Source: Myxococcales bacterium LLY-WYZ-16_1
Lineage (GTDB): Bacteria; Myxococcota; Kuafuiibacteriia; Kuafuiibacteriales; Kuafuiibacteriaceae
Direction of reading: 5' to 3'
Assembly: GCA_031800475.1 (NCBI GenBank)
Contig: DAPKRQ010000278.1
Coordinates: forward strand, 1-58,999
Length of the DNA stretch: 58,999 nucleotides
Part shown: positions 1 through 58,999 of the stretch, piece after piece
Numbering within the stretch: position 1 is the first letter of the stretch
How the letters are laid out: the number at the start of each line of letters is the position of its first letter
Translations under genes and position numbers: made by a program
The notes under the pieces: generated by a model
Told to the model about the DNA's origin: nothing
What the model saw: the letters and a program-made list of their open reading frames with translations, nothing else
Database searches by the model: none

Positions 1-32
1 GGGCAGGCGGGGCTCGGGCGAGGGTTCGAGAC

Positions 33-443
33 TCAGGTCTTTGGCGCGACCGGATCTGCACCCGGCGCGCGGCTCCACCGGATCCGGATCGGGCCCCGGG
101 CGGTGGACGGGTCCACGACCCGCCCCTTTTGGGTGATCTCGACTTTGCCCTCGGCCACCAGACGGCGGGCGGCCTGGCGGGCCGGTTCCATCAGCTCGCG
201 CCAATCGGTCTGGCCCACGGCTTTGGCGGCTTCGCTCGGGCAGATGGAGGCGCCGTTTTGCCGCTCGGACAAAAGCTCCAAGATCGCTTTCTCGAGGGCC
301 TGATCCCCGGAGGACGGCTTGTGGCGCCGGCAGCGATCGCTGCAGTAACGCACGTGGTCCCAGTTTCGGGCCCATTTCTTGCGCCATACGATGGTCCGCC
401 CGCAGGTGGCGCAGGGCTTGGCCGGAAGCTCCCGTCCGCTCAC
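33..443 (-). CDS. DUF2256/DUF3253-domain protein
   Basis: [34 protein letters not shown] (DUF2256-like), then [38 protein letters not shown] (DUF3253-like). GTG start at 443 overlaps the upstream stop (GTGA). Confidence 0.8.
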
Positions 444-1465
444 TCGAGGTGCCCAGCGGTCTTCAGGAGCGCTCGCCCGGTCCGGTCGCCGGAAAGAAAG
501 GCCCCTTGGACCTTGGCGCCCCACAACCAGTCGCCGGCCAAGGCCAGTCCGATTCCGGGGTCGATCGCCAGCTGCTCCGCGCCTGGAGCTTTCGGTGTCG
601 CGTACCGCCACCGATGGGCCTGCAGGGTGGTCGGAAACAGGGGAGCCACGCCCACGGCCTCGAAGAAGGCGTCCGCGCAGGTGCGGGCCACGGTTTCCGC
701 GCCGTCCTCGAGATGTTCGGTGCTGAACTCCGGGTTGGCCGACAACACCCATGCTTCGTCCGCTGGCCGGCCGGGCTTGCTGCTGTTGCGGGCGCACCAG
801 GCGACCGGACCCGTATTGACGAAGATTCCGTCGTACGCCACCGGGACCCGCTCGGAAAACGAGAGCATGGTGGTCCAACAGGGCCACATGGCGTGGGCCG
901 AGGCGATGGACTCGAGAGAAGTCCCTCGGACGAGGCCCGTCGCTTGAATGGGGGGCGCGGTGACCACGACCCACGAAAAGGGTCCGGCCGACCGGCCAAC
1001 GCTTTCGTCACCCGTGTCCAGCAGGTTCAGGTGCCACCCGTCGTCGTGTCGGACGAGCCGGTCCACTCGGGTGCCGACCTCGATGGAAGCCAGCTTCGCC
1101 GGCAGGGTACGGGCCAGCTGGTCGGGGACGGCGCGATTGTGCGGGACTCCGACCCAGCGCTCGGGGTTCGTGGACTTTTCGCACACTTCGCCAGGCCGAT
1201 CGACCGAGGCGATCCGGCCCTCCCATCGGGCGACGACGCCCGCGTCAGCCCAGTCGGAGACCACCCGAGCAAACTCCGGATCTCGGGCAGTGAAGTACTG
1301 GGCGCCATGGTCGAACGACCCGCCTGTCCGGGGCTCCCGGGTACTCGACCGGCCTCCGATCCGGCGACCCTTGTCGAACAGCGCCACGGATCGACCCGCA
1401 GCGGTCAGAACCCGGGCTGCCGCCAGGCCCGACACGCCGGCGCCGACGATGGCGACCGGTCTCAT
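440..1465 (-). CDS. FAD/NAD(P)-dependent oxidoreductase, renalase-like
   Basis: N-terminal [10 protein letters not shown] dinucleotide motif, [31 protein letters not shown] at 1465. Confidence 0.85.
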
Positions 1466-1469
1466 CGCC

Positions 1470-2426
1470 TCAGGCGCTCGCAGTCTTCGGCCGGTCGCGG
1501 AGCGTCTTTTCGATGAACAGCTCGCCGGCCCGGTACGAGGAGCGGACCAAGGGGCCGCTGGCCACGTAGCCGAATCCGAGCTCCCGGGCGCGCTCGGCGT
1601 AGCGGTCGAAGGTGTTCGGATGCACGAACTCCACCACTGGATGGTGTTTGCGGGTGGGGCGCAAGTATTGGCCAAAGGTGATGATGTCCACGCCCACCTC
1701 CCGAGCGTCTCGCATGGCCTGCTCGATCTCCTCGGCGGTCTCGCCCAGTCCGACCATCAACGAAGTTTTGGTCAGCAGCTGGGGCTTCTTTTCTTTCGCC
1801 CACCGGAGCACGTCCAGGCTCTGGGCGTAACTCGCCCGCGGATCCCGGACTGTCGGAGTGAGGCGCTCCACGCACTCCAGGTTGTGGGCCAAGACGGCCA
1901 GGGGGGCGTCGACCACCTTTTGCAGGGCGTCGGGGTCTCCCTGGAAGTCCGGGATCAGCATTTCCAGCAGCACGTCCGGGTTTTGGGCTCGGATGGCCCG
2001 AAGACACTCGGCCAGGTGGCCTGCACCTCCATCGGGCAGCTCGTCCCGGTTCACCGACGTGAGCACCACGTAGCTGAGCCCCATGGCGTGCACCGCGTCG
2101 GCCACGTTCTGCGGCTCTTCCGGGTCCAAGGCTGGCGGACGCTTGGCCGTGTTGACGGCGCAGAAGCGGCAACCTCGGGTGCAGGTGTCGCCCATGAGCA
2201 TGTAGGTGCCCGTACCGATGCTCCAGCACTCCCCGATGTTGGGGCATTGGGCTTCTTCGCAGACCGTGGCGAGCTTCAGATCCCGCGAGCGCCGTTTGAG
2301 GGCCGCATACTTCGGGCCTCCAGGTGCCCGAACCCGAAGCCACGGGGGCTTGCCCCGGCCCTCGCGGCCGATCGGGCCCGTTGGTTGGCCGTTTTCGTCT
2401 TGAAGAATCGGCAGTCGATCCCGCAC
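1470..2426 (-). CDS. lipA: lipoyl synthase (radical SAM)
   Basis: CEEAQCPNIGEC and CTRGCRFC motifs, GQYLRPT, SGPLVRSSYRA. Start (GTG 2426) approximate. Confidence 0.95.
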   Translation of the reverse strand: MRDRLPILQDENGQPTGPIGREGRGKPPWLRVRAPGGPKYAALKRRSRDLKLATVCEEAQCPNIGECWSIGTGTYMLMGDTCTRGCRFCAVNTAKRPPALDPEEPQNVADAVHAMGLSYVVLTSVNRDELPDGGAGHLAECLRAIRAQNPDVLLEMLIPDFQGDPDALQKVVDAPLAVLAHNLECVERLTPTVRDPRASYAQSLDVLRWAKEKKPQLLTKTSLMVGLGETAEEIEQAMRDAREVGVDIITFGQYLRPTRKHHPVVEFVHPNTFDRYAERARELGFGYVASGPLVRSSYRAGELFIEKTLRDRPKTASA

Positions 2427-2551
2427 GCCCCGACCGCTAACAACCTCGGACGTCGGGTACCAGCACAAAGGCGGTTCACGCCTGGGGCCCCGGCTTCGCT
2501 CAGCCAGCGCCCCTCGGTGCGGCAGATGGGGAGGGGGGCCTTTGGAAAGCT

Positions 2552-2589
2552 CGATGGGTGCCCCGGGGTCACGACCCCGGGGCCCATCG
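2552..2589 (-). terminator. GC-rich hairpin downstream of dnaK
   Basis: gccccggggt-cacg-accccggggc, extended by cgatgg/ccatcg, ~35 bp past the dnaK stop. Only a short U-tract follows. Confidence 0.45.
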
Positions 2590-2622
2590 CCGTGGGGGAC
2601 CGGCCCCGGGGCCGGTCCGAGC

Positions 2623-4548
2623 TCAGTTCGCCTCGGACCAGTCGGCGTCGATGACGTCGTCGTCCTTTTTCTGTTCGGACGCGCTGCCCCCGCCGCCCGC
2701 CGAGGCACCACCGGCGCCGCCGTCCGACGGCGGCTGCTGCTCGTCGGCGGTCTGCTTGTACAGGTGCTCCGCCATCTTGCCGGAAGCCTCTTTGAGCTTC
2801 GTCTCTGCCGCATCCCAGGCCGAGGCGTCGTCCTTCTTGAGGGCTTCCTTCGCCTCCTCCAGGGCGGTCGAAACCTCTTGGCCCAGCTCCACCGGCAGCT
2901 TGTCCTTCGCGTCGTTCATGGTGCGCTCTACCTGATAGACCAACTGGTCCAACTGGTTTCGGCGCTCCACCTGCTGCCGGCGCTTTTCGTCCTCGGCCTC
3001 GTTCTTCTGGGCCTCTTCGACCATCTTGTTGATCTCGTCTTCGTTGAGGCCGGACTGGGCCTCGATGCGCACGGACTGCTCGCGCCCGGTGGCTTTGTCC
3101 TTGGCCGAGACCGACACGATGCCGTTGGCGTCGATGTCGAAGGTTACCTCGATCTGAGGCATGCCCCGGGGCGCCGGCGGAATCCCGTCGAGCACGAACT
3201 TGCCGAGCGTCTTGTTGTCGTTGGCCATCTTGCGCTCGCCCTGAAGCACGTGCACCTCCACCTGACTCTGGTTGTCGGCGGCGGTGGAGAACACCTCGGA
3301 CTTTCGGGTCGGGATGGTCGTGTTCCGCGGAATCAGGGTGGTGAACACCCCGCCCAACGTCTCGATGCCCAGGGACAGCGGGGTTACGTCGAGCAGCACG
3401 ATGTCCTTCGCTTCGCCCGTCAACACACCGCCCTGAATGGCCGCACCCACCGCGACCACCTCGTCCGGATTCACCGAGCGGTTCGCGTCCTTGCCGAAGA
3501 ACTTCTTCACCTCTTCCTGGATCAGCGGGATGCGGGTCGAGCCGCCGACCAGCACCACTTCGTCGATCTCGCGAGGCGACTTCTTGGCGTCCTCGAGGGC
3601 CTTGCGCACCGACTCGAACGAATTCTGCACCAGGTCCCCGACCAGGGCTTCGAACTTGGCCCGAGACAGCTTGAGCTGCAGGTGTTTCGGGCCGCTTTGG
3701 TCCGCGGTCAAGAAGGGCAGGTTGACTTCGGTCTCGAAGGCGCTGGACAGCTCGATCTTCGCCTTTTCGGCGGCGTCCTTCAGGCGCTGCATGACCATCT
3801 TGTCGCCGGACACGTCGATGCCTGTGTCGCGCCGGAACTCGTCGATCAGCCACTTGATGATCCGCTGGTCGAAGTCGTCGCCGCCCAGGTGCGTATCGCC
3901 GTTGGTCGACACCACTTCGACCACGCCGTCTCCGACCTCGAGGATCGAAATGTCGAAGGTCCCGCCGCCGAAGTCGTAGACCGCGATGATCTCGTTCGTC
4001 TTTTTGTCGAGTCCGTAGGCCAGGGCCGCCGCCGTCGGCTCGTTGATGATCCGCTGTACGTTGAGGCCCGCGATCTTGCCCGCGTCTTTGGTGGCTTGGC
4101 GCTGGGCGTCGTTGAAGTAAGCCGGCACCGTGATCACCGCTTCGGTCACTTCTTCGCCCAGGTGGGACTCGGCGGCCCGCTTCAGCTTCTGCAGCACCTT
4201 GGCGGAGATTTCGGGGGGCGCGTAGCTCTTGCCCCGGATCTCCACGTGGGCGTCGCCGTTCGACGACTTCGTGACTTTGTACGGCACCCGTTCGGTTTCG
4301 GTTTCCGCGTCCTGGAACTTCATGCCCATGAACCGCTTCACCGAAAACACGGTGTTTTCTGGGTTGGTGATGGCCTGCCGCTGGGCGGCCTGGCCGACTA
4401 GGGTTTCACCCTTTTCCGTCCACGCGACCACCGAAGGGGTGGTGCGCGAGCCTTCCTCGTTGACGAGGACCTTCGTCTCTCCCGACTCCATGACCGCGAC
4501 CACGGAGTTGGTGGTGCCGAGGTCGATGCCGATGACTTTTTTTCCCAT
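2623..4548 (-). CDS. dnaK: molecular chaperone DnaK (Hsp70)
   Basis: [32 protein letters not shown]-terminal DDDVIDADW. True start ATG 4548. Confidence 0.98.
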
Positions 4549-4697
4549 AAGTGTCCGTTCTCCCTTGATTTCGACGCCCCCTGCGTCTCCGCGGCGGCTT
4601 CCGACGGACCTTAGGCACTCGCGCCAACCCGTCAAACTGGCACTGAGAAAACCCTCTCGTCTGCGGGGTGTGCGGCCGAAGTCGGCCCCCCGCTCTC

Positions 4698-4741
4698 GGG
4701 GGACGGGGCCGCCGGTAAGGGGGGACGGGGCCGCCGGTAAG
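4698..4741. repeat. perfect 22-bp tandem direct repeat (x2)
   Basis: gggggacggggccgccggtaag at 4698-4719 and 4720-4741, in the divergent dnaK/dsbA-like intergenic region. Confidence 0.9.
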
Positions 4742-4851
4742 ATGGCCGATCGGGAACGGAGCGTTCGGTTTGACAGAGTCTTCGGGAGCGCTATACCCGT
4801 CCGCCAATTCCGGCGCGGGCGCCGTCCCACGCCGTGACTCGAGGGCAAAAC

Positions 4852-6858
4852 ATGAAAACGGGAACTCTGTTCGGATACCTGATCGCGGCGGCCATCGGCT
4901 TCGGCGTCGGGTTTGCCGTCAAAGACAGTCGAGACGGGACCTTGAAGGCGGAGGCGAAGAAGCCTCCGGAAGCGGCCGAGCCGAGCGAGGCCCAGGCGGC
5001 CGCCAAGCCCAAGCCCAAGGCGAAGGCGGCCGGCGCCAAAGACGCGGACGTTTTCAAGGTGCCGGTCGGCGACAGCGTCCAAAAGGGGCCGGACGACGCC
5101 CTGGTGACCATCGTCGCCTTCTCCGATTTTCAGTGCCCCTTTTGCTCCCGGGTGCTGCCCACCCTGACGAAGGTCGAAGAAAAGTACGGCGACGACGTCC
5201 GGATGGTCTTCAAGCACAATCCGCTTCCCTTCCACCGGCAGGCGCCCCTCGCCCACGAATACGCCCTGGCCGCGGCCGAGCAGGGGAAGTTTTGGGAGAT
5301 GCACGACAAGCTCTTCCAAAATCAAAAGGCCCTGCAGCCCGATGACCTCGAGAAGTACGCCGAGGAGGTGGGCCTCGACCTGCAAAAGGTCGAAGCCTAC
5401 CTGGAGTCCGGCAAGGGCAAGAAGGTCATCGCCGAAGACCAAAAGCTCGCCCGGCAGATCGGCGCCACCGGCACGCCGTCGTTTTACGTGAACGGGGTCA
5501 AGATCGCTGGAGCTCAGCCCTATCCGAAGTTCGAACAGATCATCGACGCCCGAATGGCCGTGGCCAAAAAGGCCCTCGAAAAGGGCGTGCGCCGCTCGGG
5601 CCTGTACGCTGCCCTGATCGAGGACGGGCGCACCAGCCCGCCTCCCCGTCCCAAGCGAAAGCCCCGAAAGCAGCCTCCCGCCGTTCGACAAGAGGTGGCT
5701 CTGTCGGACGCCACCCCGACGAAGGGCGCCGACGAGCCGCTGGTCACGATCGTCGAGTTTTCGGACTTTCAGTGCCCGTTCTGCGCCCGGATCAACCCAA
5801 CCATCGACCAGATCCTGAAGACCTATGGCGACGAAGTGCAGGTCCGGTTTCGAAACCTGCCTCTGGGCTTTCACCAGCGCGCCGAGCCGGCGGCCCGGGC
5901 GGCGCTGGCTGCCCACGCCCAGGGCAAGTTCTGGGAGATGCACGACAAGCTCTTCGCGAACCAGCGCGCCCTGCAGGACGACGACCTGAAGAAGTACGCC
6001 GAGGAACTGGGGCTCGACGTGGCGAAGTTCGAAGAGGACATGGCTGCGGAGGCGATCAAAAAGCAGGTGCAGGCCGACATGGCCGCAGCCCGCAAGTATG
6101 GCGCCCGGGGTACGCCCACGTCCTTTGTCAACGGGGTGCCGGTCCGGGGGGCCCAGCCGTTCGCCCGCTTCAAGGGTCGCATCGACTCGGAGATCGAGCT
6201 GGCCGAAAAGCTGATCGAAGAAGGGGTGAAGCGTTCCGAGGTCTACGCCGAGATCCTGAAGCGCGAGGCCGGAAAAGCCCCGGACGGCGGGGAAGCGCCG
6301 CCGCCGGCGGCCAAGCCGCAACCCGAAAAGGAGGAAAAGCCCGTCGACATCGAGCTCGGGAAGGCTCCGCTGCAAGGAGACGAAGACGCTCCAGTCAAGG
6401 TGGTCGTCTTTTCCGACTTCGAGTGTCCCTTTTGCGGTCGCGTCAATCCGAGCATCGACAAGCTCAAGGAGGAGTACGGAGACAAGGTGGCGGTGGCCTT
6501 CAAACACTACCCGCTCCCGTTCCACCAAAACGCTCGCCGGGCGGCGATCGCGAGCTTGGCCGCCCACCGGCAGGGCAAGTTTTGGCAGATGCACGACAAG
6601 CTGTTCGCAAACCAGCGGGCCCTGAGCGAAGACGACATTCGGGGCTACGCCGAAGAACTCGGGCTCGACATGGACGATTTCGAGGCCGACATGGACGACC
6701 CGGAACTCGAGGCCTGGGTCGACGCCGACATGAAAGAGGGTCGGGGCTTTGGCGTCACGGGCACGCCGGCCACGTTCATCAACGGCCGGAAGATCGTGGG
6801 AGCCCAGCCCTATTCCGCCTTCAAAAAGAAGGTGGACGAAGTCCTCTCCGAGTCCTGA
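4852..6858 (+). CDS. membrane-anchored protein with three DsbA/thioredoxin-like domains
   Basis: N-terminal hydrophobic anchor. Three repeats of FSDF(Q/E)CPFC...GKFW(E/Q)MHDKLF...GTP..(Y/F)(V/I)NG..I/V.GAQP. Confidence 0.9.
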
Positions 6859-7097
6859 CGCGGTCTCCTACCCGTCGGCCCATCCGAGCCCCTCACCCTG
6901 AAGTTTCGCCGAGCTCGCCCACGCTGCCCGAATGCCCTTGGGGGCGCTCGACCCGGCGAACTGGGGGTTCATGGGGGCCCATCCCACGGCATCGCCGACG
7001 CGCGGCTTGCACACCCGGGCAGCACCGCTCCCCCGTCCGCGCAAACCGTTCGGCAGCCTTCCAAGTCGGGGACAGATGCGAGCACCGACTCCGAAGT

Positions 7098-7409
7098 TCA
7101 GTCGCGGGACAGGGGGGCGGGTTCGAAGACCACCCGCCCGTGCGCGTCGAGCTGCTCCAGCAGGTCGGTCTCGCTGGCCGGGGCGGGACACGCGAAGGGC
7201 GCCGGTTCCGGCTCGACCGACTCGATTTCGGCCGTCACCCGCCCCGTCAGCGGAAGCGACGGCGTCCGCGCCGACAGCCCCGCCACGGACTCGGTCGAAG
7301 TGTCTCCCCAACGGGCCAACAGCACGTGTGCGACGAAGAAGATGATCGTCGCCAAAGCGGGGGACACGAACCACACGCCGGGGGCCGGTTCGCTCGGACG
7401 GCGCAGCAT
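7098..7409 (-). CDS. hypothetical single-TM protein
   Basis: ATG 7409, hydrophobic stretch VWFVSPALATIIFFVAHVLLA. No recognised family. Confidence 0.4.
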   Translation of the reverse strand: MLRRPSEPAPGVWFVSPALATIIFFVAHVLLARWGDTSTESVAGLSARTPSLPLTGRVTAEIESVEPEPAPFACPAPASETDLLEQLDAHGRVVFEPAPLSRD

Positions 7410-7588
7410 GTTCGTGTGATTTAAGGCATGGATTTCGGAAGTGTCGAGCCCCGAAGTGGATACCGCGCACAACCGATCGATGGAGCGCACTCCCTGCGGC
7501 CCGGATCTGCCGAATTTTCCCCGAGTGGGCCCATGAATCCGGGTGCGGAGCGGCCCCCACCGTCCGCTCGAGGCCGTTCGGCTCGAGG

Positions 7589-8347
7589 TCATCCGATCCG
7601 GGCCAGACCCAGGAGGGTGCCGGTGGCCGGGCTCGCCAGATGGATCGGTTCGCCGGACGCGGGTCTCCATCCACGACACAAGCCCTCCAGCTCGATGCGG
7701 CCCACTTCTCGGGACTGGACGACCGGCGCGCGCTCGGCCGTGCCTCGGTCCCAGTCCAGTCGACCGAGGATGCGCCGGACCCGGACGTCGGCGCTTCCCG
7801 ACAGCCCATGGGCGAGCAGTGTTTGGCCGGGCGTCAGGGGCTGCGGACCGATCCACTGGACCGACACCGGGTTTGGGCCATCTTTTGCCGGCTCGACCGA
7901 AGCCATCGATACGGATGCGCACCAGTCGGTCACCAGACGGGGCCCGGTGTAGCCGTCGGGATGGAGGCGGTCGGACTCGGGCGCCGGGCGCACGGGAAAG
8001 ACCCAGGTCGGGCCCAAGCCGAAGTTCCGCAGGGTCGCCTGCACCCGGGTTTCGCTCCAGTCGAATTCGGAGCGACGGCTCCGCCGGGGCAGCAAGACCG
8101 CCGTGGGCAGCCCGAGCCACCCCAGAAGCGACAGACCTGCCGGGACGCCGAGCCCGGGACGGGTGACCTGGGCCACCACGACCGCCGCCCGGGCCCGAAA
8201 GACCCCGTCCACCCACGAGGACGTTTCCGGACGACCGCAAGATGGAGCGCCTTGCTGGCCGCATACGGCCGCAGCGCGGAAGGCCCGCGCCACCGCCTCC
8301 CGCACGCTCCGGGTTCCGGGCGAGCCCAACACGACCACGGCGTTCAT
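7589..8347 (-). CDS. degenerate CysN-like protein (sulfate adenylyltransferase subunit 1 C-terminal domain-like)
   Basis: ATGA overlap with the cysH stop. C-terminus (QWIGPQPLTPGQTLL...RRILGRLDW...EVGRIEL...TLLGLARI) resembles CysN domain III. No GTPase motifs. Confidence 0.4.
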   Translation of the reverse strand: MNAVVVLGSPGTRSVREAVARAFRAAAVCGQQGAPSCGRPETSSWVDGVFRARAAVVVAQVTRPGLGVPAGLSLLGWLGLPTAVLLPRRSRRSEFDWSETRVQATLRNFGLGPTWVFPVRPAPESDRLHPDGYTGPRLVTDWCASVSMASVEPAKDGPNPVSVQWIGPQPLTPGQTLLAHGLSGSADVRVRRILGRLDWDRGTAERAPVVQSREVGRIELEGLCRGWRPASGEPIHLASPATGTLLGLARIG

Positions 8348-9069
8348 CCGACCTCCTGCAACCGGGAGCTCGGATGGGCGGTGTGAAGGCCGCATTCTTT
8401 GTGCTCGGGCCGTTCCCACCACCAGCGCCCGGCCCGTTCGTCCTCGCCTTCACGGACGGGGCGCGTGCACGGGGCGCAGCCGATGGAGGTGTAGCCCCGC
8501 CCGTAGAGCGGATGGATCGGCAAGCCTCGACGCTCCACCTCGGACCGAACCTGGTCCAGGGACCAGCGGGCCAACGGATTGATCTTCCAAGGTCCAGTGG
8601 AGTTCGGTTCGACCACCTGCAGGTCGGACCGGGTCACGGACTGGGCCCGCCGCTGTCCGGTGACCCATGCCCGGACGCCGGACAGGGCCCGATTCAAAGG
8701 CTCCACCTTGCGCACGGCGCAGCATTCGTGTCGATCTTCGAGACTGTTTCGGAACGAATACAGGCCTTTGGTGCGTTCGAGTTCTTCGACCGCTACCCGT
8801 TCGGGAAACTGCCACTCGATCTGGATTTCGAGCTTTCTCTGGACCGCGTCTGCGGTCCAGTAGGTCTCTTCGGGCAGGCGGCCCGTATCCAGCGAGAAGA
8901 CCCGAATGCCGGGCTCGACTTCCACGGCCATGGCCATGAGCAGCACGTCCTCCATGCTGAAGCTCGAAGCCACCACCAACTCGGGATGAAACCGCCGCAC
9001 CGCCTCGCGGAGCACGGCTCGGGGATCGTCGAAGTCGACGGCCCAGGCGGACTCGGGCTGGGGACTCAC
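8344..9069 (-). CDS. cysH: APS/PAPS reductase (Fe-S APS-reductase type)
   Basis: LDTGRLPEETY, ECCAVRKVEPL, TGQRRAQS, SIGCAPCT, RAGRWWWE, KECGLH. GTGA overlap with cysG. Confidence 0.92.
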   Translation of the reverse strand: MSPQPESAWAVDFDDPRAVLREAVRRFHPELVVASSFSMEDVLLMAMAVEVEPGIRVFSLDTGRLPEETYWTADAVQRKLEIQIEWQFPERVAVEELERTKGLYSFRNSLEDRHECCAVRKVEPLNRALSGVRAWVTGQRRAQSVTRSDLQVVEPNSTGPWKINPLARWSLDQVRSEVERRGLPIHPLYGRGYTSIGCAPCTRPVREGEDERAGRWWWERPEHKECGLHTAHPSSRLQEVG

Positions 9070-10553
9070 GATGCCAATCCCTCCAAACGAGCCGGTGTTT
9101 CCGGGGACCCAAGGGTCTGCGCGGCCGAAACGACCCAGCCGAACACCAAGACGGCGGGTGCCTGAATCCGTGCCTGGGTGAGGGTCGTTTCGAGCGAAGC
9201 CAGCTCGGTGGTCACGACCCGCTCCCCGGGTTGGTTGGCCCGCTCGATGGCGGCGACCGGCAGATCCTCGGGATAGCCCGCGTCGCGCATGCTCTCCCGG
9301 ATCTGGGATGCGCGCCCAACGGCCATGAGCAGAACCACGGTCTGCTGCGCTTGGTAGGGGGGAACGGCGACCGAGCTTCCGTGGGCACCTTGGCCCGTTC
9401 CGACGACGAAGCGATCGGCCACGCCGCGCTGCGTGAGGGGGACGCCGGCGGCCAGCGGTGCACAAAGGGCGCTCGACAGGCCGGGCACCACCTGCACGCG
9501 CAGTCCGGCGGCCGTGAACCGCTGCAGTTCTCCGGCCGCTCGCCCGAACACGAAGGGATCGCCTTGCTTGAGCCGCACCACGCGGCGACCCGCCGTCGCC
9601 GCTTCCAAGACCCAGTCCTCCAGCTCCTGTTGGGCGGCGCCGGATCGGCCCGGGAGCTTGCGGGCGATGCGAAGCTCTCCGGGGACGCGCTCCAGGATTT
9701 CGGGGGACACCAGACGGTCGGCAACCACCAGATCGGCGGCGCGAAGCACGTTCCAAGCCCGAAGCGTGAGCAGCTCCGGATCGCCGGGTCCCGCGCCGAC
9801 CATCCAGACCGTATCGGTTGGGGCCGTCTCGGCGGCACCTTGGGGCACGGGCTGTTTCGGCGGGGGTTCGGGCGGAGGCCCGCCGGCGGCGTAGCGGTCC
9901 ACCAGGCGGTGGACCGAAGCCTCGTCGAGCCGCGCCAGGTCCGAAAAGGTCCAGTTGCGACCGACCTGTCCGAGCCACTGCATGCGGCGCGGGCTCGATT
10001 CGGGGGCGGGGTCGGCTCTTCGGATCGCGCTTCGAAGCTGGCCGAAGCGCTGCACCGCCTGACCGAGGCCGTCCGGCAGGGCGTCGGCCAGACTGCGGAT
10101 CAACCGGCTCGCGATGCTCGGACCCTGCCCATTGGTCGACACGGCGACCTGAACCGGCCCCTCTCGATGGACCGACGTGAACCAGAAGTCGCACAGGTCC
10201 GGGACGTCGGCCACGTTCACCGGGATCCGAGCGGCCCGGCACAGGCCCGCGATGCGCAGGCTTTCGTCCGGGTCGTCGATGGCGGTCATGACCATGGACG
10301 CCCGGTCCAGGTCCCCGTCGGCGAAGGGGCGGGGCACCCAATCGATCTCCCCCCGTTCGTGCCGCCGCCGGAGCTCCGCACCGAGGTCGGGGGCCACCAC
10401 CCGCACCTGCCCGTCGGCCTGAAGGGCCAGCCGGACCCGGCCGGCGGCCACGGGCCCACCGCCGACCACCAGCACCCGCTGGCGGTCGACCCGCCAGGCC
10501 AACATCAGGGAACCCCCGCCTTGGATCGGCGAGATCTCCGGGGTTCGACTCAC
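9066..10553 (-). CDS. cysG: siroheme synthase (precorrin-2 dehydrogenase/ferrochelatase fused to uroporphyrinogen-III C-methyltransferase)
   Basis: VLVVGGGPVA, VNVADVPDLCDF, then VGAGPGDPELLTLRA and RLKQGDPFVFGR. Confidence 0.9.
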   Translation of the reverse strand: MSRTPEISPIQGGGSLMLAWRVDRQRVLVVGGGPVAAGRVRLALQADGQVRVVAPDLGAELRRRHERGEIDWVPRPFADGDLDRASMVMTAIDDPDESLRIAGLCRAARIPVNVADVPDLCDFWFTSVHREGPVQVAVSTNGQGPSIASRLIRSLADALPDGLGQAVQRFGQLRSAIRRADPAPESSPRRMQWLGQVGRNWTFSDLARLDEASVHRLVDRYAAGGPPPEPPPKQPVPQGAAETAPTDTVWMVGAGPGDPELLTLRAWNVLRAADLVVADRLVSPEILERVPGELRIARKLPGRSGAAQQELEDWVLEAATAGRRVVRLKQGDPFVFGRAAGELQRFTAAGLRVQVVPGLSSALCAPLAAGVPLTQRGVADRFVVGTGQGAHGSSVAVPPYQAQQTVVLLMAVGRASQIRESMRDAGYPEDLPVAAIERANQPGERVVTTELASLETTLTQARIQAPAVLVFGWVVSAAQTLGSPETPARLEGLAS

Positions 10554-10664
10554 GGAATTCCCCCCCGACCGGACGCGCGCCGTCTCATATGACGGACGTA
10601 CGTTAAAACGGACGAGAGTTCAAGCGGGACCGGCTTTTGGCCCAGCGACCGAAGCAGCCGCCTA

Positions 10665-11444
10665 TCAGGCGGGGTGCTCGCCGCTTTCGTGGGAGCGAAT
10701 GGCCCACTTCCACAGCACCATGTCCGGCACCGGGAGGGCCAAAAACAGGTGCTCCAGCACGGCCAGGGCGAGCATGGTTGCCACCAGACTGAGGCCGATG
10801 GCCTCGAATCCTCCGGTGGGCGCCGACATGGCCCGGCCGGTCAAAAAGCCGACCACGCCAGAGCCCACCCCGACCGAGATGGGCATGAGCGGATTCAGGT
10901 CGGCCTTTCGAAAGTAGCTCTTCAGGTAGGCCAGGTGAGGAGGGATGATCTCGACGGCCAGGTTGCGCACACCCCAGAAGATGTTGAACTTCGCGCTGAT
11001 GCGCATGGTCCAAAGCACCCACAGGGTCATCGTCCCGACCTGATTCGGGCCGTTCCAGGTCAGCGCCACCACCGCGGCCAGCGTGGCGGCCAGCGCGACC
11101 TCGTGATGGATCACCGTCTCGGTCGCGCAACGAAATCGCTCGAACCCCCGGGCGCCGGGGGGGCAAGCCGTCTTGCGGGGACCCGTGATCAGACCCATCA
11201 AGAACGTGAGCTCGTGCCACCCCCAGACCACCACGGCCGAGCAGAACGCCACGTAGGCGCCGAACACGGTGTCGTCTGCGCTGCTGACCGCCAATCCATA
11301 GACCGCCGCCAGCCCCGCCACCGTGGTGAGCGCCAAGCTGACGCGAAACGTCCGCGGGGGAAGACCGTCGATGTAGATCAGCACACCGGTGCTGAACCAC
11401 CACAGGAACATGGCGGACGCGGAAGCGAGGACGATGTCGACCAT
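10665..11444 (-). CDS. puhE: photosynthetic complex assembly protein PuhE
   Basis: LWWFSTG, WGWHELTFLMG.ITGPR, RISAKFNIF.GVRN, ALLEH-like AVLEHLFL motif. Position after acsF. Start could be GTG 11459. Confidence 0.9.
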   Translation of the reverse strand: MVDIVLASASAMFLWWFSTGVLIYIDGLPPRTFRVSLALTTVAGLAAVYGLAVSSADDTVFGAYVAFCSAVVVWGWHELTFLMGLITGPRKTACPPGARGFERFRCATETVIHHEVALAATLAAVVALTWNGPNQVGTMTLWVLWTMRISAKFNIFWGVRNLAVEIIPPHLAYLKSYFRKADLNPLMPISVGVGSGVVGFLTGRAMSAPTGGFEAIGLSLVATMLALAVLEHLFLALPVPDMVLWKWAIRSHESGEHPA

Positions 11445-11452
11445 CGAGGTGC

Positions 11453-12541
11453 TTACCACGCCGGCTGAAGCCGGCTCGTCTCCGGGAGGGTGTTCTTCTT
11501 GACCGGCAGGAAGTACAGCCGCGCGAATGTGGCCACCGCCTGGGCCTGCAGCCCGAGCACCTTCACCCGGTTCCACAAACCCCCTTTCCGCTTGGCATCG
11601 TCAATCTTGGTGGCGATTCGAACCATGCGGTCCAGATTCGCTTTGAACGCGGGGTTGTCCAAGTCGAGCAAGACCGGAAAGACCTGCTTGCAGATCTCGA
11701 GAGTGATTCGAAAGACCTGCATACCGTATTCGCTCGGATCGATTCCCAAAGCCTCGTGGAAGGCGTGCCGATGGTGATCGCGCACGTACATGGTGGCAAA
11801 GACGGCGAGCTGGAAGAATCGAATCCAGAGCTTGTTGGTGCCCTGGAGAAGCTTCGGATTGGCCCGCATCAACAGCGCGAAGGCCTCACCGTGCCGGAAT
11901 TCGTCGTTGCACCACTCTTGGAACCACTTGAAGATCGGGTGGAAGCGATGCTCCGGGTTCCGCTGCAAGTGCCGGAAGATGGTGATGTAGCGGGCGTATC
12001 CGATTTTCTCGGACAGGTAGGTCGCGTAGAAGATGAACTTCGGGCTGAAGAAGGTGTACTGCTTCGACCGGGTCAAAAAGCCCAGGTCTACGCCCATGTC
12101 GAAGTCCTTCAGACTGTCGTTGATGAACCCCGCATGCCGAGCTTCGTCCCGGCTCATGTACTTGAACAGGGCGCAGATGTCCGGGTTGGTGCCGCGCTTG
12201 CGCATCTCCGCGTAGAGCACGCAGCCCGAAAACTCGGCCGTCAGGGAACTGACCAAAAAGTCTAGGAACTCCTTCTTGAGATCCTCATCCAATTTGGACG
12301 TGTCCAGATCCCACTCTTCGGTTCGCTTGAAGTGACCCTTATTTGGGTCGCTGGCCATTTCGGCGATCAGCTCGTCCCATTCGGCCCGCACCGGACTGAC
12401 GTCCATGCGGTCCAGTTCGTCATAATTGGTCGTGTAGAACCGCGGACTCAACACCGTGGTCTCTTGCGCCTTTTGGGTGCTGGCGTTGACGTTCTTTTCG
12501 GTGCGATGTCGGGGCTTCATGTCGAGTTCGGCGATGGTCAT
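11453..12541 (-). CDS. acsF: aerobic Mg-protoporphyrin IX monomethyl ester cyclase
   Basis: [48 protein letters not shown] di-iron motifs. Confidence 0.97.
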
Positions 12542-12840
12542 AGCGTTCTCCGTTCCGTGAAGCTCACGTCGAGCAAATCAAGGCACTCCAGGTTGCCGAC
12601 GAGTTTGGTCCACTGGCGCTCGAGCCAGTTGGCTCGAGTCACCGTGGCCGTCCGACGCTCCACCACCCGCTCTCCGAAGGGCGGGTGGATCGGCCGGCCG
12701 TGGATCAGAACCTGATCGCCAGGTTCCATCTGAATGCCCCCGTCCAAATCGACGTGGGCATGAAGGCTTTCGAAGGTATGCGAGACGTCGACGGTACAGC
12801 CGGTCTCGAAGACCCGTCGGCGCAGCAGATTCCAGTTCAC
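12538..12840 (-). CDS. conserved small PGC protein between puhC and acsF
   Basis: [29 protein letters not shown]...FGE...[15 protein letters not shown] pattern. Translationally coupled on both sides. Confidence 0.8.
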
Positions 12841-13325
12841 GGTGTGCCTCCATTCATCGCCTGCTCGGGGCCCGAGGGCGCGTCCAGCAGGCGAGCGAAA
12901 CTATCGAGGTTCGTCGGACCAAAGGCGTTCAGGTAGACGACCCGGTCCGTGGACGGGTCGTGCAAGGACAGGCGCCCGTCGGCCCAGTGCGTGAGGGTGT
13001 ACGGGGCATCCGGCTGTGCGCCTTCGAGCATGCGCTGCCGGTCCATACCCCGCACGACCCCCCAGATGAAGCCCTGAGAGCCCATTTCGAACTCCGCGAT
13101 CAGGGTGTCGGACCGACCTCGATACACGGCGATGGAACCGTCCGGCCGTTCGTCGAACCGAACCTGGACCGCCTGCACCGGTTTCGTGTCGGGGACCTCG
13201 ACCACCCCGTAGCCCGTGGTGCGGGCCACCGCCACGATCCCGATGGTGAACAGGATCAAAGCGCCGGCTGCGACCAGCACGCCCTTCGGAAAGGGTCGGT
13301 TGCCATGTGGATCCGACATGTTCAT
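12837..13325 (-). CDS. puhC: photosynthetic complex assembly protein PuhC
   Basis: FPKGVL + TM, GFIWGVVRGM.RQR, DGRLSL.DPST, LNAFGPTN. Confidence 0.92.
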   Translation of the reverse strand: MNMSDPHGNRPFPKGVLVAAGALILFTIGIVAVARTTGYGVVEVPDTKPVQAVQVRFDERPDGSIAVYRGRSDTLIAEFEMGSQGFIWGVVRGMDRQRMLEGAQPDAPYTLTHWADGRLSLHDPSTDRVVYLNAFGPTNLDSFARLLDAPSGPEQAMNGGTP

Positions 13326-13350
13326 CTACTCCTTCGTCCATTGCGTTCGG

Positions 13351-14019
13351 TCACGCTGACGCGAACCCGGCCATGGGGTTCGGAGTCGAACGCTCCGACG
13401 ATTCACTTTCGACCGAAGATGCGGCTGCGGCAGTCTGCTGATCATGGGCTTCGCGAAGGGCGTCGCCCAGCAGCTCCGCCACCTTTTTGCCCTCTGGAAC
13501 GCACCGCATCATCGGCTGCGTGGGGTTGTACTTCCACGGCCGGGTGTGAGGCCACAGATGCAAGAAAGCGAGGTTGCCCGTGCCGGCCATCTCCAGCGGA
13601 ATCTCGCCCGCACCGCTTTTGTCCGGCTTGAACAGCGCCGACTTCACCTGTTTGAAAGGCAGGTTGACCGCCATGGTCAGGGCGATGCCGTACCGAAGCA
13701 CCACGCGCCGGTTCGTGATCGTGTAGATCGTGGTCCGTGCGTTCCAGTAGGCCAAGCCGACCAGTACGGCCACCAGGACCACTCCGACCGGAACGAGCGA
13801 CAGGGAAGCGAGGACGGCGCCTCCGAGGGTCGCGCCCTCGGAAGCGGCAACCAAGCCTCGCACGACCACCAGGGCGGCGAAGTAGAACGCCGCGGCTCGG
13901 GCGTGAAACACCCGGCGGGCCATGACTTTCCAGTCCGGCTGGCCCTGCCACAGAATGTACTCACCTGCCGGAAGCAGCTCCGGCAGACCTTCGATCGGTT
14001 CGTATTCGAATTCTTTCAC
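13351..14019 (-). CDS. puhB: photosynthetic complex assembly protein PuhB
   Basis: EPIEGLPELLPAGEYILWQGQP, TIYTITNRRVV.RYGIAL, LWPHTRPW...PQPMMR-like segment. Confidence 0.93.
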   Translation of the reverse strand: MKEFEYEPIEGLPELLPAGEYILWQGQPDWKVMARRVFHARAAAFYFAALVVVRGLVAASEGATLGGAVLASLSLVPVGVVLVAVLVGLAYWNARTTIYTITNRRVVLRYGIALTMAVNLPFKQVKSALFKPDKSGAGEIPLEMAGTGNLAFLHLWPHTRPWKYNPTQPMMRCVPEGKKVAELLGDALREAHDQQTAAAASSVESESSERSTPNPMAGFASA

Positions 14020-14786
14020 AGCAGCGGCCCCATCCGGGAAGCCTTCCCGTACAGCTTTCCTCCGGCGAAGAACGCCTGGATCTTCTCTTCTTCGAGTATG
14101 GTCACCTGGTCCGCCTTGGCGAGGCGCGGAACCTTCGGAAAGTGCTCCGACATCAGGGCTTGGACATGAACGTACTTCTTCTTTTCACCCTGAATCCGAA
14201 GCATGGTGACGGGGATCAGTACGTTGGATCCGCCCTGCAGCGTCGCCTCCAGGTAGCGCACCTGGTTTTCGCTGCGGTCGACCCAGATGTCCTTGATTTT
14301 GCCGACCGACTTCTTGTCGCCCGCAAACACCTCCATGCCGCGGGGATCCTCCTTTTGCTTGGCCACGTCGTACTCGTTGCTGGCCCTCAGAGGCATCAAC
14401 GCGGGTTTGCCGTCTCGGGTGAGCTCCGGTTCGTCGTGACGTTCCGCCCAAGAGGCCGGGCCGACGCCGTCGACCATCGGGTCTCCGGTGGGCTCATACG
14501 GTGATCCAGGCCATGGCGCGACCCGCTTGATCTTGTGGTTGCGGGTGTCCCGCTTGTCGTTTGGAGCGAAATAGCTTCCACCCTCGGGGAGCTTGTACTC
14601 CTTGGGCTTCGCCATCAGGATCTTGTTCTTCTTGCCGACCTGTCCGGTGAGGTCGGTCTCCAGCGGATAGCCTTCTCGCCGATCCTCCCGGCGGATGTAG
14701 AAGACCAAGCCCGCGAAGAAGAGCCAGAAGATATAGAGTGTGACTTGAGCGACGTCGATGTAACCTGTGAGTGCACCCGTAGGCAT
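14016..14786 (-). CDS. puhA: reaction centre H subunit
   Basis: GALTGYIDVAQVTLYIFWLFFAGLVFYIRREDRREGYPL, PTGDPMVDGVGPASWAER, PRC barrel, TILEEEKIQAFFAGG.LY. Confidence 0.97.
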   Translation of the reverse strand: MPTGALTGYIDVAQVTLYIFWLFFAGLVFYIRREDRREGYPLETDLTGQVGKKNKILMAKPKEYKLPEGGSYFAPNDKRDTRNHKIKRVAPWPGSPYEPTGDPMVDGVGPASWAERHDEPELTRDGKPALMPLRASNEYDVAKQKEDPRGMEVFAGDKKSVGKIKDIWVDRSENQVRYLEATLQGGSNVLIPVTMLRIQGEKKKYVHVQALMSEHFPKVPRLAKADQVTILEEEKIQAFFAGGKLYGKASRMGPLL

Positions 14787-14807
14787 CTTGAACTCCTTTG
14801 GCTGGAA

Positions 14808-16241
14808 TCAGCCAGGCAGCTCGGCCAATCCGAACCGCGATGGGGATCCTCCCGGATCCTTGAAACGACGAACGAGCGGTCCGATCGCGACCAGCGACGC
14901 GAACAACAGCCCGATTTCGATGTGGTAGACGACACAATATCCCGCCGCTGGACCGGTGAGGGCGGGGCCCAGGTATCCGCGCGCAGCCAGGTCACCCAGC
15001 ACGTCCCGGATCGCTCCACCCATGGCCAAACCTCCGCCGGCGGCTGTGGCTTGCACGGCTCCCCAGGCTCCGAGAGCCAGGCCGCTCCCACCGGTCTCGG
15101 ACAGTCCCATGGCAGCGGTCAGTGTACCCACTGCGAACAACCCGCCGCCAAAGCCGATGAAGAAGGTCCCGGCTCGAAACAGCAGGACCGAGTTCAGGGG
15201 ATCGGCAAAGATCACCGCCGAGAACGCCCCGATCCCCGCGAGAGCGCCCATGGCAGCCAGAAAGAACGGATCGTGGTCGCGGCTCAGTGCTCGAGCCGCG
15301 AGAGCCAGGCCCAACAGCGTTCCCCCCGCCAAAATGGCCGTCAAGAAAGTCGTGTCCGACACCGACAGGTTCAGCACCTCGCCGCCGTAAGGCTCGAGCA
15401 AGATGTCTTGCATGCTGAAGGCGGCGGTGCCCAAACCGACGATCACCAAGAGGCGACTCGCTTTGCCGCCGGCCGAAAACTCTGCCCAGGACTCGGCGAA
15501 GCTGGGTCGAGGCCGGTCGGGGGCAGTCCGGCTCGGGTCTCTCGCTTCCTGCTTCCACAAAGCGACTGCGTTGAGCACCAGGGTCAGACCGGCAGCGCCT
15601 TGAATGACCTGAATCAGCTTGACGGATCCGAAGTCGGCCAGGAGCACCCCGAACGCCAGCGCGCTTCCCAGCATGCCGACGAGCAGCATCACATACAGGA
15701 GTGCAACAACCCGAGGCCGCGAGTCCTCCGGTGCGTTGTCGGTGGCCAAGGCCAGCCCGGCGGTCTGGGTGGTGTGCAGGCCGATCCCGGTCACCAAGAA
15801 GGCGACGGCCGCGCCGATCTCTCCCGCCAACGGCGGGGCGTTCACGGCGTCGCCCGACAGGATGAGCAGCGCGAAGGGCATGATCGACAGGCCCCCGAAT
15901 TGAAGCATCGCGCCCAGCCAAATGTACGGGATGCGCCGCCAGCCGATGACCGAAGCATGATTGTCCGATCGAAATCCGACCAGAGCTCGAAACGGGGCGA
16001 AGAGCAGAGGCAGGGACACCATGGTGGCCACGAGCCAGGCGGGGATGCCCAGCTCGATGATCATCACCCGGTTGAGGGTTCCGTTCAACAGAACAGTGGC
16101 CATGCCCACCGAAATCTGGAACAGGGACAACCGCAAGAGCCTTCCGAGCGGCAGCTCGTCGGTGGCCGCATCGGCGAACGGCAGCAGGCGTGGGCCCACC
16201 TTTCGCCAAGCGCGGACGATGCTGTCGTTCCAGGTCTTCAT
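14808..16241 (-). CDS. lhaA: LH1 assembly protein LhaA (PucC/BCD-family MFS)
   Basis: LPFADAAT.ELPLGRLLRLSLFQ, GTLNRVMIIEL, MQDILLEPYGG. Lies between bchM and puhA. Confidence 0.92.
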   Translation of the reverse strand: MKTWNDSIVRAWRKVGPRLLPFADAATDELPLGRLLRLSLFQISVGMATVLLNGTLNRVMIIELGIPAWLVATMVSLPLLFAPFRALVGFRSDNHASVIGWRRIPYIWLGAMLQFGGLSIMPFALLILSGDAVNAPPLAGEIGAAVAFLVTGIGLHTTQTAGLALATDNAPEDSRPRVVALLYVMLLVGMLGSALAFGVLLADFGSVKLIQVIQGAAGLTLVLNAVALWKQEARDPSRTAPDRPRPSFAESWAEFSAGGKASRLLVIVGLGTAAFSMQDILLEPYGGEVLNLSVSDTTFLTAILAGGTLLGLALAARALSRDHDPFFLAAMGALAGIGAFSAVIFADPLNSVLLFRAGTFFIGFGGGLFAVGTLTAAMGLSETGGSGLALGAWGAVQATAAGGGLAMGGAIRDVLGDLAARGYLGPALTGPAAGYCVVYHIEIGLLFASLVAIGPLVRRFKDPGGSPSRFGLAELPG

Positions 16242-16929
16242 GCCCGTGTGACCTCCAGCGCTTGCGAGGTATAAAAGCCTCGCTGAATCCGGCGGGTCCG
16301 GCCCGGAGTCCATCCGACCAGGGCTTCGCTTCGGTCCATTCGCCGAAGCAGGCCCCGGGCCGAGATAGGCTCGATGGCCGGGGCTCGGTCGCTTCGGGGG
16401 AACAGTCGACCGACGGCGTGCATGGCCGACAACAGAACCGTACGCGGGGCGAAGGTGAACAACACCTGGTAGGTCGAAAGTTCCGCCAATCGCTCGATCA
16501 TGCGAACCATGTCGTGGGCCTGGTAGTGGATGAGCGAATCCATGGCCACCACCCGATCGAAGTGGCCAAGGGACGGATCCATCATGTCACCCACCCGAAA
16601 GTCGATGTGGACATCGTTCGGGAGTCGCTCTCGAGCCACCCGTACCAGGTTCTCCGCCAGATCGATGGCGACCACTTCGGCGCCGCGCCGGGCCGCTTCG
16701 ACCGCCAACATGCCCGTGCCGCAGCCTGCGTCCAGGATCCGCTGACCCGACAGATCCGCAGGCATCCAGTCCAGGAGGGTCTGGCGCATCTCGTCTCGTC
16801 CAGCCCGGACCGTCGCCCGAATCCGGCTGACCGGAGCGTCCGAGGTGAGCAGGGCCCACGCCTCGGCCGCTGTCCGGTCGAAGTAGGTTTCGAGCTGGCT
16901 CCGGCGCCGCTGGTAGGAGAGGGCCTTCA

Positions 16930-16930
<1 letters not shown>
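16238..16930 (-). CDS. bchM: Mg-protoporphyrin IX O-methyltransferase
   Basis: LETYFDRTA, VSRIRATVRAGRD, LDAGCGTG, AMDSLIHY. ATG 16930. Confidence 0.96.
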
Positions 16931-17832
<902 letters not shown>

Positions 17833-17859
17833 CTACCTGCCTTTTGCTCTTTTGGAGGC

Positions 17860-20800
17860 CTAAGCGGCCACCGCGCTGTTTCCGATACCCTCGAGCCGGT
17901 CTTCGAGTTCGGCTCCCGCTTTCCGGAGTGCTTCGAGGGTCGATGGGTCCGGCTCCCAGTAGGAGCGCTCGTGGGCTTCGAGCAGCCGGTTGGCCAGCTT
18001 CACCGACGCCTTCGGGTTCAGCTGAGCCAGCCGCTCTCTCATTTCGGGGTCCAGAACGTAGGTTTCCGACAGCTGCTGGTAGACCCACGGCTGAACTTGG
18101 CCGGTCGTCGCCGACCAGCCCATGGTGTTGGTGATGCTGGCTTCGATCTGGCGGACGCCCTCGGAGCCGTGCTGAAGAAGGCCTTCGTACCACTTGGGGT
18201 TGAGCATGCGGGTTCGGCTTTCCAGGGTGACCTGTTCGCCGAGGGTCCGAACGGTGCCCTCACCCCGGGTGGTGTCTCCGATGTAGACCGGCACGTCCTC
18301 GCCGCTGGCGCGGCGCACTGCCCGCCCGATTCCACCCAGGGTATCGAAGTAGTGATCGATGGTCGTGACGCCCAGCTCGACCGATTCCAGGTTCTGGTAG
18401 GTGAGCTTCACGCCGGACAGGACGCTCTTGAGCATTTCCTCCTGGCGAACGGGCCGCCCGGAGCGGCCGTAGGCAAAGCACTTGCGCCGGCTGTAGGCTT
18501 CAGCCAACTCGTCTTCTTCGTTCCAGGCGCCGCTGTCCACCAGTTGGTTCACGTTGGAGCCGTAGGCTCCGTCGGCGTTGCTGAAGACCCGCAGGGCGGC
18601 GGTCTCCATGTCGCAGCCCTGCTCCCGTTGAAAGCGCAGGCTGTTGCGCCGGATGTGGTTCATCTCCTCCGGCTCGTCGGCCGTCGCCGCCAGATACGCG
18701 GCCTCCGCCAGCATCCGGGTCTGAAGGGGCATCAGGTCTCGGAAGATGCCAGACAAGGTGACCATCACGTCGATCCGGGGCCGGCCCAGTTCCTCGAGTG
18801 GGACGAGCTCCGCCCCGGCCAGTCTGCCGTAGCCGTCGAAGCGGGGTTTGGCGCCGATCAGCGCCAAGACCTGACCGATCGGTCCGCCTTCGGTCTTCAG
18901 ATTGTCGGTGCCCCACAGGACCAGGGCCACCGAGTCGGGGAGCGGATGCCCGTCGGCCGTATACCGATCCAGCAGCTTTCGGGCCTGGCGCTCCCCTTCT
19001 TTGACCGCGAACTTGCTCGGGATCCGGAATGGGTCGAAGCCGTGGACGTTGCGTCCGGTCGGCAGGATGTCCGGGGTCCGAAGCAGGTCTCCTCCCGGGG
19101 CGGGTCGAATGAATCGCCCGTCCAGGGCCCGCAGGAGTGCCTCGATCTCCGGGTTCGTTTCGAGCAGAGCGGCCGTCTTCGACAGCTCCTCGAACAACTG
19201 CACGTCCTCGGCGGTGGGCTCCACCCCCGCTGCCGTCCACGCCTCTTTGGGCGAGCTGCCGAGGACGAGAGCCCTTACCGCGTCCTCAGGCGGGCGGGTG
19301 CCGCTCGAGGCTTCGGCCATGGCCAGGAGCTGATCGGTTCTCTCCTGCTCGGAACCAGGTTCTCCGAGTACGTGGAGGCCGCAGGGGATCAGCGTGTCCT
19401 GAACTTCTTGCAGCTCGTCGGACACCCGTTTCACTTCGGTCTCGTCCGTCCAGGCCGGTTCGGCATCCGCGAGCTCGAGCTCGGCGGCCTGGGCCTGAAT
19501 CAGCTCCAGCAGGCGCTCCCGCTCCGACACGTCCTCCGGGGGCAAACCGCGCCAGCGGTCGATGGACTCCTTGAGCTCCAGAAGACCCTTGTAGATGCCG
19601 GCTTGGGCCACCGGCGGGGTCAGGTAGCTGATCAGGGTGGCGGCCGCCCGGCGCTTGGCGATCGTGCCTTCCGAAGGGTTGTTGGCTGCGTAGAGGTAGA
19701 TGTTGGGCACGTCGCCGATCAGGCGATCCGGCCAACAGGTGTCGGACATGCCGCACTGCTTGCCGGGCATGAACTCCAGGGCCCCGTGGGTGCCGAAATG
19801 CACGTAGGCATCGGCGCCAAAGTCCTGCTGCAGGTAGCGATAGAAAGCCGAAAAGGCATGGGTCGGCGCGAAGCCCGATTCGAACAGCAAGCGCATCGGG
19901 TCGCCCTCGTAGCCGAAAGCGGGTTGCAGACCGACCATCACGTTGCCGAATTCCGCCCCGAGAACGAGCAGAGAGGCACCGTCCGTCTGTTCCCGGCCCG
20001 GCGCCGGGCCCCATTGGGCTTCGATCTCCTTCAGGTACTTTTCCTTGCGGACGTGGTCGTCCACCGACACCCGGGCGCAGACGTTGGCGTCGGTGCCGTA
20101 CTGCTCGGCATTGCCTTGGACGATCCGGTCACGGAGCTCGTCGACGGTGGCCGGAACCTCCACCCGGTATCCCTGGACCTTCAGGGCCTGCAGGGTCCGG
20201 TGCAGGGACTCGAACACCGACAGGTAGGCGGCGGTGCCCGTGGCTCCGCTGTTCGGGGGGAAATTGAACAAAACGATGGCGACCTTTCGTTCGCTCCGGG
20301 GCTTGACCCGCAGCGAAGCCCAGCGCGCTACCCGTTCTGCCAGGGTGTCGACCCGGTCCCCGACCGGCAGCATGGCCCGGTCCGCACCGTCTTGGCCGGG
20401 TCGACCGCCGAACACGATCCGGCCGGTGGCGCCGTCGAGCTCGGGGATCGCCACCATGATGGTGGACTCCACGGGCAGCAGACCGCGGCCCGAGTCCTGC
20501 CACTCGCGGACGGTCTGGAACTCCAGGGCCTGGCCCGAGATGTAGGGTACGTCGAGCTGGTCCAGAAGCTCTTCGGCAGCGGCCGAGTCGTTGAAGGCAG
20601 GGCCGCCGACCAAGGAGAAGCTCGTCAAGGAGACCAGGGCGTCGATCTCGGTCTTGCCGTCTTTTCTGAAGAAGGCTTCGACGGCGGGCCGGGCGTCCAG
20701 ACCGCTGGCGAACGCCACCCGGACCGCGAATCCCCGCTCCTCGAGGGCGCGGACCACTGCGTCGTAGTGCGCGCAATCTCCGGCCAGAATGTACGAGCGC

Positions 20801-21567
20801 AGGACCAGCACGCCCACGGTGCCCCGGCAGTTCGCGGGCGGCGGGGGAAGCTCGTCCAGGCCATGAGCGATCCGGTTTGGCAAATCCGGGTGGTACAGAC
20901 CGGTGTCCGGATACTCCACGGGCTGGGCGGCCTTGACCGAGCCCCGGAGGCTCTTTCGTTCGCCGGATGCGTAACGGGTGACCAAAAAGCGCACCATGTT
21001 GGCGATGTTGTCGTCAGAGCCGCCGAGCCAGTACTGCATGCTCAGGAAGTAGGCCCGAACGTCCTGGGCGGTCCCGGGAATGAACCGAAGGATCTTCGGC
21101 AACCGGCGCAGCACCGCCAGTTGCTGGGCTCCAGCGCTGGCTTTGCTGCTCTTCTTCGAGCCCCGCAGTCGCTTCAAAAGCGCCATGGGGCCCTTTTGGG
21201 GACCATCCATCTTGAAGCCTCCCAGTCGGGTGAGCTTCACGATCTCGCCAGCGGAAACCGCGCCGAGCATGGCGTCGCATTGGTCGCGGCGGGCTTTCAG
21301 AGCCGGCAAGACGGCCTGCACGTGCTCTTCGATGAACAGCATGGCCACGACGATGATGTCGCCTTGCTCGATGTCTCGAATGCACGCGTCGAGTTTTTCG
21401 GGATGGCTGGCCCAGTCCGAAGCCGCGTGCATGCTGAGCTCGAGGCCGGGAAGGTCTTGCCGGACCTGTTCGCGGGCGCGGTCCACCGCCCCGGCAATGT
21501 GCCGATCCATGGTGATGATGACGACCCGGATCGGGGTCACTTCATCGGCTGAAATGGGCTTTTGCAT
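17860..21567 (-). CDS. bchH: magnesium chelatase subunit H
   Basis: [57 protein letters not shown]. Confidence 0.98.
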
Positions 21568-23299
21568 CGTAAAGCGTCTCCACAGTGATGGTCGTCAGAC
21601 CGTGCTCGGTGGCGAAGCGCTCGGTGTTCCGCCGAGCTTTGCCCCGAACGAAGAACGGAATCTTGTTCAGTTCCTTCTTGGCGTCGGGCTCCCAGCTGAG
21701 GCCCGCTTCTTCCTCGGAGGGGCCTCGGCTCGCTGCCTTCCGCCCGTTGTCCGCTCCGTGGGTCGCGGCCTGGCCGTTGGTGCCGGCGTGGCCGTTGGTA
21801 CCGGCGTGGCCGTTGGTGCCGGCGTGGCCGGCGGCTGCCGCGTTCGGGTCCGGTGGGGCCTGATCGCCGGGAGCCGCCTCTTCGGGGGCCCGATCGGCCG
21901 CGGTCCCCACCGTCTGCGCGTGGGCGGTGGCCGGGGAGAGCGTGGGGTCGTTCGGATCCGCCGCGCCCGATTTGCCCAAGTGGGAGGGGGCCGCCCCGTT
22001 CTTGAACTCGAAGTCCTCGCTGAACATGCCCAGAAGGTGTTCTTCGAGACCCATCATCAGTGGATGAACGAAGGTGTCGAAGAGGACATTGGCGCCCTCG
22101 AAGCCCATGTGGGGCGAGTACCGGGCCGGAAAGTCCTGAACGTGCACCGGAGCCGAAATCACCGCGCACGGAACACCGAGGCGCTTGGCGATGTGCCGTT
22201 CCATCTGGGTTCCGAGCACGATCTCGGGATGGAGTTCCGCGACGCGGTCCTCCACCTCCAGATGGTCGTCGGTGATCAGTGCCTCGAGGCCGTACTGCTC
22301 CGCGGCAGCTCGGACGTCCCGGGCGAACTCTCGACTGTAGGTACCCAGACCCACCACTTCGAACCCGAGCTCGTCCCGGGCGACCCGGGCCGCGGCGATG
22401 GCGTGGGTCGCGTCGCCGAAGACGAAACAACGCTTGCCGGTCAGATAGGTGGAGTCGATCGACTTGGAGTACCACGGCATCCGGGACATCTCTTTCGAGA
22501 GGACCGGCTCCGGGTCGATGCCGCAGAGCTCGGCCACCTCTTTGATGAAGTCGCGAGTGGCTCCGATGCCGATGGGCACCGTCTTGGTCATGGGCTGCTT
22601 ATGGGTTCGCTGCAGCCAACGGGCTGCGGTGTCGGCCACTTCCGGATACATGACCACGTTGAAGTCCGCGTCGGGGATTCGGGTCAGGTCCGCCGGGGTG
22701 GCTTCCATGGGTGCAGTGACGGCCACGTCCACGCCCAGTTGATTCAAAAGGCGCGTGATCTCGGTGATGTCGTCCCGATGCCGAAAGCCGAGGGCCGTGG
22801 GGCCGAGCAGGTTGCAGGTGGGCCGTTGGCGGTTGGGGCGTTCGGCCGGCTCGCTCCGGCGACCCGCGAAGGCGCGGATCATCTGATAGAAGGTTTCGGC
22901 TGCCCCCCAGTTTTCCTTTCGCTGGTAGGAGGGGAGCTCGAGCGGCACCACTGGCACATTCACGTTGAGCGCTTTCGAGATGCCAGCCGGGTCGTCCTGA
23001 AGGAGCTCGGCGGTGCACGAAGCGCCGACCATGATCGCTTGGGGCTTGAACCGCTCCACCGCCTCTTCAGCTGCGGTCCGAAACAGCTCGGCTGTGTCGG
23101 AACCCAGATCCCGGGCCTGAAAGGTGGTGTAGGTGACGGGCGGCCGGTGATCCCGGCGCTCGATCATGGTGAACAAGAGATCCGCGTAGGTATCGCCCTG
23201 GGGCGCATGCAGGACGTAGTGCACGTCCTTCATGCCCGTCGCGATCCGCATCGCGCCGACGTGGGGAGGGCCTTCGTATGTCCAAACCGTGAGTTTCAT
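21542..23299 (-). CDS. bchB: DPOR subunit B
   Basis: [34 protein letters not shown]-terminal [15 protein letters not shown]. Confidence 0.97.
21771..21830. repeat. 18-bp in-frame tandem repeat (3.3 copies) in the bchB linker
   Basis: tggccgttggt(g/a)ccggcg x3, encoding (GHAGTN)3. Confidence 0.9.
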
Positions 23300-23303
23300 C
23301 GGG

Positions 23304-25148
<1,845 letters not shown>

Positions 25149-25169
25149 CTAGAGGGACGCCATCGCGGG

Positions 25170-25203
25170 TGTCAAGCATTCTGGACGTAAATGAAGCTTT
25201 ACA
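25170..25203. promoter_or_regulatory. two imperfect PpsR/CrtJ boxes in the divergent bchF/aerR promoter
   Basis: TGT-caagcattctgg-ACG (25170-25187) and CGT-aaatgaagcttt-ACA (25186-25203). Confidence 0.7.
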
Positions 25204-25335
25204 ACGTCGGCCGGGTTGCCCTAGAGAAGGGAGCAAGGGGGGTCCGTTGTAGACGCGGATCTTTTCGTGGTCAGCTCCGCGAAGATGACCGAAGCGCCCA
25301 TGGGGGGTGCGGGTGTCACCGCGGAGGGGGTTTCG

Positions 25336-26217
25336 ATGCCGGGCATGACGAATTTCACGAAATCCAACGGGAGCAGCCACGAGGCGGGCCAGACGGGCCT
25401 GGCGGATCGGGATGAGCTGCCTCCATTCGGGGGCCAGCTCAGGCAGCTGGCCCGGACCATCGAGACGGAGATCGTGCCCCGACTCATGTTGAGTCAGGCG
25501 AAGACGCCCGAGGCGCCCTGCGCGGAGGAATCTGCGCAATACGCCCCACCGGGCGCCGAAGAAGTCGCAGAGCTCGCTCGACTCACCATGCACCACGAGG
25601 TGTGCGCCACGCGCAGCTTCGTGGACGCCCTCCGACAACGGGGCGTGCCGGTGGACGCCATCTTCATGGACCTCGTGAGTCCGGCGGCACGCCTGCTCGG
25701 GCAGATGTGGGAGACCGACGAAGCCACCTTCGCCGACGTCACGATCGGTTTGTCGCGCCTGCACGTGCTGACTCGCGAGCTGGGTCGCCAATTCGTCGAC
25801 GACTTCGACATGGCGCTCGGCGCGCACCAAGCCGTCCTGGCTCACTGCCCCGGCGAGCAGCACACCCTGGGACTGTACATACTCGAAGCCTATTTCCGTC
25901 GGGCAGGCTGGGACGTGTGGGTGCTGCCTTCGTCCCGCGATAGAGATCTCATCCACGCGGTTTCACGGGACTGGTTGAGGATGCTCGGCCTTTCCATTGG
26001 AACGAGCGAAGGCATTCCAGCAGCGAAGAAGCTGATCGACTCGGTCCGAAGGGCATCACTCAACCCGGACTTGGTCGTCATGGTGGGAGGAGCGGCCGTC
26101 TTGGAACACCCCGAATGCGTCGAGCAGATTGGCGCCACCACTTGGGCGGCGAGCGCACGCGAAGCCACCGAATTCATGCAGCGGCACGTGGAAGCTTATG
26201 GGCCATCGGCTCGCTGA
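25336..26217 (+). CDS. ppaA: cobalamin-binding antirepressor AerR/PpaA
   Basis: IETEIVPRLML, PAARLLGQMWETD...FADVTIGL, PGEQHTLG (ExHxxG). Upstream of ppsR. Start uncertain (GGAGG before 25336). Confidence 0.9.
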   Translation: MPGMTNFTKSNGSSHEAGQTGLADRDELPPFGGQLRQLARTIETEIVPRLMLSQAKTPEAPCAEESAQYAPPGAEEVAELARLTMHHEVCATRSFVDALRQRGVPVDAIFMDLVSPAARLLGQMWETDEATFADVTIGLSRLHVLTRELGRQFVDDFDMALGAHQAVLAHCPGEQHTLGLYILEAYFRRAGWDVWVLPSSRDRDLIHAVSRDWLRMLGLSIGTSEGIPAAKKLIDSVRRASLNPDLVVMVGGAAVLEHPECVEQIGATTWAASAREATEFMQRHVEAYGPSAR

Positions 26218-26239
26218 AGCGGTCCTCCAGAGGCGCGAG

Positions 26240-27688
26240 ATGGACGGACTCGGTACCCGCGGCAAGTTGACTCCTTTCAAGGAGCCTGAGACCTACTTCG
26301 GTGAGGTCGATCCGCGGGTGTCGGCGGAAGCGATCGCTGCCACCGCCGACATCGCACTGATCGTCGATTCCGAGGGGATCATCCGCGACATGGCGGTGCG
26401 GGATTCGGATCAGGTACCCGTGTCTCCGCAGCACTGGCTGAATCGACCTTGGGTCGAGACCGTTGCCGAGGACAGTCGCTCCAAGGTCGAGCAGATGGTC
26501 GACCGGGAACAGGCCACCGCCGAGGGCTCCAAGCCGAGGGATCGGGAGGTCAACCATCGGACCCAGTCCGGCTCCGAAATCCCGGTCAGCTACACGGTCG
26601 TCCCGCTCGGCGTCGAAGACCACCTGCTGGCGGTCGGACGAGATCTGAAGCCGATCTCGCAGCTTCAGCAGCGATTGATCAGCGCCCAGCAGACCATGGA
26701 GCGGGATTACGCGCGGCTTCGGCATGCCGAAACGCGCTACCGTCTCTTGTTCAACTTGGCGTCCGAGGCGGTGCTGGTCGTGGATTCGGTGAGCCAGACC
26801 ATCATCGAAGCCAATCCGTCGGCTGGAAAGTTGGTCGGTACGTCTGCCAACCGTCTGATGGGTCAGTCCCTGGAGACGTTGTTCGAGTCTGCGAGCTGGG
26901 CCGAGGTGCAGTCGTCCCTGGCTTCGGTCCGTGTCGCTGGGCAGCAAGAGGGTTTGCGAGCCCAGATCCGCGAGTCTGGCGCTTGGGTGGAGCTTTCCGC
27001 GTCCTTGTTTCGCCAGCAGGGCGGGCCGCTGTTTTTGGTGCGCATGGTGCCCGTCGACCGAGCCGTCCCGCAAGAGGACGCCCGGGATCGGCAACTTCTC
27101 AAGGTGCTCGAGAGCCTTCCGGACGCCTTCGTGGTGATCGATCCCGACCATCGGATCCTGACCAGCAACACTTCGTTCTTGGACCTGGTGGAACTCGCCA
27201 CCGAAAACCAGATCCGGGGCGAACCGCTCAGCCAGTGGCTCGGGAGGCCCGGGGTCGACCTCAACATCTTGATGGCCAACCTGAAGGAGCACGGGGCGGT
27301 GCGAAACTTCGCCACCGTGGTTCGGGGTCAATACGGTGCGTCTTCCGAGGTGGAGGTATCTGGCGTGTCTGCCATGAACGGGGAGCAGCCCTGCTTCGGA
27401 TTCATGATCCGGCCGGTGACAACCCGATTCAACATCAGTGGGCCGAGCTCGCCCCTGCCGCGCTCGGTGGAGCAGCTCACCAACTTGGTGGGGCGTGTTC
27501 CACTCAAAGAAATCATTCGAGAGACGACCGACGTGATCGAGAGCCTGTGCATCGAAGCCGCGCTCGAGGTCAGTGGAGACAACCGGGCCTCTGCGGCCCA
27601 ACTGCTGGGTCTGAGCCGCCAAAGCCTATACGCCAAGCTTCGCAGGCACGGGCTCGGAGACTTGGATCCGAACGACCAGGGGACCTGA
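26240..27688 (+). CDS. ppsR: photopigment repressor PpsR (CrtJ)
   Basis: PAS domains, LQQRLISAQQTMERDY Q-linker, IESLCIEAALE..DNRASAAQLLGLSRQSLY HTH with the conserved Cys. Confidence 0.96.
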   Translation: MDGLGTRGKLTPFKEPETYFGEVDPRVSAEAIAATADIALIVDSEGIIRDMAVRDSDQVPVSPQHWLNRPWVETVAEDSRSKVEQMVDREQATAEGSKPRDREVNHRTQSGSEIPVSYTVVPLGVEDHLLAVGRDLKPISQLQQRLISAQQTMERDYARLRHAETRYRLLFNLASEAVLVVDSVSQTIIEANPSAGKLVGTSANRLMGQSLETLFESASWAEVQSSLASVRVAGQQEGLRAQIRESGAWVELSASLFRQQGGPLFLVRMVPVDRAVPQEDARDRQLLKVLESLPDAFVVIDPDHRILTSNTSFLDLVELATENQIRGEPLSQWLGRPGVDLNILMANLKEHGAVRNFATVVRGQYGASSEVEVSGVSAMNGEQPCFGFMIRPVTTRFNISGPSSPLPRSVEQLTNLVGRVPLKEIIRETTDVIESLCIEAALEVSGDNRASAAQLLGLSRQSLYAKLRRHGLGDLDPNDQGT

Positions 27689-28620
27689 TGAACGAATACG
27701 TGTTGAGGAGAGCTCCCGAGACGGAGCCAACCAAGGCCCGCACGTTCCCGGAACCGGGGGCAGTGCTCGAGCTTCTCAAGCCGATAACCTGGTTCGCGCC
27801 CATGTGGGCTCTGGGCTGTGGGGTCGTGTCCGCCGGCCGACCGATCCTCGAGCAGTGGGGGGTCATTCTGGCCGCGGTGCTGCTCGCCGGACCCTTGGTG
27901 TGCGGCACCAGCCAGGCGGTGAACGATTGGTTCGATCGAGACGTGGATGCGATCAACGAGCCCAATCGTCCGATCCCTTCGGGCCGGGTGCCCGGGCGCT
28001 GGGGGCTGTACGTGGCCATCCTCTGGAGCTTGGCCTCCCTCGCCCTGGCTGCGGTCCTGGGCGTTTGGATCTTGGCCGCCGCCGTCTTGGGTTTGGCGTT
28101 GGCCTGGGCCTACAGCATGCCTCCCTTTCGGCTCAAAAAGAACGGCTGGTGGGGGAATCTGGCCGTTGCGGTCTGCTACGAGGGCCTTCCGTGGTTCACC
28201 GGCGCCGGGGTCATGGCCATGGGGTTGCCGGACGGACGGATCATCGCGTTGGCAGCGCTGTACAGCGCCGGCGCCCACGGCATCATGGTCCTGAACGACT
28301 TCAAGGCCGTCGAAGGCGACATCGAGATGGGAGTCCGATCTCTTCCGGTTCAGCTCGGCGTGGCCCGGGCCGCCCGGGTCGCCTGCGCGATCATGGCGGT
28401 GCCGCAGATGGTGGTGATCGGGCTTCTCTTCGCCTGGGGCCAGCCCTTCTTCGGCGCGCTGATCGCCGGGTCTTTGACCATTCAAGGGATCCTGATGACC
28501 CTTTTGGTCGACGACCCGAAGGGGCGGGCCGCTTGGTACAACGCCACCGGCACCACCCTGTACGTCCTCGGCATGCTGGCCAGCGCCTTCGCGGTGCGGC
28601 CGCTCGTGGGAGGGATGTGA
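27688..28620 (+). CDS. bchG: bacteriochlorophyll synthase
   Basis: LLKPITWFAPMWA, SQAVNDWFDRDVDAINEPNRPIPSGR, AHGIMVLNDFK. Confidence 0.97.
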   Translation: MNEYVLRRAPETEPTKARTFPEPGAVLELLKPITWFAPMWALGCGVVSAGRPILEQWGVILAAVLLAGPLVCGTSQAVNDWFDRDVDAINEPNRPIPSGRVPGRWGLYVAILWSLASLALAAVLGVWILAAAVLGLALAWAYSMPPFRLKKNGWWGNLAVAVCYEGLPWFTGAGVMAMGLPDGRIIALAALYSAGAHGIMVLNDFKAVEGDIEMGVRSLPVQLGVARAARVACAIMAVPQMVVIGLLFAWGQPFFGALIAGSLTIQGILMTLLVDDPKGRAAWYNATGTTLYVLGMLASAFAVRPLVGGM

Positions 28621-28623
28621 GTC

Positions 28624-29967
28624 ATGTTCGGTCTCGTCGGCATCATTCGCCTCGGCCTGGTTCAGATGTCTTTGGGGGCCATCGTGGTCCTGACCACGTC
28701 GACCCTGAACCGCGTGATGATGGTCGAGCTCGCCCTCCCGGCCATGCTTCCCGGTTCCTTGGTGGGGCTGCATTACGCGGTGCAGATCCTGCGTCCTCGG
28801 TTCGGGCACGGTTCCGACGTGGGCGGGCGCAGGACGCCGTGGATCGTGGGGGGCATGGGGCTGTTCGCGCTGGCGGCGATCTTGGCCGCGGTGAGCGTCG
28901 GCGTGATGGAGACCCAGCTGTGGGCGGGCGTGGCTCTGGCGGTCCTCGCCTTCTTCGGGATCGGCGTGGGGGTCGGCATCGCGGGCACAGCGGTCCTCGC
29001 CCTGCTCGCGGCGAAGGTCCCCGAACACCGAAAGGGCGCCGCCGCGTCGATCGTCTGGATCATGATGATCATGGGGATCGTGATCAGCGCCGGAACGGCG
29101 GGCAGCTTTCTCGACCCCTTTTCCATCGGCCGACTGATCGTGGTGACGTCGGCGGTGTCCGCGTCGGCCTTTGTTCTGACGTGCCTGGCCGTTTGGGGGA
29201 TCGAAAAGAATGCCGTCGTCGTGGGCGAGCGCGAAGCAACCGCCGTGAAGCCCGGTTTTCGAGAGGCGTTCGCCGGGGTCTGGCAAGACCCGAAGGCCCG
29301 GGCCTTCACCGTGTTCGTGTTCATCTCCATGCTCGCCTACGGCACGCAGGACCTGATCCTCGAGCCGTTCGCGGGCAAGGTCTTCGGATTGAGCCCCGGT
29401 GAGTCCACGAAGCTCGCGGCCGTCCAAAACGTGGGTGCGCTCCTGGGCATGATCGCCGTGATGTTGGCCGTGAGCGCCCGATCCCCATGGCTCGGTACGA
29501 CCCGATCGTGGACGGTTCTCGGCTGCCTGGGGTCCGGCGTCATGCTGGTGGGACTGTCCCTGGCGGCGTTCGTCGGCGATGCATCGTGGCCGCTGCGGCC
29601 CATGGTCTTCTTTTTGGGCCTCGGGTTCGGAACGTTCGCGGTCGGTGCCATCGGATGGATGATGAGCCTGGCCAGTGACGGGGGCGGGTCACGCGAAGGC
29701 ATTCGCATGGGCCTTTGGGGCGGCGCCCAAGCCGTGGGATCGGCCCTTGGACAATTTCTCGGAACCGTGGGGGTCGACACCGTTCGTTTCACGGGGGGCA
29801 ACGACGTGACCGCGTTCGGGCTGGTCTTCAGCGCCGAAGCGACCCTCTTCATCATCGCGGCGTTTCTCGCGGCTCGCTTGATGCGAAGCGAGCACGCAGC
29901 GCCCCGAGCAAAAACCATCGTATCGAGTCCGGCCGCGGTCGGAGCAACGGGAGGCAGTGCATCATGA
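28624..29967 (+). CDS. pucC: PucC-like BCD-family MFS transporter (bch2)
   Basis: RLGLVQMSLGAIVVLTTSTLNRVM.VEL, QDLILEPFAG, GIRMGLWGGAQ. Lies between bchG and bchP. Confidence 0.88.
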   Translation: MFGLVGIIRLGLVQMSLGAIVVLTTSTLNRVMMVELALPAMLPGSLVGLHYAVQILRPRFGHGSDVGGRRTPWIVGGMGLFALAAILAAVSVGVMETQLWAGVALAVLAFFGIGVGVGIAGTAVLALLAAKVPEHRKGAAASIVWIMMIMGIVISAGTAGSFLDPFSIGRLIVVTSAVSASAFVLTCLAVWGIEKNAVVVGEREATAVKPGFREAFAGVWQDPKARAFTVFVFISMLAYGTQDLILEPFAGKVFGLSPGESTKLAAVQNVGALLGMIAVMLAVSARSPWLGTTRSWTVLGCLGSGVMLVGLSLAAFVGDASWPLRPMVFFLGLGFGTFAVGAIGWMMSLASDGGGSREGIRMGLWGGAQAVGSALGQFLGTVGVDTVRFTGGNDVTAFGLVFSAEATLFIIAAFLAARLMRSEHAAPRAKTIVSSPAAVGATGGSAS

Positions 29968-31214
29968 CGGAGAACAAAGTGTACGACGCGGTCGTGGTCG
30001 GCGGTGGGCCGGCTGGGGCCACTGCAGCAAACGACTTGGCGCAGGCGGGGAGGAACGTGGTCCTGCTCGATCGAGCCGGACGCATCAAGCCCTGCGGCGG
30101 GGCCATCCCACCCCAGCTCATTCGGGAGTTCGACATTCCGATGTCGCTGTTGTGCGCCCAGATTGGCGCGGCCCGAATCATCTCGCCGAGCGACCGGCGC
30201 GTGAACATGCCGATCGAAGGAGGCTTCGTGGGCATGGTCAACCGCGAAACCTTCGACGAGTACCTGCGGGATCGGGCCGCCGAAAGCGGTGCGGAGCGAC
30301 GGACCGGGACCTTCTCGCACATCACCCGAGACAGCGACGGCCTGCCGGTCGTGCACTACAACGCCGGCAACAAGGACGGCGAGGCCCGTCAGGTGAAGGC
30401 GCGCCTGGTTGTCGGAGCCGACGGAGCTCGCTCCCAGGTCGCCAAGCAAGAGGTGCCGGGAGGAGACAAGGTCAAGTGCGTGTACGCGTACCACGAGATC
30501 GTCGACATTCCCGAAAACTCCGAGGGTCGTTTCGACTACGACGGCAAGCGCTGCGACGTGGTCTACAACGGAAGGATCTCGCCCGACTTCTACGGCTGGG
30601 TGTTTCCGCACGGCTCCACCGCCAGCGTCGGGACGGGGAGTGCCCAAAAGGGCTTCGGGTTGAAGGCTGCCGTCGAAGACCTTCGCAAGTCGACCGGCCT
30701 CGATCGGACCGAGACCGTTCGGCGGGAAGGCGCCCCGATCCCGATGCAGCCCCTCAAGCGCTGGGAAAACGGCAAAGACGTGATTTTGGCCGGGGATGCC
30801 GCCGGGGTGGTGGCGCCGTCCTCCGGCGAGGGCATCTACTACGCCATGACCTGCGGTCGGATCTCCGCCGAGGCGGGAGAAGCGTTTCTGGCCACGGGCA
30901 ACCCCCGTCAACTCAAGCGAGCGCGACGCAAGTTCATGTGGGCCCATGGGCAGGTGTTCTGGGTGCTCGGGATGATGCAGTGGTTTTGGTACACCACCGA
31001 CAAGCGCCGTGAGCGCTTCGTCAGCATCTGCGCCGACGAAGACGTGCAGAAGCTGACCTGGGAGGCGTACATGAACAAAAAGCTCGTTCGAGCCCGACCG
31101 GCGGCCCATGCCCGGATCTTCTTCAAGGACATGGCCCACATCCTCGGGCTGATCGACCCGACCACGGGTGCGCGGGACGCGAACAAGCCGAAGGAGCTGA
31201 GTCCCAGCAATTGA
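29964..31214 (+). CDS. bchP: geranylgeranyl reductase
   Basis: VVGGGPAG, RIKPCGGAIPP, SPDFYGWVFPH, SGEGIYYAM, TWEAYMNK. Confidence 0.97.
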   Translation: MTENKVYDAVVVGGGPAGATAANDLAQAGRNVVLLDRAGRIKPCGGAIPPQLIREFDIPMSLLCAQIGAARIISPSDRRVNMPIEGGFVGMVNRETFDEYLRDRAAESGAERRTGTFSHITRDSDGLPVVHYNAGNKDGEARQVKARLVVGADGARSQVAKQEVPGGDKVKCVYAYHEIVDIPENSEGRFDYDGKRCDVVYNGRISPDFYGWVFPHGSTASVGTGSAQKGFGLKAAVEDLRKSTGLDRTETVRREGAPIPMQPLKRWENGKDVILAGDAAGVVAPSSGEGIYYAMTCGRISAEAGEAFLATGNPRQLKRARRKFMWAHGQVFWVLGMMQWFWYTTDKRRERFVSICADEDVQKLTWEAYMNKKLVRARPAAHARIFFKDMAHILGLIDPTTGARDANKPKELSPSN

Positions 31215-31336
31215 CGGTAGGGTCCATTCGTCCGGATGTTCCTCCGCCTTCCGCCGCGTGCGGCGGGACCGGTGGCGGGGGGCCATCCGGGCGGGTGGCG
31301 TCGGGCCCGAGCCCGCGGTCCCGGAACCTTCCAATC

Positions 31337-31639
31337 GTGTCGGAATTCTTTGCGGAGCTCTATCGGTCCGGTCGGGTGGTCGACTTGGTCTTGGTGGTGC
31401 TCGCCACCGAGGGCGCCGTTCTCGTCGGCCTGCATCGTTGGCGGGGCGGACTGTCTCCCCTCGACGTCTTCGGGCACCTGTCTGCGGGCTTGTTCCTGCT
31501 GCTCGCCCTTCGAACGGCGCTCACCGACCTTCATTGGGGTTGGACCGGGCTCTTTTTGACGCTGTCGCTTCCCGCCCATTTGTTCGATCTGTTCCGCCGC
31601 TGGCGCGCCGCCGTCGCCCGTGCTCGGCCCGGGTCCTGA
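31337..31639 (+). CDS. small membrane protein of a type seen in purple-bacterial PGCs
   Basis: SGRVVDLVL..LATEG...HLSAGLFLLLALRTAL...AHLFDLFRRWR, three TM segments. Family recognised from memory only. Confidence 0.65.
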   Translation: MSEFFAELYRSGRVVDLVLVVLATEGAVLVGLHRWRGGLSPLDVFGHLSAGLFLLLALRTALTDLHWGWTGLFLTLSLPAHLFDLFRRWRAAVARARPGS

Positions 31640-31825
31640 GCGTGCTCGGGCCGGATCCCGAGCCGACCGGCCGCCCGATGGACCGGTTCGCGGGGCGGAT
31701 CGCCCCAGAGAAATCCCGCGCAAAGCAGATCGCAAAGCTGTCAGCCTGCCGGGGTTGTGATAACGCCCGGCCCGGGACGGGAGCCTCGGGCTCCCGGAGA
31801 TGGAAAGGATTCAGAGGAGACGACC

Positions 31826-32335
31826 ATGGAGAACAACGAGTCCAAAGACGTGACCCGGCGCCGCGCATTGCAGGTGATCGGCGTGGGCGTCCTGGTTCCG
31901 GCTGGTGCGCTCATCGGCTGCACCCAGGAAAGCGGGACGAAGGAGGCCAAGTCGGGGCACTCCGATTCGGACCCCGAGAAGTCGGCGGCCTCCAAGCCCA
32001 AGGAGGACGAAAAGAAGAAGCCCGAAGCTGCCGCGGACGGTGAAAAGACCTCAGGCGGCGAAATGGCCAAAAGCGGCGAGGCCAAAGGCGGCGAGGCCAA
32101 AGGCGAGGGCGGCGAGGTGGTCTGCGACACCAGCGGCATCGACGCCCAGTCCAAGCAGATGCGGAAGACCCTTCAGTACGTGTCGAAGAGCCCGAAAGAG
32201 GGCAAGCAGTGCAACAACTGCATGCAGTGGATCAAGCCGAAGGCCGGCGAGAAGTGCGGGGGATGCAAGCTGTTCAGCGGCCCGGTGAACCCGAACGGCT
32301 ACTGCCTCAGCTACGCGCCGATGAAGAAGGCGTGA
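31826..32335 (+). CDS. high-potential iron-sulfur protein (HiPIP), Tat-exported lipoprotein
   Basis: TRRRAL Tat motif, LIGC lipobox, charged linker, then LQYVSKS..GKQCNNC...GGCKLF.GPVNPNGYC. RBS GAGGAG. Confidence 0.9.
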   Translation: MENNESKDVTRRRALQVIGVGVLVPAGALIGCTQESGTKEAKSGHSDSDPEKSAASKPKEDEKKKPEAAADGEKTSGGEMAKSGEAKGGEAKGEGGEVVCDTSGIDAQSKQMRKTLQYVSKSPKEGKQCNNCMQWIKPKAGEKCGGCKLFSGPVNPNGYCLSYAPMKKA

Positions 32336-32350
32336 AGTAACTCGCCCTGG

Positions 32351-32383
32351 GGCGCGGGTCCGGCATTCGAACGGACCCGCGCC
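32351..32383 (+). terminator. hairpin after the HiPIP gene
   Basis: ggcgcgggtccg-9 nt-cggacccgcgcc, perfect 12-bp stem 15 bp after the stop. Confidence 0.55.
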
Positions 32384-32406
32384 GCCCCTTCTGTTAGACG
32401 CGGCCC

Positions 32407-33324
32407 ATGTCGGCTCCGGCCCCCAGTCTTCCCCCGGCGTTTCATGCCGAGCGGGCCACCCGCGATGGGCGGGCCCGCCGATTGAGTTTCTACGTAGACG
32501 GGAAGGGCCCGCCGATGCTGCTTTTGCACAGCATCAACGCCGCCGCTTCCGCCTACGAGATGCGGCCGATCTTCGAGCAGATGCGGAACCGGTTTCGGGT
32601 TTGGGCCGTGGACCTGCCGGGGTTTGGTTTTTCGGACCGTTCGAACCGCGACTACACGGTGCGCCTGTTCGTCGATGCCGTCCGCGACATGCTCGATGCC
32701 ATCGACGCCGAGCAGCCCGATGAGCCGGTGATCGGTGTGGGGCTGTCGCTGTCGTGCGAGTTTCTCGCCCGGGCTGCGGTCGAGGTTCCCGACCGGTTTC
32801 GGGCCCTCGTCTTGATCACCCCCACGGGCTTCAACGCCCGGTCCGACAGCTTGCGCAAGCCCGGCGCGACCCGGGAGGTGCCGGGCTTCATGCAGTTGTT
32901 CCACCATCCTCCCTGGGGCCGCCCGCTGTACGACCTGCTGACCAAGAAGGGGACGATCCGCTATTTTCTTCAGCGGACCTACGGCTCGAAGGACGTGCAC
33001 GAAGACATGGTCCAGTACGACCACCTGACCAGTCGCCAACCCGGCGCCCACCACGCACCCTGGGCCTTCTTGTCGGGACGCTTGTTCAGCAAGGACATCC
33101 GGAGCGTCTACGAGCAACTCGACCGTCCGGTGTGGTTGCCCCACGGAACCCGGGGAGACTTCAGCGACTTTCGCGGAGCCGAGTGGGCCCGACAGAGGCC
33201 CAATTGGAAGGTGGAGCCCTACGAAACCGGGGCCCTGCCGCACTGGGAGCGCCCGGGCGAATTCTTCGAGCGGTTCGATGCCTTCCTGTCGACGCTCCCG
33301 CCGACCCACTCGGGCTCGGAGTGA
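32407..33324 (+). CDS. alpha/beta-fold hydrolase
   Basis: PMLLLHSINAAAS, VDLPGFGFSDR, GLSLS elbow, GALPHWERP. Confidence 0.85.
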   Translation: MSAPAPSLPPAFHAERATRDGRARRLSFYVDGKGPPMLLLHSINAAASAYEMRPIFEQMRNRFRVWAVDLPGFGFSDRSNRDYTVRLFVDAVRDMLDAIDAEQPDEPVIGVGLSLSCEFLARAAVEVPDRFRALVLITPTGFNARSDSLRKPGATREVPGFMQLFHHPPWGRPLYDLLTKKGTIRYFLQRTYGSKDVHEDMVQYDHLTSRQPGAHHAPWAFLSGRLFSKDIRSVYEQLDRPVWLPHGTRGDFSDFRGAEWARQRPNWKVEPYETGALPHWERPGEFFERFDAFLSTLPPTHSGSE

Positions 33325-33381
33325 CCGGCTCCGTTGCCGGCCCCAGCCTTCGAGCTGCGAACGGTCTCTCGGCTTGACACC

Positions 33382-33399
33382 TGTCAGCTTCGCTTGACA
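33382..33399. promoter_or_regulatory. PpsR box upstream of bchI
   Basis: Perfect TGT-cagcttcgcttg-ACA. TTGACA hexamers at 33374 and 33394. Confidence 0.75.
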
Positions 33400-33442
33400 C
33401 TCACGGTTCGACCGGACCCGCCGGCACCGAAGGAACCGCAGA

Positions 33443-34471
33443 ATGCGCGCCGTTTTTCCGTTTTCCGCCATCGTCGGCCAGGACGAGATGAAACTGGCCA
33501 TCCGCATTGCCGCCGTCGACGCCTCCGTCGGCGGGGTCCTCGTGTTCGGGGATCGAGGGACTGGGAAATCCACCACAGTCCGGGCCTTGGCCGCATTGCT
33601 CCCGCCGATGGAAGAAGTGAGCGGGTGCCCATACCGCTGTGATCCCCACAAGGACCGAAGCCAATGCGTGGCGTCCTGCCCGATCATCGAGTCCCAAGGG
33701 AAGCGCGAGGGCCACCAGACCGCCGTGCCCGTGGTCGACCTGCCCCTCGGCGCCACCGAGGATCGGGTGGTGGGTGCCTTGGACCTGGAGCGCGCCCTGT
33801 CCCAGGGCGAAAGAGCCTTCGAGCCCGGCTTGTTGGCCCGGGCGCACCGAGGCTTTTTGTACATCGACGAGGTCAACCTCCTCGAAGACCACCTGGTCGA
33901 CCTGCTCCTCGACGTGGCGGCTTCGGGAGAGAACGTGGTGGAGCGCGAGGGCATCAGCATCCGGCATCCGGCCAAGTTCGTGCTGATCGGCTCCGGAAAC
34001 CCGGAAGAGGGCGAGCTTCGGCCCCAGCTGCTGGACCGGTTCGGGCTCTCGGTGGACGTGCGCACCCCCACCGAGCTCGCGACCCGCGTCGAGGTGATCA
34101 AGCGAAGAGATCGCTTCGAAAGAGACCCCGACGGTTTCGTCGATGATTGGCGGGCAGAGGATGCGGCCTTGCGCGAACAGATCCAGACCGCGAAGGGCCG
34201 GTTGTCGCAGATTCAAATCCCCGACAGCTTCCTGGAACGGGCCTCGACTCTGTGCATGGCGCTCGGCACGGACGGCCTTCGCGGCGAGCTCACCGTGATC
34301 CGGGCAGCCCGGGCCCTGGCCGCTCTGGAGGGAGACGGTGAGGTGGGTGACACCCATCTGAAGCAGGTGGCAGCGCCGGCTCTGCGCCATCGCCTGCGGC
34401 GCAACCCCCTGGACGAGTCGGACTCCACCACCCGAGTGGAGCGGGCAGTGGCCGAGGTGCTCGGTTCGTGA
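33443..34471 (+). CDS. bchI: magnesium chelatase subunit I
   Basis: FPFSAIVGQDEMK, GDRGTGKST, LPLGATEDRVVG, YIDEVNLL, NPEEGELRPQLLDRFG. Confidence 0.97.
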   Translation: MRAVFPFSAIVGQDEMKLAIRIAAVDASVGGVLVFGDRGTGKSTTVRALAALLPPMEEVSGCPYRCDPHKDRSQCVASCPIIESQGKREGHQTAVPVVDLPLGATEDRVVGALDLERALSQGERAFEPGLLARAHRGFLYIDEVNLLEDHLVDLLLDVAASGENVVEREGISIRHPAKFVLIGSGNPEEGELRPQLLDRFGLSVDVRTPTELATRVEVIKRRDRFERDPDGFVDDWRAEDAALREQIQTAKGRLSQIQIPDSFLERASTLCMALGTDGLRGELTVIRAARALAALEGDGEVGDTHLKQVAAPALRHRLRRNPLDESDSTTRVERAVAEVLGS

Positions 34472-36291
34472 CCTTACCCGAGGATCGCTGGGAGCGAGCG
34501 GCCCAAGCGGCCAGCTTGGTCGCGGTGGATCCGGCCCTGATCGGCGGCGCCGTGGTCAAAGCCGGGCCAGGCCCAGTCCGGGACGCCTGGTGCGAACGGG
34601 TCCGGAGCCTGATCCGCGAGGGAACGCCGGTTCGGCGAATGCCGATCCACGTGACCGAGGACCGGCTGCTCGGAGGTCTGGACCTGGTTGCGACCCTCCG
34701 CTCGGGCAAGGCCGTCCTCCAGCGGGGTGTGCTCGCCGAGGCCGATGGGGGCGTGGTGTTCGTGGCCATGGCCGAGCGCTTGGCGGCGTCGAATGCAGCG
34801 CACTTGTGCGCGGTGCTCGACCGCCACGAGGTGCTGCTCGAACGGGATGGGTTGGGTCGGCGCACGCCGAGTCGATTCGGTGTGGTGGCCCTGGACGAGG
34901 GCATCGACGATCAGCGCGTACCCCACGCGCTGCACGACCGGTTGGCGCTGATTGTCGATCTCGAAGGCATCGCTGCCGGCCCTTGGATCCGCGAGGCGCC
35001 CGAGACCGACCCGGAGGAGCGGGCGTGGCTGGACGAGGCTCGGGCCTTGCTTCCGGAGGTGGAAGTGCCCGAGCCGGTGGTTCAGGCGCTGTGCTCTGCG
35101 GCCGACACGCTGGGTGTGCCATCCCTTCGGGCGCCGCTGCTCGCGATGCAGGTGGCCCGTGTCGCGGCGGCGCTTCAGGGACGCACGGTGGCCGAGGCGG
35201 AAGACGCCTCGGTGGCGGCCGCCTTCGTGCTGGGGCCCCGGGCCACGCGGGCTCCAGCTCCCCCGGAGACCGAACCCGAAGAGCCCGAGGCGCCCGAGGA
35301 TCCGCCACCCCCGGAGCCACCTCGCAACGAAGACGAGCCTCCGCCGGAAGATGCGGAACAATCGCCCCCTCCCGACCCGGAAGTGCTCGAGGACGTGGTC
35401 TTGGCCGCGGCCCAATCCGCCATGCCCGAAGGTCTGCTCCTGGGCCTTCAGGTCCAGCGGCAGGCGCGCTCGGCCGCCGGGGCCCAGGGGACCGCCGGAG
35501 CGCTCCAAAAGTCGAATCAACGCGGCCGGCCAGTGGGGGTGAGGCCCGGCAACCCCCGGCAGGACGGACGGCTCAACGTGGTGGAGACGCTGCGGTCCGC
35601 CGCTCCGTGGCAGCGTCTGCGCGCCGACGCGGAAGCCGAAAAAGGGGGTCAGCTCCCGGCGGACGGGTCGGGCGACCGGGACCGGGTCCGGGTCCGGCCC
35701 GAAGACTTTCGGATCACCAAGACCCAGCGTCGCACCGAGACCCTGACGATCTTCGCCGTGGACGCATCCGGCTCGGCGGCGGCGTATCGCCTCGCCGAGG
35801 CCAAGGGAGCGGTGGAGCAGGTCCTGGCCGATTGTTACGTGCGCCGAGACAACGTGGCGCTGATCGCTTTTCGCCGGGACCGCGCCGACCTGATCCTGCC
35901 GCCGACCAAGTCCTTGGTTCGGGCCAAACGGAGTCTGGTGCGGCTGCCGGGCGGAGGCGCCACGCCCCTGGCTGCGGGCCTGGATGCCGCCCGAGCTTTG
36001 GCCGACGACGCCCGCCGCCGGGGTCAATCGCCGGTGGTGGTGGTCATGACCGACGGCAAGGCCAACGTGGCCCGCGACGGCAGCCGCGGCGGGTCGAAGC
36101 CCCAAGAGGACGCTTTGGCCGCCGCCCGGGCACTGCGAGAGGACGGCGTGGCGTCCCTGTTCGTGGACACGGCTGTCCGACCGCGACCCGAAGCCAAGTC
36201 CCTGGCCGAAGCCATGGCGGCCCAGTACGTGGCCCTGCCCTACGTGCGAAACCAGGGAATCGCTTCGTACCTCTCGGCCGCGGCCGAGTGA
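34468..36291 (+). CDS. bchD: magnesium chelatase subunit D
   Basis: DRLLGGLDL.ATL, Pro/acidic linker, VDASGS MIDAS, CYVRRD, LPGGGATPLA, TDGKANV. Confidence 0.95.
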   Translation: MTLPEDRWERAAQAASLVAVDPALIGGAVVKAGPGPVRDAWCERVRSLIREGTPVRRMPIHVTEDRLLGGLDLVATLRSGKAVLQRGVLAEADGGVVFVAMAERLAASNAAHLCAVLDRHEVLLERDGLGRRTPSRFGVVALDEGIDDQRVPHALHDRLALIVDLEGIAAGPWIREAPETDPEERAWLDEARALLPEVEVPEPVVQALCSAADTLGVPSLRAPLLAMQVARVAAALQGRTVAEAEDASVAAAFVLGPRATRAPAPPETEPEEPEAPEDPPPPEPPRNEDEPPPEDAEQSPPPDPEVLEDVVLAAAQSAMPEGLLLGLQVQRQARSAAGAQGTAGALQKSNQRGRPVGVRPGNPRQDGRLNVVETLRSAAPWQRLRADAEAEKGGQLPADGSGDRDRVRVRPEDFRITKTQRRTETLTIFAVDASGSAAAYRLAEAKGAVEQVLADCYVRRDNVALIAFRRDRADLILPPTKSLVRAKRSLVRLPGGGATPLAAGLDAARALADDARRRGQSPVVVVMTDGKANVARDGSRGGSKPQEDALAAARALREDGVASLFVDTAVRPRPEAKSLAEAMAAQYVALPYVRNQGIASYLSAAAE

Positions 36292-36395
36292 CCCGCTCGG
36301 GTTGACCCGGCCCGACGATGGGGCAGCCTCGAAGCGCAAGGAATGGCCCGCTCGGCTGGGTTCAACCCAGCCGTGCACCGGTCTAGGGTGCGGTC

Positions 36396-37307
36396 ATGGA
36401 CGGGCCCCGCTGGCACGTGGAGGGCCGAGGCTGGCCGAACCGTGCGAGCAGTCGTTTCGTGCGAGCCGACGGCCTGACTTGGCACGTGCAGGTCATGGGC
36501 TCGGGGCCCGGACTGTTGCTGGTGCACGGCACCGGCGCCGCCACCCACACATGGCGCGATCTGGCCCCGCTGCTGGCCAAGCACTTCACCGTGGTCGCGC
36601 CAGATCTTCCCGGGCACGGCTTTACCCAGATGCCTCGGTCCGGCCGACTGTCCATTCAAGAGATGGCGAGCGGTCTGCATGCGCTGTTGGCCGCTCTCGG
36701 GACCCGGCCCGAGGTGGGGGTCGGTCACTCGGCCGGGGCGCCGATCCTGTGTCAGATGACTTTGGATCTGCGGACCGACTTTCGTTTTCTCGCATCCCTC
36801 AATGGGGCGTTCTTTCCGTTTCGGGGCTGGGCCGGACCGCTCGCCAGCGGGACGGCCCGCCTGATGGCGAATGGCCTGTGGCCGCGGTGGGTGGCATGGA
36901 GAGCGCGAGACCGAGACGTGGTCGACCGGTTGATTCAGGGCACCGGGTCTCGGCTCGATCCGGAGGGCATCGAGCTGTACCAGCGTCTCGTATCCCATCC
37001 GGGGCACGTGGCGGCGGCGCTGCACATGATGGCTCACTGGAACCTGGGGCCGGTGGCTCGGGAGTTGCACCAGATTCAGACCCCGGTGCTGCTGCTGGTC
37101 GGGGACGAAGATCGGGCAGTCCCACCGGACGAGTCGGCTCGGATCGCCCGGCGCTTGCCCCGGGCGCGGGTGGTCTCCATTCCGTGGTCGGGGCACCTGT
37201 CCCACGAGGAACGTCCGGATGCCACGGCACGGGCCATCGTCGATGGCGCTCAGGCAGCCGGTGTGCTCGCGGGTCGGGTGGCGGCGGACGCATCGGCGTC
37301 CGAGTGA
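36396..37307 (+). CDS. bchO: BchO alpha/beta hydrolase (Mg-chelatase accessory)
   Basis: WPNR..SRFV, WHVQVMG, HGTGAATHTWR, GHSAGA, GHLSHEE. Follows bchID. Confidence 0.9.
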   Translation: MDGPRWHVEGRGWPNRASSRFVRADGLTWHVQVMGSGPGLLLVHGTGAATHTWRDLAPLLAKHFTVVAPDLPGHGFTQMPRSGRLSIQEMASGLHALLAALGTRPEVGVGHSAGAPILCQMTLDLRTDFRFLASLNGAFFPFRGWAGPLASGTARLMANGLWPRWVAWRARDRDVVDRLIQGTGSRLDPEGIELYQRLVSHPGHVAAALHMMAHWNLGPVARELHQIQTPVLLLVGDEDRAVPPDESARIARRLPRARVVSIPWSGHLSHEERPDATARAIVDGAQAAGVLAGRVAADASASE

Positions 37308-37348
37308 GTGCCAAAGTCCACGTCCCGGAAGAAAATCGCTCGAGTGGA

Positions 37349-37906
37349 TTAACGGGCCGGGGTTTCGTCCGTCGAATCGGAAGGCTTCTCTCGAAGCGAC
37401 TTCAAAAAGGAGACCACGGCCGAAACGTCTTTGGGATCCCACGTTCCGGACTCGCGATGGTCTTCGCCGGTCTGGCGCACCACCTGTTCGAGCGTTTCGG
37501 CTGAGGCGTCGGCCAAATAGGGCCCGGTCCGGGACAGGTCCCTCAGCGAGGGAACCTGGACCGGCTTGCCGTCTCCGTCGAGGCGACCCGCCGTGGCCCG
37601 GGCGCCCGCGAGTTGGGGCCCCAGGTGGCAGGACGCGCAACGCGCAATGAACACCCGAAGGCCGACCCGCTGGCTTCGCGTCAGTCGCCCCTCCCGGCGC
37701 AGGAAGCGGTCAAAGGCCGTGCGCCCCGGGGCCGGACCGAACAGGGCCTCGGCGCGATCCCGCAGGTCCGTGGGGTTCGGGCCGGTCCGGGGCCGTTCGG
37801 GCCGTCGAGGAAGCTGCGGGTCGGGGCGGGTGCAGCTGCAGACCAGGGCCAAGGCCAACCACCCCCATGGGGCGGCAGGAGCCTTGGTGCCGTTTCGGTG
37901 GGTCAT
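37349..37906 (-). CDS. monoheme c lipoprotein resembling the C-terminal domain of di-heme cytochrome c peroxidase
   Basis: Signal-like WLALALVCSC, FDRFLR, GLRVF..RCASCHLGP, VPSLRDLSRTGPY, TLEQVV, VVSFLKSL. Confidence 0.65.
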   Translation of the reverse strand: MTHRNGTKAPAAPWGWLALALVCSCTRPDPQLPRRPERPRTGPNPTDLRDRAEALFGPAPGRTAFDRFLRREGRLTRSQRVGLRVFIARCASCHLGPQLAGARATAGRLDGDGKPVQVPSLRDLSRTGPYLADASAETLEQVVRQTGEDHRESGTWDPKDVSAVVSFLKSLREKPSDSTDETPAR

Positions 37907-38054
37907 GGACCGGTGCCCGTCGGCCGGAAAATCCTCCGCTTCAGTCCAGCGAAGGCGAATTTCGCGCGCCCCGCGGGGGGGCGAGCGGCACGCGACCGGA
38001 CGAGCGGATGGATTTCGGGGTGACCCGCGGCGCCGAAGCGGGCCTTCTGAACCC

Positions 38055-38405
38055 GTGTACTGGGTGAAGATCATCGGTGCGATCTTGGCCTTCTTGCTGC
38101 CGCTGGCCTGGGCGCTGCGGGAGTTGTGGGTGCTCAAGCGAGATGCGGCGAAGTCGGCGGGCACCGCGGGCTCCGGTGGGCCTTCGCAGGCCGCTCTACC
38201 GAACGGAGGGGGGACCGGCTCTGCCTGCGACCCGTCCTCCCCCTCGGACTTCGGCGCTTCGAGCGCGGCGCCGACCGGCGGGGATGGCGCGGCTTCGAAC
38301 CGGACCGGCGCGTCGGGCCCCGAGCCTGCAGCCTCGACGCCGGAGTCGGCCCAAAGGCCGCAGCGAATCGGGCGGGATGCGGGAGATGACGCCGATCCTC
38401 CCTAG
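38055..38405 (+). CDS. hypothetical single-TM protein
   Basis: IIGAILAFLLPLAWALREL followed by a Gly/Ser/Ala/Pro-rich tail. Start uncertain. Confidence 0.4.
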   Translation: MYWVKIIGAILAFLLPLAWALRELWVLKRDAAKSAGTAGSGGPSQAALPNGGGTGSACDPSSPSDFGASSAAPTGGDGAASNRTGASGPEPAASTPESAQRPQRIGRDAGDDADPP

Positions 38406-38577
38406 GGGGGCGGTACGGGCGGCTGCACGGGGTCCACGGCCGACCTTCTCGCGGGACCCTCCGACCGTTTTCACCCTGCATCCGAGACCGGCAGGTCTCG
38501 GGCGCGGCGGCTGCCTCCGCTCGCCCGGGGCCATCGGACCGGCCGCCCGTTGCCGCCCTTGACTCGGGGCGGCCATC

Positions 38578-38595
38578 TGTACTGTGAAGTTGACA
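38578..38595. promoter_or_regulatory. PpsR box upstream of crtE
   Basis: Perfect TGT-actgtgaagttg-ACA, containing TTGACA, 50 bp before crtE. Confidence 0.75.
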
Positions 38596-38644
38596 GTCTC
38601 CGCTGTTCACTCTGATGAACACTCGCGGGGGGAGGCACAGCCGA

Positions 38645-39511
38645 ATGAGCGCGACGGTCCGGATTGAAACAGCACTCGAAGATGCGATTGCCCGCGTGGA
38701 TCCAGGGGCTCCACCCCGACTGGCTCGGGCGATCCGCCACGCGGTTTTTCCAGGAGGGGCCCGCGTGCGTCCCCTTCTCAGCTTGGCGGTATCCGAGGCG
38801 TGCGGAGACGACCGGCCGGAGCTGTCGGACGCCGTGGCGGTGGCCATCGAGCTTCTGCACTGCGCGTCCCTCGTCCACGACGACCTGCCTTGCTTCGACG
38901 GGGCCGACACGCGCCGGGGCCGACCTTCGGTGCATGCGGCCTTCGGTGAGCCGTTGGCCGTGCTGGTCGGAGACGGCCTGATCGTCATGGCCTTCGAATG
39001 CTTGGCCCGGGCCGGCTCGGGAGCCCCCGAGCGCTTGGTCCCGTTGATCCGCACCCTATCCGCGTCGGCTGGCGCCAGCACCGGTCTGGTGGCCGGCCAG
39101 GCCTGGGAGTCCGAAGTCGACCCGGACCTGGAGGCCTACCACCGGGCGAAGACCGGCTCGCTGTTCACGGCCGCCACGTTGGGTGGGGCGTTGGCTGCCG
39201 GGGCCGATCCGGCTCGGTGGCAGGCCCTGGGCGACCGGCTCGGTGAGGCCTACCAGGTGGCGGACGACCTGCGGGACGCGGTCTCCTCCCCCGAAGAGCT
39301 CGGCAAGCCGGCACGGCAGGACGAAGCGCTGGAGCGACCCAACGCCGTGGCGACCCTCGGCCTGATGGGTGCCCTCGAGCGACTGCACATGTTGCTGCGC
39401 CAGGCCAGCGACGCCGTGCCGGACTGCCCCGGGGCGAGAGGGTTGCGCGAGCTGGTTCAGCTTCAGGCCAAGCGCTTGATCCCGAAGAAGCTGGCCCAGA
39501 GCGCGGCCTGA
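38645..39511 (+). CDS. crtE: geranylgeranyl diphosphate synthase
   Basis: AVFPGGARVRP, LVHDDLPCFD..RRG, GQAWE, YQVADDLRD. Confidence 0.93.
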   Translation: MSATVRIETALEDAIARVDPGAPPRLARAIRHAVFPGGARVRPLLSLAVSEACGDDRPELSDAVAVAIELLHCASLVHDDLPCFDGADTRRGRPSVHAAFGEPLAVLVGDGLIVMAFECLARAGSGAPERLVPLIRTLSASAGASTGLVAGQAWESEVDPDLEAYHRAKTGSLFTAATLGGALAAGADPARWQALGDRLGEAYQVADDLRDAVSSPEELGKPARQDEALERPNAVATLGLMGALERLHMLLRQASDAVPDCPGARGLRELVQLQAKRLIPKKLAQSAA

Positions 39512-39515
39512 TCCC

Positions 39516-40670
39516 GTGCGTCGAGTGCCCCGAGGGCGTCCGGGGCTCGCCGGTTCGTGGGAGCGGTTCGCCCGGTGGTGGCACCGGGTGCTTTCGAGTC
39601 CTTCGTTTCAAAGGAACTCTGCTCGGTGCTGGGCGACCCGATGGTTGGCGCTGCGCCGCACCCGCGCCGTCTTCGACCTATGCGCCGGTTTCGTCTACAG
39701 CCGGGTGCTTCAGGCGGCCGTTCGGTCCAACCTGCTCGAGGTGCTGGCCGAGCGAGGGCCTCGAACGGTCGAGGAGCTCTCGAACGTTCTGCAGCTTTCG
39801 CAAGAAGCGACGCGAAAGCTGCTGAGAGCGACCACGGCGCTGCAGCTCACCGCGGCCCGAGGCGACGACCGCTACGATCTCGGCCGGCATGGAGCTGCGC
39901 TCCTCGGCAACCCTTCACTGCGCAGCATGCTCGACCACCAAGACCTGCTCTATCGGGATCTCGCGGACCCGCTGAAGGTGCTCGGGGGCGCCCCGACCTC
40001 GTTGCGCCGCTATTGGAGCTATGACTCCGGTCCCCAGGGACCGGATCCGGAGACCGCCGCCACCTATTCCAGCCTGATGGCCGAATCCCTCGCGCCCCTG
40101 GCCGACGACGCGCTCGAGACCGGCGTGCTGCGCGGGGCCCGATCCCTGCTCGACGTGGGGGGCGGAGAAGGAGCGTTCTTGGAGCGGGTCCACCGGTCGG
40201 ATCCGTCGATTCGCCTGCACTTGCTGGAACGGCCGGCGGTGGCCGAGCGAGCTCGCAAACGCCTCGCGGCCGCCGGCGTCGGTCCCGTGGACATCTCGAC
40301 CGCAGACGCCCGAACCGACGCCTATCCCGGCCCGGTGGACGCGGTCAGTTTGGTGCGGGTGCTCCACGACCACGACGATCCCGAGGCCCTGGCGATCCTC
40401 CGTCGGGCCCGGGCGGCCCTCGGCGACGGCGGTCGGTTGGTGGTGGTCGAACCCATGCGGGGAATTCGAGGCACGCAGTGCGTCAGCGACGTCTACTTCA
40501 ACCTCTATCTCGCCGCCCTTGGGCAGGGCCGGACCCGCAGTTTGGGCGAATTGAACCGGCTCTTCCGGGCTGCCGGTTTGGCTCCTGGGCAACGAATTCG
40601 CACCCTCCGGCCCCATTTCACCCAGGTCGTGGTCACGCAGCCCGAAACGTCGGCCGGGTGTGAATTCTAA
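39516..40670 (+). CDS. crtF: carotenoid O-methyltransferase
   Basis: [47 protein letters not shown]. Lies between crtE and bchC. Confidence 0.88.
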
Positions 40671-40702
40671 TTGACATCAAAGCGCGTCAAGGAAAGCTTA
40701 CA
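40659..40702. promoter_or_regulatory. tandem PpsR/CrtJ boxes 8 bp apart at the bchC promoter
   Basis: TGT-gaattctaattg-ACA (40659-40676) and CGT-caaggaaagctt-ACA (40685-40702). TTGACA at 40671. Confidence 0.85.
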
Positions 40703-40708
40703 CACGTG

Positions 40709-41638
40709 ATGGACGCGATGGCCGTCATTCTCGAGCAGCCGGAACGGCTGAAGGTCGATCGCCTCGAGCTGACGCCCCCCGGGGACGGCGATGTCGTGGT
40801 GGACGTCGCCTACAGCGGCATCAGCACGGGCACCGAGCGGCTGCTGTGGTCCGGTCGCATGCCACCGTTCCCAGGCCTCGGTTACCCTCTCGTTCCCGGC
40901 TACGAATCGGTGGGCCAAGTCACGGACGCGGGTCGCTCCGAATTTCGAGCGGGCGACTGGGTCTTCGTTCCGGGCGCGCGCTGCTTTGGCGAGGTTCGGG
41001 GTCTTTTCGGTGGATCAGCTTCCCGCTTGGTGGTCGACGCTTCCCGCCTGACGAAGATCGATCCCGAACTCAAAGAAAAGGGTGCGCTGCTGGCCCTCGC
41101 CGCTACCGCTGCCCATGCGCTGGTCGACCAGGAACTGCCGGATCTCATCGTCGGTCATGGAGTGCTCGGACGCCTGCTGGCTCGGATCACGGTCGCTCTC
41201 GGTGGACAGCCGTTGGTCTGGGAAACGAATCCCATTCGCTCCGAAGGCGCGATGGGATACCGGGTCGTGCATCCGTCCTCCGACGAAAAGAGGGATTACC
41301 GCTCCATCTGCGACGTGAGCGGAGATCCGAAACTTCTCGACGACTTGATCGGACGCCTGGGCAAAGGTGGAGAGGTCGTGCTCGCGGGCTTCTACAGCGA
41401 GCGACTCTCCTTCGATTTTCCCCCCGCGTTCATCAAGGAAGCACGCATTCGAATTGCGGCGGAGTGGCAACCCGCCGACATGGCCGTCGTCCAGGAACTC
41501 CTCGCCGACGGACGGCTCTCTTTGAACGGTCTCATCAGCCATTGCTGGCCCGTGGAGCGGGCGGAAGAGGCTTATCGTACGGCATTCCAGGACCCCGCCT
41601 GTCTGAAGATGCTGCTCGAATGGAAGGAGCGAAAGTGA
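40709..41638 (+). CDS. bchC: 3-hydroxyethyl bacteriochlorophyllide dehydrogenase
   Basis: [50 protein letters not shown]. Start 40706 or 40709. Confidence 0.96.
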
Positions 41639-42651
41639 GCACTACATACGTCACCCTGCAGAATGACCCGATCGGCAAGATGCACGATCAACTCCGACAA
41701 GAGGCATCGGTGGAGCCCGAGGCCCCTTCGACCGAAAAGCCGACCAAGGACACCCAGATCATCGCGATCTACGGCAAGGGCGGCATCGGCAAGAGCTTCA
41801 CCCTGTCGAACCTGTCGTACATGATGGCCCAGCAGGGAAAGAAGGTCCTGCTGATCGGCTGTGACCCCAAGAGCGACACCACGTCGTTGCTGTTCGGTGG
41901 AAGGGCCTGCCCGACCATCATCGAGACGTCTTCGAAGAAGAAGGAGTCGGGAGAGCAGGTGCAGATCGGCGACGTCTGCTTCAAGCGAGACGGCGTCTAT
42001 GCCATGGAGCTGGGGGGACCCGAGGTCGGCCGGGGTTGCGGCGGACGAGGCATCATTCACGGATTCGAGACCCTCGAAAAGCTCGGCTTCAACGACTGGG
42101 GCTTCGACTATGTGCTCCTCGACTTTTTGGGAGACGTGGTCTGCGGTGGCTTCGGTCTGCCGATCGCCAGAGACATGTGCCAGAAGGTCATCGTCGTCGG
42201 CTCGAACGACCTGCAGTCGCTGTACGTAGCCAACAACGTGTGCTCTGCGGCCCAGTACTTTCAAAAGCTCGGTGGACACGTGGGCGTGGCCGGTATGGTC
42301 GTCAACAAGGACGACGGAAGCGGTGAGGCCCAGGCGTTCGCGCAAGAGGTCGGTATCCCGATCCTCGCTTCGATTCCGGCGCACGACGACATTCGCAAGA
42401 AGAGCGCCAATTATCAGATCATCGGAAAGCCCGGCACGCCTTGGGCGCCCCTGTTCGAGGAACTGGGCACCAACGTGGCGGACGCTCCGCCGCTGCATCC
42501 CACTCCGTTGACGCAAGACCAGCTTCTGGCCCTGTTCAAGAGCGAAGACGTGGGGCGCGACGTGGTTTTGGAGCCTGCGACGGAAGAGGACCTGTGCGGT
42601 CCGAGCTCGAACCGCCGCCGGTCCCTCGAGGTCATCTACGACTCGGTTTGA
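41635..42651 (+). CDS. bchX: chlorophyllide a reductase Fe protein
   Basis: [54 protein letters not shown] overlap with bchC. Confidence 0.97.
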
Positions 42652-42661
42652 GGAGGTTGCC

Positions 42662-44152
42662 ATGACTCGAGAAGGTCCATCCTGCAGCGGAGACAAGCGA
42701 AAGCTCCGAGAGGCAGCGGCCAAGGCCGGCGCCGGCGAGACCCTGGAGCAGTACGCGCAAGACTATCCGATGGGGCCGCACGACCAGCCCCAGAGCATGT
42801 GCCCCGCGTTCGGTTCACTCCGAGTGGGGCTGCGCATGCGCCGAACCGCAACCATTCTGTCGGGCTCGGCGTGCTGCGTGTACGGTCTGACGTTCACCTC
42901 CCACTTCTACGGGGCCCGGCGAACGGTCGGGTACGTGCCGTTCGACTCGGAGAGCCTGGTTACGGGCAAGCTCTATGAAGACATTCGCGAAGCGGTCCAC
43001 GAGATGGCCGACCCGGAGCACTACGACGCCATCGTGGTGACCAACCTGTGCGTGCCCACGGCCTCGGGTGTGCCGCTGCGCTTGCTTCCCAAGGAAATCG
43101 ACGGGGTCCGCATCATCGGGATCGACGTTCCCGGCTTTGGTGTACCGACCCACGCCGAAGCGAAGGACGTGCTGGCCGGTGCCATGCTTCAGTACGCCCG
43201 GCAGGAAGCGGAGCAAGGCCCCGTGGCAGCGCCTCGGGGCGGTCCGTCGGAGCGACCCACCGTCACCTTGGTCGGGGAGATGTTCCCGGTGGATCCGGTG
43301 ACCATCGGTCGCATGCTGGAGCCCCTCGGGCTGGCAGCCGGGCCGGTTGTGCCGACCCGGGAGTGGCGCGAGCTGTATGCCGCCCTCGACGGCGCGGTGG
43401 TGGCGGGGATCCACCCGTTCTACACCGCGGCTTTCCGCGAGTTTTCGGCGGCCGGTCGTCCGATCGTCGGCTCGGCTCCGGTGGGCCTGGACGGCACGGC
43501 GACCTGGCTCGACGAAATCTCCAAGGCCTGCGGGGTGCCCCAGCAGAAGGTCGATGCGGCCAAAGCGCAGCTTTTGCCGGCCATTCGGAGTGCCCTGGAT
43601 GCCGCGCCGATCAAAGGCCGGATCACTCTGTCGGGCTATGAGGGATCGGAGCTCATCGTGGCTCGGCTGCTGATCGAAAGTGGGGCCGACGTGCGCTACG
43701 TGGGCACCGCGTGCCCCCGCACCGAGTGGTCCGATCCGGATCGGGAGTGGCTGGAAGCGCGCGGCGTCCAGGTTCGTTACCGGGCGTCGCTCGAGCAGGA
43801 CATTCAGGCCATGGAGGAGTTCAAGCCGGACCTCACGGTCGGCACCACTCCGGTGGTGCAAGCGGCGAAGGAACGGGCGATCCCATCGCTGTACTTCACG
43901 AACCTCATTTCCGCCCGGCCGCTGATGGGTCCGGCGGGTGCGGGTTCTCTGGCGCAGGTCATCAACGCGGCCCTCGGCAGCAAGAATCGCTTCGACGAGA
44001 TGCGCGAGTTCTTCGAGGGCGTGGGCCAGGGCTTCAACGCGGGAGTCTGGGAGCAGGTCCCGGTTGATCGTCCGAAGTTCCGCGAGCAGCAGCTCGTTCA
44101 GCTTCGTCGCCACAAGCGAAAGCTGAAGAAGGAGGAGGCGGTCAAATGCTAG
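42662..44152 (+). CDS. bchY: chlorophyllide a reductase subunit Y
   Basis: [47 protein letters not shown]. Confidence 0.97.
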
Positions 44153-45603
44153 TGCTGGATCACGACCGCGCCGGCGGGTACTGGGGTGCGGTCTACGTCT
44201 TCACCTCGGTCAAAGGCCTTCAGGTGATCATCGACGGACCGGTGGGTTGCGAGAACCTTCCGGTGACCTCCGTGCTGCACTACACTGACGGTCTCCCACC
44301 GCACGAGCTTCCGGTTTGCGTCACTGGGCTGGCCGAAGAGGAACTCGGTCAAAAGGGAACGGAAGGCGCGATGCACCGGGCCCACGAGTATCTCGAGGAC
44401 AGCTTGCCCAGCGTCGTGGTCACCGGATCCATCGCTGAGATGATCGGCGGCGGCGTGACGCCGGAGGGAACCGGCATCATGCGCTTTTTGCCTCGGACCA
44501 TCGACGAAGATCAGTGGCAAAGCGCCAACCGGGCCATGAACTGGATCTGGGAGCAGTGGGGCGCCAAAAAAGGCCGAATGCCGAAGCCTCGTCCGAAAAA
44601 GGACGGGGACAAGCCCAAGGTCAACATCATCGGTCCGAGCTACGGTTATTTCAATACCTGGTCGGACCTGGCGGAGATCCGGCGACTCATCGAGGGGATC
44701 GGCGCCGAGGTTCACATGGTGTTCCCGCTCGGCACCCACCTGGCGGACGTGGAGCGACTGGTCGATGCAGAGGTCAACGTCTGCATGTACCGAGAATACG
44801 GCCGCAGGCTCTGCGAGGCTCTGGACCGTCCCTATCTGCAAGCGCCGATCGGGCTGCACAGCACCACCAAGTTCCTCCGGAAGCTTGGTGAGCTGCTCGG
44901 CCTCGACCCGGAGCCCTTCATCGAGAAGGAGAAGCACACGACCATCAAGCCCATCTGGGATCTGTGGCGGTCCGTGACACAAGACTTCTTCGGGACGGCG
45001 TCCTTCGCGGTCGTGGCCAACGAGACGTATACCCGCGGTTTGCGCAATTACCTCGAAACGGAGCTGGGTCTACCTTGCACCTTCTCGTTTTCGAGAAGCG
45101 CGGGCCGCAAGCCCGACAACGCGACAGTGCGACAGCACGTTCGCGAGAAGACTCCCTTGATCATGTTCGGGAGCTACAACGAAAGAATGTATTTGGCAGA
45201 AGCGGGTTCGAAGGCGATGTACATCCCCGCTTCTTTTCCGGGGACCGCAATCCGTCGACACACCGGTACGCCGTTCATGGGATACGCGGGTGCGACGTAC
45301 ATCCTTCAGGAAGTTTGCAACGCGTTGTTCGATGCGCTGTTCCACATCCTGCCGCTGGGCACGGACATGGACGCCGTCGACGCGACGCCGTCTCGACTGC
45401 ACGAAGAACTGCCGTGGGACGACGAGGCGCAACGCGAGCTCGACAAGCTGATGGAGAAGGTGCCGGTCCTCACCCGAATCTCGGCAGCGAAGATGCTGCG
45501 AGACGCGTCCGAGCGCGAAGCAAAGCGCCTCGGTGAAGAAAGGGTAACGGCACAGCGAGTCGCCGCTACCCACGCGGAAACCGCGAAAGGATGGGCAGCA
45601 TGA
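44146..45603 (+). CDS. bchZ: chlorophyllide a reductase subunit Z
   Basis: [48 protein letters not shown]. Confidence 0.97.
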
Positions 45604-45902
45604 AATCCGCAGCGACGCAGGTTGGACTGCAAAATGCAAAGTCACTCGGTAGAATGGGGCAGGTCATCAGAGTCTTCAACCCAACGGATATCGAGTGGAA
45701 GCGGCTTCGACAGTCGGAAGCGCGCGAGTATCGCGCCTATACGGCGGCTGGCGTTGCCTTGTTGCTGCCGGTGGTCGCTGCCCGTCGCTTGATGAGGACG
45801 GTTCTTCGAACGGGTTCGAAGGACCTTCACGCCGGCGTCTCCCTGTTGGGGGAGACGCGCGGCGAAGTTCAAAAGATTCTGGCCTTCGTCTTCATGGCGT
45901 AG
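45600..45902 (+). CDS. pufQ: PufQ-like protein
   Basis: Between bchZ and pufB. EAREYRAY + TM + [17 protein letters not shown] pattern. Start may instead be 45654. Confidence 0.65.
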
Positions 45903-46024
45903 GTCGGTTCGAGACTCGCCTCGGCGAGTCGTGACGTTCACCGTGGCCGCTTCGGCCCGGGGATCCCAGCCGCGCGGGATGTGGGCGCGGTCTGAGCGTG
46001 AGACGCTCAGCGAAAGGAGAATGC

Positions 46025-46249
46025 ATGGCAGAAGGAACGAGTATATTCTCACAATCGGGACTGAGTGAGGCCGAAGCCAAAGAGGTTCACGGCTACTTCG
46101 TCCAGTGGTTCGCCATTTATCTGCTGTTCGCCATCGTTGCGCACCTCCTGGTGTTCTTCTGGCGACCGTGGATTCAGCCCGGTGAGCCCACGTCGATGAT
46201 CGATGGGGCTTCAACCGTCGTGCAAACGGCGATGACGATGCTGGTCTGA
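46025..46249 (+). CDS. pufB: LH1 beta subunit
   Basis: SGLSEAEAKEVH...AIVAHLLVFFWRPW. RBS AAGGAG. Confidence 0.96.
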   Translation: MAEGTSIFSQSGLSEAEAKEVHGYFVQWFAIYLLFAIVAHLLVFFWRPWIQPGEPTSMIDGASTVVQTAMTMLV

Positions 46250-46264
46250 GGGGAGATATCGAAA

Positions 46265-46453
46265 ATGCACAAGATGTTCATGGTCTTCGACCCTCGGCAA
46301 GCGTTCGTTGCACTGGTGACGTTCCTGGCGATCCTCGCTTTTGGAATTCACGCGCTCTTGCTCAGCACCGAGCGGTACAACTGGCTGGAAAACCCGGGAA
46401 GCGGACAGGGCAGCGCTGCAGAGCAGATGTCTGCCATGCCGCCTTCCTACTAA
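46265..46453 (+). CDS. pufA: LH1 alpha subunit
   Basis: MHKMFMVFDPRQ...LAFGIHALLLSTERYNWLE. Confidence 0.96.
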   Translation: MHKMFMVFDPRQAFVALVTFLAILAFGIHALLLSTERYNWLENPGSGQGSAAEQMSAMPPSY

Positions 46454-46463
46454 ACGGCCATCT

Positions 46464-46501
46464 CGCATCAACGGCGGCGGTTCGACGCCGCCGTTGATGC
46501 G
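46464..46501 (+). promoter_or_regulatory. pufA-pufL intercistronic stem-loop
   Basis: Perfect 16-bp stem cgcatcaacggcggcg-gttcga-cgccgccgttgatgcg. Confidence 0.8.
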
Positions 46502-46535
46502 CTGAGGCCCTCCGCGAGGATTATGGAGGTTTATC

Positions 46536-47360
46536 GTGGCCTTGCTCAGTTTTGAACGGAAGTACCGGGTGCGTGGAGGGACCCTCATTGGCGGCGACCT
46601 TTTCGACTTCTGGATCGGTCCCTTTTACGTAGGGTTCTTCGGCCTCACCACGGCCTTCTTTTCGGTGCTCGGGACGCTCCTGATCATATGGGGCGCAGCA
46701 CGCGGTCCGACCTGGAACGTGTGGCGCATCAACATCGAGCCGCCCCCGCTCGAGTACGGGCTCGGGATGGCACCTCTGGACCAGGGAGGGTTGTGGCAGC
46801 TGATCACGATCTGCGCCATTGGCGCCTTTGTTTCCTGGGTGCTCAGGCAGGCAGAGATCAGCAGAAAGCTCGGAATGGGCTATCACATTCCCTTTGCCTA
46901 CGCCGTTGCCGTGTTCGCCTACGTGACCTTGGTGGTCATTCGTCCGGTTTTGTTGGGGGCGTGGGGCCACGGTTTTCCGTACGGCATCTTTAGCCACCTC
47001 GACTGGGTTTCGAACGTGGGCTATCAATACCTGCACTTTCATTACAATCCCGCCCACATGATTGCTGTGACCTTCTTCTTCACGACCACGCTCGCATTGG
47101 CGATGCACGGTTCTCTCATTCTCTCGGCCGTGAATGTGCCGAAAGGCGAGACGGTGAAGGGAGCCGAGTATGAGGACGGGTTCTTCCGAGACTTCATCGG
47201 CTACTCGATCGGTGCCGTCGGCATTCACCGGCTGGGACTGTTCCTCGCATTGAGCGCGGGCGTGTGGAGCGCAATCTGCATCGTGATCAGCGGGCCGTTC
47301 TGGACCCGGGGTTGGCCCGAGTGGTGGAACTGGTGGCTCGAGCTCGGGATCTGGAACTGA
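46536..47360 (+). CDS. pufL: reaction centre L subunit
   Basis: [53 protein letters not shown]. Confidence 0.99.
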
Positions 47361-47378
47361 CGCGAAGGGATTCGAACG

Positions 47379-48350
47379 ATGGAATATCAAAACATCTTCA
47401 CCCAGGTGCAGACCAAAGGGCCGATGGAAAAGGGCCCACCCATCGACGAGGACTTGTGGCCTCGGTCGACGTGGATGCGGTTCAGTCATCTGATCGGGCG
47501 ATTCGGTAACGCCCAAGTCGGTCCGATCTATCTCGGTTGGTTCGGAATCACGTCCGCCGTTTGCTTTTTGGTGTCGTTCTGCATCATCGGATTCAACATG
47601 TGGGCTTCGGTCCAGTGGAACCCGATCGAATTCATACGCCAGCTTCCGTGGCTGGCTCTGGAGCCGCCTCCGCCGTCGATGGGGCTGTCATGGCCTCCGC
47701 TGAACCAGGGAGGGTGGTTTCTCATCGCTGGCGTGTTTTTGACCGCTTCGGTCATTTTGTGGTGGTTCCGCTGCTACTATCGAGCTCGGGCCCTCGGGAT
47801 GGGAACCCACCTGGCATGGGCCTTCGCTTCGGCGATCTGGCTGTTCTTGGTGCTTGGTTTCATTCGACCGGTGGCCATGGGGAGCTGGGGCGAGGCGGTG
47901 CCGTACGGCATCTTCCCGCACTTGGATTGGACCGCGGCCTTTTCCATCCGGTACGGCAACCTGTTTTACAATCCGTTCCATGCCCTATCGATCGTGTTCC
48001 TGTATGGGTCGACGCTGTTGTTCGCCATGCACGGTGCCACGGTCTTGGCGGTCAGCCATCTGGGCGGTGAACGGGAGATTGGGCAGATCGTCGACCCGGG
48101 TACCGCAACGGAGCGCAGCGCTTTGTTCTGGCGCTGGACCATGGGCTTCAACGCGACCTTCGAGTCGATCCACCGCTGGGCTTGGTGGTTCGCCGTGTTG
48201 ACCACCCTGACGGGCGGCATCGGCATCCTTTTGACCGGCACGGTGGTGGACAACTGGTACTTGTGGGCGGTGAAGCACGGGGTCGCTCCCGACTACCCGC
48301 AGGTCTATCCGGTGGTGCCGGATCCTGCGATGACCGAGGTGCCGCAATGA
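47379..48350 (+). CDS. pufM: reaction centre M subunit
   Basis: [52 protein letters not shown]. Confidence 0.99.
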
Positions 48351-49981
48351 CTCCTTCATTCTTCATCAAACTGTTCACCGTCGTCTTCGTGGTGCTGGGC
48401 GTCGTGTTGACCATCGACACCTGGACCAGCGTGGAAGCCGTGCAACGCGGCTTCTCGGGGGTTGGAATGGAGGTGGTCTACAAGGACCACATGCTGCAGG
48501 AAGACGCGGACCAGGTGGACGGGGTACCTCCGCCGCTGCCGATGGCTTCGTCCGAAGGGCTCAAGGCGGGTGAGGCCTACCAGAACGTGCAGGTGTTGGG
48601 AGACCTGTCGACCGGGCAGTTCACTCGGCTCATGACCCACATCACCCAATGGGTGTCGCCGGAGCAAGGCTGCAACTACTGCCACTACGCCGAGAATCTG
48701 GCGTCGGACGGCAAGTACACGAAGGTCGTGTCGCGCCGAATGATCCAGATGACGCAGCACCTGAACGAGAACTGGAGCAGTCACCTGCAAAACGCGGGCG
48801 TGAACTGCTACACCTGCCACCGCGGGATGAACGTGCCGCAGTACATCTGGTTCGAAGAGCCGGAACACCCGATGAAGGATCGGGCGCTGGGCAACCCTGG
48901 TGGACAGAACATGGCCTCGTACCGGGTGGGGTCGGCGTCGCTCCCCAGCAACGTGTTCGAGACCTTCTTGCAGGAAGACTACAACATTCGAGTCGTCGGT
49001 CCGACGGCCCTGCCGACCGGCAACAACCGGTCGATCAAGCAGACCGAATGGACCTACGGTCTCATGATGCACATGTCGAACTCGCTCGGCGTCAACTGCA
49101 CATACTGCCACAACAGCAGGTCGGTTGCGGAGTGGGGGCAGAGCCCGCCGGCTCGAGCCACCGCGTGGTACGGCATCCGCATGGTCCGTGACGTAAACAA
49201 CAACTATTTGGATCCACTGAAGCCCGTGTACCCAGAATACCGGTTGGGCCCCACCGGAGACGCGCCGAAGGCCAACTGCACGACCTGTCACCAGGGCGTG
49301 TACAAGCCGCTGCTCGGTATGAACATGGTGGAGGACTACCCGTCGCTGAAGAAGTACGTGCCCTACGAGCCGAGCGAAGAGGCCGAAGAGGCCGAAGAGG
49401 CAGCGGACGAGGCGGATGAGGCGGATTCGGAAGAGGAAGGGGCTGACGAAGAAGCGGACGCAGAGTCCGAGGAAGACGAAGCGGACGACGAAGAGGTAGA
49501 AACCTCGAAGGCGGATGCGGGCGAGGCCGACGCGGCGCAGGCAGCGACCGCTGAGGCTGCAGCGTCCGGCGAACGGGCCCCGAAGCCGTCCCCCGAGGCG
49601 GAAGAGGCCGAGGCGGAACAGGCCGAGGCGGAAGAGGGGCAGGCGGCAGCCGCGTCGAAGGCAACCGGCGACGCGGACGCGTCCGAGACGGCGACCGAAG
49701 CCGAATCCAAAGCGACGGCTGGGGTCGAGTCGACCGAGTCGGCCACCGAAGCCGGCGCCGAGGCGGCGGCGAAGCCGGCAGAGCCGACCGAGTCGGCCAC
49801 CGAAGCCAAGGCGGAGGGGGCCGAGACGACGGAGTCGGCCACCGAGGCCCAGGCGGACGGGGAGGCGGCCGCTGAAGAGGCGGCTGCTGCCCCAGCGAAA
49901 AAGCCCGCCGAGGAGACGGCCACCCAGGCCGCTTCGCCCGACACCGAGACCGAGACCGGCACGGAAGCCTCGGACGGCTGA
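48347..49981 (+). CDS. pufC: tetraheme RC cytochrome c subunit with a long acidic C-terminal tail
   Basis: [19 protein letters not shown], four CxxCH (CNYCH, CYTCH, CTYCH, CTTCH). ATGA overlap with pufM. Confidence 0.97.
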
Positions 49982-50265
49982 TTCGGCCGGCCGGTCTCGC
50001 CGCCGTCTGCGAGCCGACCCCCGCTTTCCTTTCCTTTCTCTTCTGTACGGATTTTCGACCTGTCTCGCCGCGAGTCGCGGCCCCGTGAAAAGGTTCCCGT
50101 TGACGGGAAGCGGCCGACGGCCCAAACGACCCCGGTGCCGGCGACGCTCGCAAGGGAAGGCCCAACCTATCTCCCCTCGATGACAGAGATTTCGGCGGTT
50201 CTGCCGGAGTGGGCGGCAGGATTTGGGCTGCTCTTTTCGATGGACGCCGAAATCTCGGCTGCGCC

Positions 50266-50295
50266 TTGCAAACCCTAAATTTGCGGTGCTAGCGT
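50266..50295 (+). promoter_or_regulatory. possible sigma70-type promoter for the act operon
   Basis: TTGCAA-N18-TAGCGT with TG extension, ~60 bp before actA. Confidence 0.3.
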
Positions 50296-50356
50296 CCCGC
50301 CGCGCTTGGGACTGGGGGGTGATGACCGAACCCCACCCTGGAGGAGGCCGTTTTCC

Positions 50357-51004
50357 GTGACCCACATGTTTCCCCGATGGACCAACCATCTTCCGACCGC
50401 GGTGGCGGTCGGCGTACCGCTGCTGGGTGTCGCCGTGGTCCTCGGCGTCTACTACTTCTTTTCTCCCTACTACACCGACGTCGGCTACGAGCCGACGCAA
50501 CCGGTCCCGTACAGTCACGCCCTGCACGCAGGTGAGATGGGTATGGACTGCCGGTACTGCCACAACACGGTGGAGTACGCTGCCCACGCCGCGGTTCCCC
50601 CGACATCCACCTGCCTGAACTGTCACAAGTACGTGAAGGCCAACAGCGAGAAGCTCTCCCTCGTTCGACAGTCGGGCGAGACCGGCGAGCCGATTCCGTG
50701 GGTCAAGATCCACCAGCTGCCGGACTATGCGTACTTCAACCATAGTGCGCACGTCGGGGCCGGTGTCGGCTGCGTCTCCTGCCACGGTCGCGTCGACCAG
50801 ATGGAGGAGGTCTGGCTGCACGAACCCCTCAGCATGGGTTGGTGTCTGGACTGTCACCGAAATCCGGAACCGCACCTGCGACCGGTTTCCGAAGTGACGA
50901 ACATGGCCTATGACCCCGTGGCTGCCGGCTATGACCCGAGCGAAGACCCGAACCGGACCCGCGAGGTGAATCCCCCGGTCCACTGCGCAGGATGCCACCG
51001 ATGA
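50357..51004 (+). CDS. actA: alternative complex III pentaheme cytochrome c subunit
   Basis: N-terminal TM, QPVPYSHALHAG, five CxxCH, LPDYAYFNHSAH, PLSMGWCLDCH. Confidence 0.92.
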   Translation: MTHMFPRWTNHLPTAVAVGVPLLGVAVVLGVYYFFSPYYTDVGYEPTQPVPYSHALHAGEMGMDCRYCHNTVEYAAHAAVPPTSTCLNCHKYVKANSEKLSLVRQSGETGEPIPWVKIHQLPDYAYFNHSAHVGAGVGCVSCHGRVDQMEEVWLHEPLSMGWCLDCHRNPEPHLRPVSEVTNMAYDPVAAGYDPSEDPNRTREVNPPVHCAGCHR

Positions 51005-53892
51005 CTCGAGAAACGATTTCCGCTGCCGGGCCCCACAATCCCGGCCGACGCAACTTTCTGTCCGCCGTGGGCGCAACCGTTGCGAGCCTCCAGACCGCGG
51101 CTTGCATTCGGAAGCCCTACGAAAAGATCCTTCCCTACGCCGAGCGTCCAGAAGACCTGGTGCCCGGCGAAGCCCGCCACTACGCCACCGTGTGGAACGT
51201 GGGCGGCGCCGTGCAGGGCCTGCTGGTGCGCTCCACCGACGGCCGGCCCACCAAGGTCGACGGCAACCCGAACCACCCCATGACCGGGGGGTCGACGATT
51301 TGGGCTCAGGCCTCGGTCCTGTCCTTGTACGATCCCGAGCGCTCGAAGGAGCCGGTTCGCGAGGGGGAGGGCGTCAGTCCCGATGAGGCCGTCGGATTCT
51401 TGAAGAAGTTGCCCGACGAGATCGGCGACGGTTCGGGCCTCGCGGTCGTGGTGCCGGAGCTTCCGTCGCCCACCGCCGATCGACTCTGGGAAGACATTCG
51501 AGCGAAGTATCCAAAAGCCGAGCTGTACCGTTTCGACGGTGCCGGCACCGACCATGCCCGAGCGGGTGCTGCCATGGTGGGTATCGAAGGCGCGGCCTGG
51601 ACGACCGATGGCACGCCGACGGTGATCGCTGCCTTCGATGCCGATCCGATCGGGACCGAAGGCGACACCACTGCATTCACCAAGGCGTTCGCGGCGGGTC
51701 GAGACCCGAACAGAAAGCCGGCTGAGGCAAACCGCCTGTACGTGGTCGAGCCGCACGTCTCGATCACTGGCTCCAACGCCGACCACCGCATGGCGGTGAA
51801 AGGTTCCGAGGTTGGCGATTTCCTGGCCGCCCTGGCGCACCACCTCAAGAAGGGCGGGCTGAACGTCCCGACCCTGGACGCGCCGAAAGACAAGCTCGAC
51901 TCGAAATTCGTCAAGGCGTTGGCGAAGGATCTGCTGTCGCGAAAGCGTGGAAGCACGATCGTGATGGTCGGCGAGCGGCAGCCCGCCCACGTTCATGCGC
52001 TCGGGTTCGTGTTGAACGAAGCGCTCGGAAACTTCGGCAAGACCCTTCGCTTCACCAAGCAGGGACCGACCGAGGTGGGCGCACTTTCGGACCTGGTTCG
52101 GCGCATGAACGATGGATCGGTAAAGCAGCTGGTCGTCATGGGCAGCAACCCGGTCTACGAAGCTCCGGCGGATCTGAACTTCGGCGAGTTGTTCCAGAAG
52201 GTCCCTCTGACGATTCACCTGGGCTTGTATCGGGATGAAACGGGCCGCCTCGCCACTTGGCACATTCCGCAGAGCCACTATCTGGAGTCCTGGGGTGACC
52301 TGCGGGCCCGGGAGGGCACGACGGCCATCCAGCAGCCGCTGGTCGCGCCCCTATACCCGTCGTTGTCCCCGATCGAATTCATGGCTCGCCTGACCGGAGC
52401 CGAATCGAAGGGCTACGATCTGGTTCGTGCCACCCACCAGGGGGCTATCTCCGGTGGTTTCGACAAGCGCTGGCAGCGGTGGCTTCACGACGGCGTCGTC
52501 GACGTGGGCCAGGCCCCGTCGTTCGTCCCGAGCGTGAAGACCGATGGGTTGGCCGCAGCATACAAGTTCCGGGCCGAACGAGCGCAAGGGCTGGAGCTCG
52601 CGTTCGTGCGGGACAACGCGGTTCTCGACGGTCGCTTTGGCAACAGCCCGTGGCTGCAGGAGCTGCCCGATCCGATCACCAAGATCGCGTGGGACAACGC
52701 GGCTGTGGTCTCACCGAACACGGCCGAGAAGATCGGTGTCCCGAACAACCTCGAGCAGTCGTCGGTGCGCGATACCGTCATGGTGGACGTGTCGGTGGGC
52801 GGCGAGACCGTGCGCCTGCCGGTCTGGGTGCAGCCCGGCACTGCCGAAGACGTGGTCGTGCTGTCGCTGGGGTACGGGCGCAAGCACGGCGGCAAGTTCG
52901 CGAAGTCGGGCTTCGACGTGAACTCCCTCCGAACCGCCGAATCGCCGTACATTCGGAGCGGTGCGAAGGTGACGCCCACGCGAAAGGGCTACGCGGTGGC
53001 GTGCATGCAGCCCGAAGCGAGCATGCACGACCGGCCGATCGTCCGGGACGCCACCCGTGGCGACTTCACCGATGAACCGAACTTCGTCGAGAAGTTCGAG
53101 GTCATGGACGAGGACCACGTTGCTAGCCTCCTTTGGGACGAACCAGAGTACACGGCCGAGCACCAGTGGGCATTGACCATCGACCTGAACTCCTGCGTCG
53201 GCTGTGGTTCGTGCACCGTCGCCTGCCAGGCCGAAAACAACATTCCGTGGGTCGGCAAGGAAGACGCGCTCAAGGGTCGCGAGATGCACTGGATTCGGAT
53301 CGATCGCTATTTCGAGCCGAAGCACTCGGACCAGGTGGAAGTGCGGTACCAGCCCATGGCCTGCGTGCAGTGCGAGACCGCTCCCTGCGAGAACGTGTGT
53401 CCCGTCGGTGCGACGGTCCACGGACCCGAAGGCCTGAACAACATGGCGTACAACCGCTGCATCGGCACCCGGTACTGCAGCAACAACTGCCCGTACAAGG
53501 TGCGGCGCTTCAACTTCTTCCATTACACCGTGCGGAACGACGCGGACTACGGCATGGGCATCGCAATGCAGCGCAACCCGGACGTGACGGTCCGCTATCG
53601 AGGCGTGATGGAGAAGTGCACGTACTGCGTGCAGCGCATCAACAAGGCACGGATCCACGCCAAGGTGAACGGCGACGGCATCATCCCGGATGGCACGGTG
53701 AAGACCGCCTGCCAGGAGGCTTGCCCGGCCGACTGCATCACGTTCGGGAACATCCGGGACCCGGACAGCAAGGTGTCCCACACCCGAGAAGATCCTCGAA
53801 ATTATGCCGTGCTCTCCGAGCTGAACCTTCGGCCCCGGACCACCTACCTGGCGAAGTTGACCAACCCGAACCCGGATTTGGCAGAAGGGTGA
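51001..53892 (+). CDS. actB: ACIII subunit B (molybdopterin-oxidoreductase-like domain plus Fe-S domain)
   Basis: RRNFL Tat motif and [33 protein letters not shown], four Cys clusters ([33 protein letters not shown]). Confidence 0.93.
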
Positions 53893-53899
53893 ACTGACG

Positions 53900-55327
53900 A
53901 TGGATATGCGAGTTTCGCGAGACCCCGTGGACCGGCGGCCGTTGTTGGTCAACCCGCCCACGGACTACAACGGCGTCACGGAGGCGGTGGCCGCGCCGAT
54001 CGAATGGAAGACCCCCATGGGGTGGTGGATCTTCTTTTTGGTCTCGGCCGTCTTCGCGGCGATGTACGCCGGGAGCACCGCTTACCTGATCTGGGAAGGA
54101 ACCGGCATCTGGGGCCTGAACGTCCCGGTGGCCTGGGGCTGGGCCATCGTCAACTTCGTGTTCTGGGTCGGTATCGGTCACGCCGGGACGCTGATCTCGG
54201 CGGTGTTGTTCCTGTTCCGTCAAAAGTGGCGAACCAGCATCAACCGGTTCTCCGAAGCCATGACCATCTTCGCGGTGGTCTGTGCGTTGTCGTTCCCGAC
54301 GATCCACGTGGGCCGCATCTGGCTGCTGTACTGGGTGTTCCCCGTTCCGAACCAGATGGGCGCGTGGCCTCAGTTCCGAAGCCCGCTGCTGTGGGACGTG
54401 TTCGCGGTGAGCATCTACGGAACGGTGTCGGTCCTGTTTTGGTACACGGGATTGGTGCCCGACCTCGCCACCATGCGGGACCGGGTGAAGTCGAAGGTCG
54501 CCAAGTTCGCCTACGGAATCTTCGCGCTGGGCTGGACGGGTTCCACCCGCCACTGGCGACACTACGAAACCGCCTACATGCTCCTGGCCGGGCTCGCGAC
54601 CCCGCTGGTTCTGTCCGTGCACTCGGTCGTTTCGTTCGACTTTGCGGTGTCGCAGCTGCCCGGCTGGCACACCACGATCTTTCCCCCGTACTTCGTCGCC
54701 GGCGCGATCTTCTCCGGATTCGGCATGGTGCTCACGCTGATGTTGGTGTCTCGGGTGATATTCAAGCTCGAGCACATCGTTACGATGCACCACCTGGACA
54801 ACATGGCGAAGGTGGTCCTCTTGACCGGCATGATCGTGGGCTACGCCTACGGCATGGAATTCTTCATCGCGTGGTACGGCGGCAACGAATACGAGATGTT
54901 CGCCTTCATCAACCGGGCCTTCGGACCCTATTGGTGGGCGTACTGGAGCATGGTGAGCTGTAACGTCCTGATTCCGCAGGTCCTGTGGTTCAAGACGATC
55001 CGGCACAACGTGGCCGCGCTCTTCGTCCTCTCGATCTTCGTGAACATCGGAATGTGGTTCGAGCGCTACGTCATCGTGATCACCTTGAGCCGAGACTTCC
55101 TGCCGTCGAGCTGGGACATGTTCTATCCGACGGTGTGGGACTGGGCGGCGCTGCTCGGAAGCTTCGGCCTGTTTTTCACCCTGTTCTCGCTGTTCGTGCG
55201 GTTTCTGCCCATGGTCGCCATGGCTGAGGTGAAGAGCGTGATGCCCGAGTCCGACCCGCATCACGAGCCCGATGAAACGGAAGCCGCCAAACAACCGGCC
55301 ACCGCCACCGCAGGAGGTGCATCGTGA
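53900..55327 (+). CDS. actC: ACIII quinol-binding NrfD-family membrane subunit
   Basis: [65 protein letters not shown]. Confidence 0.94.
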
Positions 55328-55863
55328 GTTCTTCGAACAAAGTGTTTGCCGCCATCGGCGAGTTCTCGACGGTGAAGGAGATCTGGCACGCCTGCGAAAA
55401 GGTGCGAGATTCGGAGTTTACCAAGTGGGACGCCCACACACCCTTCCCCGTTCACGGGCTCGAGCACGCCATGGGGATGGGTCGGTCTCGCCTGCCGTTC
55501 TTCGTGTTCGCCATGGGCATCACGGGGGCGGCGGGAGCCTTCGCGCTGCAGTCGTGGATCTCGACCACCGCGTACCCGATCATCATCGCCGCCAAACCGT
55601 ACTTTTCGTGGCAGGCCTTCATCCCGGTGACGTTCGAGGTGATGGTGCTGTTCTCCGCGGGCAGCGCGGTGCTGGGCATGCTGTTTTTGAACCGCTTGCC
55701 GCGCTGGTGGAATCCGCTGCTCGAGTCGGAGACCTTCAAGCAGGTCACCAACAACAAGTTCATCATTTCGATCGAGGCCAGTGACCCGAAGTTCGACCCG
55801 GACGAGACGCAGGAGTTCCTGCGCTCCCTGGGAGCGAGCAAGGTCGAACTGGTCGAGGAGTAA
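55324..55863 (+). CDS. actD: ACIII subunit D (DUF3341)
   Basis: [11 protein letters not shown], two TMs, AFIPVTFE. Confidence 0.9.
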
Positions 55864-55868
55864 GACCG

Positions 55869-56513
55869 ATGCGAGCGTACACCTTCACCGTCGTCTCGCT
55901 GGGGGCAGTCGCCGCGGTCGCCTGCGACCCGTACGGGAAGTTCGAGCGGCCCCCGATTCACCTGCAGCAAAACATGGACTTTCAGCGCTACTTCGAGGCG
56001 CAGGAAGAAAACCCGTTCTACTCGGACAAGCGGGCCATGCGCCCAGAGGTCGAGGGCACGGTGGCGGTCGGGCAACTGCGTGACGACCCCCATCTGTACC
56101 TGGGCAAGGAGAGCGAGGACGCCGAAGACTGGGTCCGCACCCTGCCGGCCCAGGGACCGGACGGGAAGCCGATCGAGGTCGACGAAGCGTTTTTGGCCCG
56201 AGGCAAGGAGCGATTCGGGATCTATTGCGCCGTATGTCACAGTGCCAGCGGCATCGAGCATGGCACTGCAGTGCAGCGCGGCATGCTGCCGCCGCCCAAG
56301 CTCAATGACGAGCGGTTGCTCACCATGCCGGTCGGCTATTTCTACGACGTGATCACCAACGGCGTTCGCAACATGCCGCCCTACGCTTCCCAGATCCCAG
56401 TGAAGGATCGCTGGGCCATCGCGGCGTACGTCCGGGTGCTGCAGCGGCGCTATCAGGCCCCGTTGGCGCAGGTGCCGGACGAGGTGGCTTCCGAGAAGGG
56501 ATGGAAGAACTGA
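55869..56513 (+). CDS. actE: ACIII monoheme cytochrome c lipoprotein
   Basis: AVAC lipobox, MDFQ, GTVAVG, RGKERF.IYCAVCH, MPPY..QIP..DRWAIAAYVR.LQ. Confidence 0.9.
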   Translation: MRAYTFTVVSLGAVAAVACDPYGKFERPPIHLQQNMDFQRYFEAQEENPFYSDKRAMRPEVEGTVAVGQLRDDPHLYLGKESEDAEDWVRTLPAQGPDGKPIEVDEAFLARGKERFGIYCAVCHSASGIEHGTAVQRGMLPPPKLNDERLLTMPVGYFYDVITNGVRNMPPYASQIPVKDRWAIAAYVRVLQRRYQAPLAQVPDEVASEKGWKN

Positions 56514-56514
56514 C

Positions 56515-57726
56515 ATGGGTCGCATGAAGTCGATACCGGAGGACACGAACCTCCGACTGTCCGGGGTGTGGACGTCGTTTCCGAAAATCCTCGGAGGCAT
56601 CGGTCTCGCCAGCCTGGTCCTGGCGTTCATCATCGGGGCCGTGGGCGGTGAGCACGGCATCGAGCGCTTTCACTTCTCGTACCTGACGGCCTACATGTAC
56701 GGGCTCAGCTTCGCCCTCGGGGGGTTGTTCTTCGTGATGGTGCAGTTCCTCGCGAGGGCGGGTTGGAGTGTGGTCGTCCGCCGGGTTGCGGAGAACGTCA
56801 TGGGGACGTTGCCGCTGTTCGCGGTGCTGTTCATTCCGGTCGCCGTCGGGCTGCACCATACCCATCACCACTGGTGGGGCGTCGAGCCGGGTCACGACCA
56901 TCTGGTGGACCACAAGGCCCCGTACCTGAACCAGCCGTTCTTCTTCATCCGCGTGATCTTCTACTTTGCCGTGTGGATCTTCTTGGCTCTGACCTTCTGG
57001 CGGAGCTCCACCCGACAGGACGAGACGGGCGACCACGAGCTCACGCACAAGATGCAGTGGTGGTCGGCTCCCGGGATGCTGCTGTTCGCGTTGACGGTGA
57101 CCTTCGCGGCCATCGACTGGATGAAGTCGATGGAACCTCACTGGTTTTCGACGATGTGGGGCGTCTATTTCTTCGCCGGTTGCGTGATCGCCATCTTCTC
57201 GATGCTCTCGACCCTGATCATTGCGCTGCAGCGCACGGGTCACTTGCAGAAGGTCATCAATGCCGAGCACTTCCACGACCTCGGAAAACTATCGTTCGGG
57301 TTCGTGGTGTTCTGGAGCTACATCGCGTTCTCGCAGTACTTCCTGATCTGGTACGCGAACATTCCGGAAGAAACGCTGTGGTTCGAGCATCGATACCACC
57401 ACGGTTGGGAAACGGTGGGGGCCTTGCTCATCGTGGGGCACTTCTTCATTCCGTTCTTTTTCCTGCTCCCGCGGGGCATCAAACGGAATCCGGCCACCCT
57501 CATCATCGGTGCGGCATGGCTACTGTTCATTCACTATGTGGACATTTACTACATCGTCATGCCGGTGTTCAGTAAAGGTCCGCAGCCGGGCATTCTGGAT
57601 CTATTGTGTCTCGTAGGGGTGATGGGGCTGTTCTTGGCCACGTTCTCGGCACTGGCGAGTCGGTCCGAGCTGGTGCCGGTCAAGGACCCGCGACTCCCCG
57701 AGTCGTTGGCGTTCCACAACGTCTGA
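56515..57726 (+). CDS. actF: ACIII membrane subunit F
   Basis: AGWSVVVRR, YLNQPFF.IR, DWMKSMEPHWFST, HDLGK, FSQYFLIWYANIPEE. Confidence 0.92.
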   Translation: MGRMKSIPEDTNLRLSGVWTSFPKILGGIGLASLVLAFIIGAVGGEHGIERFHFSYLTAYMYGLSFALGGLFFVMVQFLARAGWSVVVRRVAENVMGTLPLFAVLFIPVAVGLHHTHHHWWGVEPGHDHLVDHKAPYLNQPFFFIRVIFYFAVWIFLALTFWRSSTRQDETGDHELTHKMQWWSAPGMLLFALTVTFAAIDWMKSMEPHWFSTMWGVYFFAGCVIAIFSMLSTLIIALQRTGHLQKVINAEHFHDLGKLSFGFVVFWSYIAFSQYFLIWYANIPEETLWFEHRYHHGWETVGALLIVGHFFIPFFFLLPRGIKRNPATLIIGAAWLLFIHYVDIYYIVMPVFSKGPQPGILDLLCLVGVMGLFLATFSALASRSELVPVKDPRLPESLAFHNV

Positions 57727-57736
57727 AAGAAGCATC

Positions 57737-58306
57737 ATGCGTATCTCGAAGCGAAACATTTGGTCTGCTGCCGGCACCGTGGTGTTCGTGGCCGGTTGCC
57801 ATGGGCCGCTGCCGGTCAACCACGATGAACACCCGAAGTGGGTCGAGTTCCGGGACGAGCAGGAGGAGCTTCTGAGCTCCTACGCCCAGGTCGATGCAGA
57901 AGAGGGTGTGTACCAGATTCCCGTGGATCGGGCCCTCGCCATGGTGGCCGACGACCCGAGCCTGCTGGAGCCGGTGGTAGAGCCGGTGAAGGCCAAGCCC
58001 ATCGAAGAGATGACCCTGGTGGAGCGTGGTGAGTACCACTTCAACAACACCTACGTGTGCGCGTCCTGCCACGCCTTCGATGGATCCCGGAAGGTGGGCC
58101 CGCCGCTGAACGACCGGTGGGGCGAAAAAGCGCTCCTCGAAGGGGGCGAAGAGGTGGTCTTCGACGACGAATACTTCCGGGAGTCCGTGTGGTACTCCCG
58201 AAAAAAGATCGCCCGGGGCTATCCGGCCGCCATGCCCGTGTTCGAAGGCCAGATGACCGAAGAGGACTACGAGGCCATCAAGGCCTACGTCAAAACCTAC
58301 CAGTGA
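57737..58306 (+). CDS. ActG-like / monoheme cytochrome c fusion lipoprotein
   Basis: VAGC lipobox, LLSSYAQVD..EGVYQIPVDRAL (ActG-like), then CASCH..DGSRKVGP...DDEYFRESV...GY.AAMP (cytochrome c). Confidence 0.75.
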   Translation: MRISKRNIWSAAGTVVFVAGCHGPLPVNHDEHPKWVEFRDEQEELLSSYAQVDAEEGVYQIPVDRALAMVADDPSLLEPVVEPVKAKPIEEMTLVERGEYHFNNTYVCASCHAFDGSRKVGPPLNDRWGEKALLEGGEEVVFDDEYFRESVWYSRKKIARGYPAAMPVFEGQMTEEDYEAIKAYVKTYQ

Positions 58307-58411
58307 CCAGGGCGGCCGGACCGCCATCGGTTGGTCCGGCCCGACCGTCGCGGCCGGAGTTCGGCGCAGGGCGCAGCCGCGGTTTTAGCAGCACACTCTT
58401 CTGCCGATGCC

Positions 58412-58852
58412 CTACCAACTGCCCGTGTTTTGCATGCTCGCCCACGGCTCCTGGGCCGGCTGAGCTTCGCCTTTTTGAAGAAGCTCGATGGATATGCCGT
58501 CCGGCGAGCGAACGAAGGCCATCCGGCCATCCCGCGGCGGCCGCAGGATCGTCACGCCGCCGTCCTGCAGGCGCTGGCAAGCAGCGTAGATGTCTTCGAC
58601 CCGATACGCCAGATGGCCAAAGTTCCGGCCCCCGGTGTAGGTTTCCGGATCCCAGTTGTAGGTGAGTTCGAGCATGGGAGACTTGTGCTCCCGGGCTTGA
58701 GCCTCGTCTCCCGGTGCCGCCAAGAACACCAATGTGAAGCGCCCCTTCTCCGACTCCTTTCGAGAGATTTCGATCAAACCCAGCTTGTTGCAGTAGAAAT
58801 CGAGGGAAGCATCCAGATCGCTGACGCGGACCATGGTGTGGAGGTATTCCAT
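58412..58852 (-). CDS. gloA: lactoylglutathione lyase (glyoxalase I, VOC family)
   Basis: [46 protein letters not shown]. Confidence 0.92.
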
Positions 58853-58999
58853 GGGACCAGGGTGCCCTGGACCTCGGCCCGGGTCCAAGTCGGTTCCTCC
58901 CAATCACCGCCGCTGTCCGGCCCAAAATCCGGTCGGGCCGACCGGTGGACCGGGGGGCGGGTTTCGGTCGATGCCCGAATGCATCGCCGCCTCGGGGGC

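Follow-up and report, generated by a model that had tools for sequence, protein, structure and literature searches.

The analysed window (58,999 nucleotides, the entire contig C278 of source assembly G000, which comprises 386 contigs and is 93.7% complete) is, with a probability of roughly 0.88, a genuine Myxococcota chromosomal contig from a single-family class that fits Ca. Kuafubacteriaceae, and it carries a complete and intact photosynthesis gene cluster (PGC) of the purple-bacterial type. Pfam and NCBIfam scans delimited a type-II reaction-centre PGC of 39 kb at 10.66-49.98 kb, extending from puhE (10665) to pufC (49981). The cluster is flanked on the left by lipA, dnaK, a gene for a triple-CPFC DsbA protein, and cysG, and on the right by an alternative complex III (ACIII) operon and gloA. 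The ACIII beside pufC is a host-derived paralogue that, among the genomes compared, is restricted to PGC-bearing relatives.

Photosynthesis Genes and Their Regulation

A leftward superoperon on the reverse strand (10665..25096) contained bchF (24584-25096), bchN (23304-24587, Pfam Oxidored_nitro), bchB (21542-23299), bchH (17860-21567), bchL (16930-17826), bchM (16238-16930), lhaA (14808-16241), puhA (14016-14786, 341 bits against an NCBIfam cut-off of 200), puhB (13351-14019), puhC (12837-13325), a small ORF at the bciE position (12538-12840), acsF (11453-12541), and puhE (10665-11576). NCBIfam equivalogs in this superoperon scored above their cut-offs, genes were joined by 4-base start/stop overlaps, and the order was identical in G002, G003, and G004. 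The forward strand harbored an aerR/ppaA-like gene for a B12-binding protein (25267-26217, Pfam B12-binding), ppsR (26129-27688, TIGR02040 PpsR-CrtJ, 474 bits against 275), bchG (27688-28620, NF005742), a PucC/LhaA-like MFS gene (28624-29967, Pfam PUCC), and bchP (29964-31214, TIGR02023). These were followed by a gene for a HiPIP-like iron-sulfur protein (31757..32335, forward strand; Pfam HIPIP, E 2e-7), which has a twin-arginine leader with an RRR motif close to the N-terminus and a homologue in the same position in G004 (45%), and by an alpha/beta hydrolase gene (32407-33324, forward strand).

The remainder of the PGC, also on the forward strand, included bchI (33443-34471, TIGR02030), bchD (34468-36291, NF009943), and bchO (36396-37307, TIGR03056), the last of which corrects the annotation of the sequence-only reading. 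A weak candidate for a monohaem c-type cytochrome (37349..38164; Pfam Cytochrom_C, E 1.7e-4; one CxxCH) lies on the reverse strand. Pfam and NCBIfam matches further identified crtE (38615-39511), crtF (39516-40670), bchC (40706-41638), bchX (~41635-42651), bchY (42662-44152), and bchZ (44146-45603), all on the forward strand. The puf set, likewise on the forward strand and recognized by NF040862, NF040861, TIGR01157, TIGR01115, and NF040706, consisted of pufB (46025-46249), pufA (46265-46453), pufL (46536-47360, 428 bits against a cut-off of 266), pufM (47379-48350, 508 bits against 364), and the tetrahaem pufC (48347-49981, 459 bits against 150, four CxxCH). The genes bchM, bchN, and bchG were present in frames that GC3 filtering had missed. 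The scans found no crtI, crtB, crtC, or crtD within the 59-kb window, and bchE was located outside the PGC, on contig C24 of the source genome.

PpsR-type boxes (TGT-N12-ACA) were observed ahead of bchI (33382), ahead of crtE as a tandem pair (38578 and 38604), and ahead of bchC, where the box (40659) straddles the crtF stop. Three of the seven boxes in the PGC span fell in intergenic DNA, which makes up 4.4% of that span (binomial P 0.0025). The motif was not enriched across the window as a whole (8 observed vs. 5.4 expected; 17 of 100 shuffles reached 8), and no exact box was present ahead of pufB, bchF/aerR, or actA. The PGC would be controlled by the repressor PpsR and a B12-binding AerR-like partner. 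The proteobacterial-style gene order and the PpsR/AerR control that had been read from the letters alone were upheld by the NCBIfam scans, and a proteobacterial affinity of the PGC was upheld by the PufLM and BchH trees.

Host Flanks and Phylogeny

The left flank begins with an FAD/NAD-binding amine-oxidase-like gene (440..1675, reverse strand; Pfam NAD_binding_8 and Amino_oxidase, N-terminal part only), which also adjoins lipA in G003. It is followed on the reverse strand by lipA, encoding lipoyl synthase (1470..~2426, start approximate; TIGR00510, 401 bits against a cut-off of 310), and by dnaK (2623..4548, ATG at 4546-4548; NF001413, 1002 bits), beside which the scans found neither grpE nor dnaJ in the window. 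The next gene (4834..6858, forward strand) encodes an exported protein of 674 aa with three DsbA/thioredoxin domains (Pfam DSBA, Thioredoxin_4, and NF041057, three stretches each) and CPFC at residues 101, 314, and 531. The stretch at 6859..9065, with no strand assigned, gave no Pfam or NCBIfam match in the six frames scanned; it precedes cysG, encoding siroheme synthase (9066..10553, reverse strand; Pfam TP_methylase, NAD_binding_7, and Sirohm_synth_C), which scored 331 bits, under the NF007922 cut-off of 400. Both this stretch and cysG are absent from the corresponding site in G003 and G004, where the gap between the DsbA gene and puhE is ~0.6-1.0 kb. On the far right, gloA, encoding lactoylglutathione lyase (58412..58903, reverse strand; Pfam Glyoxalase), scored 117 bits, just under the TIGR00068 cut-off of 120, and is not syntenic in G002, in which the match lies on another contig. 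The scans confirmed every element that the sequence-only reading had named, among them the stand-alone dnaK, the triple-CPFC DsbA protein, and the ACIII on the flanks.

Host markers and PGC markers gave conflicting phylogenies. The trees were quick searches with SH-aLRT support only, and their Myxococcota labels are those of the submitters of MAGs, in a set without a cultured myxobacterium. In the DnaK tree (34 rows), the window fell in an 18-row clade of Myxococcota-labelled and kin rows (SH-aLRT 98), and all 14 proteobacterial rows formed a separate clade (97). DnaK identity was 81% to two named Myxococcota MAGs, whereas the 14 genomes of Proteobacteria that gave full-length matches reached 57-64%. 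In the LipA tree (27 rows), the window grouped with G003 and these two named MAGs (99), in a set that also takes in one long-branch Halieaceae row, and fell neither in the clade of Alphaproteobacteria (99) nor in that of Beta/Gamma rows (99). The host class consists of one family only, with 20 genomes of 3.9-11.6 Mb, 10 of which are phototrophic in a patchy distribution; pufLM was detected in 4/4 other species of the genus and in 9/19 of the family. DnaK and LipA therefore did not branch within the Alpha- or Gammaproteobacteria, and the proposal of a non-proteobacterial, Myxococcota host was borne out by both trees and by kinship.

In the PufLM tree (84 rows), on the other hand, the window belonged to a 16-row Myxococcota clade (99) that was nested among Proteobacteria and had Algihabitans as its sister (97), and in the BchH tree (24 rows) it belonged to a 12-row Myxococcota clade (100) on a short branch from Alphaproteobacteria. 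For both PufLM and BchH, proteobacterial sequences (up to 79% for PufM and 68% for BchH) came as near to the window as did those of other Myxococcota. The PGC probably descends from an old transfer from Alphaproteobacteria to Myxococcota, with mostly vertical inheritance since then, which is the published scenario for Myxococcota PGCs. The nearest alphaproteobacterial PGC, from an Algihabitans sp. MAG (locus L007), shares gene families, operon blocks, and PpsR/AerR control with the window, and its PufM is 79% identical; it differs in its host markers (DnaK 63%, separate clade) and in having no ActC match in the genome. Of the 80 loci examined, no proteobacterial one had an ACIII after pufC, unlike the window. 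Gemmatimonas phototrophica reportedly runs a whole proteobacterial-type PGC, gained by horizontal transfer, in a phylum other than Proteobacteria; it is set apart from the window by its phylum and would stem from an independent transfer. No Gemmatimonadota sequence occurred among the 80 nearest PufM loci.

Relation to Described Phototrophic Myxococcota

The suggestion that phototrophy in Myxococcota may not be new proved correct, as it has been in print since 2023, and six to seven lineages have been published (PMC10576062, 2023; PMC12343361, 2025; PMC13043013, 2026). Li et al. (2023, Nat Commun 14:6450, PMC10576062) described PGCs of Ca. Kuafubacteriaceae (class WYAZ01), with which the window shares a Myxococcota host and a type-II PGC. 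As described, phototrophic Myxococcota and the window have in common the bchIDO, crtEF-bchCXYZ, pufBALMC, and bchFNBHLM-lhaA-puhABC-acsF-puhE blocks, a position of PufLM next to Algihabitans, a patchy distribution within the family, and rhodopsin genes in some members. The order bchG-lhaA-like-bchP, which is present in the window, is reported among Myxococcota only for Ca. Kuafubacteriaceae (PMC10576062, section 7), and acsF inside and bchE outside the cluster are likewise shared, a bchE outside the PGC being reported for all Kuafubacteriaceae MAGs. Nothing essential differs from the account of Li et al., although the block written there as crtCDEF lacks its crtC and crtD in the window. Near-complete CBB cycles were reported for Kuafubacteriaceae (PMC10576062), whereas the source genome, at its 93.7% completeness, yielded no RuBisCO large subunit. 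The host lineage fits Ca. Kuafubacteriaceae on the basis of traits (a class with one family, the bchG-lhaA-like-bchP order, bchE outside the cluster, patchy phototrophy, and the range of genome sizes), and the idea that the lineage or the locus architecture is undescribed did not hold.

Three other explanations of the contig were considered. An assembler could have fused a proteobacterial PGC to myxobacterial flanks, or the contig could be mis-binned; the fragmented assembly, a gap at 10060-10699 between contigs of run X2, and the proximity of PufLM and BchH to Proteobacteria would agree with this. However, independent assemblies of other species show the flank-PGC-flank order as well, as dnaK-DsbA-PGC-ACIII is mirrored gene for gene on one contig of a congener (G004:C2) and lipA-dnaK-DsbA-puhE-acsF occupies one contig in G003 (C33). 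The pufC-actA junction was spanned in 5/5 kin genomes tested, and the PGC lies deep in a 598-kb contig of G002 (at 240-290 kb). The left junction was bridged by single contigs in public runs that belong to two other studies: 11.4-kb contigs of X3 and X5 cover 5.9-17.3 kb of the window, including the unmatched stretch at 6859..9065, with 40-42 differences, and X9 has a 5.0-kb contig that covers 7.0-12.0 kb. GC content was also even along the window (0.59-0.71). The contig is not chimeric, and a fusion, already contradicted by synteny and by these other runs, has almost no probability left. A decaying, non-functional PGC, to which the absence of crtI, crtB, crtC, and crtD from the cluster might point, is very improbable, since the reaction-centre, antenna, and bch genes are all open, those with an NCBIfam equivalog exceed its cut-off, and regulator boxes are retained at three promoters. 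Furthermore, four congeners retain the genes one for one, with 45-87% identity at the protein level, a pattern consistent with purifying selection. Finally, the host could represent a fourth class of Myxococcota, not Ca. Kuafubacteria and not yet described as phototrophic, so that the lineage would be new. The lack of a detected RuBisCO and the DnaK tree, which placed the family clade sister to Polyangia-type rows instead of basal, are in favor of this view. It is nevertheless unlikely: the two Kuafubacteriaceae traits of gene order and extra-cluster bchE occur here, Myxococcia and Polyangia far exceed 20 species, and the class (a single family of 20 species, 10 of them phototrophic, with genomes of 3.9-11.6 Mb) matches the 2026 account of Kuafubacteriaceae, in which 4 MAGs are phototrophic, 9 are non-phototrophic, and one member reaches 11.9 Mb (PMC13043013).

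Alternative Complex III Beside pufC and Predicted Electron Flow

The ACIII operon on the forward strand comprised the pentahaem actA (50306-51004, five CxxCH), actB (50992-53892), actC (53900-55327), actD (55324-55863), actE (55869-56513), and actF (56515-57726), with Pfam families (ActD, NrfD, Fer4, and cytochrome) across the operon, and ended with a gene for a monohaem cytochrome c lipoprotein (57737-58306). ActC was detected in 10/10 Myxococcota-labelled genomes, which bears on the ACIII half of the remark in the sequence-only reading that multi-DsbA proteins and ACIII are common in myxobacteria. A second ACIII occurs on contig C88 of the source genome and is followed by SCO1 and COX2-COX1-COX3, the genes of a caa3 oxidase. 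Chloroflexus aurantiacus similarly has paired ACIII operons, a photosynthetic Cp and a respiratory Cr alongside SCO1/SenC and genes for cytochrome c oxidase (PMC3150298), so that one of the two operons in each organism is followed by SCO1 and COX genes. The other ACIII stands apart from oxidase genes and, in the source genome, is joined to the reaction-centre operon. Chloroflexus, as described, lacks a bc complex and a consolidated PGC, and its acceptor is auracyanin, whereas the source genome retains a cytochrome b/Rieske locus and has a HiPIP gene within the cluster. Neither Li et al. (PMC10576062; main text and supplement 1), whose Supplementary Data 2 may list it, nor the available text of PMC13043013 mentions an ACIII at the puf end, and a PGC-linked, host-derived ACIII paralogue was not found in print.

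The ACIII by pufC might simply be a neighbouring respiratory operon of the host, with the cytochrome b-Rieske-dihaem c complex encoded on contig C196 closing the cycle in the manner of the purple-bacterial bc1. Besides that locus, this explanation draws on the lack of an exact PpsR box ahead of actA, a weak terminator-like hairpin between pufC and actA (50215-50232), the two phototrophic genomes of genus g7 with no ACIII adjoining the puf genes, and the use of orthologous ACIII operons by non-phototrophic relatives. On the other hand, pufC and actA are adjacent in 8 of the family's 10 PGC-bearing genomes, in three genera, while the left flank varies, and in one genus (G014) the operon lies within the PGC, between pufC and bchP. 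The PGC-type ActC clade was absent from all 10 genomes without a PGC, and respiration could draw on the separate ACIII that is linked to SCO1 and COX2-COX1-COX3. A purely respiratory neighbour is thus a serious contender, with slightly less than an even chance.

The PGC is predicted to be expressed and to yield a working photosystem. PufL, PufM, PuhA, and the tetrahaem PufC would form the type-II reaction centre and PufB and PufA the LH1 antenna, with LhaA, PuhBCE, and the PucC-like protein as putative assembly factors. Bacteriochlorophyll a would be synthesized from Mg-chelatase to esterification by the products of bchHID, bchM, acsF, bchLNB, bchXYZ, bchF, bchC, bchG, and bchP, and crtE and crtF may provide partial carotenoid synthesis; the bchYZ of Kuafubacteriaceae were active in Rhodobacter (Li et al., 2023, PMC10576062). 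In light, the reaction centre would reduce quinone, the quinol would be re-oxidised by a quinol:cytochrome c/HiPIP oxidoreductase, and electrons would return to PufC via a soluble carrier, either the cluster-encoded HiPIP or a cytochrome c. Judging from gene position, the ACIII beside pufC may be the one that serves photosynthesis in the source genome.

Gene Content and Soundness of the Contig

The genome of Myxococcales bacterium LLY-WYZ-16_1 (5.30 Mb in 386 contigs, 66.7% G+C) was 93.7% complete and 1.9% contaminated, and the window corresponds to one entire contig (C278). Candidate frames of the window (62, 57, and 22 ORFs in three passes) were scanned against Pfam and NCBIfam, and the observation made in the sequence-only reading was correct in all elements, because the resulting gene map contained every one of them. 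The left flank carried, on the minus strand, an amine-oxidase-like flavoprotein gene (440-1675), lipA (1470-~2426), and dnaK (2623-4548), the last without adjoining grpE or dnaJ. These were followed by a gene for a 674-residue protein with three DsbA/thioredoxin domains (CPFC in each), about 2.2 kb of ORFs without a family match, and cysG on the minus strand (9066-10553). The photosynthesis gene cluster (PGC, 10665-49981) consisted of two divergent blocks that met at 25.10-25.27 kb. The leftward block comprised bchF-N-B-H-L-M, lhaA, puhA-B-C, a 100-codon ORF, acsF, and puhE; the ORF between puhC and acsF occupied the position written as bciE by Li et al. (2023; PMC10576062). The rightward block started with an aerR-like gene, ppsR, bchG, a PucC/LhaA-like gene, bchP, a small ORF, a gene (31757-32335) for a HiPIP with a twin-arginine leader, a hydrolase gene, and bchI-D-O, and continued with crtE-F, bchC-X-Y-Z, a small ORF, and pufB-A-L-M-C. 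Between bchO and crtE, the opposite strand carried a weak candidate for a cytochrome c gene. An alternative complex III (ACIII) operon (actA, B, C, D, E, and F), followed by a gene for a monoheme cytochrome c lipoprotein, occupied 50306-58306 on the same strand as pufC, 324 bases downstream of it, and gloA was the last gene of the contig. Many adjoining genes of the window overlapped by 4 bases. Scans of the window for tRNA genes and Rfam families returned no matches.

A chimeric contig had been named beforehand as one refutation of a phototrophic Myxococcota-like host. Gene order in kin genomes, public metagenome contigs, and an even G+C content along the window all spoke against it. The window ends (1-16000 and 44000-58999) were compared by blastn with five kin genomes (G001-G005), and gene orders were determined by tblastn on the fetched regions. 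A 52-kb contig of G004 (C2) mirrored the window gene for gene from the cytochrome after actF through dnaK, and G003 (C33) carried the flavoprotein gene, lipA, dnaK, the DsbA gene, puhE, and acsF, onward to bchH. The pufC-actA junction was crossed in all five kin genomes (in G001 at a contig end), and the G002 cluster was internal to a contig of 598 kb (at 240-290 kb). The left neighbor of the PGC was variable, and the dnaK block lay on a different contig in G001, G002, and G005. Public metagenome contigs were aligned to window positions 1-20000. Two microbial-mat metagenomes (X3 and X5), whose study was not the possible source, each contained one contig of ~11.4 kb that spanned 5.9-17.3 kb with 40-42 differences, and a 5.0-kb contig from a sediment metagenome of a third study (X9) covered 7044-12029 with 158 differences. 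In a further run (X2), pieces were found on either side and none was listed over 10060-10699, a type of data that cannot show absence. The same arrangement in other species, the bridging public contigs, and the even G+C led to the rejection of a chimera.

The segment at 6.86-10.6 kb, which includes the ORFs without a family match and cysG, was extra in LLY-WYZ-16_1, because the gap between the DsbA gene and puhE was only ~0.6-1.0 kb in G003 and G004. This 3.7-kb segment (6859-10600), absent at this place from both kin genomes, also contained a TGT-N12-ACA box at 8745. The sequence before 7044 differed in the 97%-identical relative represented by X9, which is a loose end.

Photosystem Genes and Their Predicted Control

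The reaction-center genes exceeded the NCBIfam cut-offs (pufL, TIGR01157, 428 bits; pufM, TIGR01115, 508 bits; puhA, TIGR01150, 341 bits). The LH1 genes pufB and pufA adjoined pufLM, and pufB, pufA, and pufC were matched by NF040862, NF040861, and NF040706, respectively; PufC was a tetraheme protein with four CxxCH motifs. Together with the reaction-center genes, the 39-kb span contained bchB, C, D, F, G, H, I, L, M, N, O, P, X, Y, and Z, as well as acsF. This gene set is probably sufficient for an RC-LH1 core with a tetraheme subunit and for bacteriochlorophyll a.

The ppsR gene was intact (TIGR02040, 474 bits) and was preceded by a B12-binding AerR-type gene. The PpsR operator consensus in Rhodobacter is TGT-N12-ACA. 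One matching box preceded bchI (33382) and one preceded bchC (40659), and two in tandem preceded crtE (38578 and 38604). No exact box preceded actA or pufB or lay in the divergent bchF/aerR region. The whole window contained eight boxes vs. 5.4 expected, which was not above chance, and three of the seven boxes in the PGC span fell in intergenic DNA, which makes up 4.4% of that span (P 0.0025). The boxes are telling by their placement only, and not by their count over the whole window. The cluster is probably regulated on the purple-bacterial scheme.

Host Affiliation

Relatives were recovered through a kinship table and through a scan of named genomes with PufM. All four congeners of LLY-WYZ-16_1 contained pufLM, as did nine of its 19 family-mates; the class comprised 20 returned genomes including LLY-WYZ-16_1, all under one family code. 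Across the phylum sample, pufLM was present in 20 of 401 genomes and in three of 36 family codes. The best 80 of 597 relatives in the PufM scan showed 69-79% identity, and the genomes behind 26 of these 80 loci were searched, 10 of which were labeled Myxococcota or Bdellovibrionales and 16 Proteobacteria. The Myxococcota labels used in the trees are those of the MAG records.

The DnaK of the window was 81% identical to that of two MAGs labeled Myxococcota bacterium and 63-68% identical to that of the other eight Myxococcota- or Bdellovibrionales-labeled genomes, and its identity to Proteobacteria was 57-64% in the 14 genomes with full-length matches, the other two yielding fragments only. In the DnaK tree (34 rows, quick search), the window fell into an 18-row clade of Myxococcota-labeled and kin sequences (support 98), and all 14 proteobacterial rows formed one clade (97). 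The LipA tree (27 rows, after exclusion of two partial loci and two that lacked lipA) joined the window with G003 and the same two Myxococcota MAGs (99). This group, three more Myxococcota-labeled rows, and a Halieaceae row on a long branch made up a set (95) that lay outside both the alphaproteobacterial and the beta-/gammaproteobacterial clades (99 each). In all four trees (DnaK, LipA, PufLM, and BchH), the two named Myxococcota MAGs fell within the family-level clade. The view that the host belongs to Myxococcota and not to Proteobacteria was borne out, as DnaK and LipA both branched with Myxococcota-labeled rows outside the proteobacterial clades.

The Halieaceae MAG (L181, contig C312) had a long-branch LipA inside the Myxococcota set and not with Gammaproteobacteria, by contamination or transfer. 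In three trees (DnaK, PufLM, and BchH), a record named "uncultured Bdellovibrionales bacterium" (L009, L091, L211, and L235) grouped with Myxococcota; its ActC was of myxobacterial type (68% identity), and its label looks outdated or wrong.

Phototrophic Myxococcota with such a PGC are already known. Li et al. reported 32 Myxococcota MAGs with such clusters, in six families of three classes, along with metatranscriptomic evidence and the finding that bchYZ of one Kuafubacteriaceae MAG was active in Rhodobacter (PMC10576062). Seven phototrophic Myxococcota lineages have since been counted (PMC13043013, 2026, which also cites a 2019 note by Cardona). The same source assigns four phototrophic and nine non-phototrophic MAGs to Ca. 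Kuafubacteriaceae and mentions a member of 11.9 Mb, and one more MAG of class WYAZ01 was added in 2025 (PMC12343361). Within Myxococcota, an LhaA-like ORF between bchG and bchP is ascribed to this family only (PMC10576062); the window contained bchG (27688-28620), a PucC/LhaA-like gene (28624-29967), and bchP (29964-31214), and the order was the same in G002 and G004. In addition to acsF in the PGC, the genome harbored bchE outside it (contig C24, 40540-42021; TIGR02026, 803 bits, over the cut-off), as well as two microbial rhodopsin genes (C21, 10891-11571; C81, 5795-6448). The rhodopsins beside a bacteriochlorophyll system point to dual phototrophy, and acsF beside bchE points to a pigment pathway of the facultatively anaerobic kind. 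Other traits resembling Kuafubacteriaceae were a one-family class, patchy phototrophy, and genome sizes of 3.9-11.6 Mb. No RuBisCO (PF00016) match was found in the 93.7% complete genome; a near-complete Calvin cycle with form I RuBisCO is reported for the representative genome or other genomes of the family, and the same paper allows for its absence from single genomes (PMC10576062). Judged by these traits, the host family is quite probably Ca. Kuafubacteriaceae, and a host in an undescribed class is improbable beside them. The sequence-only reading had also suggested that the lineage or its locus architecture might be undescribed. That part did not hold, as both lineage and trait have been published (PMC10576062, PMC13043013, and PMC12343361) and the traits of LLY-WYZ-16_1 fit Kuafubacteriaceae.

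Origin of the Photosynthesis Genes

The combined PufL and PufM tree (84 rows, LG+G4, quick search; four of 87 loci were dropped for a partial PufL) positioned the window in a 16-row clade (99) that consisted of seven Myxococcota-labeled rows, seven kin rows, one Bdellovibrionales-labeled row, and the window itself. Its sister was an Algihabitans MAG (97), and the whole was nested among Alpha-, Beta-, and Gammaproteobacteria. In the BchH tree (24 rows; 20 of 28 returned loci were used, the others being partial or split), a 12-row Myxococcota clade (100) was separated by a short branch from Algihabitans and Salinarimonas. When DnaK and LipA were compared with PufLM and BchH, as the sequence-only reading had proposed, host and PGC markers disagreed, which is the pattern expected for an old transfer from Alphaproteobacteria. 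The same result was obtained by Li et al., who give Algihabitans albus as the bearer of the nearest proteobacterial PGC (PMC10576062).

Two Myxococcota-labeled MAGs, STL-MYXA1 and P01_D01_bin.40, were exceptions and fell elsewhere in the PufLM tree. In STL-MYXA1 (L041, L199, L225, and L094), PufLM, BchH, and LipA grouped with Proteobacteria and DnaK was at the base of the Myxococcota clade, a pattern suggestive of a mixed bin or of an acquisition that was independent and more recent. The PufLM of P01_D01_bin.40 (L017, on a 13-kb contig) had a Sphingomonadales row as its partner on a long branch, was remote from the PufLM clade of Myxococcota, and is possibly from a mis-binned contig. Furthermore, one genome (G039) contained a third, partial Photo_RC match (C4:80448-80867, profile positions 116-259) with an in-frame TAG, on a contig apart from its pufLM, that may be the remnant of a reaction-center gene.

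The ACIII Operon Downstream of pufC

The ACIII of the window was supported by Pfam matches to ActD (212 bits), NrfD, Fer4, and cytochrome families and by QrcA/B/C-like NCBIfam matches. Its subunits comprised a pentaheme ActA (five CxxCH), a molybdopterin-like/FeS ActB, NrfD-like ActC and ActF, ActD, and a monoheme ActE (one CxxCH). ActF had no family match and was named from its position and from its match to the location of ActF in the operons of kin genomes. The genome harbored two ACIII loci and one cytochrome b/Rieske/diheme c locus (contig C196). In the second ACIII locus (contig C88, 4.3-16.8 kb; L139), actA-F were followed by genes for SCO1/SenC, COX2 with a cytochrome c domain, COX1, and COX3, and its ACIII proteins were 37-63% identical to those of the window. 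Upstream of this second operon, on the other strand, was a MerR-type regulator gene with a weak B12-binding_2 match (CarH-like), through which light or B12 might act on the respiratory operon.

An ActC tree (careful search on 23 of 25 loci, the remaining two being partial) resolved the post-pufC copies of genera g1, g2, and g11 as one clade (93/96), with the single copies of genera g4, g7, g8, g10, and g12 as its sister (92/89) and the oxidase-linked type as a distant clade (100/99). Of the family's 10 PGC-bearing genomes, eight had an ACIII of the PGC type after pufC and the two g7 genomes did not. The corresponding ActC clade had no member from the family's 10 PGC-less genomes, the sole PGC-less species of g2 included. 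In G014 (C2, 963.5-971 kb; L170-L172), the ACIII operon was inside the cluster, between pufC and bchP. Among the best 80 of 597 named PufM loci, act genes followed pufC in one, which belonged to the family clade of the window. No flank genes of the window were found within the 20-40 kb fetched around each orthologous ACIII of the non-phototrophic G015, G007, and G013, and of G010.

By sequence comparison, ActC is host-derived, because it was matched in 10 of 10 Myxococcota-labeled genomes (52-68% identity, and 86% over one partial copy) vs. four of 16 Proteobacteria (36-46%), with none in Algihabitans. Three kin ActC matches (G003:C21:28229-29623, G008:C64, and G009:C7) contained one in-frame TGA each, which may represent sequencing errors, pseudogenes, or recoding.

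Possible Role of the ACIII in Photosynthetic Electron Flow

These patterns are consistent with a scheme, to which we tentatively assign a probability of about 0.4, in which a proteobacterial PGC was first taken up by a family of Myxococcota, and one of the host's own ACIII paralogs would then have been recruited directly after pufBALMC or, in one genus, between pufC and bchP. This paralog would have been gained and lost along with the PGC and would act as a dedicated quinol:HiPIP/cytochrome c oxidoreductase in cyclic photosynthetic electron flow, and respiration would be served by the second ACIII, which is fused to caa3 oxidase genes. Several observations weigh against such a functional link: the genome also has a bc-type complex, actA has no preceding PpsR box, pufC and actA are separated by a weak hairpin, and genus g7 is phototrophic without adjacency of pufC and ACIII. 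A promoter and terminator scan of 45.5-50.7 kb yielded no promoter-like sites and eight terminator-like hairpins vs. 4.0 expected, which speaks neither clearly for nor clearly against co-transcription of pufC and actA. The pair of a PGC-linked and an oxidase-linked operon is reminiscent of the two ACIII operons, Cp and Cr, in Chloroflexus (PMC3150298). However, the Cp type of Chloroflexus goes with a genome that lacks bc1 and b6f, whereas LLY-WYZ-16_1 has the cytochrome b, Rieske, and diheme c locus on C196. No report of an ACIII linked to a PGC in Myxococcota was found in the literature searched, which covered few subscription journals.

The main finding is no new kind of biology, and it independently reproduces the published purple-type photosystem that some Myxococcota have from Alphaproteobacteria; it was obtained from this contig, which was shown to be sound, and its relatives. 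If the proposed role of the ACIII is true, a Cp/Cr division of labor would have evolved independently of Chloroflexota, and this would be the first case in which a purple-type PGC acquired by horizontal transfer incorporated an electron-transfer complex of host origin. The published accounts consulted (PMC10576062, PMC13043013, and PMC12343361) leave open how the photosynthetic electron cycle is closed, and the conserved link between the reaction-center operon and a host-derived ACIII provides a testable proposal for this step, as well as what would be an example of a transferred cluster wired into the recipient's own respiratory parts.

Follow-up and report, generated by a model that had tools for sequence, protein, structure and literature searches.

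The window analyzed here is one entire contig of 58,999 nucleotides from a 5.3-Mb MAG (386 contigs, 93.67% complete; G000), whose host is a probable phototrophic myxobacterium. In this contig a purple-type photosynthesis gene cluster (PGC) runs from puhE to pufBALMC, and the genes of an alternative complex III (ACIII) follow it (Table 1). The PGC is proteobacteria-like, and PufL, PufM, PuhA, a tetrahaem PufC and an LH alpha/beta pair are encoded together, as expected of a purple-type RC-LH1. PufC consists of a tetrahaem domain and a 202-aa Ala/Glu-rich tail, and matches the reaction center (RC) cytochrome subunits of the PDB with E 1e-110. Upstream of bchI, crtE and bchC there are PpsR-type TGT-N12-ACA palindromes, at 33382, 38578, 38604 and 40659. 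As far as the available parts of the two papers go, the PGCs described in phototrophic Myxococcota, the same kind of organism, share this layout (bchIDO, crt-bchCXYZ, pufBALMC), and the bchG-lhaA-bchP order, also seen in the window, is described there as occurring in Ca. Kuafubacteriaceae alone (Li et al. 2023, PMC10576062; ISME Commun 2026, PMC13043013). In the same parts, the words cytochrome, ACIII, bc1 and complex III are absent from the main text of PMC10576062, and ACIII and complex III are not mentioned in the text of PMC13043013.

Table 1. Features of the locus and independent contigs that cross the pufC-actA junction
Feature	Coordinates	Strand	Evidence or remark
puhE, acsF, small ORF (12538-12840), puhC, puhB, puhA, lhaA/PucC	10665..16313	-	NCBIfam equivalogs: AcsF 504 bits, PuhC 159, PuhB 224
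puhE	10665-11576	-	NCBIfam equivalog PuhE 272 bits
puhA (RC H subunit)	14016-14786	-	NCBIfam equivalog PuhA 341 bits
lhaA/PucC	14808-16313	-	Pfam PUCC 468 bits
bchM, bchL, bchH, bchB, bchN, bchF	16238..25096	-	NCBIfam: BchL 447 bits, BchH 2129, BchB 822, BchF 197; Pfam Mg-por_mtran_C; Oxidored_nitro in frame 23304-25010
AerR/PpaA-like B12-binding protein	25267-26217	+	weak corrinoid-protein matches
ppsR (PpsR/CrtJ repressor)	26129-27688	+	NCBIfam PpsR-CrtJ 474 bits
bchG (UbiA family)	~27830-28620	+	Pfam UbiA; start approximate
PucC/MFS-like gene	28624-29967	+	start approximate
bchP	ends 31214	+	BchP-ChlP 504 bits; start approximate
HiPIP	31826-32335	+	PDB HiPIP 3h31 (E 7e-18), 1isu; inside PGC
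alpha/beta hydrolase, bchI, bchD, bchO-like, crtE, crtF, bchC, bchX, bchY, bchZ	32407..45603	+	
segment between bchO-like and crtE	37.3-38.6 kb	+	no gene name given
pufB	46025-46249	+	read from translation only
pufA	46265-46453	+	Pfam LHC
pufL	46536-47360	+	Pfam Photo_RC 320 bits
pufM	47379-48350	+	Pfam Photo_RC 343 bits
pufC	48347-49981	+	CytoC_RC 464 bits; 4 CxxCH
pufC-actA spacer	49982..50356	+	375 bp; promoter-like motif, Shine-Dalgarno
actA	50357-51004	+	multihaem Pfam families; 5 CxxCH
actB	50992-53892	+	Fer4 families; full-length PDB matches
actC	53900-55327	+	Pfam NrfD 91.6 bits
actD	55324-55863	+	Pfam ActD 212 bits
actE	55869-56513	+	Cytochrome_CBB3; 1 CxxCH
actF	56515-57726	+	PDB ActF E 4e-95
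monohaem cytochrome c (last gene of the module)	57737-58306	+	Pfam Cytochrome_CBB3, Cytochrom_C; 1 CxxCH
bridging contig X6 record 19	48126-53510		
bridging contig X3 record 13	49608-53523		
bridging contig X9 record 26	48164-50572		

The act operon (50357..57726, forward strand) is a complete, uninterrupted ACIII set, actABCDEF, with intact frames, and no actG was seen in it. ActA has the N-terminal hydrophobic segment and the haem-binding motifs of a membrane-anchored pentahaem cytochrome c, while ActB combines a molybdopterin-like domain with an FeS-cluster domain, bears a Tat motif (RRNFL) and 18 Cys, and matches four solved ACIII (6f0k, 6lod, 8k9e, 6btm) over its full length. There are two NrfD-like membrane subunits, ActC and ActF, the latter without any Pfam match and also weakly matching ActC chains in the PDB, and ActD is accompanied by a monohaem ActE. 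The operon is predicted to encode an enzyme that oxidizes quinol and reduces cytochrome c or HiPIP. The cytochrome c encoded behind actF has a lipobox (VAGC) and a linker of ~70 aa; its haem part is similar to the cytochrome c domain of a caa3 oxidase subunit II (1w2l, E 3e-14), the protein also weakly matches a cytochrome cy fusion (6xkx, E 0.0075), and the ORF beyond it is convergent. The HiPIP that the initial annotation had placed within the PGC is confirmed by its PDB matches. Its translation, inspected by eye, appears to have a signal of the Tat type, an LIGC lipobox and a linker of ~90 aa rich in Lys, Glu and Ala; the protein is probably a membrane-tethered electron carrier.

All coordinates agree with the earlier claim that pufC is followed after 375 bp, on the same strand, by actABCDEF and a cytochrome c gene: the actA start common to the relatives is the GTG at 50357, which sets the limits of the spacer. 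This spacer contains a motif, TTGCAA (50266-50271), 18 nt, TAGCGT (50290-50295) with TG ahead of TAGCGT, that may act as a promoter, and a putative Shine-Dalgarno sequence, GGAGGAGG, at 50341-50348. The motif is alignable in all five genus-g1 genomes, and the remainder of the spacer is not. Neither a consensus sigma-70 site, a convincing terminator nor a PpsR-type palindrome was found in these 375 bp, which fold no better than shuffled sequences (z 0.6). Given this separate promoter-like motif and the lack of a PpsR-type palindrome, co-transcription or co-regulation of act with puf or the PGC can only be presumed. A misassembly at ~50 kb had been named as a possible source of the linkage, the puf and act halves then coming from different organisms through assembly or binning. 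The MAG is fragmented, and GC drops slightly across 44-48 kb, which would fit such an artefact. However, independent Logan contigs from three other runs, belonging to other studies, bridge the junction and together cover 48.1-53.5 kb, excluding a misassembly, and the same junction recurs in seven more genomes and on a contig of a named Myxococcota MAG, making an artefact hardly credible.

To describe the linkage across the phylum, we used a sample of 401 genomes, 20 of them RC-bearing; all are MAGs, so that absences are to be read as “not found.” The pufC-actA junction is present in 8/8 RC-bearing genomes of three genera, g1 (5), g2 (2) and g11 (1), so that the other refuting outcome named in the initial annotation, a non-conserved adjacency, did not arise; in G001 the act operon is divided over contigs, with the junction itself on a single contig. 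It was found in none of the 12 other RC-bearing genomes of the sample, and linkage is therefore not needed for phototrophy in the phylum. Elsewhere, of 41 metagenome actA loci that reach 2.5 kb or more upstream, none had puf genes, and of 80 pufM loci taken from named genomes, one had act genes in the retrieved flank. Chance alone would not account for the adjacency. Synteny 3′ of the module is common only to the closest pair, G003 and G004, among the seven genomes compared, indicating that the block was kept while its flank turned over. The three genera are related to each other, and part of the conservation could reflect inheritance. A rival reading has the PGC inserted, or otherwise brought to lie, beside a resident respiratory ACIII operon in the ancestor of the three genera, the adjacency having no functional meaning and the linked ACIII being an ordinary respiratory quinol:cytochrome c/HiPIP oxidoreductase that feeds some oxidase. 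A single event in one family would cover all eight cases, and the 12 RC-bearing genomes that do without linkage, as well as the promoter-like motif and the missing PpsR site of the linked operon, fit this reading. Against it, the junction has persisted through the turnover of its flank (except in the closest pair) and although ActB has diverged to 55-59% identity.

The phylogeny of ACIII bears on the same question. The trees against respiratory ACIIIs show the linked copies as one separate paralogue clade inside the native Myxococcota “type A” ACIII, with a long stem (0.33-0.37); its SH-aLRT support is 100 both in ActC trees of 51 and of 81 rows and when ActB (C-terminal part), ActC and ActD are concatenated (46 rows); linked and cox-linked ACIII form separate clades with a support of 99-100. 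ActC was found in 3/25 of the proteobacterial genomes with the most similar PufM, at 40-46% identity. Judged by these trees, the linked ACIII is of the native Myxococcota type and was not brought in with the proteobacteria-like PGC, and it is in this specific sense that the locus can be called chimeric. SCO1-COX2-COX1 lie behind the act operon in 9/9 other operons (six second copies, plus the operons of G010, G018 and G039, which have one copy each) and in 0/7 PGC-linked loci. The linked clade is the only ACIII lineage examined without these genes, and is a paralogue that lost the cox genes carried by every other examined operon. A whole-genome search for other act copies returned a second, cox-linked ACIII in 7/8 linked genomes, including the source genome, where the linked copy is thus not the sole ACIII. 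In G014 it is the only one, and must therefore also serve respiration there, such that the linked copy is not necessarily phototrophy-specific. PGC-type ActC was found in RC-bearing genomes only: in the family, 10 genomes lack an RC, and their ActC is of type A or type B, or there is none. One of these 10 is G016, although G005 and G019, of the same genus, have the linked copy. Nesting within an otherwise cox-linked type, together with G014, would fit a chance juxtaposition with a respiratory ACIII. By contrast, the loss of cox genes from this lineage alone, the retention of a separate cox-linked ACIII, the long stem that sets the linked copies apart from the type A copies of their own family and the fact that none was found in RC-lacking relatives argue against it, and we consider it unlikely. 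Instead, we favor, with a probability of about 0.6, the reading that a dedicated photosynthetic ACIII, as in the Cp/Cr pair of Chloroflexus, serves the LMH-C RC.

Purple-type RCs normally work with cytochrome bc1. The initial annotation had reported no petABC in the window, and indeed neither cytochrome b nor cytochrome c1 was found there; the genome itself, however, has a single PF00033 match, on contig C196, where three consecutive genes encode a cytochrome b of the fused b/subunit IV type (509 aa), a Rieske protein and a dihaem cytochrome c. A canonical bc1 (petABC) was rejected for this module, as the 93.67%-complete genome has no match to PF02167 (cytochrome c1) and a dihaem cytochrome c follows; we classify it as a bc-type complex. 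The consecutive genes of C196, as well as the usual partnership of purple-type RCs, would be in keeping with this module as the photosynthetic quinol oxidase, the linked ACIII then working in another branch, such as one used in the dark, under microoxic conditions or with an alternative acceptor. Yet the module lacks cytochrome c1 and lies on a different contig, away from the PGC, and cytochrome b was not found in 3/8 linked genomes (G001, 100% complete; G003, 96%; G005, 92%), all with the PGC-ACIII block. Moreover, it forms a 5.1-kb island with 92.6% DNA identity between the source genome and G002, compared with ~71% in the PGC/act region, which points to recent exchange. A photosynthetic role for this module appears quite improbable. 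The conserved arrangement suggests that it is the linked ACIII, rather than cytochrome bc1, that completes the electron cycle driven by light. In the source genome MenA reaches 172 bits, above its cut-off, UbiG stays below (best 50.5 vs 103) and MqnA has no match; with MenA but no UbiG, menaquinone is the probable quinone.

We compared the locus with known electron transfer chains. In purple bacteria such as Rubrivivax and Rhodobacter capsulatus, which use cytochrome bc1 and ubiquinone, a HiPIP or the membrane-anchored cytochrome cy operates between bc1 and the RC; re-reduction of a tetrahaem PufC by HiPIP and a c-type carrier tethered through a long linker are features likened here to the source locus. 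The best PDB match of the linked ACIII is that of Rhodothermus marinus (6f0k; ActB E 5e-240, ActF E 4e-95), and the best match of the HiPIP, 3h31, as well as 1w2l, titled cytochrome oxidase subunit II, are entries that we take to be from the same species. The R. marinus chain (ACIII, HiPIP, caa3 oxidase) is purely respiratory and ends in oxygen, whereas the linked operon stands away from cox genes and is attached to RC genes. The photosynthetic ACIII of Roseiflexus castenholzii (6lod/6loe), with cytochrome c551/auracyanin, is a six-subunit ActABCDEF, like the linked operon (ActB E 5e-231, ActF E 6e-65), in an organism of another phylum whose RC has no H subunit. There, according to the available part of the source, a soluble or tethered c-type cytochrome has been proposed as RC shuttle (PMC10873879). 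Chloroflexus aurantiacus, in the accessible part of its description, has two ACIII operons, the photosynthetic Cp (actABCDEFG) and the respiratory Cr, whose 12 genes include SCO1 and cytochrome oxidase, is menaquinone-based, as the source organism probably is, and resembles the source genome in that one paralogue has SCO1/cox and the other, without them, is assigned to phototrophy (PMC3150298). It differs in its H-less L/M RC, its auracyanin and its scattered photosynthesis genes (PMC3150298), whereas the source locus has an LMH plus tetrahaem C RC with LH1, act joined to pufBALMC, no actG seen, and HiPIP and cytochrome c as proposed carriers. The duplications in the two lineages are independent of each other, since the linked copy falls inside the ACIII of Myxococcota.

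In the model that we propose, the RC-LH1 core (PufBALMC and PuhA) would use light to reduce quinone, and the PGC-linked ACIII would oxidize the quinol at ActC/ActF, passing electrons to ActB, ActA and ActE. The lipoprotein cytochrome c and/or the lipoprotein HiPIP could then act as tethered carrier returning electrons to the tetrahaem PufC, while the second, cox-linked ACIII would serve respiration. Of the chimeric light-driven loop put forward initially, the linkage, the paralogue, the tethered carriers, a likely menaquinone and the three of eight genomes without detected cytochrome b all speak in favor, its function being what we infer from them. As for the carriers, the cytochrome c is kept behind actF in G001-G005 (49-60% identity) and has no match in G014, many of the phototrophic relatives have HiPIP genes next to puf or the PGC, and in G014 a HiPIP gene is located directly behind the act operon.

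Reading frames in the window, picked via third-position GC and then scanned against Pfam and NCBIfam, resolve into a purple-bacteria-type photosynthesis gene cluster (PGC), followed by the actABCDEF genes of an alternative complex III (ACIII) and a cytochrome c gene. Frame and profile analysis found the observation, coordinates and 375-bp pufC-actA spacer of the initial annotation to be correct throughout. PufC carries four CxxCH motifs, and ActB and ActF match the corresponding chains in all four solved ACIII complexes. In the frames tested, the 1.3-kb interval between the bchO-like gene and crtE gave no Pfam match. With crtI, crtB, crtC and crtD not found in the window, its PGC lacks part of the carotenoid genes. 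The order bchG-lhaA-bchP, which Li et al. (2023, PMC10576062) describe as confined to Ca. Kuafubacteriaceae, points to that family as a lead only. The source MAG spans 5.3 Mb in 386 contigs (completeness 93.67%), of which the window is one entire contig, C278. The chaperone, thioredoxin-domain, radical SAM and sirohaem synthase genes to the left of the PGC (2623-10553 region) are ordinary housekeeping genes, outside the finding.

Coordinates of the features discussed, in window positions unless a contig or fetched locus (L number) is given
Feature	Location	Strand	Remarks
Lipoyl-synthase-like radical SAM gene	1470-2813	minus	start uncertain, because the frame overlaps DnaK
DnaK	~2623-4536	minus	left of PGC
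Triple DsbA/thioredoxin-domain protein	4834-6858		left of PGC
Sirohaem synthase	9066-10553	minus	left of PGC
PGC, puhE to pufC	10665-49981		Pfam/NCBIfam
puhE-acsF-puhCBA-lhaA-bchMLHBNF	within PGC	minus	Pfam/NCBIfam
AerR-like B12 protein, ppsR, bchG, pucC-like, bchP, HiPIP, hydrolase, bchIDO, crtEF, bchCXYZ, pufBALMC	within PGC	plus	Pfam/NCBIfam
HiPIP	31826-32335	plus	Tat-type signal, lipobox
bchO-like to crtE interval	37308-38614		
pufC start	48347	plus	ATG, overlaps pufM stop
PufC C-terminal tail	49373-49981	plus	202 residues
Promoter-like motif	50266-50295		TTGCAA, 18 nt, TG-n-TAGCGT; ~60 nt before strong Shine-Dalgarno and conserved GTG start
actA (pentahaem), actB, actC, actD, actE (monohaem), actF	375 bp behind pufC	as pufC	all intact
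Monohaem cytochrome c	57737-58306		behind actF; next ORF convergent
Logan contig, run X6, record 19	48126-53510		across junction
Logan contig, run X3, record 13	49608-53523		across junction
Logan contig, run X9, record 26	48164-50572		across junction; population ~96% identical
bc segment of the window's genome	G000:C196:24230-29318 (L004 4231-9319)		5.1 kb
HiPIP of G158	G158:C120:51796-51987		directly behind pufC
HiPIP of G320	G320:C81:10089-10550		directly behind pufC
HiPIP of G014	G014:C2:971466-971738		directly behind act operon
PufC of G018	L101:3019-4416		C-terminal extension
PufC of G010	L100:3189-4595		C-terminal extension
PufM-like fragment of G039	G039:C4:80448-80867		partial, one TAG

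Misassembly at the pufC-actA junction (~50 kb), a danger raised in the initial annotation, is excluded, given that Logan contigs from sequencing runs of other studies run without a break from pufC across the spacer into actA/actB, and that the same junction occurs in the genomes of relatives. The runs in which the region 47400-52400 was detected are metagenomes from marine sediments, microbial mats and tidal flats, with no RNA run listed among them. In structure, the contigs differ from the window only in the PufC tail, where 54 nt are deleted in frame.

Within the spacer, a promoter-like motif is common to all five genomes of the window's genus, the rest being unalignable. Transcription of the act operon thus probably starts from a separate promoter, and read-through from puf may occur as well. 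Over 45.5-51 kb, a sigma-70 consensus scan gave no site and a terminator scan gave matches not above shuffles in a meaningful place; RNA folding of the spacer is no better than that of shuffles (z 0.6). We also searched for TGT-N12-ACA, the PpsR consensus of purple bacteria, which may not hold here, and found 8 sites in the window against 5.4 expected, a count that 17 of 100 shuffles reach. Such palindromes precede bchI, crtE (with two sites) and bchC, but the pufC-actA spacer is free of them. Co-regulation of the act operon through PpsR found no support with this consensus.

In a phylum sample of 401 genomes, 20 of them with reaction center (RC) genes, pufLMC runs into actABCDEF in every one of the five members of the window's genus (G000-G004), including G001, whose act operon is broken across contigs but whose pufC and actA share one. 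Genus g2 shows the same order in its two RC-bearing genomes (G005, G019), as does genus g11 in G014. The adjacency is thus conserved in 8/8 RC-bearing genomes of these genera, as the initial annotation had proposed to examine. It is absent from G010 and G018 (genus g7) and from G039, each with its single act operon elsewhere (no act gene lies within 14 kb downstream of G018 pufC), and in the nine RC-bearing genomes of family f9, ActD lies on other contigs or was not found. The best PufM matches in named genomes include several MAGs titled Myxococcota, Polyangia, Polyangiaceae or Nannocystaceae, among proteobacteria, and a Myxococcota-titled contig (L007) shows the pufLMC-actABC order of the window; on these grounds the source organism is probably a phototrophic myxobacterium in the sense of the phylum Myxococcota. 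Act genes flank just 1 of 80 pufM loci from named genomes. In metagenomes, puf genes stand beside none of 41 actA loci whose upstream sequence reaches 2.5 kb or more, and the best 80 loci of an ActA scan (50-68% identical) include none of the PGC-linked type (ActB at most 50% identical) and none with puf, which shows rarity of the linked type, not absence. Past the module's last gene, among seven genomes compared, only the closest pair (G003/G004) has genes in common, indicating that the PGC-act block is retained while its neighborhood changes. Conservation of this kind could also reflect an inherited adjacency without functional specialization, the main rival reading, which we consider unlikely.

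The window's genome and G001-G005 each contain two ActD genes. Compared with the window's proteins, the PGC-linked copies are 55.5-59.5% (ActB), 72-86% (ActC) and 58-70% (ActF) identical, the second, cox-linked copies of the same genomes 41-43%, 55-63% and 36-38%, and the single copies of G010, G018 and G039 39-44%, 66-68% and 43-49%. We built two ActC trees, with 51 and 81 rows, and one concatenated tree that combines the C-terminal part of ActB with ActC and ActD (46 rows, 1044 columns). The comparison with respiratory ACIIIs proposed at the outset sets the linked copies apart as one clade, with SH-aLRT 100 in each of the three trees, and the second copies form another (support 99-100 in the ActC and concatenated trees). 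With ActF as outgroup, whose branch is very long, the 81-row tree did not resolve at its base. Preference was given to the concatenated tree, in which three proteobacterial sequences, themselves long branches, provide the root. In this tree, the linked clade lies on a long stem (0.37) inside a 23-row Myxococcota ACIII clade (support 97), sister to a genome of another family, f7 (support 96), and not adjacent to the copies of its own family that belong to type A, the common Myxococcota ACIII. Global cluster representatives (best ActC 71% identical, next 59%), clustered at 50% identity and hence too coarse, carry no taxonomy and contributed outgroups only.

The surroundings of the two copies also differ, as SCO1, COX2 and COX1 follow 9/9 non-linked act operons examined and 0/7 linked loci. 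Among the genomes examined, PGC-type ActC was never found in one lacking an RC; in genus g2, the RC-lacking G016 holds the cox-linked type only, and G005 and G019 hold both. Import of the ACIII with the PGC from Proteobacteria was rejected, since, of 25 proteobacterial genomes chosen for the closest PufM, only 3 contain ActC (40-46% identity; all three outside the Myxococcota type A clade) and the linked clade lies in the Myxococcota radiation. A proteobacteria-like PGC combined with a native-type ACIII thus makes the locus chimeric in origin; in this sense the word "chimeric" of the initial annotation is right, the ACIII not having arrived together with the PGC. As a separate observation, type B, the cox-linked ACIII of the linked genomes (L005, on contig C88 of the window's genome, and L091-L095), groups with proteobacterial ActC in the 81-row tree (support 98) and not with type A. 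The concatenated tree, for which those proteobacterial sequences served as the root, does not show this grouping; type B may be of foreign origin.

In the genome, MenA scores over its cut-off, the best UbiG-like match falls far below its own and MqnA has no match, so that the pool quinone of this incomplete genome is probably menaquinone, the usual ACIII substrate. Reading of the translations points to tethered carriers: the HiPIP, which matches HiPIPs in the PDB, combines a Tat-type signal with a lipobox and a long, charged linker, and a lipobox and linker are likewise present in the cytochrome c behind actF; ActE, too, may carry a lipid anchor. This cytochrome c is kept behind actF in G001-G005, with no match in G014. 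Many phototrophic relatives have a HiPIP gene in the vicinity of puf or the PGC. Its place directly behind pufC in G158 and G320, and directly behind the act operon in G014, suggests that HiPIP is the general RC donor in this phylum.

In line with the initial annotation, no bc complex was found in the window. The genome does have a bc-type module: on contig C196, genes for a cytochrome b of 509 aa, a Rieske protein and a cytochrome c with two haem sites follow one another, and a profile search of the genome (93.67% complete) found no cytochrome c1. The search for other act copies likewise brought up the second, cox-linked ACIII on C88. Cytochrome b was found in G002, G004, G014, G018 and G019, and not in G001 (100% complete), G003 (96%) or G005 (92%). 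A segment comprising the bc module and part of the upstream Fer4/pyridine-nucleotide oxidoreductase gene has 92.6% DNA identity to contig C6 of G002, as against ~71% for the PGC/act and other compared DNA of these two genomes; its flanks do not align, and the module copy of G004 is 70% identical. The module looks like a recently exchanged accessory island. In this one genome it might still compete as quinol oxidase; a role of this kind ranks third among the readings and appears improbable.

We favor, with a probability of about 0.6, a dedicated photosynthetic ACIII in a menaquinone-based cycle with the LMH-C/LH1 RC (subunits L, M and H plus tetrahaem PufC) and a tethered HiPIP and/or cytochrome c, the second ACIII-caa3 supercluster being respiratory. 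In a more tentative proposal, to which we give slightly less than an even chance, a Myxococcota lineage would have acquired or inherited a proteobacteria-like PGC, a copy of its native respiratory ACIII would then have been recruited, stripped of its cox partners and welded to the puf operon, and the lipoprotein HiPIP and lipoprotein cytochrome c would act as membrane-tethered carriers running the whole chain. This would be a self-contained menaquinone chain with tethered carriers only and an independent second origin of ACIII-driven cyclic photophosphorylation, with a purple-type LMH-C/LH1 core for the first time and possibly in a hard-wired RC-ACIII supercomplex.

Purple-type RCs are the textbook partners of cytochrome bc1, and phototrophic Myxococcota have been described since 2019-2023. 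To our knowledge, cyclic electron flow through ACIII has been established in no phylum but Chloroflexota, whose RC is H-less, unlike the LMH-C/LH1 core here. The linked and cox-linked copies mirror the Cp/Cr ACIII pair of Chloroflexus aurantiacus (PMC3150298). A literature search returned no paper joining photosynthetic ACIII with phototrophic Myxococcota: the main text of PMC10576062 mentions no cytochrome, ACIII, bc1 or complex III, its figures and supplement (with gene tables including "electron transport") being places that may list or draw act genes, and the text of PMC13043013 mentions no ACIII or complex III, its figures possibly showing act genes without comment. A preprint on Eremiobacterota credits that phylum with a bc complex, and in a survey of Gemmatimonadota ACIII figures solely as an uncommon option for respiration. 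If the favored reading is true, the quinol-oxidizing half of the cycle can be exchanged, and a host with menaquinone and ACIII found its own independent solution to it when phototrophy arrived. The locus, with candidate tethered carriers identified, is a concrete test case of the way in which PGCs that spread horizontally become connected to the electron-transport chain of a host. The PGC-type act operon would then be a marker for predicting functional phototrophy in uncultured Myxococcota, and metabolic reconstructions giving both ACIII copies to respiration would be corrected.

The PufC tail of the window is Ala/Glu-rich, acidic and of low complexity; congeners have PufC without a tail or with a much shorter form, and related populations show in-frame indels of 54, 15 and 9 nt in it. 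It may serve as a periplasmic spacer or docking arm for basic carriers. In genus g7, PufC has a C-terminal extension of ~150 aa, which in G010 has no Pfam match at similar length and in G018 is a Pfam OmpA (peptidoglycan-binding) domain (56.6 bits), apparently tying the RC cytochrome to the cell wall. In G039, which has intact pufLM on another contig, a PufM-like fragment interrupted by one TAG lies ~28 kb from the act-cox operon and ~9 kb from a HiPIP gene, and may be a relic of a second RC locus.

Follow-up and report, generated by a model that had tools for sequence, protein, structure and literature searches.

A predicted lipoprotein with an ActG-like module and a caa3-type cytochrome c domain at the end of a puf-linked act operon in Myxococcota

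The stretch of DNA analysed here (58,999 nucleotides of contig DAPKRQ010000278.1 from Myxococcales bacterium LLY-WYZ-16_1; the window) carries an operon for alternative complex III (ACIII) directly behind the reaction-centre genes, and the last gene of this operon encodes a monoheme cytochrome c joined to a stretch that resembles the subunit ActG. This raises the question of what the protein consists of, how it arose and which role it would play in electron transfer from ACIII. ActG is the least understood subunit of the complex and is described as cofactor-free, non-essential and missing from many act clusters (PMC5928083). In the same account it was detected in Rhodothermus marinus ACIII by peptide mass fingerprinting (PMC5928083). 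It is a physical ACIII subunit, represented as chain G in PDB entries 8k9e, 8k9f, 8x2j and 9ilt. The genes around the fusion gene are as follows.

31826..32335, + strand: HiPIP, candidate downstream carrier, with a Tat-like RRR signal, lipobox L-I-G-C and a long K/E-rich tether (PF01355, translation)
46623..49981, + strand: pufL, pufM and pufC, immediately 5' of the act operon (Pfam and ORFs)
50306..57726, + strand: actABCDEF operon (ORFs, Pfam, order conserved in relatives)
50306..51004, + strand: ActA (ORF; cytochrome c family in Pfam)
50992..53892, + strand: ActB (named by order and orthologous operons)
53900..55327, + strand: ActC (ORF; NrfD in Pfam)
55324..55863, + strand: ActD (ORF; PF11821, E 5e-63)
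55869..56513, + strand: ActE (ORF; cytochrome c family in Pfam)
56515..57726, + strand: ActF (named by order and orthologous operons)
57737..58306, + strand: whole fusion gene, encoding a 189-aa lipoprotein with an ActG-like module and a monoheme cytochrome c (ORF, translation)
58412..58903, - strand: glyoxalase gene, gloA-like and convergent, marking the end of the operon (PF00903)

PF00124 matches at 46623-47354 and 47526-48284 correspond to pufL and pufM, and pufC was recognised from its ORF. The fusion gene starts 10 nt past the stop codon of actF, as judged from the ORF calls (actF ORF 56515..57726). An earlier reading of the sequence alone had named a convergent gloA as the next gene, which was borne out by a PF00903 match with an E-value of 3e-21, and had noted that no oxidase genes follow the operon. 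As the contig stops at 58999, the window by itself does not show the latter. Behind the fusion gene of six related loci, no match to Sco or CoxA was obtained in up to 10 kb of downstream DNA. A terminator and promoter scan 3' of the gene gave nothing exceeding shuffled sequence, and a search of sequencing runs for the source DNA returned no RNA run and one DNA-type run with a word share of 0.21.

Within the fusion protein (P0001) the following parts were distinguished.

57737..57799, + strand: signal peptide with lipobox V-A-G-C (residues 18-21; Cys21), read from the sequence
57827..57982, + strand: ActG-like module, residues 31-82 (LLSSYAQVD..GVYQIPVDRALAMVADDPSLLEPVVE) (hhalign, AF2)
57983..58012, + strand: short linker, residues 83-92 (alignments, AF2)
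58013..58303, + strand: class I cytochrome c domain of the caa3 subunit-II type, residues 93-189 (Pfam, PDB sequence and fold matches)
58058..58072, + strand: haem-binding C-A-S-C-H, residues 108-112 (alignment)
58232..58237, + strand: Met166-Pro167, likely the sixth haem ligand motif (alignment; role assigned from class I cytochromes c)

The N-terminus (MRISKRNIW-SAAGTVVF-VAGC) fits the lipobox rule [LVI][ASTVI][GAS]C after a positive n-region and an h-region, and Cys21 is retained in at least 90% of the 24 aligned family members. The lipobox proposed earlier thus stands, and P0001 is, by this pattern, a predicted bacterial lipoprotein. The single N-terminal transmembrane helix typical of ActG is replaced by the lipoprotein signal: the best 19-residue hydropathy on the N-terminal side of the motif was 1.14 in P0001 versus more than 2.2 in most TM-anchored fusions. 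The lack of a TM helix, in which the lipoprotein differs from stand-alone ActG and most fusions, is an observation that counts against docking of the protein on ACIII. An NCBIfam match to 'PA0061/PA0062 lipoprotein' was dismissed, being below the cut-off (E 0.004) and confined to the signal-peptide region.

To no family in Pfam or NCBIfam could the module behind the signal peptide be assigned. Its identity was approached through stand-alone proteins encoded directly behind actF. By BLASTP, P0001 matched such a post-actF protein of its own genome (P0027) with an E-value of 3e-5, and in hhalign the profile of the focal N-terminal part aligned with a profile built from 17 Myxococcota post-actF proteins over 40 columns (98% probability, E 3e-13). 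The stand-alone profile in turn retrieved PDB chain 8k9e_G, the protein named ActG of Chloroflexus, with an E-value of 1e-5, the runner-up having 0.93. With the focal N-terminal profile alone ActG also ranked first in the PDB, yet with an E-value of just 0.49. P0001 shares with ActG of Chloroflexus aurantiacus (8k9e chain G) and R. marinus the place directly after actF, which is also kept in six of seven related loci (the exception being the genome G078), and the periplasmic motif L..SYG.....G..hIP...A at an equal relative position. It differs from them in the lipoprotein signal in place of the TM helix and in the appended cytochrome c domain. Tyr59, Pro62 and Ala66 are invariant in the 24 family members, in which the module is conserved as strongly as the haem domain. 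The AF2 model, built from 57 sequences after an earlier 24-sequence model of poor quality (pLDDT 62.5) had been dropped, predicts a compact fold of a helix, a hairpin and two helices with pLDDT 96-97. These comparisons support the assignment of the N-terminal part as ActG-like, as the sequence-only reading had it. The short linker that was also part of that reading measures about 10 residues (83-92) in the alignments, and the block of residues 81-90 has the lowest pLDDT within the mature protein (83). A complex prediction for residues 22-92 with ActB residues 60-966, a partner chosen as a guess, gave no answer (score 0.00), and nothing is concluded from it.

For the C-terminal part, matches to PF13442 (E 9e-10) and PF00034 (E 7e-7) were obtained. 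Cys108, Cys111 and His112 are invariant both in the 24 family members and in the 57 aligned sequences; Met166 and Pro167 show no variation among the family members and occur in at least 90% of the sequences of the wider alignment. With the CxxCH motif, a distal methionine and a class I fold, the domain belongs to the class I cytochromes c. The best PDB sequence match was 1w2l, the cytochrome c domain of caa3 subunit II from R. marinus (E 3e-14 with a single sequence, 1.4e-19 with a profile), with which the model superimposed in Foldseek at E 1.9e-11, a TM-score of 0.94 (normalised to the target), an rmsd of 1.3 A and 35% identity. Fold, sequence class and the motifs VGP, D..Y..ES and GY...MP are common to both, whereas the haem domain of P0001 is not joined to the CuA/TM part of subunit II. 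Assignment to the caa3 subunit-II cytochrome c class, foreseen from the motifs of the CASCH domain, is thereby supported. Foldseek with the whole model returned cytochromes c alone, and ActG was absent from the results, probably an effect of the haem domain outweighing the rest of the protein in the search. P0001 was also considered as an oxidase subunit II (CoxB/CtaC) and rejected: it has neither a TM hairpin nor a CuA cupredoxin domain, no CuA motif (C.E.CG..H..M) and no COX2 Pfam match were found in it, and the real CoxB is encoded on contig C88 of the same genome.

How widespread is this combination of modules? Searching candidates for P0001 homologues gave 25 at E <= 1e-3 among 154. Among the best 150 matches of a search in 1.84 billion proteins, 57 of the 147 classed representatives were ActG-cytochrome c fusions, and 53 of these 57 were recognised by the stand-alone-ActG profile as well. 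A large share of ActG-like proteins thus bears a caa3-type cytochrome c domain, and does so at a conserved distance: in fusions with both motifs found, the IPV motif and CxxCH are a median of 49 and mostly 42-50 residues apart (47 in P0001). Members with a named source belong to Chloroflexota, Nitrospira sp. and Ca. Promineifilaceae and carry only the database name 'cytochrome c'; neither Nitrospira nor Promineifilaceae is known to be phototrophic. In the Myxococcota genomes G022 and G021 the fusion gene has actF on one side and an intact sco-coxB(cyt c)-coxA set on the other, and no pufLM was found in G021 at E <= 1e-10 (genome 96% complete). The fusion family is large, mostly TM-anchored like the stand-alone ActG proteins, and occurs in ordinary respiratory act-sco-caa3 operons. 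P0001 shares with these TM-anchored proteins (G022, G021, Chloroflexota, Nitrospira, Promineifilaceae) the two modules, their order and the motif-to-haem spacing; these proteins are held by a TM anchor and their genes precede sco and caa3 genes, whereas the focal subfamily is lipoprotein, puf-linked and without oxidase genes behind. ActG motifs also lay within open frames of 540-740 aa; these frames were considered as ActF-ActG fusions and discarded as read-through artefacts of high-G+C DNA. No paper describing an ActG-cytochrome c fusion was found in a literature search that covered ACIII reviews and structures in part, and a prior description may exist.

The sequence-only reading had derived the gene from a local event, namely a deletion that took out sco together with the TM/CuA portion of coxB and thereby fused actG to the CoxB cytochrome c tail, followed by loss of the oxidase genes. 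Two observations speak for this attractive account: the haem domain falls into the caa3 subunit-II class, and the ancestral-looking order actG-sco-coxB is present in the same genome, on contig C88, where a second, respiratory ACIII is followed by plain ActG, Sco, CoxB with its cytochrome c tail and CoxA. The arrangement from which the account started is thus real, and it has also been described for the Cr operon of Chloroflexus (PMC3150298). In addition, the ActG-fused haem domain of G021 is sister to the CoxB haem domain of its own genome (98/77, not starred), so that transfer of a domain from CoxB to ActG does seem to occur. Nevertheless, the fusions in G022 and G021 lie beside intact sco-coxB-coxA genes, so no deletion made them, and fusions are scattered over many distant lineages. 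In the tree, the focal haem domain grouped with other ActG-fused and solo domains, apart from the four Myxococcota CoxB domains, all of which fell in the other half, contrary to the relationship with CoxB C-termini that had been expected. Forcing the focal and Myxococcota CoxB domains together cost 66.6 lnL and was rejected by the AU test (p 0.0104; the tested group was named after the first tree had been seen). The focal domain is, moreover, just 37% identical to the CoxB tail of its own genome. Taken together, a deletion origin in the focal lineage is largely refuted and we regard it as highly improbable; the gene was recruited from a fusion family of older date.

The lipoprotein subfamily itself has a narrow distribution. 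Among 401 Myxococcota genomes, nine, all of the same family, gave strong full-length matches to the N-terminal module. Of these carriers eight possess pufLM, and the ninth genome is 75% complete. Restriction of the fusion to genomes with reaction-centre genes, which the earlier reading had put up for testing, nearly applies to the lipoprotein subfamily, while the architecture as such is common in non-phototrophs, which that reading had named as a refuting condition. Conversely, 12 of the 20 pufLM-bearing genomes among the 401 are without the subfamily, two of them from the carriers' own family; phototrophs of the phylum can thus do without it, a point against the function favoured below. Four of seven related loci retain the order pufM-pufC-actABCDEF-fusion, and two more, on short contigs, show actC/D-E-F followed by the fusion; these loci are from Myxococcota only, were collected with two peptide patterns and say nothing about absence elsewhere. 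In G078, the one case behind puhE, the gene follows PUCC-puhA-bPH-x-acsF-DUF3623 inside the photosynthesis cluster, separated from the act operon, while the sole ACIII of this genome still adjoins puf. This detachment also counts against docking on ACIII. The HiPIP gene lies in the same cluster as puf, act and the fusion. HiPIP homologues were found in 10 of 20 genomes of the family, including nine of the ten with pufLM, and occur on the puf contig in five relatives, directly after actF in G078. The presence of a puf-linked and a respiratory ACIII set in one genome parallels the Cp and Cr operons described for Chloroflexus (PMC3150298).

With regard to function, we consider P0001 to be a lipid-anchored ActG variant with a caa3-type cytochrome c that would serve as an extra ACIII exit haem feeding HiPIP or PufC, with a probability of roughly 0.55. 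Within a single family of phototrophic Myxococcota, one sub-lineage probably swapped the TM helix for a lipoprotein signal, and there the fusion is the last gene of a reaction-centre-linked 'photosynthetic' operon, pufLMC-actABCDEF-actG::cytc. The ActG module would dock on the periplasmic face of ACIII like ActG in Chloroflexus and keep a seventh c haem near the ActA/ActE haem wire. This resident exit haem could pass menaquinol-derived electrons to the carrier of the cyclic chain, either the tethered HiPIP or the tetrahaem subunit PufC directly. Delivery of electrons to the reaction centre or HiPIP in place of O2, as the sequence-only reading had it, is plausible. A precedent is c551 of Roseiflexus castenholzii (8gth), a class I cytochrome with one haem that connects a photosynthetic ACIII to a type-II reaction centre and is described as taking electrons from ACIII and reducing the reaction centre (PMC10873879). 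It was a weak fold match to the P0001 model (Foldseek rank 18, E 2e-3) and is soluble and encoded by a separate gene, whereas P0001 carries its haem domain behind an ACIII subunit module and has a predicted lipid anchor.

The lipid anchor in place of a TM helix would also suit a mobile carrier that moves laterally in the membrane and links ACIII with the reaction centre or with oxidases, its ActG module being vestigial or a mere spacer. Rhodobacter cytochrome cy, likewise of class I and tethered to the membrane, with a place in photosynthesis as well as respiration, gave weak sequence matches (6xkw_Y, E 0.01 with a single sequence, 2.3e-6 with a profile), and the position of the gene apart from act in G078 points in the same direction. 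Cytochrome cy has a TM anchor and a long flexible linker and serves bc1, as a carrier between bc1, the reaction centre and cbb3; to our knowledge it has no ActG module and does not serve ACIII. P0001 shares with it an anchor and a cytochrome c domain, but its tethers comprise only about 10 residues on each side of the folded ActG module, unlike the long linkers of the cy type. A spacer would hardly be expected to be conserved like the haem domain, with Tyr59, Pro62 and Ala66 invariant, or to be predicted as a compact fold (pLDDT 96-97), and the motif-to-haem spacing conserved over the wider fusion family argues for a fixed geometry and against a loose tether. A diffusing carrier is less probable than a docked subunit, although it deserves consideration.

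Alternatively, in darkness the extra haem could serve as the outlet of ACIII to a terminal oxidase, presumably also the task of the TM-anchored fusions in act-sco-caa3 operons, with linkage to puf reflecting mere co-regulation of a second ACIII. Most family members are found in a respiratory context, and three haem-copper oxidase subunits I are encoded in the genome. A paralogue of the haem domain is carried by a COX4_pro subunit-IV-like oxidase protein, which hints at traffic towards an oxidase, too. With a bc1-type cytochrome b also encoded, the genome offers other routes and acceptors; this and the haem-domain paralogue weigh against the exit-haem reading given above. On the other hand, the subfamily tracks pufLM and lies within the puh cluster in G078, the six relatives with up to 10 kb of downstream DNA are without oxidase genes there, and a separate respiratory ACIII-caa3 operon is kept in the genome. 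We therefore judge a respiratory role to be rather improbable, and an exit haem of ACIII working towards HiPIP or PufC to be the better account of P0001.

ActG and the caa3-type cytochrome c domain are known kinds of protein; what is special here is their lipoprotein version at the end of a puf-linked act operon. In a structure study of Chloroflexus ACIII by Xin and colleagues from 2024, ActG is said to have been called stabilising. The haem domain at a conserved distance suggests a testable function for ActG, namely the positioning of an additional exit haem, which, if true, would alter models of electron transfer from ACIII to its acceptors. The main text of the paper describing phototrophic Myxococcota makes no mention of complex III or cytochromes c, although its supplements may list electron-transport genes (PMC10576062). 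The conserved cluster pufLMC-actABCDEF-actG::cytc is thus a pointer to what has been missing from their cyclic chain, the side that oxidises quinol and supplies the donor. More tentatively, and with the odds against it, ActG might be a docking adaptor that plugs an interchangeable exit haem onto ACIII in many bacteria. In phototrophic Myxococcota its lipoprotein version would complete a self-contained puf-act superoperon for a cyclic photosynthetic chain based on ACIII, leading from the seventh haem of ACIII via the tethered HiPIP to PufC of a purple-bacterial-type reaction centre, and the same cassette would later have been copied onto oxidase subunit IV, wiring both ends of a branched chain.

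The last gene of the act operon in the window, which lies downstream of the photosynthesis genes, encodes a lipoprotein joining an ActG-like module to a cytochrome c domain. The relevant features are:

31826..32335, + strand: HiPIP (PF01355), inside the photosynthesis gene cluster (PGC), 25 kb upstream of the focal gene
46623-47354 and 47526-48284: pufL and pufM (PF00124 matches), upstream of the focal gene
57737..58306, + strand: focal ORF, an open frame of 189 codons

Upstream of the focal gene, pufL and pufM are followed by pufC and by six genes arranged as in an alternative complex III (ACIII) operon, and the focal gene starts 10 nt behind the stop of the ORF at 56515..57726. Pfam searches assigned ActD (PF11821, E 5e-63), an NrfD-type ActC, a multihaem ActA and a monohaem ActE; ActB and ActF were named from gene order and orthologous operons. 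Downstream, a glyoxalase gene (PF00903, E 3e-21) is found on the opposite strand, and the contig ends at 58999. PufC (48347..49981, + strand) carries a C-terminal extension of about 200 residues of low complexity, rich in E, A, D, T and S, and tblastn matches of relatives to PufC end at about residues 334-379.

The focal protein begins with a signal peptide (residues 1-21) ending in the lipobox V-A-G-C, the cysteine of which is conserved in at least 90% of the 24 aligned family members. An ActG-like stretch (residues ~31-82) and a short linker (83-92) precede the cytochrome c domain (93-189; PF13442 E 9e-10, PF00034 E 7e-7), in which C108, C111, H112, M166 and P167 are invariant across the family. 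Overall, the ORF, lipobox and two-part architecture described in the sequence-only reading were confirmed. An AlphaFold2 model, calculated from an alignment of 57 fusion proteins, reached a mean pLDDT of 90.8, with the N module predicted as a helix, a hairpin and two helices (pLDDT 96-97).

No Pfam or NCBIfam model matches the focal N module. P0027, the product of the gene following actF on contig C88 of the same genome, matched the chain deposited in the PDB as ActG, 8k9e_G (E 0.0025), and focal residues 34-66 matched P0027 at E 3e-5. A profile of the focal N module (A2, 24 sequences) was aligned by hhalign to a profile of 17 stand-alone post-actF proteins of Myxococcota genomes (A5) over 40 columns (98% probability, E 3e-13). 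When searched against the PDB, A5 retrieved ActG at E 1e-5, the next match being at 0.93, and A2 alone ranked ActG top at a non-significant E of 0.49. Since A2 joins A5 and A5 finds ActG, the profile comparisons support well the proposed homology of the N module to ActG by way of the intermediate A5.

Among solved structures, the C domain is best matched by that of the cytochrome c domain from Rhodothermus caa3 subunit II (1w2l), as found by sequence (E 3e-14), by profile (1.4e-19) and by fold (Foldseek E 1.9e-11, target-normalised TM 0.94, rmsd 1.3 A, 35% identity); the second-best Foldseek match was seven orders of magnitude weaker. The domain is therefore of the CoxB-type class, as had been proposed. 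The CoxB tail of the genome itself shares only 37% identity with the focal haem domain, and the cytochrome c copy of a paralogue on contig C207 shares 67%.

The same combination of modules is abundant in databases, annotated there as 'cytochrome c' only. A profile of 24 full-length family members, searched against 1.84 billion representative proteins, gave 4404 matches at E <= 1e-3. Among the best 150 of these, 147 of 148 new representatives could be classed by local HMMs and a CuA motif, their haem domains being of sufficient length. An ActG-like module preceded the haem domain in 57 of the 147, so that the fusion is not unique as first supposed; the remainder were CuA-bearing CoxB proteins, mostly dihaem (32), multi-cytochrome proteins (27), short solo domains (21), other architectures (9) and one COX4_pro fusion. 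An independent HMM built from stand-alone ActG proteins detected 53 of the 57 fusions. In most of them the N-terminal helix is strongly hydrophobic, and some (P0034, P0041 and P0050) carry two haem domains. The IPV motif and CxxCH are a median of 49 residues apart, compared with 47 in the focal protein. Source names, found for few fusions, include Chloroflexota, Nitrospira sp. and Candidatus Promineifilaceae. In some metagenomic proteins, namely P0058 (784 aa) and, from its cluster, P0179 (822 aa) and P0181 (802 aa), both modules are joined to a membrane protein resembling cytochrome bd subunit I (PF01654). The arrangement is reminiscent of bd-like oxidases that have been reported from Nitrospirales, where they lie downstream of ACIII (PMC12342949). 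The ActG module and the cytochrome c domain are of known kinds; the lipoprotein, puf-linked subfamily is new. No description of an ActG-cytochrome c fusion was found in the literature searched, key subscription papers lying outside its scope.

The link of the lipoprotein subfamily to photosynthesis genes was analyzed in 401 Myxococcota genomes. The N-module profile gave some match in 182 of them, mostly to stand-alone ActG; long 'open frames' at ActG matches were rejected as high-G+C artefacts. Full-length matches at E <= 1e-16 were obtained in nine genomes only, all of the window's own family. Eight of these nine carriers contain pufLM, the ninth (G108) being a 75% complete genome in 1480 contigs. 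Altogether, pufLM was detected in 20 genomes (ten of the window's family, nine of family f9 and one of f15), 12 of which lack the subfamily. Two of these 12, G093 and G103, belong to the window's family, and the sole ActD of each lies away from puf, in G093 within an act-sco-coxB-coxA operon. The order pufM-pufC-actABCDEF-fusion is conserved in four of seven related loci, and two short contigs carry act genes and then the fusion. Sco and CoxA gave no match within the flanks of any of these loci, and act genes were not found after pufC in the stretches examined of the f9 phototrophs and G022. When 185,579 species genomes were scanned by pattern, a method that detects close relatives only, the subfamily was found in seven Myxococcota-type MAGs only. 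The proposed link to photosynthesis was borne out, and the lipoprotein subfamily is almost restricted to pufLM-bearing genomes; the fusion architecture as such is not, since it occurs in G021, a 96% complete genome in which pufLM was not found. The main text of a paper describing phototrophic Myxococcota mentions neither complex III nor cytochromes c (PMC10576062).

In G078 (L044, contig C2, 962000-981900) the act operon beside puf ends with actF, and the fusion gene is found 23 kb further on, moved from the act operon to a position behind PUCC, puhA (PRCH), a bPH protein, an unassigned ORF, an AcsF-like rubrerythrin and puhE/DUF3623. A HiPIP homologue (C2:971466-971738, - strand) follows actF there, on the strand opposite to the act operon.

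Two further loci of the window's genome (G000) are relevant:

Contig C88, 10000-22848 (L002): respiratory ACIII operon, actA-F, ActG (P0027), Sco, CoxB and CoxA, then the contig end
Contig C207, about 11987..12682, + strand (L004, 1114..1809): paralogue P0028, COX4_pro (PF03626) and a focal-type cytochrome c domain

P0027 is a TM-anchored ActG with a long acidic tail, and the CoxB of this operon has a cytochrome c tail. With this second act operon the genome has two ACIII complexes, like Chloroflexus, which keeps Cp and Cr operons (PMC3150298). Because a separate respiratory ACIII-caa3 operon is kept, as in Chloroflexus, the puf-linked copy is probably the photosynthetic one. In P0028 the cytochrome c copy is fused to an oxidase subunit-IV-like TM domain, the sole COX4_pro match in the genome, and does not adjoin cox genes; in congeners the cox operon contains a plain subunit IV. 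The same fusion is found in P0025 and P0032.

Physically, ActG is part of ACIII: it was detected by mass fingerprinting in R. marinus (PMC5928083) and is chain G in PDB 8k9e. In the focal protein the conserved ActG module is kept as a compact fold, which lies a few residues from the lipid anchor and about ten from the haem domain, with a spacing that is maintained throughout the fusion family. Read most simply, the module would dock on ACIII and hold a seventh c haem close to the ActA/ActE wire, where it would act as a resident exit site. For ALTERNATIVES, the focal protein could also be a mobile cy-like carrier, or it could feed a terminal oxidase; the genome contains a bc1-type cytochrome b (contig C196) and three oxidase subunits I, those beyond the C88 CoxA being on C102 and C303. 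For the docked, resident haem, the favoured path would lead from menaquinol via ACIII to the haem tethered by ActG, then to HiPIP and/or PufC and on to P+. HiPIP is placed in this path because it is encoded in the same cluster and homologues occur in ten of 20 family genomes, including nine of the ten with pufLM, often on the puf contig. Given its twin-arginine-type (RRR) signal, lipobox L-I-G-C and K/E/A-rich tether of ~90 residues before the iron-sulfur domain, the window HiPIP looks like a lipid-anchored, long-tethered protein. A precedent is known from Roseiflexus, in which a monohaem cytochrome c serves as ACIII acceptor and reaction centre donor (PMC10873879).

According to the sequence-only reading, the gene arose when sco and the CuA part of coxB were deleted. 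This is contradicted by the operons of G022 and G021, in which actABCDEF is followed by a TM-anchored 207-aa ActG-cytochrome c protein, sco, a coxB with a cytochrome c tail of its own, and coxA, so that the fusion exists beside intact sco and subunit II. The haem-domain trees (FastTree, 245 domains; a careful IQ-TREE, 70 domains) point the same way, although the alignment is short (98 columns in the latter) and many deep forks are without resolution. In both trees, 23 focal-family domains, three COX4_pro-fused domains and the protein P0031 form a starred clade (100/99), in which a G078-type sequence and P0031 branch first (97/86). The haem domain of P0028 is nested inside this clade, the COX4_pro fusions standing beside 22 act-linked sequences (98/93) which themselves form one clade (99/96). 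Next to the starred clade come domains that are ActG-fused or solo (unstarred, 88/84 and 86/91), and the four Myxococcota CoxB domains are all placed in the opposite half of the tree. Forcing the focal clade together with these four, a group chosen after the first tree, cost 66.6 log-likelihood units (AU p 0.0104). A single observation runs counter to this picture: in G021 the ActG-fused haem domain and that of the neighbouring CoxB (L048, contig C94, about 7159-7635 and 5342-6253, - strand) are sisters (98/77), which suggests that the CoxB tail was duplicated locally onto ActG and that the architecture has been assembled repeatedly and independently. Transfer of CoxB haem domains to ActG probably does take place, by duplication rather than deletion, but probably not recently in the line leading to the focal proteins.
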